A DNA stretch of 64,000 nt from Hormiphora californensis (GCA_020137815.1 CM035353.1:3720001-3784000); one strand, 5' to 3'. Shown: positions 1-64,000, counted from the first letter of the stretch. Notes: generated by a model not told the origin, from the sequence alone. A program made the numbers and translations.

Positions 1-705
1 CCCTGGGGCAAGCCGTGCCCCCCCCCCCCCCCCCCCCCGATGATCATTGCTATTCGATTGATGGATATATGAATCATTTAGTAATAGCAGGCACAGAGTT
101 AATAATTGTCACGACGGACAGATAGACAGGCAGACAGAAAGACAGACATAAAGACAGACATAACGGACATACAGACAGATAGACAGGCAGAAAGATGTCT
201 CTCTCTATCTCTCCCTCTCTATCCATCTAACTCTTCTTTGCCTCAGCTCAAGATAACCATTATGAAAAACAAAGCCATTAGCTGATGCACGCTGATGCTT
301 GAGTAAGAGACACATAAAAAAATGGAGAGATAATCCAAGGCAAAGAATTATTAAGGCATCCCCCAAGCACTGAACACGTCAGAGATGATTAGTCACGGAG
401 TGAGAGATATGGAGAGACTATAGAGAAAAAAGATGAGATAAAGATAAAGGGAGAGGGTCAACTCAAGCTTAACGATCGAGCATTATTATATTTATATCAT
501 ACAATTTGAACAACTTTATATTTTCCCTGCCCAGATGATCGTTTTAGCACGTGTGCTCGGATTTTTAGACTAGTATCATGGGAGTTGGTAGCTTTCTAAA
601 TCCATAGAGGTCTCTGCTAATATCGCTTTAGCGATATTAGCAAAGACGCTGCATAATATTGATCCTTAGCCTTTCTTTTTTTCTAAATGCAGCATACAAA
701 CGAGA

Positions 706-706
<1 letters not shown>

Positions 707-782
<76 letters not shown>
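707..782. repeat. (GT)n(GA)n microsatellite
   Basis: Pure dinucleotide tracts; they explain spurious ORFs 683..922 and 687..899. Confidence 0.95.
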
Positions 783-792
<10 letters not shown>

Positions 793-811
793 TTTTGGAC
801 ATCAGTAATAT

Positions 812-1784
812 CGGTAGGCGGACTCTAGTGCTACACTCTAAGTCTATAACAGTGGACTCTATATCTACCCCCATAAGAATTTCGCGTGGAGAAACCTGAT
901 TCCTCCAGGCAATTCGCTGCACGAAAAAAGGCGATTCTCCAGGAGAATCACTGGTTTTTACCTGGAGAATACAGAATTCGCAAAGCTTTTAGCGCAGTTG
1001 AAATCTTAACAAGCCAATTATCCCAGTAAAAATATTGTCGATAATAATATGTAGACTTTTACAATATTAATAAATGTCACATTACTAAATTGGACCCGAT
1101 TGTGATTAAATTAAAGGGTTAATTTTTTGAATGTGTCATTGAACTGCGCTAAAAGCTTCGCAAATTCTGTATTCTCCAGGTAAAAACCAGTGATTATCCT
1201 GGAGAATCGCCTTTTTTCCGTTTTCGTGCAGCGAATTGCCTGGAGGAATCAGGTTTCTCCACGCGAAATTATTATGGGGGTAAATTTAGATTTAGATAAA
1301 GAGTCCAAATAAGTCTAAACTCTAGGAGGACTCTATATCTAAAAAGTCTACACAGGGCGGACTCTTTATCTAAAAAGTCTACAAAGGGCGGACTCTATAT
1401 CTACATAAATCTAAATTAGACAGAGTCCGCCATTATCAGCGAACTCGAGATTTCGGCCATTAGGCCGGAAACGAGAGTTTGCTGTACCTCTATACTTGTT
1501 TAGAAGTGTTAGGGCCATTATTTGGGTTCGAGGTTAGGGTTAGGGTGGGGGTTAGGGTTAGGTTTTGGGTTGGTTTAGGATTTTAGACATAGAGTCCGGG
1601 TTGGGGGATTTGGCGCCAAAATGTACCAGGGGACTCTATGTCTAAAAAGTCTACACAGGGCGGACTCTATGTCTAAAAAATTGGGCGGACTCTTTATCTA
1701 AACTTTTTTGAAAGTATAACTGTAGATAAAGAGTCCGCCTTGAATTTAGATAAAGAGTCCGTTAGCACTAGAGTCCGCCCACCG
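812..1784. mobile_element. Non-autonomous TIR element with 6-bp TSD, internal GGACTCTA subrepeats and a TTAGGG-like tract
   Basis: 22-bp TIR CGGT(A/G)GGCGGACTCTAGTGCTA; TAATAT at 806-811 and 1785-1790; related inverted copy at about 2745-2778 plus 7128-7615. Confidence 0.8.
868..1280. mobile_element. MITE with ~135-bp TIRs and TA TSD, nested in 812-1784
   Basis: CCCCCATAA..TTTCGCGTGGAGAAACC mirrored at the right end; TA on both sides. Confidence 0.8.
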
Positions 1785-1820
1785 TAATATCATGCAGTTG
1801 AATATTTTACCAAAACATGA

Positions 1821-2732
1821 TAGTAGGGACGATAGTGTCAGTCAATGTCAGGGATTTTAAAATTTCCCTATTCAAGTGTCCGGGGAGCCTCTCCCGAGTA
1901 AAATGCGACCAATTAGAGCTCCCAATCTTTTCTCGTTCTCTAATTATTCGTGATTATGCTAATTATGACGTCATCAGCAACTACCAGAAATCTACATCTT
2001 AGGGCTTAAATTTTTATACTAGCTGATAGGGGACCACTAGATTAGTGGGCAAAAAAATTTTCAGGTCGATTGGAGTTATGGGCGTGGCGCTATGGCGTTT
2101 TAAAGTATGTAATCCGGTGATGACGTCATCAAGGATTATCAAATTAGGTCAACGCGGGGGGTCGAGACCGGGTGCGTTTGATCGAGCCTGATAAGCTGAT
2201 CAAAAATCTGTAGGGGTAGATCAATCCCCCAACTAGGAGCCGAGCTATTAGCATTTTTCGGTTTTTAGGTCACGTGACTTCGTCAAAAATCGAAAAAATG
2301 CTAATAGCTCGGCTCCTAGTTGGGGGATTGATCTACCTCTACAGATTTTTGATCAGCTTATCAGGCTCGATCAAACGCACCCGGTCTCGACCCCCCGCGT
2401 TGACCTAATTTGATAATCCTTGATGACGTCATCACCGGATTACACACTTTAAAACGCCATAGCGCCACGCCCATAACTCCAATCGACCTGAAAATTTTTT
2501 TTGCCCACTAATCTAGTGGTCCCCTATCAGCTAGTATAAAAATTTAAGCCCTAAGATGTAGATTTCTGGTAGTTGCTGATGACGTCATAATTAGCATAAT
2601 CACGAATAATTAGAGAACGAGAAAAGATTGGGAGCTCTAATTGGTCGCATTTTACTGGGGAGAGGCTCCCCGAACACTTGAATAGGGAAAATTTAAAATC
2701 CCTGACATCGACTGACACTATCGTCCCTACTA
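1821..2732. mobile_element. Near-perfect 0.9-kb foldback element, TAGTAG termini, 3-bp TSD TGA
   Basis: ~445-bp arms mirrored around ~2275; TGA on both flanks. Confidence 0.85.
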
Positions 2733-3535
2733 TGAGTTGACTTCAACGCTGGGTCGCGGACTCTAAGTCTAACGGTCTCCCCCTAGTAAAGGTCGCGCGG
2801 GCAATTATGGTGAAAATTGGCCAATCTACAAACATTAATTTAATGCGCGAATACTCAACAATATTGGCCAATCTTTGCTGGATGCGCAAATATATTGGCC
2901 AATCTTCGCTGTTATTCAGAACGCGCAATTATAAAGCCGCGCTAAAACTGTTAAAGCCGCGCAAAATTATTTAAAATGCAAGCCTGAAAGTCGCGTTGGA
3001 TGCACGGCAACGGTTACCACAATGCAAGGAACCTTTTGTGAAACATCTCACCTTCCCTTTCTAACCCTATCGCCAATTGCTACCCCCTTTCCCGTGCTGT
3101 AAACCTTTTGTAAAACATCTTACCTTCCCTTTCTAGCCCTCTCGCAATTTCTACCCCCCTTTCCCGTGCTGTAAAACCTTTTGTAAACATCTTACCTTTC
3201 CTTTCTAGCCCTATTCTACATCCTTCATGCAGCTTTCTCTCACCTGTTAATCGTGGTTTCACTCCCCCTTCATGGACACGTTAACTTTCCTTCTCAATCT
3301 GGGCTCTGCTGGATTTCCTTCTACGACCCTCCTGCGGCTTCCTCTCACCTGTGGTGTTTTCACCTATCTTCCCTGTGATCTTCTTCTCCCTCCTACCGCT
3401 TCTCTCATCTGGTCATCGTGGGATATCTCCCTTCCTTACTGGACCTCCCTTCTACTTATCTGGTTTTCCTGAGCTGTGCTGGACTTCCTTCTGTGGTTTC
3501 TCTCATCTGGTCATCATGTTTTCACCTCTCCTTCC

Positions 3536-4158
3536 CTGGGTGTCCTCCATGAAACTAAATTCAGTTTAGTGTTGAAATTTAGAAGTCAAGTTAGTGAGCG
3601 ACTATTATTTCGCTAAACTTTAGAAAACCGTCCACGAACAACATGTTTCGGAGCTTGGTCCGATCCACGTGATACTGAGGTGTTATACATGTGATAGAAT
3701 GCGACACCCAATGGGCATGCACTCTCTCTTTTCCATCACGTGAAGGTATCAGCGTGACATACAATAACGTGGAACGTAATGTGTGAATTGAGATAGAGAT
3801 CCACTGGCCAATCAGGACACTTGATTCTCAATGTGCGATAATTAATAGCCAGTGCCATGCCACACCTGAGAGGGGGATAACGAGAGGGGAATAATGAAAT
3901 GGGGAACCGGGAATGAGAGATTGGGAGATAGGAGGGAAAGAGATGGAGAATGAGATATGGGAATGAGTTTGGGAAAGAGGGGGGAATGCGAGGGGGATAA
4001 TGAGCGGGGGAGTGAGAGATTGGGATATAGTGGGAATGAGAGGGGGAATGAGAGATGCAGGAATGAGAGGGGGAATGAGTTTGGGAGAGAAGAGGGAATG
4101 AGAGGGGAGAATGAGAGGGGGGACTGAGATTGGGAGAGAGGGGAATGAGAGAGAAGGC

Positions 4159-4196
<38 letters not shown>

Positions 4197-4258
4197 TGTA
4201 CTTACTTTTGATACTTTTGCTATGATTTTGCTAGTTAAACATAATACAGGCAATTCTA
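3536..4258. mobile_element. Partial copy of the element at 57593-59218 (inverted)
   Basis: Reverse-complement match to ~58181-59218, starting at the terminus GGGTGTCCTCCA. Confidence 0.75.
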
Positions 4259-5053
4259 TATCAAGTGTTTTCTAGTTTGAAAATGGGGCAGTTGGTTCCT
4301 ATTATTCGATTGAACCAGTCTATAATTCTATTCACTACTGCACCATTTTCAAAAAGTGTTTTCAAAAAATGAGGGAAAAGGGTTGCCCATCTGGACTCGA
4401 ACCCGTTGCCTTAGGGTGACAGCTCAGTTCCGATCTACTGAGCCAAATCTGTTCTTATGATATCGCATTTTGGCAGGTATATGTATCATTCAATGAAATT
4501 TTCACATGGGTCTTTCCCAAACACCTTAATATTTCTGAGGAATTTTTAACCCTCCTCGACCCTTTCTGTCTGGCGAGAGAGCCCTGGGAAATTTCGCATG
4601 TGTTATGGTGCGTGTGTGTCGCAAGCACCACGCCACCACCCTGACATCTTTCTGGTCCCTAAGGCGGAAAACAGCCGTACTGAACTGAACTCCAGTTCGA
4701 CGGCTACTTAGTACTTACTGAGAAAAACACTGGAGTTCGCACACCAGTACGGCTATTTACTGAACTGACCTCGAAACCATCGCACGCTGGACGAGTTCTC
4801 TCAGTTCACAAATTTGAGAACTGAGAGATCTGGTGTACTGGAGTACTCGAGTTACTTACTGTAGTTCTTCCAGTTTTAACAGGTGATTGATAACAATGTT
4901 GCAAACGCGAGAGTGAGAGATACTGAGATAGTAAGGGAGAAAGAAAGAGAGAGAGAGAGATAGAGAGAGCGATAGCAGAGGAGAGAGAGAGAGATAGCGA
5001 GAGAGAGAGAGAGAGATCCTCTCTCTCTCTCGCTCTCTCTCTCTCTCTGCTAT

Positions 5054-5111
<58 letters not shown>

Positions 5112-5291
5112 TCTCTCTCGTTCTTCCTCTCTCGCTCTTCTCTCTCTTCTCTCTCTCATTCTCTTCTCTCTCTCTCTCTCTCTTCTACTTCTCTCCTCTC
5201 TCTCTCTCTCTCTCTCTTCTCTTTGTCCTCTCTCTCTTTCTCTCTAGGAGAGAGAGAGGAGAGAGATTTCAAAATAACTACTTATTTAAAA

Positions 5292-6177
5292 CCCTTTGTG
5301 ACCGATCGTGGCGCCATCGACAGGAAATATCTGAAAATGCTGGAGACACTCCTAACAAGCCTTACTTGAAAGACAGAACCAAAAACTCGTCTCTACGGAA
5401 CTTTGGTTTCTGTGGGGTCACCAGTGACCCTATCGGCTCCAAATGGAAATGCAAAACAATTGAGATTTCGTAGCTATTTTGCCTCATAAACTCGAAAACC
5501 GCTCATCTCAGACCCTATGTTTCTTCATAACACTTATATAAACCCGGCCATTCTGCACATTTTACACACCCTCTGGACCTCTGTATCTCATCTGTAGCCG
5601 ATTTTAGAATTTAAAATTGGCCGAGATGAAAATTTTTATGAAGGAGCACGAATCTCAAAAAATTTTTCAGCGACTCTCTAAGATGTATAGATAACACTGA
5701 TGGAGTCGGTTAGTCGCTAGCACCCGTTTGAAAAATGCCGTTTTAGACCTTTATCGGTGGCCAATCCTTTAGAAATGCACGTAAAATCCAAATTTCTATA
5801 TTAGCGTTAGGGGACGATAGGGTCACTGGTGACCCCGCCATTATTTGCCCTCTGAGCGTTGTAAATTTGATCAAATCATCACGAAACTTCATACCGGGGT
5901 AAAACCTATGGTTTTCTTTTGATTTGTAGGTCCATTATTGGCTTACTTATACCGTTTTAGAGATATGGCCAACTTTACACCAAAATTTCAACTTTTATGG
6001 CTTAGAGTTGGCATTTCTAGTAAACTAAGATGTTCAAAGCTTAAAATGACCCCAAAAACAGCCAAAAAGTGTCTATTCTAACCCGGAAACCCATTTAAAC
6101 TTCTTAGATTTAGTTCGGACAGACGCTAGATGCATAATTAGCGTGGGGTCACTGGTGACCCTATCGGTCTCAAAGGG
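5292..6177. mobile_element. piggyBac-like MITE
   Basis: CCCTTTG(T/A)GACCGAT termini; TTAA on the right and TTAAAA on the left; internal GGGTCAC..GTGACCC motifs. Confidence 0.7.
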
Positions 6178-7671
6178 TTAATCGCATGAACGATTATAGC
6201 CGGATTACGGTGGTTTATTTATGAAATTTATAAGTGTTTTCTAATTTGAAAATGGGGCAGTTCATTCTTATTTTTCGATTGAACCAATCTATTCACTACT
6301 GTGCCAATTTCAAAAATGTTTTTAAAAAATATGGAAAAAGGGTCGATATGCTCTGGTCTCGAACCCGACGCCCTGAGGGTGACAGTCAAGCTGCTATCAA
6401 CTGAGCCAAATCCACTCTTGTAATTTCAAATTTTAGTTGGTATATATATCATTTAATTGAATTTTCATATCGGTCATTCAAAAACACCTGAATATTTCTG
6501 AGGAAGTTTTAACTCTCCTCGACCCAATTTGTGTCTGTCGAGAGAGTCGCTGGGGGCGCAGAGACCGTGGACCGTATTTCGCGAGTACCCTCTGGCCCTG
6601 ACCTCGTTTTGGTCCCTAAAAAGGGCGCCATGGGGAGGAAATGGTTCCCGTTATGCTAAAATCAAAATTCCGGGTGTTCTGCAATCCTCTTGGTGTCTAC
6701 TTTTCAAATCATTCTGATCCCTAACATCAGTATAGTATCACTGCACCGATAAGACTGTACCAGATTACCGAAAAGTAACATTTCATAATTTGATCATCTC
6801 AATTCACATTGCTGCATGTTATTGAATCTCATTGGAAGCATGTTGCCAGCAAAGTAACATTATTCAAATAGCATCATCGGCTGATCCCTTACCGGGGGAA
6901 TGGGGGATTTGGCGAGCATCGAGTGGCATAGACGTGGGGCGCGAAACCAGTTATCTTGGGTTGTGTGCGCGCGAAACAGCTGTGAAATTCAGCCATGGCC
7001 AGCGAAGATTGGCCAATATATTTGCGCATCCAGCAAAGATTGGCCAATATTGTTGAGTATTCGCGCATTAATGTTTGTAGATTGGCCAATTTTCACCATA
7101 ATTGCCCGCGCGACCTTTACTAGGGCCAGGTCTAAAAAAGGCGGACTCTAAAACGGACTTTAGACATTATAGAGTCCGGATTTTTTAGACTTACCACAAT
7201 TTTTTAGACATAGAGTGTTAGACTTGGCAGACATATAAGAGTCCCCCATACTCAGGCGTTAGACAAAGAGTCTCCAGACTCTAGCTCTAAAACCTAATAA
7301 CAACCCTAAACCTAACCCTAACAATACGCCTAACCCTAACCTCGACCCCAAACAACCACCCTAACCATTCTGGACCGGTTAGGAGCACAGCGAGCTCTCG
7401 TTTCCGGCCTGACGGCCGGAAACGATCGCTCGCAATCTACAATTTTAGACTTATCTACTGTGATTTCTTATACTTAGCGTCCCCTTGTTTTGGACTTAGT
7501 AGACATAGAGTCCCCCTATTTCAGACTTGTTAGACATAGAGTCCTCCCTGTATTTTGAGCAAAAAGCGTATTATATTAAGAGTCCGATTAGACTTAGCGT
7601 TAGACCTAGCGCCCGTCTTCATTTATGGGAGAAAATCAGCCGTTGCTAATAATTTATTTGGTATTTCAGCT

Positions 7672-7872
7672 ATGCGTTCTATCGTGTTTCTACTCCTGTT
7701 CTCTGCAACTGTCCTATGGAAACATTCCGTGACAGAAGGTTAGTGGTAAACTAGAACTATAGGGTCAACACAAGAAGAGAGAGAGGGAGAGGATAGATCG
7801 AGAGCCTATAGTACGAGATAGAGCTCTATGAGTATATAGATCGCTATGCATACCGAGATGCGTCTATAGAGA

Positions 7873-7908
<36 letters not shown>

Positions 7909-8257
7909 CAGAGTGGTGGTGCACAGTTCCTATCTGGGCGTGACTGCTTGCATGATCGGGTGATCTGCTGTCACGCGTTGTGAAGGATAGAAAGCGGTTT
8001 ATCTTGTTCTTCCTGTATTCAGTTCAGACCACAAGGGCTACATCACTGGGCAAGATAGTGCTGATAAACCCAACTCAGAGTTCAATCAGCGGTGCTAGGG
8101 ATGCATCAAAAGCCATTGATGGGGATGTGGGAACTGAGTACCATTCTTACTTTCCAACATCATCCACTGAGGAATGGATACAGTTTGATCTGCAGGACCC
8201 ATCAGTTATATCGACAGTCACCATGATCGGCCGGTAATATACACCTAGATTTACCGG

Positions 8258-8301
<44 letters not shown>

Positions 8302-8838
8302 GTAGGGTAAATAGAGGTACAGTCCGATCCCGATTAAATGGCTGCCGCCCCCCCCCCAATGTATAACGGCACCCCGAATTAATAGCAGGATAAATTTCCC
8401 CCAAAATTTTCTTGGTAAAGAATTGTCGGATAGTGCGCTGGACCTCATTTAGCATCCCTAAACACATCAGCAAGTAAAATTAAAAATTCTAGACCCAACT
8501 TCCCACTGCACTACCGATCCTACTAATTACTACTACTAATTACTAGCACTTAGAATAAAATGACTAACCACATTTGCCTCCTATCAGGGGAGAATCTAGT
8601 ACTTTTAGTAAACAAGGATACCGTATTCTGGGGACCCAAGTGAGGATTTATAGTGTACAACAGGGCAGTTGGACCACTTGTGGAACTGTTGAGGAGCATC
8701 AATCCAACCCAGAGTACACCATTACCTGTCCCGATGACATTGTAGCAACCAAATTGTGGTTGTATGATGACATTGTCGAAGGAAATAAAGGAGTGGTTAT
8801 GATCATCAAGGAATTGATCGTTTATCGCCATCGAATGG
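7672..8838 (+). CDS. Secreted F-type lectin / F5-8 type C (galactose-binding-like fold) protein, paralogue 1; exons 7672-7738, 8023-8233, 8588-8838; 3' end uncertain
   Basis: Signal peptide MRSIVFLLLFSATVLW; GT-AG introns keep frame; motifs ASKAIDGD, EYHS, EEWIQFDL, VTMIGR, TCGTV, ITCP. Confidence 0.8.
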
Positions 8839-8859
8839 GTAAATTGTATATATTATGTA

Positions 8860-9573
8860 CAGGGGTGGGCATAAAAAATGTCCGCCCTAGACTAGCATAA
8901 TTCCAGATATCGTTGAGGGCTAAAACTTGGCAGAGTTACTCTATGGAACAAATATCATCATCATTGAACAAAATTTCAGACTTTTAAGTTCATTTTTTTG
9001 ATCGGAATGAACATTGTCAGTCATTCCAAAAAACATACATTTTCGGTCCAGAAGTCAAACAATTGTCTTTGGCTATCAAATTTCATGAGGGATGACGATG
9101 ATGATTGGCCAATGCATGAGATCCGAGGCTCATTAACAAGTGGCCTCTTTATCCCAATGCTCTCGCATCACATGTCGCTTTTCGATACACATCCCTCATT
9201 AGCGGCTATGATACGTGATTCTTCCCCAATAAGCCTGATTAGCAATTCAGAAAGTTGTCCATGATTCGGCGCGGTGGGGATCACATAACCTGACTAACTG
9301 ACAGAAATATGATCACTGTGTGCCTTGTGGTTGTCCGTTTTTGATTTTCTTGGTAGCATCTATGAAAGACATTCGATAGCCAAAGACAATTCTTTGACTT
9401 CTGGACCGAAAATTCATGTTTTTTGGAATGACTGACAATGTTCATTCCGATCAAAAAATGAACTTTGAGCTAAAAGTCCGAAATTTCTATTTATTTGTTC
9501 CATAGAGTTTTAGCCCTCTACGATATCTGGAACTATGCTAGTCTAGGGCGGACATTTTTTATGCCCACCCCTG
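8860..9573. mobile_element. Tc1/mariner-like MITE (TA TSD); a second truncated copy starts at ~9934
   Basis: TIR CAGGGGTGGGCATAAAAAATGTCCGCCCTAGACTAGCAT; TA flanks. Confidence 0.85.
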
Positions 9574-9578
9574 TATAA

Positions 9579-9767
9579 CTAGAAACTGGGGCGATCGTAC
9601 CGATCGCAAATCTAGAGACAACTAACCCAATATAATGTGATCCGATCCTTGGGTGAGGGCGATCAGATCTTCCAATATAATGTGATCCGATCTGGAGGTC
9701 GACCGGCCTCCAAAGGAATGTGTGTGACATGTGATCCAAATGAACGGATCTGCATTATATATAGTGA
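9579..9767 (-). mobile_element. Short non-autonomous Helitron
   Basis: CTAG end, GCGATCG-TAC-CGATCGC hairpin and TC start on the minus strand; same family as 36041-36361. Confidence 0.6.
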
Positions 9768-9994
9768 AAATAAAAACAGTGAAGTTGCACCAGGCAAAAA
9801 AATTAAAAAAACTAAACTTTATGTACAAACTTTTAGCAATGGACACTAATTGATTGTCTTGAATGCTAAAAGTAAAAACTATCCTTACCTAAGATATATG
9901 AAGAACTGCAGGGGACAAACATTACACAAAATACAGGGGTGGGCAAAAAATGTCCGCCCTAGACTAGCATGGTTCCAGATATCGTAGAGCGCTA

Positions 9995-10008
9995 AAAGAG
10001 AAAGAGAA

Positions 10009-10043
<35 letters not shown>

Positions 10044-10780
10044 TAGAAAGAGAAAGAGAAAAGAGAAAGAGAAAGAGAAAGAGAAATGAGAAAGAGAACC
10101 AGAGAAAGAGACAAATCCAAAAAACGACCTCTCCCTCTGCCCCTACCTTCCTCGCCCTATCAATACGCCTCTCGCCTAGCTCCCGTACTACGCACACTCC
10201 CTACGCGCTCCTCGCCCCGTCTCCACTCCCTCTCCTCTCCCTCTCACCTCTCCCGACTCACCTCTCCCTCCCGCTACTCCCTCCCCCTCCCTCTCCCTCT
10301 CACCTCTCCCGCTCCCTCGCCCTCTCCTCTCCCTCCTCACTCTCTCCCTCTCCCTCTACTCTCCCTCTCCCTCTCCCTCTCCCTCCCTCTCCCTCTCCCT
10401 CTCCCGTCTCCCTCTCCCTCTCCCTCTCCCGCCTCCCCTCTCCCTCTCCCTCTCCCTCTCCTCTCCCTCTCCCTCTCCCTCTCCCCTCCCTCTCCCTCCC
10501 GCTCCCTCTCCCTCTCCCTTCCCTCCCCTCTCCCTCTCCCTCTCCCTCTCCCTCTCCCTCCCTCTCCTCTCCCTCTCCCTCTCCCCTCTCCCTCTCCCTC
10601 TCCCTCTCCACTCTCCCTCTCCCTCTCCCTCTCCCTCTCCCTCTCCCTCTCCCTCTCCCTCTCCCTCTCCCTCTCCCTCCCTCTCCCGCTCCCTCTCCCT
10701 CTCCCTCTCCTCTCCCTCTCCCTCTCCGCTCCCTCTCCCTCTCCCTCTCCCTCTCCCTAGAAAGAGAAAGAGAAAGAGAA
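9995..10780. repeat. (AAAGAG)n / (CTCTCC)n low-complexity tract, partly noisy
   Basis: Hexamer repeats; source of many spurious ORFs. Confidence 0.9.
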
Positions 10781-11073
10781 CGAGCGCGCCCAACTTCATT
10801 GTGTCTCCCGCCTTTGAGATGCTAGATAAGTAGTTAAGTTGGTTAGCAAGCTGTCATGTGAGTTAGCTAACTCTAAGCTATGTGAGAAGTATACTGACAG
10901 CTAGATCGTATGCATCTCACATTAAATTATGACCAAGCCTTGATCCTGTTGGCAGTGACAATGTCACTGACATGTGAAACGGTAGGGCAGGGAAACTCAG
11001 CATTATGAATACATAATGCAATAATTCTTGTTGTTTACCGGAGCTCTACTCTGACTAAGGCAAAGGGCTCCCT

Positions 11074-12377
11074 GGAGGGTGAGATTCCTTCCCACGCCCT
11101 TGAGATGCAGGCCGCGGCTAATGTCTATTTTTTAGATAGCAATAGTGTCCTACAGACCAGGCAGGGAATCTTCAGGGGTGACCCGGCATACCCCGGGGTA
11201 AACCATGAAGCTCTTGAACTGCCTGGAGCATCTCACATACCACTCCAAGGAAACAGAGCTGCCCTCCTTGGGTGGTGTGTTTTTCTCTCTTCCTTTCTCT
11301 AATCCGCTCATGACTCATCTCTCTCTGAATAGAGATACCCCCGGCCGGTATTACACCATCTCCCCAGCCTTGTGCACTGCCGCACTGGGCCAAAGTAGAT
11401 GGCTAAATACCGGCCAAAACCCGTCCTCCAGCAAAAGTCCAGGCTGGAGGAGGTCTAATCTCAACTGGCCCCCCTCTACCTTCTGTCCACCTAGCCTCTG
11501 GACAGGTATAAAAGGTCTAACAAGCTAGGTCATAACTGGTTAGCTACCACCGACTCTCGGCAAAATTCCCACGCCGAGGTCGAGATAAACTCAAGGGGTG
11601 TTTCCGTAGCCCAACAGGGAGAAACTACACTAACCAGTAGCCTCGCTACTACCTACGCTTCTTCAAAAGTCCATGAGAAGCGTAGGAGATTCCCAAATGG
11701 CGATTACCCCCCAAACGATGAAGGTAACAAACCAACATCATCACTCTCTACCAACAAACAAGCCTCCACAAAAACCTGATCAACAAACAGAACAAACCAC
11801 TATCCCATGCTACAAAACAAATTTCTATGAGTGACGCACATAGATACCTAACCCACTAAACATTTCACATGCCAGAGTTCCGTTAATTGGGAAGGAAACT
11901 GCCCTAACTACCCCATGAACGGCCGGACGCTGCATCTGCATCACGAACAAAAAGTGATGTTCCATGAACCCACATGGAGTACTGATTACAAATCAGAGGT
12001 TGGCAGCGCAAAATCTACAAAGGTGCCATAGTCAATGGAGCGTCCGAATTGTCCTAGCCAAGGCCACATCTAGAGCGATCAATGCTGAGATGCCACTCAC
12101 CAAGGGTCGCTGGAGATATCCGAGACTGGCACAATGTGAAAACAGTGCTGGTGCGGTCCTCTTCATGGGACCTGTTAAGATAGTTATGGGAGACGATTCC
12201 ACCCTTATCTCCAAAACCATGGACATAAAACGGAGGAAGAAAACTCTCCCGGGGGAAAGAGGAAACTCTGGAACCTGAGCTCCGTCCTTCTCGGGCGTGA
12301 GGAACTGGCTGCCGGACGGGATAAAATCACAAGTAGAGGATTGGAAGCGGAGGCGCATACAACAACAACAACAACAA
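11074..12377 (+). mobile_element. Probable 5'-truncated non-LTR retroelement with (CAA)n tail
   Basis: 13-bp direct repeat CAAAGGGCTCCCT at 11061-11073 and 12378-12390; (CAA)n directly before the right copy; no intact RT seen. Confidence 0.55.
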
Positions 12378-12730
12378 CAAAGGGCTCCCTAATGGACTAC
12401 TCTGTAGACTGAGGATGGTCCTCTCACACGACACACAGGAACATTCTACATAGTTCCTAACCTCATAGTCCATTAAAAGCTCAATTCTACCATATCGGAT
12501 AGTAAAAAATACGTATCCTAGGTCCGGTATTATAGTTTAACTTACTCAATGTAAATATGTGATCCGTCAAAGAATTCATCGACAATTTAGCTAGGCTGAT
12601 ACTTGAAAGCATGCTGAATCGGATGTAAAATTAAATCATTTTAACAGAAACTCGTCACACAATTAAGAATTCATTAAATCTGAAATAGAGTTGTTTAGTT
12701 ATTCACTGTCTTATTTCCGTTCTTATATTT

Positions 12731-15700
12731 CTATACAAGTGGCACCGATCTGAAGACAACAGAAACATAAAGATCCGTTTCACCTTCCGACTTTTTAGTC
12801 AGACGAAGGGGCCTGTTTACCATTCGTACAGAATCCTGAAAATATCATGTTTTTAAACTATTATACCAAAAGTAATATGCTACTTATATGTATTTCACTT
12901 CATACATCATCAATACAATGTAGCTGCTTGGTCGCGGGGGAGGGACACATTTAAAGAATGGTCGAGTTGCAACTATGGGATCAATTCCGGTCTGGAGGTT
13001 GTAGATATGTAATGTAATTGAGAGTTTGCTGATATATTGCACCTATATACTATTTATAGCCCACGTACCGGCCCGAGGGTGAGTTTGAAACTTCCAATCG
13101 GATCATCACTATTGGGAAACACATCGGCATCATCAACTTTGAATATCAGCTCAGAACCGGTGAACCCGGAAGTCAATATCTCAATCCGTTCATTGAAAAT
13201 TGGGTTGCTGTCGTTAGGAATTTCTTTTGTCTTTAAAACCTGCAATATAGATCAGTTTATAGAAAGGCAATATCGGGTGACCGCGGTATTAATCGGGACC
13301 CGGTAAATCGGAGTCTGACTGTATAGTAGTGTCTGACTGTGGTCTGGAAACCCCTACTGCACGGAGCTTTTCTGAATCACCTCTTCGAGACGAATCCAAC
13401 GCAAACAGAATTAGCTTTCTATAGTCTAATTTTAAATAACTGTCGTTTTTTAGAGTCTTCAATTTTCTTAAAATGACCGGTTGTTGATGAGCTGGAGACT
13501 TAAAATTTGGAGGTTACGAAGATCTTGCTAAGTTCTTACGAACCTCCTCTATCTTATCAGGAACCGGAGATATGACAAATTTTGTTATTTTTGAGAAACG
13601 ACAGTTACTTAAAATCCGACTATATCTTATCGGGAAGTTTGGGCTTGAGCTCCTTCAATTCTAGTCATTTTTCGGTGCGCAGGCCAATCAGAGGCCTGAG
13701 GCCTTTATTTCGAAATCCAGACCTTTGATTGGCTCGCTCACCGAAAAAATGATCAAAAATGAAGGGGCCCAAGCCCAAACTTCCCGATAAGATAGAAAGC
13801 TTATTCCGGTTGCGTTGGATTCGTCTCGAAAAGGTGATTCAGAAAAGCTCCGTGCAGTAGGGGGTTTCCAGACCACAGTCAGACCCTACTGTAACAGTGC
13901 TGCTTGTAGTCAAATTACCGTAATGAAAATACAGTAAGGAGACGCGCACGGTGCATAACGCGCGGCAAAAAGTTCATGTGTCAGCACGTACTAGCGCCCT
14001 GATTGGTCACGGTTGCGCGTCGTCTTACTGTATCTTCGTTTTCCATTACCGTTTTCCCACTACAAGCGACCGTGTATAGCTAGTCGGACGAAAATTTTTT
14101 AAAGGTTCATCTGACGAAGATCATCATTACACAGTTTCTTCAGTATACCTCACCCAGGAACCGACCGACACAAGTAAACAACCAATCAGAACTGGTTATT
14201 TAGGTCACGTGACTGGTTATCAGCCAATCAGGGACCAGTATTTCCTGATTCGGTCGGTTCCTGACCTCACCTCTTTCCCGTTATAGTAGACAGTCACAAA
14301 GGGGTCCGATTTAGAGGAGGTATCTTTCGTAGGGACACCCGTGGCACCGTGCACGTGTACATACAAAACACCTAGGATATTATACAGAGGGAAAATTACA
14401 GTTTCTAGTTTAATCAATTGAATAGACCCTTAATCAATCAATTTTGGCAGAGCTGATTTTGAGTAGTACCAGTGTTAAGATTTTGGTTGGTTCCATCGCA
14501 GCCCGTAAATGTTGTTTTGTAGTCTGATACTGCTGAACCTTCTTGCTTTAGTGCTATTAGAGGCAGTAGGTATGCCTTAATTTCTACCTCTACCTACAAT
14601 ACATAATCAATTAATATTTTATAGAAATACTATAAATATTCATTGGTTAGTCATGATGGCGATTTAGATTGATTATAGCATGATATAGATATAGGTTATT
14701 ATTGCCTAGCTAGACTCTGTTTCGTGCGCCCCGCCCGCGAAACACAAAAGTAAAGAAGGGTTAGAACATAACAAGGATATTAATTAGAATTGTACCTTGA
14801 CATTCTGCTCATCGTTCTCGAAAGATTCGTAGATCGATGGAAGAGAGAACTCCATGTCAGACAGATCAACCTTCAAAGCAGCATACTGGATGTCTTTGAA
14901 AATAAGCCGGCTTTTCCAAACTCGGGCAACCAGCTGAAAAGAGAGAAAAATTAAGATAACAAAGATAACAAAGAAATATAGAAATCAAATTGATAACTAA
15001 TTGATAACTAATTTATATCTTAAGTTGATAACTAATTGCTATAATTACTTCTTGATCATCGAATGAGGAGACGGTACTGTTGTGAGTAAAGGTACGGGGA
15101 TCAGCCCGTAAATCGAATGATTCAGTTTTTTCTTGCCCTTCCACATCAACCGATACTTCCAAATCAGTCTTATCTGCAAGGAGAGAGATTAATTATTAAA
15201 ACTATCTTTAGGGCTGTTTAAAAGTGATACCAATCGGTTCGTGAACTTATCAGCTCTACATTAGATATAGATAGAGATTCTATAAACACCGTGCAGCGCA
15301 CCTCGATTATTATTATACCAGCTGTTTTCCCCGTCATAGAGTCGACAGTTATAAACCACCCGCCTGCTGATATTTGTAGACTGCGGGAAATATCAGCAGG
15401 GGGTATACTGTCATCGTATATCAGATAATTCATCCCTCTCCTTTCAGTGCCCATTCACACCTTTCATAATTCCCGGGGTCGGTTTATAACAGATACCCCC
15501 GGCTAGTAAAGTGATGAAATTTGATAATTCCCTACGGTGATTATCACATGTTATTCCCCTCGTCGCTTCGCTCCTCGTGGATAACGATATTGATGTACCA
15601 GCCTGTCAAGCTGGTATATCAGATCTCATCCCTCTACTATAGCCGCGGTATATTATAAATCGAGGCAATATTGATTCCACTATAATCTAATACAGTCGGA

Positions 15701-17244
15701 TCCCGATTTAACGGGTCATACTCGGGGGAAAGGGTCCGATAAATCGGGGCCCGATTGCCTATACTACCTGTGGTGTCCTCTCTAATCCTCGTGAGTTTGA
15801 TGACAGTAGTTATCACCCCTGCCATGAGCTCACTGTCACGAGGCATCATGACCACCTCCACCCCTCTACCTGCTCCCAGTCCGCTTGTGTCAAGGTACAA
15901 CCGACCAGGATACACCAATTCTGTAGAAATTAGGAGTAATTATGATATTAATTGATTAATTAATTAACTAATTAACTTCATCCAGAACTAGTTGGCAAAA
16001 TTGAGACAAGGTTTACTTACGTTGAACAATGATATTCTCGATCGCGTTTGCTATCAGCTTATCAACTCCAAGGGTATCAATGTCGATCAAATCCAGCAGT
16101 TCAACATTAAACTTCAAATCGGGCCTTTCTGTCATAGTGACGCACACACTTTTGATGCCAGGGAAGGGAACCTTGTCGGAGAAAAGGGCCGTGATTCGGA
16201 CTGAAGCGTGAATTCCTATCTTCTGGAGGGCGGCAGTCATCTTGGGAAGCAGGGATATGTCAATACCCATCTTGAACTCAAAGTCAGGGGCGTCAATTGA
16301 GAAAATGGCATCAATGATAATCTTTTTTTGTTTCCCCGACACCATCCTGCAGTTAGGCTCCACCACTTTAGTTTTTATCCCCTAGGCAAACAAAATATCA
16401 CGTTATAATGAATATTGATTGAATTTGAATGTACGGTCTTCCTGGAGCGTCTGAAGTAACACGTTCTGTATAAACTGATTGGTGGGTGGCCTTGCTACGG
16501 TGGAGTGGTCGACGTACTGGGGTGCAAGGTGGAAATGTGTATGACGCAGTGCGGCCTCTACTACTTTCGGATAGGGAATCCTCCAGACGCAGCAATCACA
16601 AACAAACAAACAAACAAACAATGAATATTTAATTGCTCCTGAAGATATACATAATATGAAAGCATGCGATAGGAATGTATCGGTCAATGTAAATTAATTC
16701 CGTTTAGTTTACCTTAATCTTCGGAGTATCTGAACCAAAGGTGCATTCCTCTAGCGTGATCTTTTCTGAAAGGACGATAGGATGAGGGTTTAACTTTATG
16801 TCATGTATATTTGCTTATCAAATATGTTCTTTCTCGCGGCACTGCACAACCCGTTTTAGTTCTCAGATGCCGGATGGGCGCTGCCAGAAAAGTAATTTCC
16901 ATGATCAATAATCATCATATATGCATATTATAATTATAAATTATCATATTCAATTCAATGAATGTATAATTGTATTGTTGGTATAAAAGTGTAAATTTAC
17001 CGATAATGGCTGGTGTTGCTTTGTTCAATTCCCTTTCCAGTACTTTTTTAACTTCCTCGTGAACCTGTTATAAGGGATCACGTATCGTTATTAATTATAA
17101 TTATTAATTAACTAATTAATTAGTTGATTTATACAAATTACAAACGCATACCTTTTCATTGTTAACACTATACCACGATGAAATTATGTCATTTAGCCAG
17201 GACATATCTGCATATCCCTCTTGGTCCGTTGTAATGGCAGACAT
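12731..17244 (-). CDS. SMP + C2 domain protein, extended-synaptotagmin/tricalbin-like; about 10 exons
   Basis: SMP-like peptides SWLNDIISSWY, ITLEECTFGSDTPKIKGIK, ERPDLKFNVELLD; C2 peptides GVLYVHVHGATGVPTKDTSSKSDPFV, NPIFNE, VDDADVFPNSDDPIG; last exon ends VFRSVPLV* at 12731. Start uncertain. Confidence 0.8.
13325..13891. mobile_element. TA-flanked MITE in an intron
   Basis: ~95-bp TIR ..GTCTGACTGTGGTCTGGAAACCCC..TACTGCACGGAGC mirrored. Confidence 0.75.
13895..14074. mobile_element. ~180-bp MITE family; also 36535-36717 and 41829-42009 (inverted)
   Basis: Three near-identical copies with CACGG/CACTG-type ends; 3-bp TSD in two (TTA, AAC). Confidence 0.75.
14155..14263. mobile_element. ~109-bp hAT-like MITE; copies at 21054-21162, 33887-33992, 46113-46221 and partial ~49180-49273
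   Basis: TIR CAGGAACCGACCGA; 8-bp TSD ACCTCACC here and ACCCATAC at 21046/21163. Confidence 0.85.
16432..16620 (+). mobile_element. Short 3' fragment of an (AAAC)n-tailed retroposon, same family as the 3' end of 27091-28794
   Basis: Matches 28621-28794; (AAAC)n tail. Confidence 0.7.
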
Positions 17245-18432
17245 ATCACACCCCTCCACCTTCTAATAAAAAGTACATTTATACCACGTAATTTTATATT
17301 ATATTTATATTACCTATCAATATTTACTTCACACTTAATTCACAAAATTACTTCACACATAATGTGGTAATAATTTTACAAAGCGTTTCATGATTGGTTA
17401 AATTACGGATCGAAATGACGAAATAATCACTGATATTGATTTAGTGATAGTTGGGATCATCAGAGTACTGTATCATATCTATACCTCGAGAAATGCAAAG
17501 CCATGACAGAGAATAAGAAACGACAGCACAAGAACCATGGTACGAAATATATTTGGGTTAAATTACACCCGAAAACATGAGATATAACTAAAATTCGAGC
17601 TGCCGAGAAGCTGTAGGTTCTGCGTGTTGCAAAGGTGCCAGGTGATAAGATTAGTTGATACACATTACACGCAGAAATTTAAACTTATATCGGTCATAAA
17701 AGATCAGATTGTGCAACTTAATCAATATCCAGCTCCTGGAATAGTCCATCAAGATCCGTTCGTAGCCCGGGCCTGTCCCTAACTAAAACCAAGCTGTTAC
17801 CTTGAAATATTATTTAATACATCAAATAAATTATAGATCAGTTTGACACCTGCACCTCGCAAAGTGCAACAGCTGTGTACAATTTAAATGTAGTGTATTG
17901 GCCGAGACATGTGCCCCCATTCTTGTACTCATAAAACAAATGCTGTGAGATCTCATGGTGTACCTATGTGTAAGCTCATTATAAGCCCCACAAAAAATAA
18001 AATATGTTTTCGAGTAGCTCTCACACAACGTAAAATTTCGATGAACTTGAAGCCTGATCGAGAAATGAGGCTGATCGTCATAAAAATTTGGTCCATTTCT
18101 TTTCATCGATGTCATCGATTCGATGGTTGAGACATATACATTATATATACAGTATATATTATGAGACGGCACATCTGAAATTGACATCTAGATTCTAGCT
18201 GCAGCTGTTAATACATTATCACTGCATATAGATCTTGTTGTTACTCAACAATGCATATAGATATTGTTGTTCTGTGTTCATGTTATATAGATCTGCTTTG
18301 CAAAAGGGCACAGTACAGTGTGGGCAATGGGCATCAACGAGTACTGCACCCAAGTGGTGAATAACATTTGGAGCAACAGTGTACTGCACTGTATATAGAA
18401 CAATGCAGAGCTACATGTACTGGAATGTATTA

Positions 18433-19735
18433 ATGAGGTATAAACTCTGGCCACTGGCGCGTTATTTCAGATAACTTTCTCCCAGCGCGCCGCTGGGAGA
18501 AGTTAGCTGAAGTTTATCCGCCGCTGGCGGATAAATGAGGTATAAACTCTTGCCAGTGGCGCGTTATTTCAGATACCTTTCTCCCAGCGCGCCGCTGGGA
18601 GAAGGTAGCTGTAGTTTATCCGCCACTGGCGGATAAACTGGTTTAAATGACGACGACGATCCCGAGGCGTAGCCGAGGGAGAGGCGGAGGGGTTTAAACC
18701 TATAACGCGTCTGTGGCAAGAGTTTATAGGTTATATACCCTGCTTTAGTTGTTTGTTACAAGTATTACACACCAACAAGAGAGAGAACACTAATCAAAAC
18801 ACACAAAGAGAACTGAGAAACAGTCAAAAACATCTCTCAATTGAGTGTACATTGTTTGGTAACAGTTACTAAGGAGAGAGAGAAAGAAATAACAAGATAT
18901 GGGGCATGCCAGACATAACACAGAGGAATTGAGATAGTGAAACAAAAGGGAAGATAAAGAGAGAGTAATTGGCGGAATGTGTTGTTTCTTTCTCTCCAAT
19001 TTAGTGTGTAACTCTTCCAAACAGTGTTCCCTCTCTATTTCAGTAAGAACTGATCATTTACACACACTTTGAATGTAACATAGGAGTTAAAAATAAATAA
19101 CCTGCCAGTGGGAAATAATCTGCCGCTGGACTGGCTGGTTATCGAGAGCGCGCTAGTGGGACTGGCGCATTATTTAAGTTAGCAGGGTATATACTGGTTT
19201 AAATCACGACGACGATCCCGAGGGAGAGGCGGAGGGGTTTAAACCTATAACGTGCCAGTGGTCACAGTTTATAGGTTATATACCCTGCTTTAGTTGTTTA
19301 TTTCAAGTATTACACACCAACAAGAGAGAGAACACTAATAAAAACACTCAAAGAGGACTGAGAAATAGTTAAAAAACCTCACAATTGAGTGTACACTGTT
19401 TGGTAACAGTTACTAAGCAGTTGCTAAGGAAAGAGAGTGAAAGAAATAGCCTGATAAGGGGCATGTCACACATAACACAGAGGAAGAGATAGTGAGACAA
19501 AGGGGAGATAAAGAGAGAGTAATTGACGGAATGTGTCCTTTCTTTCTCTCCAATGTAGTGTGTAAGTGTTGCACATAGTGTCCCCTCTGTATTTTAGTAA
19601 GAACTGATCATTTACACACACTTTGAATGTTCAAAATAAATAACCTACCAGTGGGAAATAATCTGCCGCTGGACTGGCTGTTTATTGAGAGCGCGCTAGT
19701 GGGACTGGCGGGTTATTTAAGTTAAGCAGGGTATA
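18433..19735. repeat. Tandem direct repeats (~101 bp x2 and ~550 bp x2) of a hairpin-bearing element, possibly Crypton-like
   Basis: 18433-18637 duplicated; 18638-19192 resembles 19194-19735; CCGAGGCGTAGCCGAGG motif. Family call tentative. Confidence 0.7.
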
Positions 19736-21610
19736 TATCACTATAGACAATGGAACAGGGAAATGACAGAGAGACAGTGGATGTGATCCTGGTAAAAGAA
19801 CAGAAAAATGTGGCAGTGACTGTCTGGCGCCGCGACCCATCTGAGCGCACTGTGAGAATCAAATGGGGTATGGCGCCGCCATACATACATACAGGGCAGT
19901 GACAATGCATGAATTGAGAACTCATTACAATTTTAATTACTGTTCTCTTTTCGGCAATGACAAGAAACGAACAGTGACAATGACATTGACAAGTAAAGGC
20001 CAAAGGGTTGTTCATGATGTGCTACAAATGTTAGTGAGCGTGTGGAACAGATGGTGCGAGGCTCCAAGTTAGCAGCACTCTCGTGGCAGGTGCGTGTGCC
20101 TCCTAGGGGATAATTGGTCTCACAAGGGGGGGGGGGAAGAGAGGAGAGAGAAAAGGGAGAGAGAGGAGAAAAGAAAATAAAGAGGAGATAGCGAAAGAAG
20201 AGCTCCGGCTTTTCCCCCGGGGCCAAGCTGGCCCGGGAAATCTCTCTCTCTCGCTCCTTCCCCCTTTCCCCCCTCTTCTCGCTCTCTCCCCTTCTCTCTC
20301 TCTCTCTCTCTCGTCTCAAATTCTTCATAAATGGGAAAAAAATTAAAAAACAAATTAGGTCAATTGGGGACCTTCGTTCCCAATCCCAAAATATTAAGCC
20401 TTCCTGAGTACTCAATGATTTTGGAAATGCTACAGGACGGTCCCAATCTCGCCGTGCCCGTGTTACAAATATTGCGATAGACAGAAAGGAGTGGTAATTG
20501 CTGACAGTCAGTAGGCTGACGACGCTGAGAATGAGGATCCAACTAAGTATGATGTGCCTGACGAACGGGGTCTGGCCAGACATGTCATATAAAACCCCTG
20601 GATAAAATTTTTTAAAAACCCCCCGGGTTTTTCCCCCCAGTTTTCGTCCCCCTCCAGTCGTTTGAAATGAATTTAAGCAAGCTCTTTAGCCCTTGCCGGT
20701 TTGAATACCCACTCCCCGGCAGTGATGTTTAATTCCAGGGGGCGCGCAAAACCCTCCTAATTGAAAAGGGCGGGGGCCCCCAAAACGTTTAAAGGGATTG
20801 GTTTTCCCCAAAAATGACCGGCGGAAAAAAACGAAGTGAGGGCAGAGGTGGGGGGCCGTGATCTGATCTAAAATTTGTCACTGAAACCCTAATAGGGTTT
20901 TTATTTGGGTTTTTCTCCGCCAGCCAATTCCCAGCCTGTAAACACATTAATTTCGGTAACAGAAGAATACAAATAAATAAATAAAGACACTCACACTACT
21001 CGATACCAGATCGAAGATACTAATTTCAATACACTTAGATATAATACCCATACTAGGAACCGACCGAAACAAGTAAACAACCAATCAGAACTTGTTATTT
21101 AGGTCATGTGACTGGCTATCAGCCAATCAGGGACCAGTATTTCCTGATTCGGTCGGTTCCTGACCCATACATAGTCCTACATTTTCAGCAAACAAAAAAC
21201 AATTGAGAACCTTCATTAGCCCTTACACACACGACCCAGATCACATTACACACAAAGAACAAACATTTTTTATCACATGCAAAATCTTTGTCTTGCTCGA
21301 CCCTTTTTTCCTTTACAAATGTAAAGGAGGGTTAGGACATAACAACAAAATCTAGTAAACTTCAAATCAAGTCTTGTTGAGATGAACACTTTCTGAAATC
21401 TAGAAAACATCTTAAAAAATACCACGCATCTCTCATACGCAGAAACAGAAACATATATCATAATAGCACACATCTTCCACAGGCCCCATCTTCTCTACTT
21501 TACTATAGTTCATACACATACTCTTTAGTGTTAACCATAGGAAAAATATCAGCTCTTAAAAATCTAAAAGCCGTAGTGTTGAAGCAATATGGTATGTCTA
21601 TTGTCTCTCT

Positions 21611-24600
21611 CTACATGATAAGTCTCTCGTCGTCATCCCCAGCAACAATGTTCAGAACCCCGTTCCGCATCACGTTACTACCCATGTTATCGCTCCTCAC
21701 TCCATCCTGACGGGGGGGGGGGGGGGGTGTTATATGATTAGTGCATTATATATCTGTTCCTTTTGACTAAATTGTTAGGAACAATATTTTTGGTTTACAG
21801 TTCAATGACCGACGGTGCAAACCATTGAATTGGTTTTGATTTGAACGTTGCGAGATGCAATGGACCATTGCATCTCGCAATGCCAATGGTGTTTGGGGGA
21901 GAAGAGTTATTTAATCTAGAGTAACTCTTCTCCCCCAAACTTAAATAACTGTTAATTAATCGGTTTGTTGTTTTAGAAAACTATTCTCTCTGGTATCTCT
22001 ATTATTCTACTTACAATTGTGGCATCTTCCCCTCGGCATTTCTTGAACGTGTTTCCACATGCTTCACCCATCTGCAAGATTTCTATGTTATTTTTTTGAA
22101 TATTTCTAGTAAACGGGGGCGGGGGGGGGGGGGGGGTAAACACAGTCCCTATATTCTAAGCTTGTACAAGTTTCACGTCTGTTGTGTGACACATCTTTCA
22201 TAAAGAACAAAATATACAGGTTTCATGAGTCATATAACGTCAACTGTCCCGGGAACTATGCCAGGGGAAGGAGGAATTTATGCCACTCTACTTACATCTT
22301 TCCAGAATTTGAGGTTTGGTATCTGTTCAATACCCCGAGCTCCTAGGACAAATCTCTTGTAACCAATTCCTAGGGCCAGGTAGACAACCACAATAACTAC
22401 AAACCTGGGGAAAACGGTGTTATGATTGGGATGTTAGAGTTGGGATGTTAGGGTTGGGATGTTAGAGTTGGGATGTTATGATTGGGATATTAGGGTTGGG
22501 ATGTTAGGGTTGGGATGTTAGGGTTGGGATGTTAGGGTTGGGATGTTATGATTGGGATGTTAGAGTTGGGATGTCAGGGTTGGGATGTTAGAGTTGTGAT
22601 GTCAGAGTTGGGGTGTTAGAGTTGGGATGTTTGGGTTGGGATGTTAGGGTTGGGATGTTAGGGTTGGGATGTTAGGGTTGGGATGTTATGATTGGGATGT
22701 TAGGGTTGAGATGTTAGAGTTGGGATGCAGATGTCAGGATCATCTCGCTTCCTAATTAGGGAGTGGAGTTTATTGTTTTAGATTCAAATTATAGATCTGA
22801 CAAATGTCAAATGTGTGTGATTGGGGAACTAGAATGGACATTATATTGACATTGTTTGCCCTAAAAGTATTAGAAAGTAGATTGTCATATAATTTGTGGT
22901 TTGGACACTGGGTTAAGATTTAAGGATTAGGACATTAGAAAAGGTTGCATTACTACAACTGATGAAAGAAAAAGGTGTATTCGCATCAGTGTCTACAGGA
23001 AGCTGCAGAATAGTGTGTAAACGGGGGGGGGGGGGGGGGGGGTGTAAACGTGTAATCGAAACCCTACAAACTATTCCTTGAGTAAAACAGGGGGGGGGGG
23101 GATAAAACTCGGCAAAACGTTCTCACATGTTATATTTGTGCTTGAATTGCACACACAAATCCCCGTAAAGACGTTCAATCAGCTCCCACAGTACCTTGGC
23201 TGAAAATAACCCCGCCTGACCCCCCCCCAGCGAGGATAGCATAATACTACCAATTTCCCTAATCAGATGTAGTAGGTACCACCCATTACAATATTGTTTT
23301 GTTCAAATAGGTACCACCCATTGTTCAAATATAGGGTGAGGTAAGGCAATTATAATACCTTTCTCTATTCTTCAACACCCTCTCTCTCTCTCCTAACTCC
23401 ACATCCATCAAGTGGTCGTTGTTTATAATTACTCGCAACCATCACCGGTGAGATGCCTAATGATGTTTATCTATTTAGAAAATTAACTACTAGAATATCA
23501 GCTGCCTTTATGCCACGTAGGCACGAAGATCTATGATGGCTAGTAAAGTATATCAGTAAACTTCGCCTGCCCATTCATCATTCTCAACAGCTCGTAGAGA
23601 CTATAAATATATCTAAAAAGCTCTCAGGATATATCCACGTGATAAGCGTCGTTTAAGTGCCTGCACATACCATTTATTGACCTGTTGTAAGCTCTAGACA
23701 CTGTTTTCTAAAACTCATTTGCCACTCATCTCTTATTGAACCCTCTCTCTCCTAATCTAACCCCCCTGGTTCATAAACAACTAGTCTTTAGCACTACCCA
23801 AGCACCGGTAAAACGCCTAATGACATTTCCCTATTATATTTAGAAGCAAAACTATTATAGTGTTCAGCAGCTGCCATTCAGTCCTCAGGTGAGCTCTAAT
23901 TCCTATTCAATTAGTCTCTTGGTAGTTCACTATAAAACAATGACATTCTAGAGCCGCTACCAAAAGTCATATTGTTGTGACAGCTGCCTGTTCGCCTAAC
24001 AAACCTTGTTAACAGAAACCCAGTATCATCTAATTTGAACGAGAATTGTAGATCTGTAGTATCTGAGAATTAGATCTCCGGTACATATATGTTCACGTTC
24101 TGTGGTCATTCCTTTAACAGTTCATACTGTCTTCGGGACAACCTGTACTTTATACTTTACCTCTTCAAAATCTTTCGTGTATCTTCGGATTCCAACCTTT
24201 TGCCAAAAAATATATTATAATGCATCCAGATATTAACTTAATTTTTGTGTTGCTGATTCTAACTACAGTCGGACCCCGATTTAGTGGCCCCCGATTTAGT
24301 GGCACCCCGATTTAGTGGCAGGATTTTTCCCGTGCCACTAAATCGGGGTCCGACTGTAATGTAACTATATTATTTCGCCCTCACAGCTATGTTTTGCATT
24401 GTCCTTGTCCTTTTGATAATGGGGACCACGAATGCTACATCACTGGGCAAGATAGTGCTGATAAACCCAACTCAGAGATCAATCAGCGGTGCTAGGGATG
24501 CATCAAAAGCTATAGATGGTGACGTGGGAACTGAGTACCATTCTTACTATCCAACTTCATCCACTGAGGAATGGATAAAGTTTGATTTACAGGACCCGTC

Positions 24601-27600
24601 AGTCATATCAACAGTCACCATGATCGGCAGGTAATTTAAAAAATAATTTTGACACTTTAAAATTTCAACATTTTGCAAACCATATATTTGCTCCCTTCAG
24701 GGGAGGCTCTGGTACTTTTGGATACCGTATTCTGGGGACCCAAGTGAGAATTTATAGTGAACAACAGGGCAGTTGGACCACTTGTGGAACTGTTGAGGAG
24801 CATCAATCCAACCCAGAGTACACCATTACCTGTCCCGATGACATTGTAGCAACCAAATTGTGGTTGTATGATGACATTGTGGCAGAAAATGATCAGATGA
24901 TCATGGTTATCAAGGAGTTGACCGTTTATGGTCGTTTAATGGGTAAATCATAATACAGTCGGACCCCAATTTAGTGGCCCCCGATTTAGTGGCCCCCGAT
25001 TTAGTGGCACCCCGATTTAGTGGCAGGATTATTTCCCCCGATATAGGAAATTAATATTATTTGAACCCGAAATACCGGGCACCCCGATTTACCGGGCAAA
25101 ACCCTTTCCCCCCGAGCATCCCGGTAAATCGGGGTCCGACTGTATTATAGGAGAAGCATAAAAACAGTTACACTAGGCAAAAAAATTAAAAAATTAAACT
25201 TTATGCACAAACTTTTAGTAATGGACACGTCTTGATTGTGTCATGCTAAAAGTAAAAACTATCCTTACCCAAGATATATGAAGAACAGGGGATAAACATT
25301 ACACACAAAGATTACAAAGCCTAGCAAGATTTTGATCACATATTTTGTTAACGATCTCTTTCTCATCAATATATTATAGATGATCTGTTGATACTGTCAA
25401 AATATTATCTCAAGATACTGTCAAAATACTGTAGATTAAAAGATGTTATAGATTTGATTTTCTTGGTCCACACGTGGACCTTTACTCCCAGCCGTCCTAT
25501 CTAGGACAGACAACCCTCACCACCACAGACCCCAGTCCACGGACTGCTTCCTTTCCCATGAACACCTCATTTTATTTTCTCAGTGTTGTTTTCTTTTTTA
25601 ATACACCCTGTTTTCTTTTTCCATTTTTCACTTTGTTTTTCTGCTAGTTTGAGCTGCTTTGTGTCTTCCTGTTTTCAAGTGTGTTTTTTTCATGTTTAAT
25701 TTTCATCTGATTTTTGTTTCATTTGTGTTTTTACATTCCGCTTTTCGTACCCCACCCTATACTGTGATTTTTCTTCCTTTTTTTACAGTCCCTCCACCCC
25801 TAGTATTTTGCATCCCTTGTTATTGTATTGTTCTTATTATACGATCTAACCCAGACACTTTCGCTTGGGGAGGGCCTGGTGTGAGTGGTCCGTGCTATCA
25901 CAGTGCGAGGAAGAGCGTAGTTTACTCTTTTCAGCACTCATCATGCGCACGTGAGTCCCCACAATGCAGTACACGGAATAGGTCGGTATACAAATACCCT
26001 AGATTGTGTTTCGCGGGCGGGGCGCGCAAAACAGAGTCTAGCTAGGCAAGGGTAAAGTCGGATTTCTTGAAACTGTCGCCCCCTGGGTGGCGCACGAGTT
26101 TTTATTTGCGCGTCGGAAACTTGTTTCCGCTCTCATGCCTTTGTTTCTTGACCAATTTCGTCAAACTAAAGTTTTACGGACTCACAAAATTATGCTCTTT
26201 CCGATGATATAATGCGGTTTTTTGCCGAAAAGTGAGAGCAAGTGGGGGCTGTCATGCGCAAATACGACGCCCCGCATGAAAAGGAGTGCAACAGTTTCGA
26301 AAAATCCGACTTTACTGTGTATTTAGCACCAAGTAAAAGAAATCGTGGTTTCTTTTTATAGATTTATCAGTGTGCGTGGGAGCTCTCTGATTTTGTAAAT
26401 GGGGAATACTGATCTAAGAGAGGTTGATGTATACTGAATAATTGAAAATGGAGGGAGAGAGAGGAAGAAAATGATGGAGAGAGGAGGATAACGCAGGGAG
26501 CCGAGGGAGAGCTAATCACTATCTCGGGACAAAGCAAAGTTCTAGAAATAGGAAAGCTACCTTTGGTTTTATATTTTTCTTGAAGCTATAATATACTTTA
26601 AAAATAACTCATGCACCTTACGTCATAGATAGGTTTATAGCCACTATAATCGAAGCAGAATTTCACCCTGAGGAAGATGGTTGTACACATATTTATTTTT
26701 TTCTAGGATGTTTCTGAAACCCATAAAAGCCAAAAAACCTAAAAACCCTTAAAGGGCCTAAAAACCCAAATTTTATTTAATTATTTTGAACACTCCATTG
26801 TTACAAGTATGCTATTGGAGTCCCAAAAAACATAGGTACATGCCACACGGGCCCCAGGTGAGCTCAGGGCGAGCCCCTCAAGTTGGGGCCCCCTTGTAAA
26901 CGCACTTGTACTCCTTGAAGTGCTAACAATATGATCCTCTCTCAAATATAAATTTAGGATAGAAACTATCCTTGTGTTTTAGTAGATTTCATAATCTTTC
27001 TCATCAATTATTATTTAAGCCTATCAAAACTAGGAGAAAAAATTACCAGAATACAGAGACAAGAAATATTATGTACTCACCTGAAACACACAGTTCATAC
27101 ATTTGCAGTTTCATGTTTGTTTCATTTTGAATGCTCTGTTACACTGACATACACTCGTCTAAGTCTCTCTTTAATCCTAAATCTATCACTACACAACCGT
27201 ATCGCCTAGTTTGGTTCAGTAATTCTGTCAAATGGTGCTCCTTTTCTGTATCTTTCAACACAGTACCTCTAATAGCTGATCTCTAACGCACTCAATACCT
27301 GCTCGTTTTCTTGTACTCAGGTCACGTCCATAATATTGCTCTGTTTCAAAACATACTCCTTGTGCCAATGCTCCACTATATCCCCTAATAATTCCCAAAA
27401 TTTCAAGTTTCTATCTTCAAAACTGTGGTCTCAGTAGCATTAAAACTGTCCCTGCATTATCCTGCATTCTGGATACAGAATAACTTTGCGATGTGTGACA
27501 TAAACGAATTCTCGGGATTCTCCAAACTCTCTCACAAACAGTTCATACATTTGCAGTTTCATGTTTGTTTCATTTTGAATGCTCTGTTACACTGACATAC

Positions 27601-30600
27601 ACTCGTCTAAGTCTCTCTTTAATCCTAAATCTATCACTACACAACCGTATCGCCTAGTTTGGTTCAGTAATTCTGTCAAATGGTGCTCCTTTTCTGTATC
27701 TTTCAACACAGTACCTCTAATATCTGATCTCTAACGCACTCAATACCTGCTCGTTTTCTTGTACTAGCCACCACCCACCCCTCCACTTGTCTAAGTCTCT
27801 CTTTAATCCTAAATCTATCACTACACAACCGTATCGCCTAGTTTGGTTCAGTAATTCTGTCAAATGGTGCTCCTTTTCTGTATCTTTCAACACAGTACCT
27901 CTAATATCTGATCTCTAACGCACTCAATACCTGCTCGTTTTCTTGTACTAGCCACCACCCACCCCTCCACCCCACCCACCTCCCCCGTCGCTTATCGCGT
28001 GTAACAATTAATAAATGTTCTTATCAGGCCACCCGACTTCTAGAACATCTTACATTCCAGTAGCGCTGCAATCTGTCCTATACCCCTTATTTGTGTTTGA
28101 TCGTTTTCGTTTATCTTTGTCTCTACTGGAAATGGACACACTACACATCTCATCACCATCACGTCACGGTATCCATTACATCCATCAAGGTCGTAAGTTT
28201 GTCAGTCCGTTGTTATGTACAGTTGTATCCAAATTATGATCGTAGCCATTGAGAGATTCTATTCCTATTCTTAGTTAGTATCTTTAGCTAAAAGCGCTGT
28301 TGACAGACCGTACTCAAAATGGAAAACGTTACCTCGATCCAGACCAAGTCCAAGACTTGCTACCTTGTTCCAGAACAAAACATCTCAAGACTACCACAAA
28401 GGCAAAACGTTACCTTGTTCCAGACCAAACAAACGCAAGACACTCAAAGGCAAATTGTTACCTTGTTCCAGACCAAACCAAACTCAAGAATCTCTCAAAG
28501 GCAAAACGTTACCTGCTCCAGCTTAATATAAACCTTAGGAATTGATTTAGGCCAGGAGTAGTGTGATACCCCTGTCGACGCCGTGCGGCTCACGCCGCTC
28601 GGCGTCGCCAGTGGTTGACCACGGTCTTCCTGGAGCGTCTGAAGTAACATGCTCTGCATAAACTGATTGGTGGGTGGCCTTGCTACGGCGGAGTGGTGGA
28701 CGTGCTGGGGCGCCTAATAAGCGTGCTCGGTGCGGCCGCCGCTACTTTCGGGCAGGTCACTCGCCAGACGCAGCAAGTACAAACAAACAAACAAACCTGA
28801 AACACAAGGCTAAATTTTACCCAAAACTTCAAATTTCAGAGAGGATCATATTGTTAGCATTTCAAGGAGTACAAGCGCGTTTACAAGGGGACCCCAACTG
28901 ACCCCAACTTGAGGGGCTCCCCCTGGGCCCAAATTGGGCGGGTGGGGGCGTGTTTTTTGGGACTTGTTACGATGTAGTGTTCAAAATAATTAAATAAAAT
29001 TTGGGTTTTTAGGCCCTTTAAAAACCTAAGTTTAGGATTTGACCACTAAAATAAATTTGACTTCTAATCAGACACCAAAAGAACATTCTGCTCAATTTTG
29101 CCCATTATATATAATAGGCAATTATGAGCAGAATGGGATTATAGGCTATGGGCAAAAAAAGGTGACGCCCCCCCCCCCCTTGATAACTGTACAGGGGAGA
29201 GCGCTAGGAAACAAGTATGTTCGTTAGCTAATGTATAGGGAGAGAGTTAGTCTACTGTCTAATATAAGGCAGCTGGGGATCTCCCTCTAAAAGAGACATT
29301 ATAGAGGGACATCCTTAGCTGCCTTATATTAGACTAACTCTATTCTAATGCCCTCTCCCATTTCCCAACACATGCTTGCTTCAACCCTGTCTCAGCTGTT
29401 TAGAATTGTTTCTATACAAGAGCAATTCGATGATTATACTTATCATGGTTGGTCAAAAAACTAAAAGACCTTGAGATCGAACCACTACTATGTTTGTGTC
29501 AATTAAATTTATTAATTGCGTCCTAGGAAGATAGCTGTTGACATGTTGCGTATATTTTTACTGCTAACAGCATTGGAGGCGACCCTTGGTACGGTTCAGG
29601 CAGGTAATATAAATATAATATTAGTAGAGTCGATAACTACATCGCACGGCGTGCCTGGTGAAATTTTAACACGACCTAGCATGCAACGGGAAACCACCAC
29701 TTGTACGTGGTAGCTGAGGGTCTACAGAATGGCGCTACGGTGCGGGAAAAAACATTCCATTCCCTAAAATCGTTTTTTTTACTTTTATTTGATTTGGGTC
29801 AAAATTGGCTATATTAAACGTGGTCCCGAAAAATCCATAATGACTTAGCACACGAAATATGTCACCCCCACCTATTTTTGCACGTAGAATCGATTGCCGT
29901 TGAAGTCGAATCTCTAAAATGACTGTAAAATGGTCAAAAGTTGATTTTTTACCATTTTTTGGAGGTTTTTGGCCCCTAAACCATTGAAAAAGTTGAGATA
30001 GGAATTTGAAACTAGTGCCAATCGTTAAAATGGTCATTTTTCTACCAAGAACCAAGTTTTCGTGTATATCCGATTTATGGTTAGATTTGGGCAAATTGTT
30101 GAAATCTGCCAACTAGGAGAACCGTAACTTGATTTTCTTGTTTTTTGGATTTTGGCATTTTTGACAAACTTCTGATTGAAATGGTCAATCGGGACCATGC
30201 TTAAGTTGTTTATGGGACAATTTTCGACTAAAATCCAAGATTTCATACCAATCCAATAACAGATCGTTAATTTATAGAAAAATTAAGTAGGCAAAACGGT
30301 CAAAATGACAACTTTTCTTGCTTATTTTGACCGTTTTGCCTACTTAAATTTTCTATAAATCAACGATCTGTTATTGGATTGGTATGAAATCTTGGATTTT
30401 AGTCGAAAATTGTCCCATAAACAACTTAAGCATGGTCCCGATTGACCATTTCAATCAGAAGTTTGTCAAAAATGCCAAAATCCAAAAAACAAGAAAATCA
30501 AGTTACGGTTCTCCTAGTTGGCAGATTTCAACAATTTGCCCAAATCTAACCATAAATCGGATATACACGAAAACTTGGTTCTTGGTAGAAAAATGACCAT

Positions 30601-33600
30601 TTTAACGATTGGCACTAGTTTCAAATTCCTATCTCAACTTTTTCAATGGTTTAGGGGCCAAAAACCTCCAAAAAATGGTAAAAAATCAACTTTTGACCAT
30701 TTTACAGTCATTTTAGAGATTCGACTTCAACGGCAATCGATTCTACGTGCAAAAATAGGTGGGGGTGACATATTTCGTGTGCTAAGTCATTATGGATTTT
30801 TCGGGACCACGTTTAATATAGCCAATTTTGACCCAAATCAAATAAAAGTAAAAAAAACGATTTTAGGGAATGGAATGTTTTTTCCCGCACCGTAGCGCCA
30901 TTCTGTAGACCCTCAGCTACCACGTACAAGTGGTGGTTTCCCGTTGCATGCTAGGTCGTGTTAAAATTTCACCAGGCACGCCGTGATCGACCTCTCCCAA
31001 TTGTTCCAGTTTTTGTCACATCTGTTTGGAGCCTCGACACGACCTCTAAACAGGTGTTACTTTTTCACAAACTGTTTTCATCTTGGTGTAATCAGCTGTT
31101 GAAATGTTGTCGATCATAACAAAAACCGAACTATTTTTTTTCAACTTGGGGTAAAACCATGGGTGTCAAAAGTTAGCTCTAGGTCCCCTGAGTAACCATC
31201 CGGAGACTCTAAGAGATATTTCAAGCCGTTCTCCTGTAATCATTAATCCCGGTAGAGCACATATTTGAGTATGGACGTACGTGCAATTGCCTACAACCTC
31301 AACTTTAATGTATAACGTTAAAGTGCGTCTCTCTCTTTTCTCCCCCTTGAGAAAGAGTTATCTCGCGCGGCGCAACCGCACGTGCGGTTTTTCCAGAGAG
31401 AGTGAGAGACATACAATAACATGTAAACAGCCTGCCAGCGCTCACGTACGTCCGCATTGTATTTTTTTCTTCACCGGGATTAATGATTACGGGAGAACGG
31501 CTTGAAATATCTCTTAGAGTCTCCGGATGGTTACTCAGGGGACCTAGAGCTAACTTTTGACACCCATGGTTTTACCCCAAGTTGAAAAAAAATAGTTCGG
31601 TTTTTGTTATGATCAACAACATTTCAACTGCTGATTACACCAAGATGAAAACAGTTTGTGTAAAAGTAACACCTGTTTAGAGGTCGTGTCGAGGCTCCAA
31701 ACAGATGTGACAAAAACTGGAACAATTGGGAGAGGTCGATGTAGTTATCGACTCTACTATATGATGTAGTGAGATTGAGATCATTGTAAAAGCTCGATTT
31801 ACCGTGAAAAACCCTTCCACCGGGAAGTCCATTTAAGATCGAGGTTTGACTGTATTGACATAATAATGTAAATTTAATTCGTTGAAATCCTAAAATTCAT
31901 TCTTATATATCCCAAGATTGGAAAACCGTACAAGGATCTGGGCAGATCACCTGGAATTTTGAACGCAATTCTCTGGACATCACAACAACCTCAGTTCTTG
32001 GAAGCAACAATGCAGTCAGGCTAGATTTCTACAACCCTGGACTTCTTGGCTACATTGAAATCCACTTTCAAGAATCCTTTAGCTTCTATATGAGCTATTG
32101 TGCCGGGTTGGAGACCACGTTCACAGCTCCAGCAGCAGAAGTCGCCAAAACATGGACCATTTGGAAAACAGAGGACTTCTTGATTGTCGAGTGTAATGAG
32201 GTTGAGGTGCTGAGGTATGCCCTTCTAGATGATTGCAAGGAACACTGGAGTGTGGATAGTGCCGTGGCCCTCTTTTTCAGTTCTTATGATACTGCCTCCC
32301 TTCAATACCGTGTGAAAATAATACCAGGTAAAATTGATTAAATTTTTAGTTTTTCATTGAGTTGAGATTTTGGTTCTCTTATTTCTTCTCTTTCTGTCAT
32401 TCTTCTCTTTCTGTCATTCTATTCAATGAATTAAAATTAGGGGAACTAGTAGCAGCAGCAGAAACTGCAGCTGAAGATATACAACTGACTAAGATATGCA
32501 CATAATCACCCTAAACACTAAACATGATTCACCCACGCTGTCTCTATATTTGGTCCTACTTTGATCAAACCTAACCGTACACCTTGACTTACAGAACGTT
32601 TATTCTTCCCCCGAAGAGCCCGATTATAAATCGAAGTAGGACAACAAAATTCTGCACATGATAGAGTGTTTTTACAATACCACTTCCGAGTCTTGTTTTC
32701 GTTATTATGACTATGTTCCCCGTTTGCCAACCATCAGGTCATTAGTCATTATCAGCTCGTGTGATTATTTTCATTTAATTCAACTTACTGTCTACCCTTG
32801 ATAAACTTCCTTAAATGTGTAATATGCGGCACTTCAGTTTTCACCCACTCTCCCATTATATGGACGTATTATACAGAAGACTCTACTCTCTACTCTTATC
32901 TCATGTAACCTCCTTGTAACCTTGACAACAGTTATATTTTACTGCTCTCTTATCCCTTAGCAAACCAGAGCAAACATTTTAGAGATGATGAATGCACGTG
33001 ACATTTATTATTGTCCAGACTATAAAAGTAAACACTATGAACCACCACGTTACGTCATTGTTTTACGAGTGTTGCTTGTGTGCTTATATTTATCCAGCAT
33101 CATTTCATCTGGTTGCTTAGCGTTGTATTGTATTCTTACAATTGTGGTCCCCGAATATATATTGTTATCTGATTTTTATGATATCAGTAAAAATACATAA
33201 GTTTTTATTGAAGTTAAGTTATAATTCAACTCGTTACATATATTGTCATAGTGTGCAAGAGTGGAATGGCCGTGTTTTTCATAGTATGGAACATTGTCAT
33301 AATAGCAGCTTGTGCAGGTCAACAACTCGTTCTGATAAACCCGACACAGAGATCAATCAGCAATGGTAGGGATGCCTCAAAAGCCATTGATGGTGACGTG
33401 GGAACTGAGTACCATTCTCTGACATCGGATGCTGAGGAATGGATAAAGTTTGATTTGCAGGACCCATCAATCATATCAACAGTCACCATGATCGGCAGGT
33501 AATATAATTTTGAACATTTCAACATTTTGAAATTCATGTTATATTTGCTTCCTTCAGGACAGACTATAAAACTTGGGGAAACCGTATTCTGGGGACCCAA

Positions 33601-35986
33601 GTGAGAATCTATAGTGAACAACAGGGCAGTTGGACCACTTGTGGAACTGTTGAGGAGCATCAATCCAACCCAGAGTACACCATTACCTGTCCCGATGACA
33701 TTGTAGCAACCAAATTGTGGTTGTATGATGACACTGTGGCAGAAAATGGCGGTACCACCGATGGAGGAGTGATTATGATAATCAAGGAGTTGACTGCTTT
33801 TGGAAACCCCACAACGAGTAAGTGTCTAGATGGATGAAACGTCTGCTTGTCAGTATACAGAAGGCAATGTTCGCTGATATGTTGAACAGGAACCGACCTA
33901 ATCAGGAAACACTGGTCCCTGATTGGCTGATAACCAGTCACGTGACCGAAATGACCAGTTCTGATTGGCTGTTTACTTGTTTCGGTCGGTTCATGATGTT
34001 AAATATCGTAAATGTGTCCTGCTGCAGCATACTAAATTACAATAACTCAGATATATAATATAAACTCTAGTTCAACACATACCGTATATATATTTCTATG
34101 AACTTGTGTTTGGTAAATTATGGTTTTTACTGTTGTTTGCTATTTTGTATTCACTTAGTGGGAATTTGTCTAATCTACGGTGGTCTACCAACTGCTTGAC
34201 AGGTTTTCTATACTATAGAGAACCTGTCAAGCAGTTGGTAGACCACCGTAGATTAGACAAATTCCCATTTTCACATAACGTATTATACCCAAAAAACCCA
34301 TCGACCCCCCACCCCTCTGGCCAACCACCGACCCTCTCTGACCTTAAATAAACCACCGAACCTCCCAACTCCTACTCAAATATCAGCGGTACTTACTCAA
34401 GGACAAGTAGTTTTCCTGCAGACATGCCTCCACGTGATTTAGAGTTCGCCGGACAAACAAGGGGAGTGCTCCATTCGAACATGTAATAACAGTAGTCTGT
34501 GTTGTTATTCGCTTCGTCCAGGAGTTGCGGTTCACCCTGTTACAGAAGTGAGAAGTCAGTGATAATATATGATATATTGATATATATTGTATTGTATGTA
34601 TTGTATATATTGTATGTACATTCAACTGTAGTTTTTTATTGCGGTTCACTCTGTTTTTTATGAATTTTTTATGAAACAAAGTTCTTATTCTACTGTAGTT
34701 TTGTGCGCTAGAGAGCTACAGACATACATGGTGCCGACTGCCGAAATTTTAAATAAATTCTCATCAAAATGTGTCTGCAGTGACTTAGATAAGGATGGAA
34801 AGGTGTTTGCAGTACAAATATCCAATTACCATCTGCAAAGATAAAACATTTCTTTGTGAAAAGAGAATTTGTGGCCCGCGAGTATTATTACATGGGTTCC
34901 ATATATCATAATGGAGTGTATTATATTGTAGCCCCTGACAAGATAGACGGAATAAAATTTCGTAACGACGTTACAACTACTCTGTTTCGATAGATGCAAA
35001 AAAAGGGCGAGAGAGAGAATGGCTTCACTCACAGAAAAGTGTAACTTACGTTTCCATCAACATTGGGGTCACAAATAAACAAAATCTGAGCTTTCCTTGC
35101 TTGTTTGTTGCAGTGGTTGTGGTAATTATCTCCCTCCCCGAATACCAGCTGCACCCACTCGTCTGAAGAAAATGCATCTTTTGAGCCCCCCTAATAAACC
35201 CTGCGAGGTCTGTTAGTTGCACAAAAAGTTCTGTTTTGAAAGCAAAACAATAAATTCTGAGGAAGAAACACCACTTTTACCTCCCCCGTGTCGTGAGATG
35301 ATCTTGGTCGCAACAACATGCTGTTCACCATTGCCCGTCTGTAGGATTGCATCATTCTTCAGGTCGTTACCTGAAACGAATATATAATACAGCTTGGTGT
35401 ACTGCGATAAGGTGATGAAGTTATACAGTAGGTCAAAACTGTTGTTGACCCGGATATTTCGCCAAAAGATCTCATTTTACCGCCCCAGGAATAGAAAAAA
35501 AACACAGCACTATAACAGCTACAGATCGCGATGAAATAGTAAAATATCAAGGTCACACACTATCAGGTGCTTACTTACCTAAGTCAATATTTGATTCTCC
35601 GCAAAGGGCAAAGTGGTAGACCCACCCGGAACTATCTTCAACCTTGTACCTGCAGGGAATATATTCAATAAACAACGGAATTTCAAGGATATAATATGTT
35701 TTTTAACCAAAAAAAACAATTAAGTTTTGGTGAAACAGCCTATTATTCTTGGCACTGATCTGACGGACACTGATCTGAACCTGATTCATGGTTGCACTTT
35801 TGTTGCCTTAATATTAAATAACTGTCACAAACAAGATGCAAGATCTTGCAAAACTTACACTTTAGTACCAAGGGGAGACAAGTCGTATTTGTTGGTGTCA
35901 CCGTTTAGATTCTCCTTGCAGAGTTTGTTAATATCAGCCCCGTTTGTGTTTCGTAGGGTAGTGAACAGTAGTAGTAACGGTAACAT
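21611..35986 (-). CDS. M6PR: Cation-dependent mannose-6-phosphate receptor; exons 35986-35859, 35649-35579, 35370-35281, ~35190-35050, 34536-34397, 22404-22296, 22071-22015, 21706-21611
   Basis: Signal peptide; WVQLVFGEGDNYHNHCNKQARKAQILFIC; CYYMFEWSTPLVC; TM followed by YKRFVLGARGIEQIPNLKFWKD; C-terminus DDDERLIM*. All match the CD-MPR pattern. Confidence 0.9.
22418..22726. repeat. 13-14-bp G-rich minisatellite GTTAG(G/A)GTTGGGAT, about 22 units
   Basis: Seen directly; begins just inside the M6PR intron next to the acceptor. Confidence 0.9.
24266..24356. mobile_element. TA-flanked CAGTCGGACCCCGATTTA MITE; also 24956-25142, 44393-44564 and several fragments
   Basis: TIR CAGTCGGACCCC; internal CCCCGATTTAGTGG subrepeats; TA TSD. 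Confidence 0.85.
24389..24953 (+). CDS. Secreted F-type-lectin-like paralogue 2; exons 24389-24630 and 24701-24953 (or donor at 24943); antisense within the M6PR intron
   Basis: Signal MFCIVLVLLIMGTTNA; same phase-2 intron after MIGR; high identity to paralogue 1. Confidence 0.85.
26053..26313. mobile_element. Short TIR element; uninterrupted version of 52187-52967
   Basis: TAAAGTCGGATTT...AAATCCGACTTTA; shows the empty sites for two insertions found at 52 kb. Confidence 0.75.
26691..29058. mobile_element. Degenerate inverted-repeat element hosting a retroposon
   Basis: 26750-26900 is mirrored at 28885-29020. Confidence 0.55.
27091..28794 (+). mobile_element. Retroposon-like insertion with internal tandem repeats and (AAAC)n tail
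   Basis: 12-bp TSD ACCTGAAACACA at 27079-27090 and 28795-28806; internal ~448-, ~182- and ~60-bp repeats. Confidence 0.7.
29543..32505 (+). CDS. Secreted protein with one ctenophore-type extracellular domain; exons 29543-29603, 31917-32327, probable terminal exon 32441-32505
   Basis: Signal MLRIFLLLTALEATLG; phase-1 introns; WKTV..SLDITTTSVLGS..KTWTIWKT..IVECNEVEVL..YDTASLQYR resembles a repeat domain I recall from ctenophore proteomes. Confidence 0.75.
29622..31759. mobile_element. Foldback MITE (TAGTAG ends, TSD TAT) interrupted by a Chapaev-like palindrome
   Basis: Left arm 29622-29644 continues at ~30990; mirrored to 31759; TAT flanks. Confidence 0.85.
29645..30985. mobile_element. 1341-bp palindromic Chapaev-like (CMC) non-autonomous element
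   Basis: CACGG...CCGTG ends; 4-bp TSD ATCG; ~660-bp arms; ~17-nt spacer. Confidence 0.85.
33266..33837 (+). CDS. Secreted F-type-lectin-like paralogue 3; exons 33266-33498 and 33558-33817 (donor) or to the stop at 33837; antisense within the M6PR intron
   Basis: Signal MAVFFIVWNIVIIAACAG; H-x27-RTD-x6-R resembles the F-type fucose-binding motif. Confidence 0.85.
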
Positions 35987-36040
35987 GGTTATCTAGCTAC
36001 TGATTTAATGGATTATTATTATTAAATCTGTTTACAATAA

Positions 36041-36361
36041 CTAGCAAAACTGGGGCGATCGTACCGATCGCAAATCGAGGGGTCTGTTTCTATATTTTTC
36101 TCTCTGCCTGTCTGCTATATGCTATGTGATGTGATCCCTCTCTTTGTCTCTCTTTCTCTCCCTTTTATACATGTGATGTGACCCCTCAAGTCGCAAGCAG
36201 TTCTCAACACGTGTGATACGTGATACCTACGAATCACGTCGTCACACTGACGGATCACATCGCCACACTGACGGATCACGTCGTCACATTGACGGATCAC
36301 GTCGTCACATTGACGATAGGGTGTCACATTTCCGTGCAAATTTGCATTAGATATAGTTAGA
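36041..36361 (-). mobile_element. Non-autonomous Helitron with 21-bp internal repeats
   Basis: A|TC...hairpin...CTAG|T on the minus strand; no TSD. Confidence 0.75.
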
Positions 36362-37131
36362 TATGACATTGTCAATATTGCCCTTTAATGGAAGAAATTG
36401 CCCCTTAAATGGAAGAAATCGGTGGTTGAAGAAGCAGCGATCTGTTACCTGTTAAGCAGCGATCTGTTACCTGTTAACGATAATGCCATTACAAAGGAAG
36501 AAATTATTATTTTCAGGTTATTTAAAACGATTTACAGTGCTGCTTGTAGTCGTATTACCGTAATGGAAAATACAGTAAAGAGCCGCGCACGGTGCACAAC
36601 ACGCAGCAAAAAGTGCATGTGTTCAGCATGTACTAGCGCCCTGATTGGCCACGGTTGCGCGTCGTTTTACTGTATCTTCGTTTTCCATTACCGTTTTCCC
36701 ACTACAAGCGACCGTGTTAGAATTGAGTGTCGTGAACGACTTGCTGTCTAGGTGTCCACTGTCCATGGGTGATGGGTCTAACTTCTACTTTCAAAACTAA
36801 ACTCAAACCCCCTTTACCCCGTCCCCCGGTGGGTCTTGCAGCTCCTGGGTCCTACTTGCAGGGGCTGCATCTACACCCAGGGCAAGGGCCGGGGACGCAC
36901 CCCTGACCGAGCCCCGAGGCCACCGCTCCAGGCCCCAGACACCCGGGATGACTCGCGAACCGCCCCAGGTATATTCAATCGCTATTGGTGCTATGCTGCT
37001 AGCATTAAAAAGGGGGTTGGCCAATGCCGACCTTAAATTATCAGTGAAAGTCAGAAAGATTTGGCCGATTTGACCTTTTTTCAACCCAAAACGCATAAAA
37101 AGTTTCAAAAAGGTGCGAACTTTTTTTAAAT

Positions 37132-37352
37132 TAGTGGAAGCTCTTACGGTATTTCCCACGCCCCGTGGGAAAGTTTTCGACCGTGGGAAAGTTTTCAAAC
37201 CGTGGGAAAAGAGAGATACATACAATAAGATTAAAAAAATAATTATTTTTTAATGTCATTGTATGTATCTCTCTTTTCCCACGGTTCGAAAATTTTCCCA
37301 CGGTCAAAAACTTTCCCACGGGGCGTGGGAAATACCGTAAGAGCTTCCACTA
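37132..37352. mobile_element. Hairpin MITE with TAGT ends
   Basis: Near-perfect palindrome TAGTGGAAGCTCTTACGG...CCGTAAGAGCTTCCACTA. Confidence 0.75.
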
Positions 37353-38106
37353 AAGTCCGTTTCAAGCGACTTGACCCGTAATTCTTGGAATTTGGCGCAT
37401 TGCGCGTGTATTTACAAAGGGGAAATCCTGAATTTCCAGGAATCTCAGGTCAAGTCAAGTCGGATTTTTTGAAACTGTCACCCCCCTGGGTATTTTCAAA
37501 TTTCGTAAATGACCATAAATCCGGTTCCTGACGAGATAGAGACTTGAAGTTTGGAGGTTACGAAGATCTTGCTAAGTTCTTCCGAACCTCCAAATTTCAA
37601 GTCTCTATCTTATCAGGAACCGGAGATATGGCAAATTTTGTTATTTCAGGGGGGTGACAGTTTCAAAAAATCCGACTTTCGTTTGAAACGCACTTTAAAT
37701 AAATTGTTTCCAATGCAAAGAAATCGCGAGCGCGCGGCAGTTATTTGCACCGTTAACTAAAAAAAGACGCGTGCCACATTTATTCTGTCCGGTTGAACTG
37801 AAGGTACCATGTTTGCGCGCAATATTCACTCACTGCGTAGTGTGGTCATCGCGCGTTCCCGACATGTATCGAGCAAAGTGGGCCAAAATGGGGCAAGAAA
37901 TCAGAGTAAAAAACATAAATTTAATGGGGCAAGTAAATAAATGTGAAACAAGTATAAAATTCAGGGTTAAAATTTAGGATATTTCTCGTCCGTCACAACT
38001 TCTCTTTCAAAAGCAAACTGATTGACAAACTCAGATGCAAATTGTCTCTGTAATCTTTTATAATGTCTTTATTCCAGATTCTTTCCTTCTGATGGCACGA
38101 CAGTAA

Positions 38107-41100
38107 TCAGTCCATGATGGTTCTGCGGTGATACAGATCAGAGGTTACATCGCACAGGAAGAGAGGCAATGATCTGTGTTGTGTAAACTTTGACAAGTGA
38201 GCCTGCATATCAATGGAACTGGTGTATTTCGTCTCCACCAATTGGAATGCTCCCTCGCACCTGTAGGAGAAACATAATTAATATCGGGATTTAATAAATT
38301 AATTCAGTAGGGAATTGAAATTTGAATAATCGTGAGCCCGTTAAATCAGGGTGCCCAGTAAATCAGGGTCAAATACTGTTAATTTCCTATATATGGGGGC
38401 GGGGGAGGTTATATATCAGGGTCCGACTGTATTACTCTTTTGTTGATTAATTGTTAACAAATAAGTAACAAACTCGATCCATACTAACTTTTTGAAGAGA
38501 AGATTGTGAGTTGGTGATTCAGCATAGAGAGATACAAGAGAGAACTGTGAGTCCTCGGGGCACGAGAGGGTGTATCCAAACATGTATTCAACATTCTCCT
38601 TTAATTCACGAATCTGTAAATAGAGAGTGTTCAGGGTGTTTAGGGTGTGTTCAGGGTGTGCAGTGTTCGTGGTGTTCTATTACAGTGGGTATATTATAGT
38701 ACATGACCGTGTGGTATTCAGTTCATATATATAATATAAATAAATATGTGTTTACACTCTACTTCAACGGGCTTTCTAGTCTATTATGTTAGGGTAGCGA
38801 CTGGCTATTTGAAATGGCGGCTAATTTGAAACACCCCTTCTACTGGCCAGCAGGTGCACCAGATTTGGATTTTTAGACATCAGTGGGCTAGTCAGAACTA
38901 ATGCCTAGCCCACTGATGTCTAAAAATCCAAATCTGGTGCACTTGCTGGCCAGTAGAGGGGGTGTTTCAAATTAGCCGCCATTTCAAATAGCCAGTCGCT
39001 ACCCTATGCATTGTGCAATAGCGGGGCAATGCCATTTCGAAACAAGTCACGAATCTCTAACATCTGTAATAAGAAAGTCTTTAAATGTTATTTAATATTA
39101 GAGGGTACAGAAATCAAATTATACGTAACATAGGTACACTGTAGTTTCATGTATAATTTGATTTGATAAATTTATATATGCAATGCCATTTCGAAACGTA
39201 GGCAGTAGAACATTATATTTTAGTGCAGTACTACTGGAACTCTCCTATTATTCTCATACCTTAGCTTGGAATATTTTCTGAGTTTTCTTCAACATGATTT
39301 CCTTTTCCTGGAGTCTTCGTTGGCACGATTCCAGCTGGGCCACATGGTCAGGGGAGGGTGCCTGGTTATCAAGTTTTTCTGTCAGCCTCCTGTTTTCCTC
39401 CTTCAATAACCGTACCTCGTCCTTCAACTGGGAGGGAGATTGGAGAGATGGGAGAGGGAGAGAGAAAGAGGGAGAGAGAGATTGGAGAGATTGGAGAGAT
39501 TGGTGGTTTGGCGAATTGGGAGAGGGGGAGTGAGGGAGGAGATAGGGCGGAGAGAGATGAGAGAGAGTTTGGGATTGGGGTTGGAGGGCGGAGGGCCCCC
39601 CCGGGGTCCTCGCCTCTCCCTCAAACTCCCTTCCTCTCTCTCTTTTTCTTCCCCTCTCTCTCTCCTCCCTCTCTCTCTTCTCTCCTCTCTCCTCTCTCTT
39701 CTCTTCGCTCTCCCTCTCTCCCCTCCTCCCCTCTCTCTCCTTCTCTCCCTTTCCTCTCTCTCTCTCTCCTTCCTCTCTCTCTCTTTTCTCTTCTCTCTCC
39801 TCTCTCGCTCTCTCTCTCCTCCCCTCTCTCGCTCTCCTCTCTCTCTCTCTCCCTGCTCTCTCTTTCTAGTTTCCTCGTTCGCGCTCTCCGCTCTCCGCTC
39901 TCTGCTCTCTCTCGGCGCTCGGCGCGCTCGCCCGGCGGGCCGCCCCCTCCGCCGCCCTTGTCCTCCTCCGCGCCCCTCGCGTCCGCCGGCCTCGCTCGCG
40001 CTCAGCGCGCCTCGGGCTCTTTTGCGCTCCGCGCTTCTCTCCTCAACGGCCCCCGTTCCTCCTCCTCGCTCTTCCTACTCTCTCTTCTCCTCTGCGCCTG
40101 CTCTTTGCTCTCTCTCTCTTCTCTCCTCTCTTTCGCTCTCTCGCTCTCTCTTTCTCTTCCCGCTCTCGTCTCCTTCTCTCGCTCCTCTCTCTCTTCGCTC
40201 TCTTCTCTCTCTCGCCGCCTTTCCTCCTCTCTCCTCGCTTTACCTTTGCCTTCCCCTGGTTCCCCTCTTTTTCCACCCTCTTTCTCCCCTCAATCTTTCT
40301 TCCCTCTCCCCCTCCCTCTCCTTTCGCTTCGTCCCCTCTCCCCACTTCCTCACAACCTCTTCCTTTTTTCCCTTCTCACCCTTTTTAACTTTCGTTTCCC
40401 TCCTCATCCCCAAAACCCCCTTTTTCGTTCCCATTCTTCCCCTTGTTTTATTCCTTTTTTTCTTTTCCCTCTTCAAACCTCCCTTTTTTCCGGTCTTTTT
40501 TTTTTTTCCCTTTCTTTTTTTTTATTTTTTTTTTTTTGTTTTTGGGTTGTTTGGGCTTTTTTTCCTTTTTTTGGGGGTGGGGTTCTTTGTTTGCGAAATA
40601 AAAACTGTGGTTTCGTAAAACTCCCCTACTTCTTCCCCCGTTTCTTTATGGCAATCCTCATAGGTTTTCCCTCGTTATTAATTTTTTTTAATTTTAGAAA
40701 ATAGAGTAGTTTTTTTCGAGGAGGAAGAGAAAAATATAGAGAGATGATCTGTTTTTATTTTTTTTTGGGTTTTTTTTTTTTTTTTTTTTTTTCCCCTTTT
40801 GGTTTTTTTCTATTTTTTTTGGTCTTTTCTTTCTTCCTTTCCCCTTTCTGTTCTTCCACATCAACCCACGGCCCCTCCCCTTATCTGTTCCCCTGATTCC
40901 TCAGTACAATTATTCTTTTATTAACTAAAAAAACGGAAAACCCCAATTTTTTCTGCCCTTTTACTTTTTTGGGAATTCCTCGCATCCGCCCCCCTCCAAA
41001 ATAATGTTCACCCCTTTTTTTTATATATCATATTGTTTAGAAAATATTATATTCTGAAATAGAAACAACCACATGGACAGTGATATTTTTTGTTTAAGTT

Positions 41101-44100
41101 ATCCATTCATTTTACTAGTTTGTTATTATATTGGGGTCCCCTCTACATATCGAACATTAATAGACCTTAAAACCCCTTGTTTTTTTTTAATAGTTTTGTT
41201 AGTGATGGAACATTAATTAACATTTATTATTGTTAATTCATTTGCAAACATAAAATTAGTATGTTAAAATATAAAAATTGTTTTTGATAATATATTATTT
41301 CAGTGGTACACCACTCTAGTGATAATTTGTTTTTTTTATGCCACTGATATTTCTACTAGTTTTTAGTGATTATGGTTCCCCCTCTGGGAATAGAAACTTT
41401 ATTTTACCTTAAAACTACCTTGTTTTTAATTTTTTTTGTTTTTTTTATGGAACATTAATTTAACATATTATTATGTTAAATTCATGTTGCATCACTAACA
41501 AACTAGTATTGTAGTTATAGTTGTTAAATTAATATTGCATCACTAACAAACTAGTTGCATCACTAACTAACTAAATTATCACTAGTCCCATGTGGTTGTT
41601 TTATATTTTTCTACTGTTCTTTTTACTCCTAGTAGATAAACACAAAGTTGTGTTTATCTACTAGGAGTTCTGTCCTAGAGGACGTGACCACCAACAAATT
41701 ATCGTATATAAAACGGTTATATATACGATAATTTGTTGGTTATACATATTATAACCGTATATTTAACAGTCCGAGAGCACTGCGGGCGTCACCCATCTAT
41801 CTTCACCAAAAAATTATCATATTACAACCACGGTCGCTTGTAGTGGGAAAACGGTAATGGAAAACGAAAGATACAGTAAGACGACGCGCAACCGTGACCA
41901 ATCAGGGCGCTAGTACGTGCTGACACATGAACTTTTTGCCGCGCGTTATGCACCGTGCACGTCTCCTTACTGTATTTTCATTACGGTAATTTGACTACAA
42001 GCAGCACTGAACCAGCGTGCACCAACTTAAAACAGTCCTAGACGATGAGGCGTGACCCATCTAACCTTCCTTATAACCAGCCTAGCATGGACCAATTTAC
42101 TCTCCTTTTAGTAAAAACGCGTACATCTAACAGTGAAGGTAGTACTATCTAACATTTCCTGGTACAAACTGACGTAAAACCGCGAATAATGATATCTTTG
42201 CCAAGGGCAAGGTCATTTTGCGACGTATAATTGTTGCAGTAAGCTTTCAGTAAGGAACGTACCACGTACTGTGCTTCATAACCAACCGCCAGTGAACTGT
42301 GTTTCATCCTCTATGACATTTCTGTGCATTTTTAGCTCGTGATCATTGGTCGAAGGCACTACATATTATCCGAGGATTTGAATTATAGGCCTGAACATAC
42401 TTAGTTGTGAGACGAAAGACAGTAGTACCGCTATAATTCCTACAGGTGGAATCCACTACCTCCCTCCCCTCATTTGCCCCCACAGCTGCTGTTAATTACC
42501 CTTTTCTGGGGAGGGGGAGTAGTTTACATTTTACTTGAAAAATACCTATTTCTTGCACAAAAACAGTAAATTATAATAGCTGTTATTCTATATTTCTAGC
42601 TATACTGCACGTTATCATGGCGCTGTGGAACAATGGAGGAACAACCTACCCTGACGTTCTATTCACACTGGGCCTTCTTATCTGTGCCTTAGCAGGACTC
42701 TCTCTTAACTCCCTGGCCCTTTATCGAAACTATAAAAAACCAGCCAGTGTCGCTCGAGCCCTCTACCTGCTACTTCAAACGGTGGACCTGGCGACGAGTG
42801 TGTTTCTTTGTCCAAGCCTTGCCTACACCATCTCATCTCCAAAGGATAAACGATGTTTTGAAGATGAAAAAGACGAAACACTAATATTCTTTAAAAATTG
42901 TACAACCAATTACATATCATATGGTGCGATGCACCCCAGCACTTTCAAACGGGCTTGGTCTGTCTTCTGTTTCTGGTTCGCCTACTCTCCCTGTATTCTC
43001 ACGGGTATGTTGGCAATGACTCGATACTACCAGATCAAGTACCCGTTCCGACATGTTTCTAAACGGCTCGTGGTCGGAATAGCGGTGGCGGCATCAGTTT
43101 GGCAACCCATTTGGTATGCGGACATGATACGTGAGAAAGGAGATGACGATCAAGCGATGTTTATAGTTGTGACCCAACAGGTGTTTGTAACCATTAAAAA
43201 GCCAAAATATGACGTTTTTGGCATACCGATGTCTCTGGGAGCATTTGGTCTTTCAACAAATTTTGTAGCCATTACATTTCAAGGCTTTGCCCTAATTGCA
43301 TCCGTGATGACCATTCGGGAATTGGTGAAAATTAACAGTGTTATGTGCCAGGGTAGTCAAATACGGAGCAAGAGGGGAAGTATCAAGATTCTGATTTCCA
43401 ATATCGGGAGCCTTTTGACCATAGTTTCCCTCATAAATGTGGGTACAGTTGGCAAATCAATCTTGGAGTCCATGGATATGGAAGCAATACTTGCTTCAGG
43501 TAAAAGAGTGGAGTTTGATTTTGGAGGACATTTAAGATGGTATTACATTGCATCCAACCAAGCCCAATGTATTTTTATCCCAGTTCTCACCTCTCTCTTT
43601 AACCCATCAGTGTTTATAGTAATGACAAATTGATAATAAAGCTGCCACTGAAAAACTTTGAACTGAAAAACTTTGAACTGAAAAACTCTGAACTGTAAAA
43701 CTTTTACCATGGCTATTTACGCTTGCTTGCTGCGATTATTTATGTGTAGAGTTGTCAAACAAAATAATTGTTTTAAAAACTTAAGTGTAAAGATTTGTTA
43801 CAATGTGTATATACACACCTTATCTGTTGATGGGTTAAACGTCATGTGGAGGACTTTCGGTTCCGTTGATTTCGGTTTAATCTCTTCTCCACCCTGCCTA
43901 TAGCTACCACACAACTTTTTGTAACTCTCCGCTTCGTCCCTGATTCATTATAATATTATTATTACAGTTGGACCGCAATTTACTGGGCAAAACCCTTCCC
44001 TTGAGCATCCCGGTAAATCGGGGTTCGACTGTTTTCTGAGATGACATTCCAAAAATAACAACTTAAAAAATAACAACTTAAAAATAACAACTTAGTATAT

Positions 44101-47100
44101 CGTTTATCTGTTTATACTGTAACTATGAACTATATCTACATTCAAAACTACCTGAACTTCCTGGACCGTGTTTCCGCGTCAGATAACTTTCCCCTGATAT
44201 CAGTGATTAGATCCTCCTGTCGGGTGGATTTCTCCTTCATCTCCTCCAACAGGCACTCTTGCTCCGTCAACCTCTCTCTCAAGGAACTAGCATCAGATCG
44301 GTACATCTCCACTGACGCTGTAATGAGACCGGGGCTTAATTAAAACCACTTAAAATAATACTTACTTAGACGGATATATATATATATATATACAGTCGGA
44401 CCCCGATTTAGGGGCCCCCGATTTAGTGGCACCCCGATTTAGGGACAGGATTTTTTTCCCCCGATATAGGAAATTAACCTTATTTGACCCCGATTTAGTG
44501 GACACCCCGATTTAGTGGACAAGAGCCTTTCCCCCGAGGGTGTCCCTAAATCGGGGTCCGACTGTATATATATATCTAATCCATGTCATACCATCCATTT
44601 CATACCTAATCCGTAGTGATATACTCCATAGGTTTAGGATACTGATACAAAATATTATGCTCTTACAAGTTTTGAGAAGTGTATCTTTTTGCAAAGCTGT
44701 AACCAGAGACACGAGTTCCTTAGGACTAGTTATTGAGAGATCATTCTTCACCCTGGTCCAACAATCCAACTCATCTAGTACATCAGGAGGAGGAGGGTTA
44801 ATTCGCTGGTTAACTAGTGAGAAGGCTTCCCAACTCATCTAATACATCATTGGGAGCAGGAGGTCGCTGGGACATTTCACTATACAGCAAATATTATCAT
44901 ACTTATTCGACATTTTATTTGCCATTTGTCACAATGGTCAATTTGTCGAAACATATCTTAAGCTGGTGCATACTAACTAAGGAAGGTTCCTACCAGTTAG
45001 GGTCTCATGTCTCTCCTTGAACCGATTGTTATCTGCTACTTGTTGCTTCAGGGCCGTTATCGTTCCCTGGAGGGACTCAATCTGCATTTTTAACACCTCG
45101 CTATTCCCTGAAACATCATGAGAATGTATTTAGTTGGTGACAAATCCTATCTAACCGTTTCTATCTGTTTCTAATACATTTCTACATACATATTGTATAT
45201 ATAGTTAACCTAACGGTGAAACCCACAACAAATTTGTTCAATATATTAAATAATATATTGAACAGAGTGCAAAATATGTATACCTTTGGCATCTCTTAGT
45301 TGTCGTATCTCGCGGAGAAGACGCGAGTTTTCATTTTGGACCTCTTGTGAGCGGACAATCTTTTCTGGAAAAACAGAGGAGAACACCTGAAATGACAGAA
45401 TAAATATTTAACATTTATCAACGCGACGGGCCGGGGTCGGACATAGAGGGGTCGGACATAGAGGGTCGGACATAGAGGGGGGCAGACTGAAAACAACACC
45501 GCTCTACAGCGTTGGGTTATCCATACCTCTTTATCCTTCAATGAATCCAGCTCCATACGAAGGTCGAATTCAGATTTCTGAAGGCGAGAGAATTCTCCGA
45601 CTCGAGCGGTTATGGAGTCGAGGGATTCCCTGAGTTCCGAGATAACCTCCCTTTGGGAGTCGATTTGGTTCTGAAATAGAAATCAATACTTTAGAGACTT
45701 GTGAATCACATATTCCAGAGATCGGGACACTGAGCTGTACTTGTTATCTGTGAAACTGGGTGTACAGTCGATACTCTGTCTCAATAAACCGGTGTCCTAA
45801 ATTTTATTTGTTATGTTCTAAGACTTTACATTTAGGTGCGGTGAAAAAGGCAAAATATCCTAATCAAACAGTCGCCTACATGACATAAATAAACATTATT
45901 TTATACATATTCAGATTCAAAAGACTACAAACCTGAAGCTGATTAATTTTGTAATCCCGGTCCGTGAGTTCGTTTCTTGACTCCTGTTTATAGGTCAACA
46001 TATCGTGGGCGGACCTCCTTCTCTCACCATCCAACTCACTTGTTACTTTTATCAGCTCCGTCTTGAGGTCACTCATCTCCCCCAGCAGCTGGAAAATGAG
46101 GTTGGTGATCACCAGGAACCGACCGAAACAAGTAAACAACCAATCAGAACTAGTTATTTAGGTCACGTGACTGGTTATCAGCCAATCAGGGACCAGTATT
46201 TCCTGATTCGGTCGGTTCCTGCTAAATTGCTATTTGGACTAAATAATATTGCTACTGCCTACTAGTACTGCTTACTTTATTTCTCTTTTCGCTAGCTTCC
46301 TTGTGAAATGTCCGGAAGCACTCAGACACAGTTTCAAGCTCAGCAACCAGATCCCTGTTCTTGTCATAAAGTTTGGTTCTGAAATATAAAGGAGATTTAA
46401 GGAGAGTAAGAAGTGAAAATGTGTTATCTATCTGGTGTTATAAAGTGCAGACTTTAGGTTTGTTTCTTTGCTAAATAATGATGTTTATCAAAACTCATGT
46501 ATCGGGTTAAAACGTAAAATAAAATACACTATTTACAATGAAATATCATATCAACAAAAAAAATACTTTGACACTCTCTGGTCGGATGCGTCGAGAGATA
46601 GTTGATTAAACTATACACTTTTAAGTTCGTTTGTTTTCTGATAAAATGTTATGCTTGTGAAACTTGTGTTTTTCCTGCTGGACAATCGTCGACCTTTCCT
46701 CTCCCTCCACAGTGTATCGATTGGCACCACCCAGACTTTCTAGCCATTATCACTAACGGGTTAAGTGTGGAGTTTAGTGGCACTGCAACGTACAGAGCAA
46801 ATACATGATACCTCGTTTCATCCATTTTGTTTCCTTTCAGCCCATCTTTAACTAGCACAGAAAGGGGAAAGGAATAGAACAGCAGGAAGAGGGAAGATAT
46901 CACCACAATGGTCAGGGATGCCCTGCGTTTCAGATCACTTCCTGGCGTTATACCATCCCGGAGAAGTAGGATACACGTCCCCACAGTGGTAACCAAGACA
47001 ACTCCCATGAAGGTTGAAAACTCGACGATGAAGAAGACGAGGAAGTGAATCTTGGCGTTGGCATCCACAACAAAGTATGTCACCATGGTGATGGCAATGA

Positions 47101-48067
47101 GGGTGATAGCTATACATGATAACACCCACAGGGCTCTCCTTTTAATGGTGTAGAACGGCCACGCCAAGCTGATTGTCCGGGTGGTACTGAGGAGACAGTT
47201 GACAAAGCAGGTACACCTGAGAACGGTAAAAAATAAAATCTCCTCCACTGTGGATGGCCAGGTATCCGTTATCATTGTTTTACAGAATAAGCCAATCGTA
47301 AGGGCGGACAGGATGGTGTCCAGGATGTTAAGTAGCCGATACAACTGGGCAGCAAGGCCGGAGTCTCGACGACACTCTTGTTGGTATATTGAGAAACAGT
47401 TGGCTATTTCTCCAATGAACCCAATTCCAATGGGTATGATGTTAATCAGCAGTGAGACTGGCATATTGCTACGGAATTTACATGATCGGGTTGAAGTCAG
47501 TGTCGAACTGAAATGTGATTCTCAAACATCAAGATAGGAAAACAACGTGAATTAAAAGCTAATCAGCCGATTGTTTGACTGCAAAATACTCGTTACTGAA
47601 GCGTTAGGTATGAAACAATAGCGAGACTCGAGAGAGACGGAGCAGAGAAATGGAGAATGTCGAATGAAGAGAGAGAGAGAGAGCAGATGCAGATCGCCCC
47701 GAAAATAGAAGTACACAGTGCAGGGGAGATTGAGAGAGTGAGAACTTGGATGGACAATGGAGATACATCTACTTTCGGGTGGATGTATTGAGAAAAGAGG
47801 TGTTTGGAGGAGCAAAAACAGCTATAGATGCCATGACTATTATAATAACACACATTCACTGTTATATTATTAAAGCTTTGCCACAGACACTTTGAGAATC
47901 TCCATGCTCTGTGAGAAAGCTCTACAATGGAGAGCACTTGTCACTTTAAATGCCTAGATTTGCCAGAGAGATAATTATTATAATGACCATATTTTAAGTT
48001 TTTGCTAGTGCTGTAATACAATGGGACACTCAGATGCAGATAATACACGAGTCACCAGGGAAGAGAG

Positions 48068-48122
<55 letters not shown>

Positions 48123-49445
48123 GAGAGAGAGAGAGAGAGCCATTCGGATGATCGGATTGCTGTTTATTAGCCTCATTTTGTTTATTAGAGAGGGAGAGAG
48201 CTAGAGAGAGAGAGAGCTAGAGAGAAAGAGAGAATGAACTCTTACGATAAATCACTGCACTATGAACTTTCAACTTATGGCTATGGTAATGCTGTTAAGA
48301 GTTTGCCCGAAACCCGACCTTTCCACTCACAACTGCTGAACTGTAGAACTGATATCTTCTAAACTTTAATAATCACCGACAATGTTTCAGCATGTCATCA
48401 AATGTGTGTTGTAGGTAAGTAATAAAGTTACCGGCGGAAACTTACTGTTTATTCAGCACTTTACAATTACCTCTGTGAGATGAGTTTGTCTCGAGATGAC
48501 TTTACAATTACCTCTGTGAGATGAGTTTGTCTCGAGATGACTTTACAATTACCTCTGTGAGATGAGTTTGTCTCGAGATGACTTTACAATTACCTCTGTG
48601 AGATGAGTTTGTCTCGAGATGACTTTACAATTACCTCTGTGAGATGAGTTTGTCTCGAGATGACTTTACAATTACCTCTGTGAGATGAGTTTGTCTCGCG
48701 ATGACTTTACAATTACCTCTGTGAGATGAGTTTGTCTCGAGATGACTTCACAATTACCTCTGTGAGATGAGTTTGTCTCGAGATATCTTATCGTTCTCAT
48801 CCACCCGCAAAGATTCGTTCATACTGCGCTCCCGAAAGCTATCTCTATCAATCCTTAGCGATTCGTTGTCATCCCTCAGTTTTGATACCTACAACAATTA
48901 TCATTTAAAATGGAACACAGTCTTGTGAAAGATTATAGTCCCCCCCCCCCCGTGGCCGTGGGAGGATGAATTCATCGACACAATGGAAAGTAGAAGGTTT
49001 TTTGAACTCGATCTATATACCGGCCACCATGATTCACCGGGCAAACCTCTTTTTCCCTAGCGCATCCCAGTACCTGTAATTCCAAAAGAGCTATCTTTTT
49101 AACTTGGTCCACTTGCTTAGCGGTTTCCATTGAGTCAACACTTCGAATCGAGGTACCTGTTCAAGAGAAAGATATACTAAAAAGTAAACAACCAATCAGA
49201 ACTCGTTATTTAGGTCACGTGACTGGTTATCAGCCAATCAGGGACCAGTATTTCCTGATTCGGTCGGTTCCTGAGAAATATCAATCCATGTAGCTTTATT
49301 CTGTCTAAACTACATCGTGTAATACTTGTACAAACTACAGTCTACAGTCTACACTCTACATACCGGAATCTTCTCTGAGCCGTTTTATCATAGACCGAAC
49401 AGGACTTTCCTCAATCATGCTCGATCTTTTACCAGCGACAGACAT
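38107..49445 (-). CDS. MAD1L1: Mitotic spindle checkpoint protein MAD1, about 14 exons
   Basis: Coiled-coil exons; MAD2-interaction-like motif KVLHMTFNP (~43830-43860); C-terminal MFGYTL..LVSLYAES..LLFK and FQLVETKY..SLPLFLCDVTSDLY; stop at 38107. Confidence 0.88.
38790..39006. mobile_element. 217-bp hairpin MITE with TAG ends
   Basis: Near-perfect palindrome. Confidence 0.8.
39430..40900. repeat. GA/CT/T-rich low-complexity tract, probably error-prone sequence
   Basis: Degenerate CT microsatellite grading into homopolymers. Confidence 0.8.
42617..43633 (+). CDS. Single-exon rhodopsin-like GPCR, antisense in a MAD1 intron
   Basis: 338 aa; about 7 hydrophobic helices; GLSLN, DLATS, TRYYQIKYPF, NPSVF motifs. 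Confidence 0.85.
   Translation: MALWNNGGTTYPDVLFTLGLLICALAGLSLNSLALYRNYKKPASVARALYLLLQTVDLATSVFLCPSLAYTISSPKDKRCFEDEKDETLIFFKNCTTNYISYGAMHPSTFKRAWSVFCFWFAYSPCILTGMLAMTRYYQIKYPFRHVSKRLVVGIAVAASVWQPIWYADMIREKGDDDQAMFIVVTQQVFVTIKKPKYDVFGIPMSLGAFGLSTNFVAITFQGFALIASVMTIRELVKINSVMCQGSQIRSKRGSIKILISNIGSLLTIVSLINVGTVGKSILESMDMEAILASGKRVEFDFGGHLRWYYIASNQAQCIFIPVLTSLFNPSVFIVMTN
46649..47464 (-). CDS. Single-exon rhodopsin-like GPCR, same strand, inside a MAD1 intron
   Basis: 271 aa; GEIAN, LNILD, TRTISLAWPF, RASLTI, NSTLNPLV motifs. Confidence 0.85.
   Translation of the reverse strand: MPVSLLINIIPIGIGFIGEIANCFSIYQQECRRDSGLAAQLYRLLNILDTILSALTIGLFCKTMITDTWPSTVEEILFFTVLRCTCFVNCLLSTTRTISLAWPFYTIKRRALWVLSCIAITLIAITMVTYFVVDANAKIHFLVFFIVEFSTFMGVVLVTTVGTCILLLRDGITPGSDLKRRASLTIVVISSLFLLFYSFPLSVLVKDGLKGNKMDETRYHVFALYVAVPLNSTLNPLVIMARKSGWCQSIHCGGRGKVDDCPAGKTQVSQA
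48460..48785. repeat. 41-bp tandem repeat x8 containing a MAD1 exon end and 5' splice site
   Basis: Unit TTACAATTACCTCTGTGAGATGAGTTTGTCTCGAGATGACT. Confidence 0.95.
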
Positions 49446-49679
49446 AACTGATACAAAATAATCTGATTATTACCATTATAGTGGCGGCTGGGGGTGGCGG
49501 CTGAGGGAAAGGGGAGCCCGGAGTGAAGGAGAATGTTATTCAAATAAAAAGAGCAGATCTCTGAAAATAGTTAATAAATTATAACGTGAGATGACATCGT
49601 ATATAAAACTTATCTCTTTAAACATACAGTTTCTTCACAAAGGAAATCCCTTTTTTGCGAACACTAATTCGCCGCAAAG

Positions 49680-51534
49680 TTATTTCTCATCCTCCACAAC
49701 ATCAAAAGCAATGTCACTGTAATCAATATCAGGTAATTCCTCCACATCGGTCTCATGACGGTTATCCTCGATTGTTATCTTACCGGGCGGGAATCCCTCC
49801 AGTTGAATTATGATGTATCTGCAGGTGGTATAATATAGTCAGCTTTACCGGGCAAAGCAACCCCCCCCCCCCCCCGAGCATCCTGGTAAATCGGGGTATG
49901 ACTGTATATAAACAAGAACTGTCCGAGAATTTAAAGCAATAAATTTACCAACCGCCTGTATGAGATTAGCATATATACAATAGTTAGATCAATAGTTATA
50001 TCTAACTCACCAATACAATAGTTAGATCAATAGTTATATCTAACTCACCTTGTTTTCCAGCCTTTCTTCGTGTTTTTGAGATCAACTAGCACCACTCCGT
50101 TCCGCTTGTTCCCCTCGACGTGGAAGTTTACCCGCAAATAATCAGTGCCTGCAACCTACAAGTAACAGTTGACAGTGACTCACTTAAATGATGTTATATG
50201 AAGGTTCTTCTTCTGGAGGAATAAAACCAGTGAAACTGCAGTCCGATAGGGTGCACGAGGAAAGGACAGTTGAAAAGTGTGGCAATTTTTTTGAATGAAT
50301 TATCATCTAATTTCGACTATTATATTGCTGACCCCGATATATATATCCCCGGTGGTGAAAAGACCCGGAGTTGATGATTGATGACTCTATCAGCTAAAAT
50401 GTCACATATAATTATCTAGAATAAACAGTTTTCCAATGGTTTCCAAAAGTACAAACCTCATAGCCTTGGTGTTGGAGCCTTTTTCGTGTCCTACTGTGGG
50501 GATCACCAAACCCTTTTATAGTATCACCCAAGATGGCAGTAGCCTGAAAACCAAAATTAGGGGTAAATAAAGCTATTAATAGTTAAGTAAAGTTATAAAG
50601 TAGTTTATTATAATAAATCTATTAGTTGAGCTTCCTATCAACTTCGTGTTGTGTACTCCTTTAATAAGAAAACACACCAAGCTGAAACCCCAACCCAACC
50701 CAAGCTGAATCTGTATATAATTACCCGAGCATCATTCTTTATTTTTTTCAGGGCCATCTTGAACACATTTGTAGGGGAGACGGATGAGACCATTTCAGAA
50801 ACAATGCTCCACATTAAACTGGCAAACCCAAGGGCACCCAGGAGGATTGCAATGGCATAGATAGAGGTTTTAGTATTTGCAACCTGTGGTTGGGAATAGA
50901 TAGAGGTTTTAGTATTTGCAACCTGCAGTTGGAAATAGAAATTAGCGAGACATAACTTTACCAGTGTCAAAAAATATTATATTATGCGAATCTAACTTAC
51001 AATGCTTTGAGGGAAAATAACGCCAAAATAATGCTCGGCCCGAATCACACAAATTTGACTGTACTAATGTTTTAAATATTAAACAAGAGTTTTTCAACTC
51101 CCTAATTACGTCGTGATAAGAGTTGTAACTTACAGTTTTCTCGAAGACAGTCACTGCTTTAGGTTCTTCCTTGTGGAGCCGCTCAAAAACAGAGACAGAA
51201 TGGTCCGTTGATGATTTATATGATGCAACATTCTGCTTTTTCTCACTGCTTCTGAAAATTAAAGTAGTCGGATTTTTTGAAGTTGTCACCTAGAAATGAC
51301 CGTGCATGTGACGTTTATCAATTTTGACGCACAAAAAATTGATAAATTTCACATGCTAACGTGTGGTGCAGGTCACACCACACGTTATCATTTGACTCAC
51401 GTGGCTCGAACTCTCAAAGATAGAAAAAAACAAACTTACTCGAGCGTCTTGCAAGTCGTATGAACGGATGCTGTTTGTCGAGGCAACACCGCTGCTATAC
51501 TTCTTGTCACTTTCAACGACGATCTGAACAACAT
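49680..51534 (-). CDS. TIMM21: Mitochondrial import inner membrane translocase subunit Tim21, about 6 exons
   Basis: Presequence MLFRSSLKVTRS; TM segment followed by SPTNVFKMAL; LGDTIKGFGD; LRVNFHVEG; YIIIQLEGFPPGKITIEDNR. Confidence 0.9.
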
Positions 51535-52275
51535 AGTCTAACAAAATAGTTTGTTATATTAGTGTTAGTTTCTTTTAGACGCAGTCCTCAAAATATCTTA
51601 ACTCGAGAAATGGCATACATTGCTACGGGTTCAGCTCAAAGCCTTGGTGAGGGTAAGGTGTACCAGACGCCGGACCAAACTTTGTTTGTCTAAGTTGGGT
51701 AGTCACTTTGTTGGTCACGTCTGGATGCCAGAATCCAGGTGTGACCAGGATGACCAGCGCCGGGCCGAGAAGGCACTGGGGGCAAACAAGGGGCATTGGG
51801 AGTTTCGTAGTTTCACAAAGGGCCCCAACATAGCCTTCGGTGACACTAAGGACGCGGAGAGGTCGCGAGAAAAAAAAAAGAAAAAAAAAGGTGTTCTCGC
51901 GAGTCATCCAGCGAGCTTAGGACACTATCTTGCAATTTTGTTCCTCGCATTTTCATATGTCTTGGCGATGGTCTGGTTTGACTTTGAGCTGAATCGAAGA
52001 TCCTAACGTCGAAATAGAGTTTTTTTCAAGTCTGGCGCCATCGGCTGTTATGTTCCATCCGGTAGATCCACCCCCCGAAAATTAAGCAGATGGTGTTCGA
52101 TCTTTGTCCCAATGCAAACTTTATTCAGTTCGTGACCAATGAGATCTCTCACGTTGTTGTGTCGGAAATATCCGAGTTTAAGCAGTTAAAGTCAGATTTT
52201 TTGAAACTGTCACCCCCCTGGGTGGCGCACGATGTTTCATGTTTTATTTGCGTGTCGAAAACTTGTTTTGGCTCT

Positions 52276-52506
52276 TAGTAGGAGCGCTTAGAGCATGCAC
52301 GTGCAAAAGTCGTGTGCCACACGAAATTTAGGCTACTGTCACTCCTTTGCTTTGCATAGAATCAAAAAATGACCCTCAAGTTTTTTTGTAGATCTCGACA
52401 ACTTGAAGGTCATTCTTTGATTGGAGTTGAAATGAAGGAGCTATAACAATGCGCAAAAGGGGTGGTGCGCGACTTTTGGCGGGAACTGATCTAAGCGCTC
52501 CTACTA
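52276..52506. mobile_element. MITE with TAGTAG ends and TSD TCT (duplicated at +2612)
   Basis: TIR TAGTAGGAGCGCTTAGA; empty site at ~26130. Confidence 0.85.
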
Positions 52507-52643
52507 TCTCACGCCTTTGTTTCTTGACTGATTTCGTCGATCAAAAGTTTTACGGACTCACAAAATTATGCTCTTTCCAGTGATATGCGGTTTTATGCCG
52601 TTAAGTGAGAGCAAGTGGGGGCTGTCACACGCAAATACGACGC

Positions 52644-52916
52644 CAGGGGCGAAGCAAGGCTGAGTCCAGTGGGTCCAGGACCCACTTTTTGGACGAGAGA
52701 GGAGAAGAAAATGAGAAAACTTGCTAAAAAGTGAAAATATCGGCAAAAACAACCAAAAAAAAGTGAAAAAATGAACCGATTTTCAATTGAAAAAGCGAAT
52801 GCGCGCAAGAAAAAATTATGCGGCAGCGCTAGGTCCGGACCCACCTCGCGTGTTACATTTTCTGCAGCGCTGGACCCAAATTTTTTTTCGTGAATGAACG
52901 CCGCGCACCGCCCCTG
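52644..52916. mobile_element. hAT-like MITE with 8-bp TSD TACGACGC (duplicated at +2612)
   Basis: CAGGGGCG...CGCCCCTG; empty site at ~26263. Confidence 0.85.
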
Positions 52917-55675
52917 TACGACGCCGTGCGACAAAAGGGGGGTGACAACTTCAAAAATCCGACTTTAGCAGCGCAGGATAAGGCAGCGCTTTTAAAAGTT
53001 GAAAAAGTTTTAAAAGTTTTACTTGGCAAACGTTGCTGGCCCGTTGCTGGCGCAGCGCGGGATGAGGCCCCTCGGAAATGTTCAAGTCATGCACAATCCA
53101 CGGCGTGCCTGGTGAAATTTTAACACGACCTAGCATGCAACGGGAAACCACCACTTGTACGTGGTAGCTGAGGGTCTACAGAATGGCGCTACGGTGCGGG
53201 ATAAAAAAATCCATTCCCTAAAATCGTTTTTTTTACTTTTATTTGATTTGGGTCAAAATTGGCTATATTAAACGTGGTCCCAAAAAATCCATAATGACTT
53301 AGCACACGAAATATGTCACCCCTACCTATTTTTGGACGTAAAATCGATTGCCGTTGAAGTCGAATCTCTAAAATGACTGTAAAATGGTCAAAAGTTGATT
53401 TTTTACCATTTTTTGGAGGTTTTTGGCCGCTAAACCATTGAAAACGTTGAGATAGGAATTTGAAACTAGTGTCAATCGTTAAAATGGTCATTTTTATACC
53501 AAGAACCAAGTTTTCGTGTATATCCGATTTATGGTTAGATTTGGGCAAATTGTTGAAATCTGCCAACTAGGAGAACCGTAACTTGATTTTCTTGTTTTTT
53601 GGATTTTGGCATTTGTGACAAACTTCTGATTGAAATGGTCAATCGGGACCATGCTTAAGTTGTTTATGGGACAATTTGCGACTAAAATCCAAGATTTCAT
53701 ACCAATCCAATAACAGATCGTTGATTTATAGAAAATTTGCGTAGGCAAAACGGTCAAAATAAGCAAGAAAAGTTGTTATTTTGACCGTTTTGCCTACGCA
53801 AATTTTCTATAAATCAACGATCTGTTATTGGATTGGTATGAAATCTTGGATTTTAGTCGCAAATTGTCCCATAAACAACTTAAGCATGGTCCCGATTGAC
53901 CATTTCAATCAGAAGTTTGTCACAAATGCCAAAATCCAAAAAACAAGAAAATCAAGTTACGGTTCTCCTAGTTGGCAGATTTCAACAATTTGCCCAAATC
54001 TAACCATAAATCGGATATACACGAAAACTTGGTTCTTGGTATAAAAATGACCATTTTAACGATTGACACTAGTTTCAAATTCCTATCTCAACGTTTTCAA
54101 TGGTTTAGCGGCCAAAAACCTCCAAAAAATGGTAAAAAATCAATTTTTGACCATTTTACAGTCATTTTAGAGATTCGACTTCAACGGCAATCGATTCTAC
54201 GTGCAAAAATAGGTAGGGGTGACATATTTCGTGTGCTAAGTCATTATGGATTTTTTGGGACCACGTTTAATATAGCCAGACGCCGGACCAAACTTTGTTT
54301 GTCTAAGTTGGGTAGTCACTTTGTTGGTCACGTCTGGATGCCAGAATCCAGGTGTGACCAGGATGACCAGCGCCGGGCCGAGAAGGCACTGGGGGCAAAC
54401 AAGGGGCATTGGGAGTTTCGTAGTTTCACAAAGGGCCCCAACATAGCCTTCGGTGACACTAAGGACGCGGAGAGGTCGCGAGAAAAAAAAAGAAAAAAAA
54501 AGGTGTTCTCGCGAGTCATCCAGCGAGCTTAGGACACTATCTTGCAATTTTGTTCCTCGCATTTTCATATGTCTTGGCGATGGTCTGGTTTGACTTTGAG
54601 CTGAATCGAAGATCCTAACGTCGAAATAGAGTTTTTTTCAAGTCTGGCGCCATCGGCTGTTATGTTCCATCCGGTAGATCCACCCCCCGAAAATTAAGCA
54701 GATGGTGTTCGATCTTTGTCCCAATGCAAACTTTATTCAGTTCGTGACCAATGAGATCTCTCACGTTGTTGTGTCGGAAATATCCGAGTTTAAGCAGTTA
54801 AAGTCAGATTTTTTGAAACTGTCACCCCCCTGGGTGGCGCACGATGTTTCATGTTTTATTTGCGTGTCGAAAACTTGTTTTGGCTCTTAGTAGGAGCGCT
54901 TAGAGCATGCACGTGCAAAAGTCGTGTGCCACACGAAATTTAGGCTACTGTCACTCCTTTGCTTTGCATAGAATCAAAAAATGACCCTCAAGTTTTTTTG
55001 TAGATCTCGACAACTTGAAGGTCATTCTTTGATTGGAGTTGAAATGAAGGAGCTATAACAATGCGCAAAAGGGGTGGTGCGCGACTTTTGGCGGGAACTG
55101 ATCTAAGCGCTCCTACTATCTCACGCCTTTGTTTCTTGACTGATTTCGTCGATCAAAAGTTTTACGGACTCACAAAATTATGCTCTTTCCAGTGATATGC
55201 GGTTTTATGCCGTTAAGTGAGAGCAAGTGGGGGCTGTCACACGCAAATACGACGCCAGGGGCGAAGCAAGGCTGAGTCCAGTGGGTCCAGGACCCACTTT
55301 TTGGACGAGAGAGGAGAAGAAAATGAGAAAACTTGCTAAAAAGTGAAAATATCGGCAAAAACAACCAAAAAAAAGTGAAAAAATGAACCGATTTTCAATT
55401 GAAAAAGCGAATGCGCGCAAGAAAAAATTATGCGGCAGCGCTAGGTCCGGACCCACCTCGCGTGTTACATTTTCTGCAGCGCTGGACCCAAATTTTTTTT
55501 CGTGAATGAACGCCGCGCACCGCCCCTGTACGACGCCGTGCGACAAAAGGGGGGTGACAACTTCAAAAATCCGACTTTAGCAGCGCAGGATAAGGCAGCG
55601 CTTTTAAAAGTTGAAAAAGTTTTAAAAGTTTTACTTGGCAAACGTTGCTGGCCCGTTGCTGGCGCAGCGCGGGAT

Positions 55676-57168
55676 GAGGCCCCTCGGAAATGTTCAAGTC
55701 ATGCACAATCCACGGCGTGCCTGGTGAAATTTTAACACGACCTAGCATGCAACGGGAAACCACCACTTGTACGTGGTAGCTGAGGGTCTACAGAATGGCG
55801 CTACGGTGCGGGATAAAAAAATCCATTCCCTAAAATCGTTTTTTTTACTTTTATTTGATTTGGGTCAAAATTGGCTATATTAAACGTGGTCCCAAAAAAT
55901 CCATAATGACTTAGCACACGAAATATGTCACCCCTACCTATTTTTGGACGTAAAATCGATTGCCGTTGAAGTCGAATCTCTAAAATGACTGTAAAATGGT
56001 CAAAAGTTGATTTTTTACCATTTTTTGGAGGTTTTTGGCCGCTAAACCATTGAAAACGTTGAGATAGGAATTTGAAACTAGTGTCAATCGTTAAAATGGT
56101 CATTTTTATACCAAGAACCAAGTTTTCGTGTATATCCGATTTATGGTTAGATTTGGGCAAATTGTTGAAATCTGCCAACTAGGAGAACCGTAACTTGATT
56201 TTCTTGTTTTTTGGATTTTGGCATTTGTGACAAACTTCTGATTGAAATGGTCAATCGGGACCATGCTTAAGTTGTTTATGGGACAATTTGCGACTAAAAT
56301 CCAAGATTTCATACCAATCCAATAACAGATCGTTGATTTATAGAAAATTTGCGTAGGCAAAACGGTCAAAATAAGCAAGAAAAGTTGTTATTTTGACCGT
56401 TTTGCCTACGCAAATTTTCTATAAATCAACGATCTGTTATTGGATTGGTATGAAATCTTGGATTTTAGTCGCAAATTGTCCCATAAACAACTTAAGCATG
56501 GTCCCGATTGACCATTTCAATCAGAAGTTTGTCACAAATGCCAAAATCCAAAAAACAAGAAAATCAAGTTACGGTTCTCCTAGTTGGCAGATTTCAACAA
56601 TTTGCCCAAATCTAACCATAAATCGGATATACACGAAAACTTGGTTCTTGGTATAAAAATGACCATTTTAACGATTGACACTAGTTTCAAATTCCTATCT
56701 CAACGTTTTCAATGGTTTAGCGGCCAAAAACCTCCAAAAAATGGTAAAAAATCAATTTTTGACCATTTTACAGTCATTTTAGAGATTCGACTTCAACGGC
56801 AATCGATTCTACGTGCAAAAATAGGTAGGGGTGACATATTTCGTGTGCTAAGTCATTATGGATTTTTTGGGACCACGTTTAATATAGCCAATTTTGACCC
56901 AAATCAAATAAAAGTAAAAAAAATGATTTTAGGGAATGGATTTTTTTATCCCGCACCGTAGCGCCATTCTGTAGACCCTCAGCTACCACGTACAAGTGGT
57001 GGTTTCCCGTTGCATGCTAGGTCGTGTTAAAATTTCACCAGGCACGCCGTGAATCAAGTCACGCCCACCAATCACAGCTCAGAACGCCCGAAGCACTCCG
57101 CGCGTTCTGAGCTGTGATTGGTGGGCGTGACTTGATTGTGCATGACTTGAACATTTCCGAGGGGCCTC
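55676..57168. mobile_element. Small hairpin MITE (GAGG..CCTC, AT TSD, ISL2EU-like) split by the Chapaev-like palindrome
   Basis: Left arm 55676-55710 resumes at 57056; mirrored to 57168. Confidence 0.7.
55711..57051. mobile_element. Second complete 1341-bp Chapaev-like palindrome (truncated duplicate at ~53099-54278)
   Basis: CACGG...CCGTG ends; TSD AATC. Confidence 0.85.
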
Positions 57169-57592
57169 ATAAGACAGCGCTTGTCAAAAGTTTACAGGAA
57201 ATTTTGAAAAATTTCATTGAAAAAAGTCGAGCGAAAAATTACGAAAAATTGCGCGCGCGCTCGCGATTGCGCGGCTTTTTGCATATATGCGCGGCGCTAA
57301 GTATAGCGCGTGCAAAATGCTGGAAAGCGCTGGAAAGCGACCTTTATAGGCTATTTAATTATGAGTGGTTGCCATGAGTGGTTTTGCTGTGGTATCCTCA
57401 TTCTGCGGGAATTGCCGGAGTTACCTTCAGTGACCCATCTGATCTCGTTTCTCTCGACTGTGGTCAGGGCATTGGCCTGACAGATGACAACGCGTTTTTC
57501 TCTACATGGATTTTAAAATCGGTCGTTTTGACTGTAAAAAGTCAAAACCATGCTGTGTGCAAATTTATTGTTTTTTAGTGAAAAGGTTGTAC

Positions 57593-58283
57593 CAGGGTGT
57601 CCTCCACGAACCGTACTAAACTTTTAGATCTCGACTAATTAGGCCTTTTGAGTGTGAAAATTGGAGAGCTCTATCGATTTCGTCCACGAACTACAGAATT
57701 AGTGTTTGTTTTTTGTGCTTTGAGTAGGGTTTTAGAGAGGGATTAGTTCCATACTAAAACCCCCTCCACGTGGTACAAGTCACGTGATTTCACGCCCCAT
57801 TTCACACTGAACCCATATAAGCCCCACTAACATAACACTAAAATTTAGACTAAACAGGCTGAGAATTTAGCCAACCCAAAGGCTGTCTAAATTGAAACTA
57901 AATTTTACTATTGTGGAAATGCGTTCCCAAAACGACCCCAAAATGACCCAAAAATGCCAAAATGGCCACGACTGTCTTTGACATACATGCTTACATGATG
58001 AACTTGAGATATTGAAATTTTTTAAAATTGAAAAAATCATTTTAAAGGAACGAGATAAGAGGGAGAGAGAGAATTCCTTATGTGCATATCCCAGAAATAT
58101 GAGAGGATATATGAAAGAGTATAATTAGACAGTTCTTCTCAAGATATGTACTAGGGGGCCAAAATGAAATATTATACCGGATAGAATTGCCTGTATTATG
58201 TTTAACTAGCAGAATCATAGCAAAAGTATCAAAAGTAAGGAAAATAGGAGAGAGGGCAGCGGGGAGAGGAGAGAAGAGAGAAG

Positions 58284-58322
<39 letters not shown>

Positions 58323-58337
58323 GAGAGAGATGAGAGC

Positions 58338-58435
<98 letters not shown>

Positions 58436-59218
58436 GAGAGAAGAACGAGCGCGAGCGACGAGAGCGAGAGAGAGCGAAGCGAGACGCGAGCGCGATCGAG
58501 AGCAGGAGAGAGCGAGCAGCGCGACGCTCGCGCTCGCGCGCGCGCTCGCGCTCCTCTCCTGCGCATCCCCGCTCATCTCCTCTCGCCCAAGCGCAGTCAC
58601 CGTGCATGCGCCCCGCGTCATCCCCGCTTGCTCCAACGCATTCCCATCTCTCAGTCCCCCTCTGCAGTCCCCCTCGTCATTCCCACTATATCCCAATCTT
58701 TCACTCCCCGGGGATCCCACCGGCTCATTATCCCCCCTCTCATTCCCCCTCTAATTCCCCCCTCTAATTTCCCCTCTTTCCCAAACTCATTGTCATATCT
58801 CATTCTGCCATCTCTTTCCCTCCGATCTCCCAATCTCTCATTCCCGGTTCCCCCTTTCATTTATGCCCATTGCCCCTCTCGTTATCCCCCTCTCAGGTGT
58901 GGCAACTGGCTATTAATTATCGCACATTGAGAATCAAGTGTGCTGATTGGCCAGTGGATCTCTATCTCAATTCACACATTACGTTCCACGTTATTGTATG
59001 TCACGCTGATATCTTCACGTGATGGAAAAGAGAGAGTGCCCATTGGGTGTCGCATTCTATCACATGTATAACACCTCAGTATCACATGGGTCGGACCAAG
59101 CCTCGAAACATGTTGTTCGTGGACGGTTATCTAAAGTTTAGCGAGATATTAGTCGCTCACTAACTTGACTTCTAAATTTCAACACTAAACTGAATTTAGT
59201 TTCGTGGAGGACACCCTG
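57593..59218. mobile_element. Non-autonomous TIR element
   Basis: TIR CAGGGTGTCCTCCACGAA; AC on both flanks; internal GA tract. Confidence 0.7.
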
Positions 59219-59845
59219 ACCTATTTTGCAAGTAGAATCGATTGCCGGTGACCGTGAAGAAAAATCTTTAAAACGACTAGAACATGGTATTGGTAAAATT
59301 TCGATTTTTTGACGATTTTTGAGGGGTTTTCGCCCCCTACCCCGTCATGACATTTTAGAGTGTAAAATTAGGCAAATTATTGAAAGTGGCTAGGCAGGCA
59401 GGTGAGAGAAAGTGAACTTGAATTAAAGTTCACTTTCTCTCACCTAGCCACTTTCAATAATTTGCCTAGAGAGATAGAGAGGGAGAGAGGGGGATAGGGA
59501 AGAGAGGGGGTGGGAGAGTGGGAGAGAGGGACATAGAGGCGGGGAGGGGGGTTGTTGTACGGGGGGTTGTTGAACGGGCTTTAACCGCATCTCAACTCGA
59601 GTCACTAGTGTGACAGTAGTTTCATGCTTGGAAGACGTTCCACCACTTCACATTCGTGAGAATATTTAGATGGTATAAGGAAACTAACTTTGGGCAAGTA
59701 GTTAATACCGAAGACCAATAACAAGTCCAACGATAGACAAAACATTTGAAACGTCAGTAGACATAACAAAATTGAACTAGCACCACTTAAATACCACGAA
59801 AATTACGAAAACATAATACTCTCATTACTCAATCAATCTACTACC

Positions 59846-61491
59846 TTGTACTCAGAACCTTCGTTTACTTCCTTGATCGACATGACATTAAAGGAGGAGA
59901 AGATGGCCACACAGGAAGTGGAGATAGCGGACTTGACAAGAGAAGACGCGGATCAGGGTACACCAGCTCTCAATCGCAATCCTCCTACAGAAGAGACGCA
60001 GGTGGCAGGAAAAGACGACCTCATGCAGAGGAGAGAAATCTCCGGGCGTTTAGGAATAGACTCATGGCACCGTGGTGACGATCGGAACTACAGGCCCTAC
60101 CACCATAGTGCTAACCAACGAGGAGCCAGAGAGAGCTCCCCCGTCCTGGACGAAATGCCATGGGACAGATTTGCAGAGCTTTTCTGGGATAAGGCAATTA
60201 ACCAAACAGCGATTGGAAGAAATACACGAGGAAGAACAGGAGTCCATATCTCAATCTGCTGGTCACCGCCGCGCTATCTGATAAAGCACGAAGTACGGTC
60301 ATAAGGACTCTGAAACCATATAGTATTATACTATAATATTATATATAAAGCAGGAAATATTGTTGTGATTATAACCGACTTCCTCGATTTTACATTACTC
60401 CCAGGTCAGTCAATCCATAGTCATGTATTAGTAAATAGTATAGAGTAGCCCATTTGCATTATACCTTTATTTGGCAATTTTGCATTTGCGGGCATCGCAC
60501 TTTAGACGCAGTACCCACGTACTATAGACGCATTATAAACGCATTATAAACGCATTATAGACGCATTATAGACACACGCAATATAGACGCAATTTCGTAA
60601 GCAGCACTATAGACGCAATATAGACGCATTATAACAGCAATATAAACGCATTTTTATAGACGCGACGCAGTATAGCCGCATTATAGGCGCACTACCCACC
60701 CCAAAATCACCTTATAGACGCACTATAGACGCATTATAGACTGACTATAGCAGCACCATAAACGCTACATAGACCCATATAGACGCATGATAGAAGCATT
60801 ATAGACGCAAATCACTTTTTATAGACGCCGCGTCTATAAAAAACGTGCTTTTTTAAGAAGCACTATAGACGTACTCCAGGCTACAATGCGATATTTGAGG
60901 CGCAGTTGGGCGTTTTATAAACGCATCTTTGTTGCATAGAAAAGGAAGCAGTATAGACGCATTATAGACGCAGTATAGCCGCATGTGTGCGAAATCGATA
61001 AAGACGTAATATAGACGCAAAATAAGAAGGAGAGGGAGAGCGAGGGAGGAGAGCGAAGGAGATGGAAAGGGGGAGGGAGGGATACAGGGACAGAGACAGA
61101 TGGATAAACTTAAAGACCTGAGACAGACGGACAGAGTTTAAGATGGAGATAGAGAGTAAGATGGAGAGAGAGTGAGATAGGGACGGAGTGAGACAGAAAA
61201 AGACAGAGATGGACGGACTATCTCCCTCTCTCTCCATCTTAATCTCTCTCCATCTTAATCTCTGATCTCCATCTTAATCTCTCCGTCTGTCTCAGATCTT
61301 TGTGCATCTGCATCTCTGTATCCCTCCCTCTCTCCCTCTTTCCGGCCTCTCCTTCCCTCTCCCTCCCTCCCTCCCTCCATCTCTCCATCTGTCTCTATCT
61401 GATCTGGTTCTGTATCCCTCCCTCTCTCCCTCTCTCCCTCTTTCCCTCTCCTTCCCTCTCCCTCCCTCCCTCCCTCCCTCCCTCCCTCCCT

Positions 61492-61541
<50 letters not shown>

Positions 61542-64000
61542 GATCTCCTTCTTATTTTGCGTCTATATTGCGTCTTTATCGATTTCGCTCACATGCGGCT
61601 ATAATGCGTCTATAATGCGTCTATACTGCTTCCTTTTATATGCGACAAAGATGCGTTTATAGTTCGCCCAACTGCGCCTCAAATATCGCAGCGTGCGTCT
61701 GAGTACGTCTATAGTGCTTCTTAAAAAAACACGTTTTTTATAGACGCGGCGTCTATAAAAAGCGATTTGCGTTTATAATGCTTCTATCATGCGTCTATAT
61801 GGGTCTATGTAGCGTTTATGGTGCTGCTATAGTCAGTCTATAATGCGTCTATAGTGCGTCTATAAGGTGATTTTGGGGTGGGTAGTGCGCCTATAATGCG
61901 GCTATACTGCGTCGCGTCTATAAAAATGCGTTTATGTTGCTGTTATAATGCGTCTACATTGCGTCTATAGTGCTGCTTACGAAATTGCGTCTATATTGCG
62001 TGTGTCTATAATGCGTCTATAATGCGTTTATAATGCGTTTATAATGCGTCTATAGTACGTGGGTACTGCGTCTATAGTGCGATGCCCGCAAATGCAAAAT
62101 TGCCCCTTTATTTCATCTTTGAGCATAACTTTGTATTATGGCTATAATATATTATCACCCATTCTCCCTCCAGGATCATGGACCTCGTAACAGAGCTTGA
62201 GAAAATCCTCAACGATGAGTCAACCAAGGATGCAGCAACCCAAACCACACCGCAGACAGCTACATCCAACCCGACGCTGGACGAACTTCCTTCACTGATC
62301 AGGAGGCTATTGGCTGAACTGCGACGTCGTTTTAGTCGAATCAAAACAATATGTCTCAAGCAGCTGAGGGCGTACATGATGAGAGGACGGATTCTTTTAG
62401 ATAGAAATGAATTCAATTATTTATGGTGCAATAATACTATTAACTGTTACTTATAATAGCACATTCTTTATTCCCAGGCCAAAAAAAGGGGAGGCGAAAT
62501 CGCGGCGATATGGATTGAGGGATTTCGTGGAACCAGCCTAAATACCTAGGCAAGCCCCAGACGTACTTGACCGCTTTTGCTTTAATTCCGGGCAAAACGA
62601 GGAGAAACGAACACACAGTGACAAACTAGGGTTTTCGTGGACGTCAGCCAAAGTGCTTAGGGGAGTCACAAGCCTTCCTTACCGCATTCTCGGCAATTTA
62701 CCCGGTATCCATGTCCCTAAAGATTTGGAGGAGAGGATCGATCAGGTCGGGCAGGAATGACCTGTCCACAGGTCATTTCTGCTGTGTTATCTGACTACCA
62801 AGCAAAGCCCCCCAGGATCATTCGGATGTTGCAGACGTACTTTACGAGCCAGTATCAGATTTAGAAGAGCTGCAACATGCTGACGAGGAAATGAAAGAAC
62901 CTGATTCGGAACTTTGGCAGTTTGTGGATACGGCTACGAACACTGACCTGACCTTTGGGGTAATAAACATGTTGGAGGCATTCCATATTACGATTAGCCT
63001 AACCATTCAGCAGCAGCCGCTACAGTTCCCTTCTGCATCTCAGCAGCAGCCGCTATATTTATAGGAAAAAAGAGGAAGACAACAAAAAACGGGAGGAGAT
63101 GGAGAGGAAATTAAAGGAAAAGATGGATCAAGAGGAAAAAGAGAGGACAATCAAAGAACTGAGGAGGAAACTGGATAGTTAGGGGCAGCTGTAGTCGAGT
63201 GACTGGGAAAAAATTTGTGACAAGCTGATTTCTTCACTAACGTGTCCCAATGGGTCCCCTCTAGCCCTCGAAAAGTCGGAGAGAGCTCCCCCGTCCTGGA
63301 CGAAATGCCATGCAGGGACAGATTGGCAAAGCCTTTCTGGGATAAGACACTTAACCAAACAGCGAGTGGAAGAAATACACGAGGAAGAACAGGGGAAGCA
63401 AATAGAGACTGTGGATCACGCGATATATTAAGGCTCCGACGTTTAGAGCTCCAGTTTTCGATGTGCACGAAGGAAATAAGTTTCATGGGCAAGGACTTTA
63501 TGTCGCTAGTAAAGTGGACTGATGAGAAGACGGGTCCAAATGGAAGGAATATAGAAATAGAAGTGAATGACAATGCGGTAGATTGGGAAAATTTAATAAG
63601 CACCACGGATGAGATGGAAATTACCTCGACATTTGATGAGCTTTGCAAACTCAACTGTTAAAAACATCTTAGAACCAATTATAGAAAGGTCAGTAAAGAC
63701 TAAAGGGGACAGGATTTGTGGGAGAATGGTCGGCTCTCGTTTTAATTATTATTACACTAGTTTGATGGTCCCACGGAACATAAAGGACATCCTACAGTTA
63801 GGAAATTATCAGGATGGAAGCCGCGACGAGTCCCAGATACAGCAGTTACAGCATCACCTCCAGAATGAGGTAAACAACCTCTTCTGGGTTACCAATGTTG
63901 ATAGAGATTCAGCAGAAGCAATTCAAAGTTTAATTTTTCTAGTTTTCAGCCAATGTGTATTCAGAGAAAAGTTCCGAGAAGATTATGCTGAAATAGCGAG
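59846..64000 (+). pseudogene. Fragmented coding-like region of unknown identity, interrupted by the MULE
   Basis: Several partial ORFs; 60130-60241 duplicated at ~63280-63391; a frame stays open from ~63600 to the window end. Confidence 0.3.
60473..62104. mobile_element. Mutator/Foldback-type element with long subrepeated TIRs and 9-bp TSD
   Basis: CCTTTATTT at 60464-60472 and 62105-62113; ~560-bp arms built of TATAGACGCA repeats. Confidence 0.88.

What the first reader, a model, noticed from the sequence alone, without database searches (positions are those of the whole stretch)
7672..33837. F-type-lectin-like family with constant framework and hypervariable binding loops
Seen: three paralogues are almost identical in the framework but differ in sequence and length at discrete loops. 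After the His they read HSYFPTSST / HSYYPTSST / HSLTSDA. After the first Arg they read RGESSTFSKQGYR / RGGSGTFGYR / RTDYKTWGNR. The late loop reads DIVEGNKGVV / DIVAENDQMI / DTVAENGGTTDGGVI. Known: in F-type lectins the H..RxD..R triad binds fucose, and surrounding CDR-like loops set specificity. Only paralogue 3 keeps RxD. Inference: a diversifying secreted glycan-recognition repertoire (immunity, prey or allorecognition) in a probable ctenophore.
Basis: partly seen in the sequence, partly recalled or inferred. Interest (0 to 1): 0.82.

Follow-up and report, generated by a model that had tools for sequence, protein, structure and literature searches.

The report
Comb-jelly lectin trio with drifting loops
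Three neighbouring genes, likely from a comb jelly, encode near-identical proteins that are predicted to be secreted sugar-binding lectins and differ mainly in the loops predicted to ring the binding pocket; those loops change at about the neutral rate while a 116-124-base stretch is identical in all three, likely through gene conversion, so this is a likely small lectin repertoire of a kind already known from eels and oysters.

Summary
Observation confirmed: 9 of 9 quoted motifs are in the window, in three intact, signal-peptide-bearing genes (g1 7672-9853, g2 24389-25235, g3 33266-33837). Closest named relatives are Pleurobrachia bachei proteins; a model of one has the F-type/CBM32 jelly-roll (Z 15-16, the two families tied). 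His-Arg-Arg positions and the calcium motif are kept; the strict fucose motif fails in 3 of 3. With loops defined from the model, 30 of 52 CDR-equivalent columns vary (all 10 gap columns) against 6 of 90 elsewhere. dN/dS is 1.0-1.1 in those loops and 0.06 elsewhere; loop pN (0.27) equals framework pS (0.28), so positive selection is not shown and neutral drift suffices. It stands as one deep contig in short-read data and varies among P. bachei paralogues, which points to gene conversion. Read contigs show at least four more loop variants. Expression, ligand and role are untested.

The parts
7672..7738 (+). g1 exon 1, signal-peptide-like, phase-1 donor (predicted)
   Evidence: hydrophobic core
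8023..8233 (+). g1 exon 2: CDR1-equivalent, IDGD calcium motif, His, loop SYFPTSST, ends inside first Arg codon
   Evidence: PF00754 E 6e-7
8588..8838 (+). g1 exon 3: loop GESSTFSKQGY, second Arg, Cys pair, loop IVEGNKGVV
8657..8772 (+). g1 copy of the DNA-identical block (116 nt with g3; 120 nt, to 8776, with g2)
9837..9853 (+). g1 predicted short last exon and stop; surrounding 158 nt 86% identical to the g2 counterpart
24389..24630 (+). g2 exon with signal peptide, calcium motif, His, loop SYYPTSST
24701..24942 (+). g2 exon: loop GGSGTFGY, second Arg, Cys pair, loop IVAENDQMI
24753..24876 (+). g2 copy of the DNA-identical block (124 nt with g3)
25219..25235 (+). g2 predicted short last exon and stop
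33266..33498 (+). g3 exon with possible signal peptide (or spliced in at the AG before 33318), calcium motif, His, loop SLTSDA
33558..33837 (+). g3 exon: loop TDYKTWGN, second Arg, Cys pair, loop TVAENGGTTDGGVI; a GTAAGT donor after 33817 means the true C-terminus may lie in an unidentified exon
33610..33733 (+). g3 copy of the DNA-identical block; matched end to end by one 124-nt read contig with no differences
29543..32327 (+). gX, a neighbouring predicted secreted gene (exons 29543-29603 and 31917-32327) with a galectin/ConA-like sandwich model; phase-compatible with g3, so possibly its N-terminal part

Best explanation
These three genes are members of a duplicated family, likely from a pleurobrachiid comb jelly, that encodes predicted secreted single-domain lectins of the F-type/CBM32 fold; selection holds the scaffold nearly fixed while three loops predicted to ring the sugar pocket change at about the neutral rate, so each copy likely binds a somewhat different glycan. 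Mechanism: the calcium site and one disulfide would stiffen the barrel; His and two Arg would grip an axial hydroxyl of a terminal sugar (fucose- or galactose-like), with an aromatic residue (Phe/Trp in g2 and g3) in place of the eel Cys-Cys pair; the CDR3-, CDR4- and CDR5-equivalent loops would contact neighbouring sugars and set fine specificity. Copies arise by local duplication and likely exchange DNA by gene conversion, which has made a 116-124-nt block between CDR4 and CDR5 identical and leaves the loops as the main differences. Shown: sequences, rates, the identical block. Inferred: splicing, secretion, pocket geometry, conversion, sugar binding.
For: Open frames and conserved intron position. 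omega 0.06 over 87 non-loop codons, omega = 1 rejected at p 3e-7, which implies protein-level selection. Pfam PF00754 on the His-bearing exon of 3 of 3 genes. A profile of close members alone ranks FBP32 (3cqo, E 2e-4) and eel agglutinin (1k12, E 3.5e-4) first among 7 PDB hits. Model of P. bachei P0002, pLDDT 89, matches F-type domains at Z 15.2-16.3, rmsd 2.1-3.1, 125-140 aligned. His, Arg, Arg and IDGD are invariant in 3 of 3 while adjacent loops differ. Block: 0 differences in 38 codons where the other framework has pS 0.17-0.25; permutation p 1.2e-4 and 3.4e-3; the same 38-39 columns differ at 10-12 positions among three P. bachei domains; one 124-nt contig, 0 differences, depth 284 against 40-41 for g3-specific contigs, ends exactly where g2 and g3 diverge. 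g3's CDR5 is closer to P. bachei (p 0.27-0.40) than to g1/g2 (0.60-0.67) although its block equals theirs. Precedent: eel isoforms and oyster bindin (PMC5712786 section 10).
Against: Loop omega is 1.0-1.1 and not distinguishable from 1 (p 0.78-0.85); loop pN 0.27 equals framework pS 0.28, so nothing shows the differences are useful. The strict fucose motif fails in 3 of 3. The fold ties with CBM32 (Z 15.7), and Foldseek ranks CBM32s first. HMMER aligned the ctenophore His to eel His47, not His52, so the triad His is assigned by inference. In the P. bachei trio the non-CDR Cys-Cys loop varies as much (0.44) as CDR5 (0.40), so variation is not pocket-only in the wider family. The g3 + P. bachei grouping has only 93/69 support and may be shared ancestral state. 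The model is of a relative, not of a window protein.
Confidence: 0.55

Rival explanations
1. The loops simply drift: long surface loops tolerate substitutions and indels, the three copies are functionally redundant (same ligand, dosage or tissue split), and there is no repertoire.
For: omega 1.0-1.1; pN 0.27 and pS 0.28 in CDR3-5 equal framework pS 0.28; PMC5712786 section 8 says most indels in F-type domains fall in CDRs because the core tolerates them there; pocket against other loops outside the block is only p 0.09.
Against: An average omega of 1 over loops that include invariant positions (CDR2 0 of 5 variable; kept Gly, Asp) leaves room for sites above 1; the acid that pairs with the first Arg is Glu, Gly and Asp in the three copies, a position described as part of the binding motif; at least six CDR5 types occur.
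Confidence: 0.25
2. An arms-race repertoire: positive or balancing selection drives the loops, and conversion through the invariant block re-assorts CDR4 and CDR5 types between copies and haplotypes, as recombination does in oyster bindin.
For: CDR4 by-eye pN 0.49-0.54 with pS 0-0.05 for g3 against g1/g2 (5-6 silent sites only). Two contigs over 33300-33429 in run X2 (depth 33 and 41) look like g3 alleles, one with 11 substitutions and 3 gap letters; 5 of the 6 visible changes match g1 or g2. A 413-nt contig in X6 carries the g1-type CDR4 (with His for Gln) and then only 1 difference from g3 over 157 nt where window g1 has 4 (my reading of tables 7 and 8).
Against: No omega above 1; contigs cannot phase loops across the block or separate alleles from paralogues; only three full genes were available.
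Confidence: 0.13
3. The domains bind something other than sugar (protein or lipid), as discoidin/F5-8C domains do, and the lectin reading is only fold likeness.
For: Strict fucose motif absent; family tie in the fold search; relatives P0008, P0016 and P0101 lack the His.
Against: His and both Arg are kept in 3 of 3 window genes and in P. bachei P0001 domain 1 and P0002; PMC5712786 notes that the lipid-binding factor V C2 domain lacks the whole triad (passage).
Confidence: 0.05
4. The identical block is an assembly or polishing artefact that copied one paralogue's sequence into the others.
For: The window has low-quality-looking stretches (around 20000-20900); runs X1-X4 may be the sample the window came from; the X2 contig is not broken at 33618, where window g1 should join.
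Against: The exact 124-nt sequence has about seven times the depth of g3-specific contigs in X2 and its ends match the g2/g3 divergence points; X6, a second sample, has a contig with 1 difference across it. The tool warns that depth is no copy number.
Confidence: 0.02

Closest known systems
Eel F-type lectins: Anguilla anguilla agglutinin (PDB 1k12) and the seven A. japonica isoforms (PMC5712786, sections 5, 8, 10 read)
   Same: Single secreted F-type domain; hDGx calcium motif; His-Arg-Arg positions; Cys108-Cys124-type disulfide (15 residues between); isoforms differ in loops around the pocket.
   Different: Eel isoforms keep CDR4 strictly and vary in CDR1/CDR2 without size change; here CDR2 is short and invariant while CDR3, CDR4 and CDR5 vary in sequence and length. 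No Cys50-Cys146 or Cys82-Cys83 equivalents; His-Arg spacing 27-29, Arg-Arg spacing 8-11.
Pacific oyster sperm bindin F-lectin repeats (PMC5712786 section 10)
   Same: Diversity around the pocket, an intron in the middle of the domain, some variants losing triad residues, exchange between copies.
   Different: Bindin has documented positive selection at eight sites, intron recombination and alternative splicing of 1-5 repeats from few genes; here separate single-domain genes, no positive selection shown, and the exchange signal is an exonic identical block.
CBM32 / F5-8 type C galactose-binding modules (e.g. PDB 2v72, 4a44, 7blg; Pfam PF00754, PF22633)
   Same: Same fold at tied Z (15.1-15.7); short DG-to-His spacing; His plus first Arg.
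   Different: Bacterial enzyme-attached modules; the window proteins also have the second Arg and the Cys pair of F-type lectins, and a close-member profile prefers F-type lectins.
Pleurobrachia bachei EukProt proteins P0001 (two domains in one model), P0002, and more distant P0015, P0027, P0055
   Same: 72-73% identity to the g2 exon, same layout, each with its own loops; one clade with g1-g3 at 100/99.
   Different: Unnamed gene models with no described function; their block region is not homogenised (10-12 differences).

Membership tests
F-type lectin (FTLD) | F-type jelly-roll fold | tested here: met
   Model of relative P0002: Z 16.3, rmsd 2.2, 132 aligned to 4gwi; Z 15.4, rmsd 3.1, 133 aligned to 1k12. 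CBM32 ties, so the fold alone does not separate them.
F-type lectin (FTLD) | Calcium motif hDGx and the other ligands | tested here: met
   IDGD in 3 of 3; Glu147 equivalent kept; Ser49 equivalent read as Thr by counting from the His (inference).
F-type lectin (FTLD) | Basic triad His-Arg-Arg in the pocket | tested here: inconclusive
   Both Arg align with eel Arg79 and Arg86 and are kept in 3 of 3; HMMER puts the His against eel His47 next to a 5-residue gap, and no coordinates were available for superposition.
F-type lectin (FTLD) | Fucose motif HX24RXDX4(R/K) (as printed in PMC5712786 and PMC12221842) | tested here: not met
   His-Arg spacing 29, 29, 27; R+2 = E, G, D; Arg-Arg spacing 11, 8, 8. 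A loosened pattern matched 0 of 3 window rows and 8 of 12 named fucolectins.
F-type lectin (FTLD) | Disulfides Cys50-Cys146, Cys82-Cys83, Cys108-Cys124 | tested here: not met
   Only the last pair is present (Cys 124/140, 109/125, 106/122). The review notes that Cys82-Cys83 is often lost in accepted members.
F-type lectin (FTLD) | Salt bridges Asp64-Arg131 and Arg41-Glu149 | tested here: not met
   By profile alignment Asp64 is kept but Arg131 aligns with Thr; Arg41 and Glu149 positions are Val and Ile/Thr.
F-type lectin (FTLD) | Binds L-fucose or fucosylated glycans | not testable with these tools
   No binding assay; no sugar ligand offered for co-folding.
CBM32 / F5-8 type C | Pfam PF00754 at gathering score | tested here: met
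   g1 exon 2 scores 30.0 bits against a cut-off of 28.2; g2 and g3 half-domain exons 26.8 and 27.5, just under; whole P0002 43.1. This model also covers named fucolectins.
CBM32 / F5-8 type C | Galactose-type binding site and attachment to a carbohydrate-active enzyme | tested here: inconclusive
   His and first Arg are shared; no enzyme domain in the three gene models, but g3's ends are uncertain.
Positively selected recognition repertoire (bindin type) | omega above 1 at pocket sites | tested here: inconclusive
   Partition omega 1.0-1.1, LRT p 0.78-0.85 against 1, 31-44 codons, three sequences, no site model.

The most novel reading that the evidence does not exclude
Pleurobrachiid comb jellies keep a germline, combinatorial glycan-recognition repertoire: old CDR3, CDR4 and CDR5 loop types, some older than the split from P. 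bachei, are re-assorted among lectin gene copies and haplotypes by gene conversion that uses an invariant 120-base block between CDR4 and CDR5 as its exchange hub.
Probability: 0.15. Interest if true: 0.72.

Novelty: new variant of a known kind. Interest (0 to 1): 0.4.

Why it matters
[quoted passage not shown] A loop-diversified F-type-like family would extend a strategy known from eel and oyster to a very early-branching animal lineage and give three small, easily expressed proteins that differ almost only in their loops, a natural swap experiment for lectin specificity. If phased data showed loop re-assortment through the identical block, it would be a germline diversification mechanism for a non-bilaterian recognition protein. 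As it stands the pattern is what purifying selection on a scaffold, neutral loops and patchy gene conversion produce in many gene families.

Tried and rejected
No whole genome is held, so no genome-wide copy count. No RNA holder listed; the two guessed-RNA runs laid (X11, X7) gave 6 and 9 pieces, in repeats or non-coding parts apart from one 35-nt intronic piece, which says nothing about expression. Run X10 (organism B) laid nothing. The metagenome scan gave 1 locus of 15 candidate stretches, L001, 40% over 48 residues, not a family member as far as I could see and not followed up. Single-exon PDB searches were weak (best E 0.25) or gave unrelated hits. Profile A2 prefers F-type lectins strongly but contains two named fucolectins (P0103, P0148), so I rest on profile A1. 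Loop limits were set by eye and are circular; replaced by model-based limits. The p 0.012 counted 9 other-loop columns, 3 of which lie in the block; corrected to p 0.09. The deep tree (45 rows, 3 left out for short envelopes) leaves the relation of the ctenophore group to named F-type lectins and bacterial modules open. Atlas search of P0002 gave generic F5/8C clusters; of gX nothing reliable. Contig depths were not used as copy numbers. No complex prediction was run. Paper searches for a prior description: searches found none; some searches gave the precedents or nothing relevant. Bishnoi et al.'s survey of F-type domains (cited in PMC5712786) was not read and may list ctenophore sequences; no supplements were opened.

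Full report
Observation. All 9 of 9 motif starts searched occur once each on the + strand. Reading the DNA gave three models with GT-AG introns and open frames: g1 7672-7738, 8023-8233, 8588-8838, 9837-9853 (181 aa); g2 24389-24630, 24701-24942, 25219-25235 (166 aa); g3 33266-33498, 33558-33837 (170 aa). A phase-2 intron splits the first Arg codon in all three. Each has a hydrophobic N-terminus and no later membrane-length segment. Splicing is inferred; g3 has a donor after 33817 and a phase-1 acceptor before 33318, so both its ends are uncertain. No genome is held.

Identity. The His-bearing exon of 3 of 3 genes hits PF00754 (E 6e-7 to 6e-6), and the other exon weakly hits PF22633. The g2 exon found 2 proteins among 159 candidates, 72-73% identical. 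P0001 is labelled Pleurobrachia bachei, as are P0015, P0027, P0055 and P0074 (5 of 10 looked up); P0002 carries the same kind of EukProt 'sb' label and I treat it as P. bachei. So the window is likely from a pleurobrachiid ctenophore. A profile search gave 167 hits at E 0.001, 150 listed, among them many short marine proteins of the same layout. A profile of close members only ranks FBP32 and eel agglutinin first of 7 PDB hits. The AlphaFold model of P0002 (pLDDT 89) matches F-type domains at Z 15.2-16.3 and CBM32s at Z up to 15.7, a tie; Foldseek lists CBM32s first.

Membership. Against the features in PMC5712786 (outline, passages and sections 5, 8, 10 and the first part of 16 read) and PMC12221842 (passages and section 8): calcium motif met; both Arg align with eel Arg79/Arg86; the His is kept but HMMER sets it against His47 beside a 5-residue gap, so its match to His52 is my inference; the printed fucose motif fails in 3 of 3 (loosened pattern 0 of 3 against 8 of 12 named fucolectins); one of three disulfides and neither salt bridge is kept. 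It works like an F-type lectin by prediction, but I do not file it as a canonical member.

Where the variation sits. With loop limits from the P0002 model and the eel alignment, 30 of 52 CDR-equivalent columns vary (CDR1 3/8, CDR2 0/5, CDR3 5/9, CDR4 9/11, CDR5 13/19) against 1 of 22 other-loop and 5 of 68 core columns; all 10 gap columns are in CDRs. Against this, 16 of the 22 other-loop columns fall in the identical block; the 6 outside give p 0.09, and in three P. bachei domains the non-CDR Cys-Cys loop varies as much as CDR5 (0.44 and 0.40).

Rates. Codon models give omega 1.00-1.11 for 44 CDR codons and 0.055-0.063 for 87 others; omega = 1 is rejected only for the latter (p 3e-7 against 0.78). 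Mean pS is 0.28 in CDR3-5 and 0.28 in the framework outside the block; pN is 0.27 and 0.02. The g2/g3 intron is 84% identical over 56 aligned bases. So the scaffold is under strong purifying selection, which implies working proteins, and the loops change at the neutral rate.

The identical block. g1/g2 share 120, g1/g3 116 and g2/g3 124 identical bases between CDR4 and CDR5: 38 codons with no silent change. Permutation p is 1.2e-4 over 315 framework columns with 23 variable, and 3.4e-3 over 95 silent-capable codons with 14 changed. Protein constraint does not explain it, since the same stretch differs at 10-12 positions among three P. bachei domains and at 5-10 from the window. In run X2 one 124-nt contig covers 33610-33733 with no difference at depth 284, against 40-41 for g3-specific contigs, and ends where g2 and g3 diverge; X2 may be the window's own sample and depth is no copy number, but an artefact is unlikely. 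g3's CDR5 is nearer P. bachei than g1/g2, and g3 groups with P0001 domain 1 at 93/69, not a firm branch. Gene conversion after the copies diverged is the likely cause (inference).

More variants. Loose ends (18 of 29 rows shown) translate to three further CDR5 types, TNGNNKNDEG, EVIDGDVVIT and EEDSEDAFKDG, a CDR3 reading HSFYPTSS and a g1-type CDR4 with His for Gln. The substitution table (40 of 551 rows shown) gives a CDR4 of about ANYGTYGY in X2 and X5. Other contigs differ at 7-11 places in the block, so the conversion tract is not family-wide. Two X2 contigs at depth 33 and 41 over 33300-33429 look like g3 alleles, one with 11 substitutions, 5 of 6 visible ones matching g1 or g2. Contigs cannot tell alleles from paralogues or phase loops across the block, so these are hints.

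Mechanism. Likely: secreted monomeric domains with a calcium-braced barrel; His and two Arg hold a terminal sugar; CDR3-5 touch neighbouring sugars; duplication supplies copies, purifying selection and conversion keep the scaffold alike, and free loop change gives each copy a shifted specificity (0.55). Rivals: redundant copies with drifting loops (0.25); selected, shuffled repertoire (0.13); non-sugar ligand (0.05); artefact (0.02). Whether the role is defence, prey capture or gamete recognition is open; PMC6278862 (passages) lists 'lectin' among enriched colloblast categories without naming this family.

Comparison and novelty. Eel isoforms vary in CDR1/2 with fixed CDR4; oyster bindin has positive selection and intron recombination; most F-type indels are in CDRs. 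The strategy is therefore known. Different here: the lineage, the short invariant CDR2, length change in CDR3-5, loss of the strict motif and the exonic identical block. 'Ctenophor' occurs 0 times in both reviews; searches (listings seen) found no description; passages of PMC11797021 cover other domains. The library lacks most subscription papers, and the Bishnoi survey was not read. The scan's earlier notes have nothing on this family (one search gave a skate F-type gene). Verdict: real, a new variant of a known kind, interest 0.4.

Noticed in passing
window 29543-29603 and 31917-32327 (+): gX: signal-peptide exon plus a 136-aa phase 1-1 exon with no Pfam hit; model (pLDDT 69) resembles galectins and ConA-like sandwiches, best Z 11.2, rmsd 3.5, 127 aligned. 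26% identical, E 4e-10, to P. bachei P0074, which also has an F-type-like end. Could be a separate gene or spliced onto g3.
   Followed up: partly
window 29645-30986: A palindromic element of about 1.3 kb inside gX's first intron, with 97% copies at 53099-54278 and 55711-57052; the latter lie in a 2.6-kb near-perfect tandem duplication 51663-56890.
   Followed up: no
window about 12400-17300 (-): A multi-exon gene on the minus strand between g1 and g2 that looks like an SMP/C2 (extended-synaptotagmin-like) gene by recall; the one fragment scanned had no Pfam hit.
   Followed up: partly
window 42539-43630 (+) and 46652-47521 (-): Two long ORFs (364 and 290 aa) with a seven-membrane-helix, GPCR-like look and no Pfam hit at E 1.
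   Followed up: partly
window 50641-50976 (-): Exon of a TIM21 gene (PF08294, E 4e-7).
   Followed up: partly
window 7956-8040 (+): Upstream of g1 exon 2 the frame reads like a decayed in-exon signal peptide without ATG, as if g1 switched to a separate signal exon while g2 and g3 keep theirs in the same exon (my reading).
   Followed up: no
window 33830 (+), run X6: An 11-letter insertion in one contig just past the GTAAGT donor, which would fit this stretch being intron rather than coding.
   Followed up: no
window 8858-9576 and 24264-24358, 24976-25149: Short inverted-repeat elements sit in the last introns of g1 and g2 and just upstream of g2; the g2 ones are very high-copy in reads.
   Followed up: no
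proteins P0008, P0016, P0101: Close relatives from unnamed marine contigs replace the pocket His with Tyr, Val or Gln, so the triad is not fixed across the wider family.
   Followed up: no
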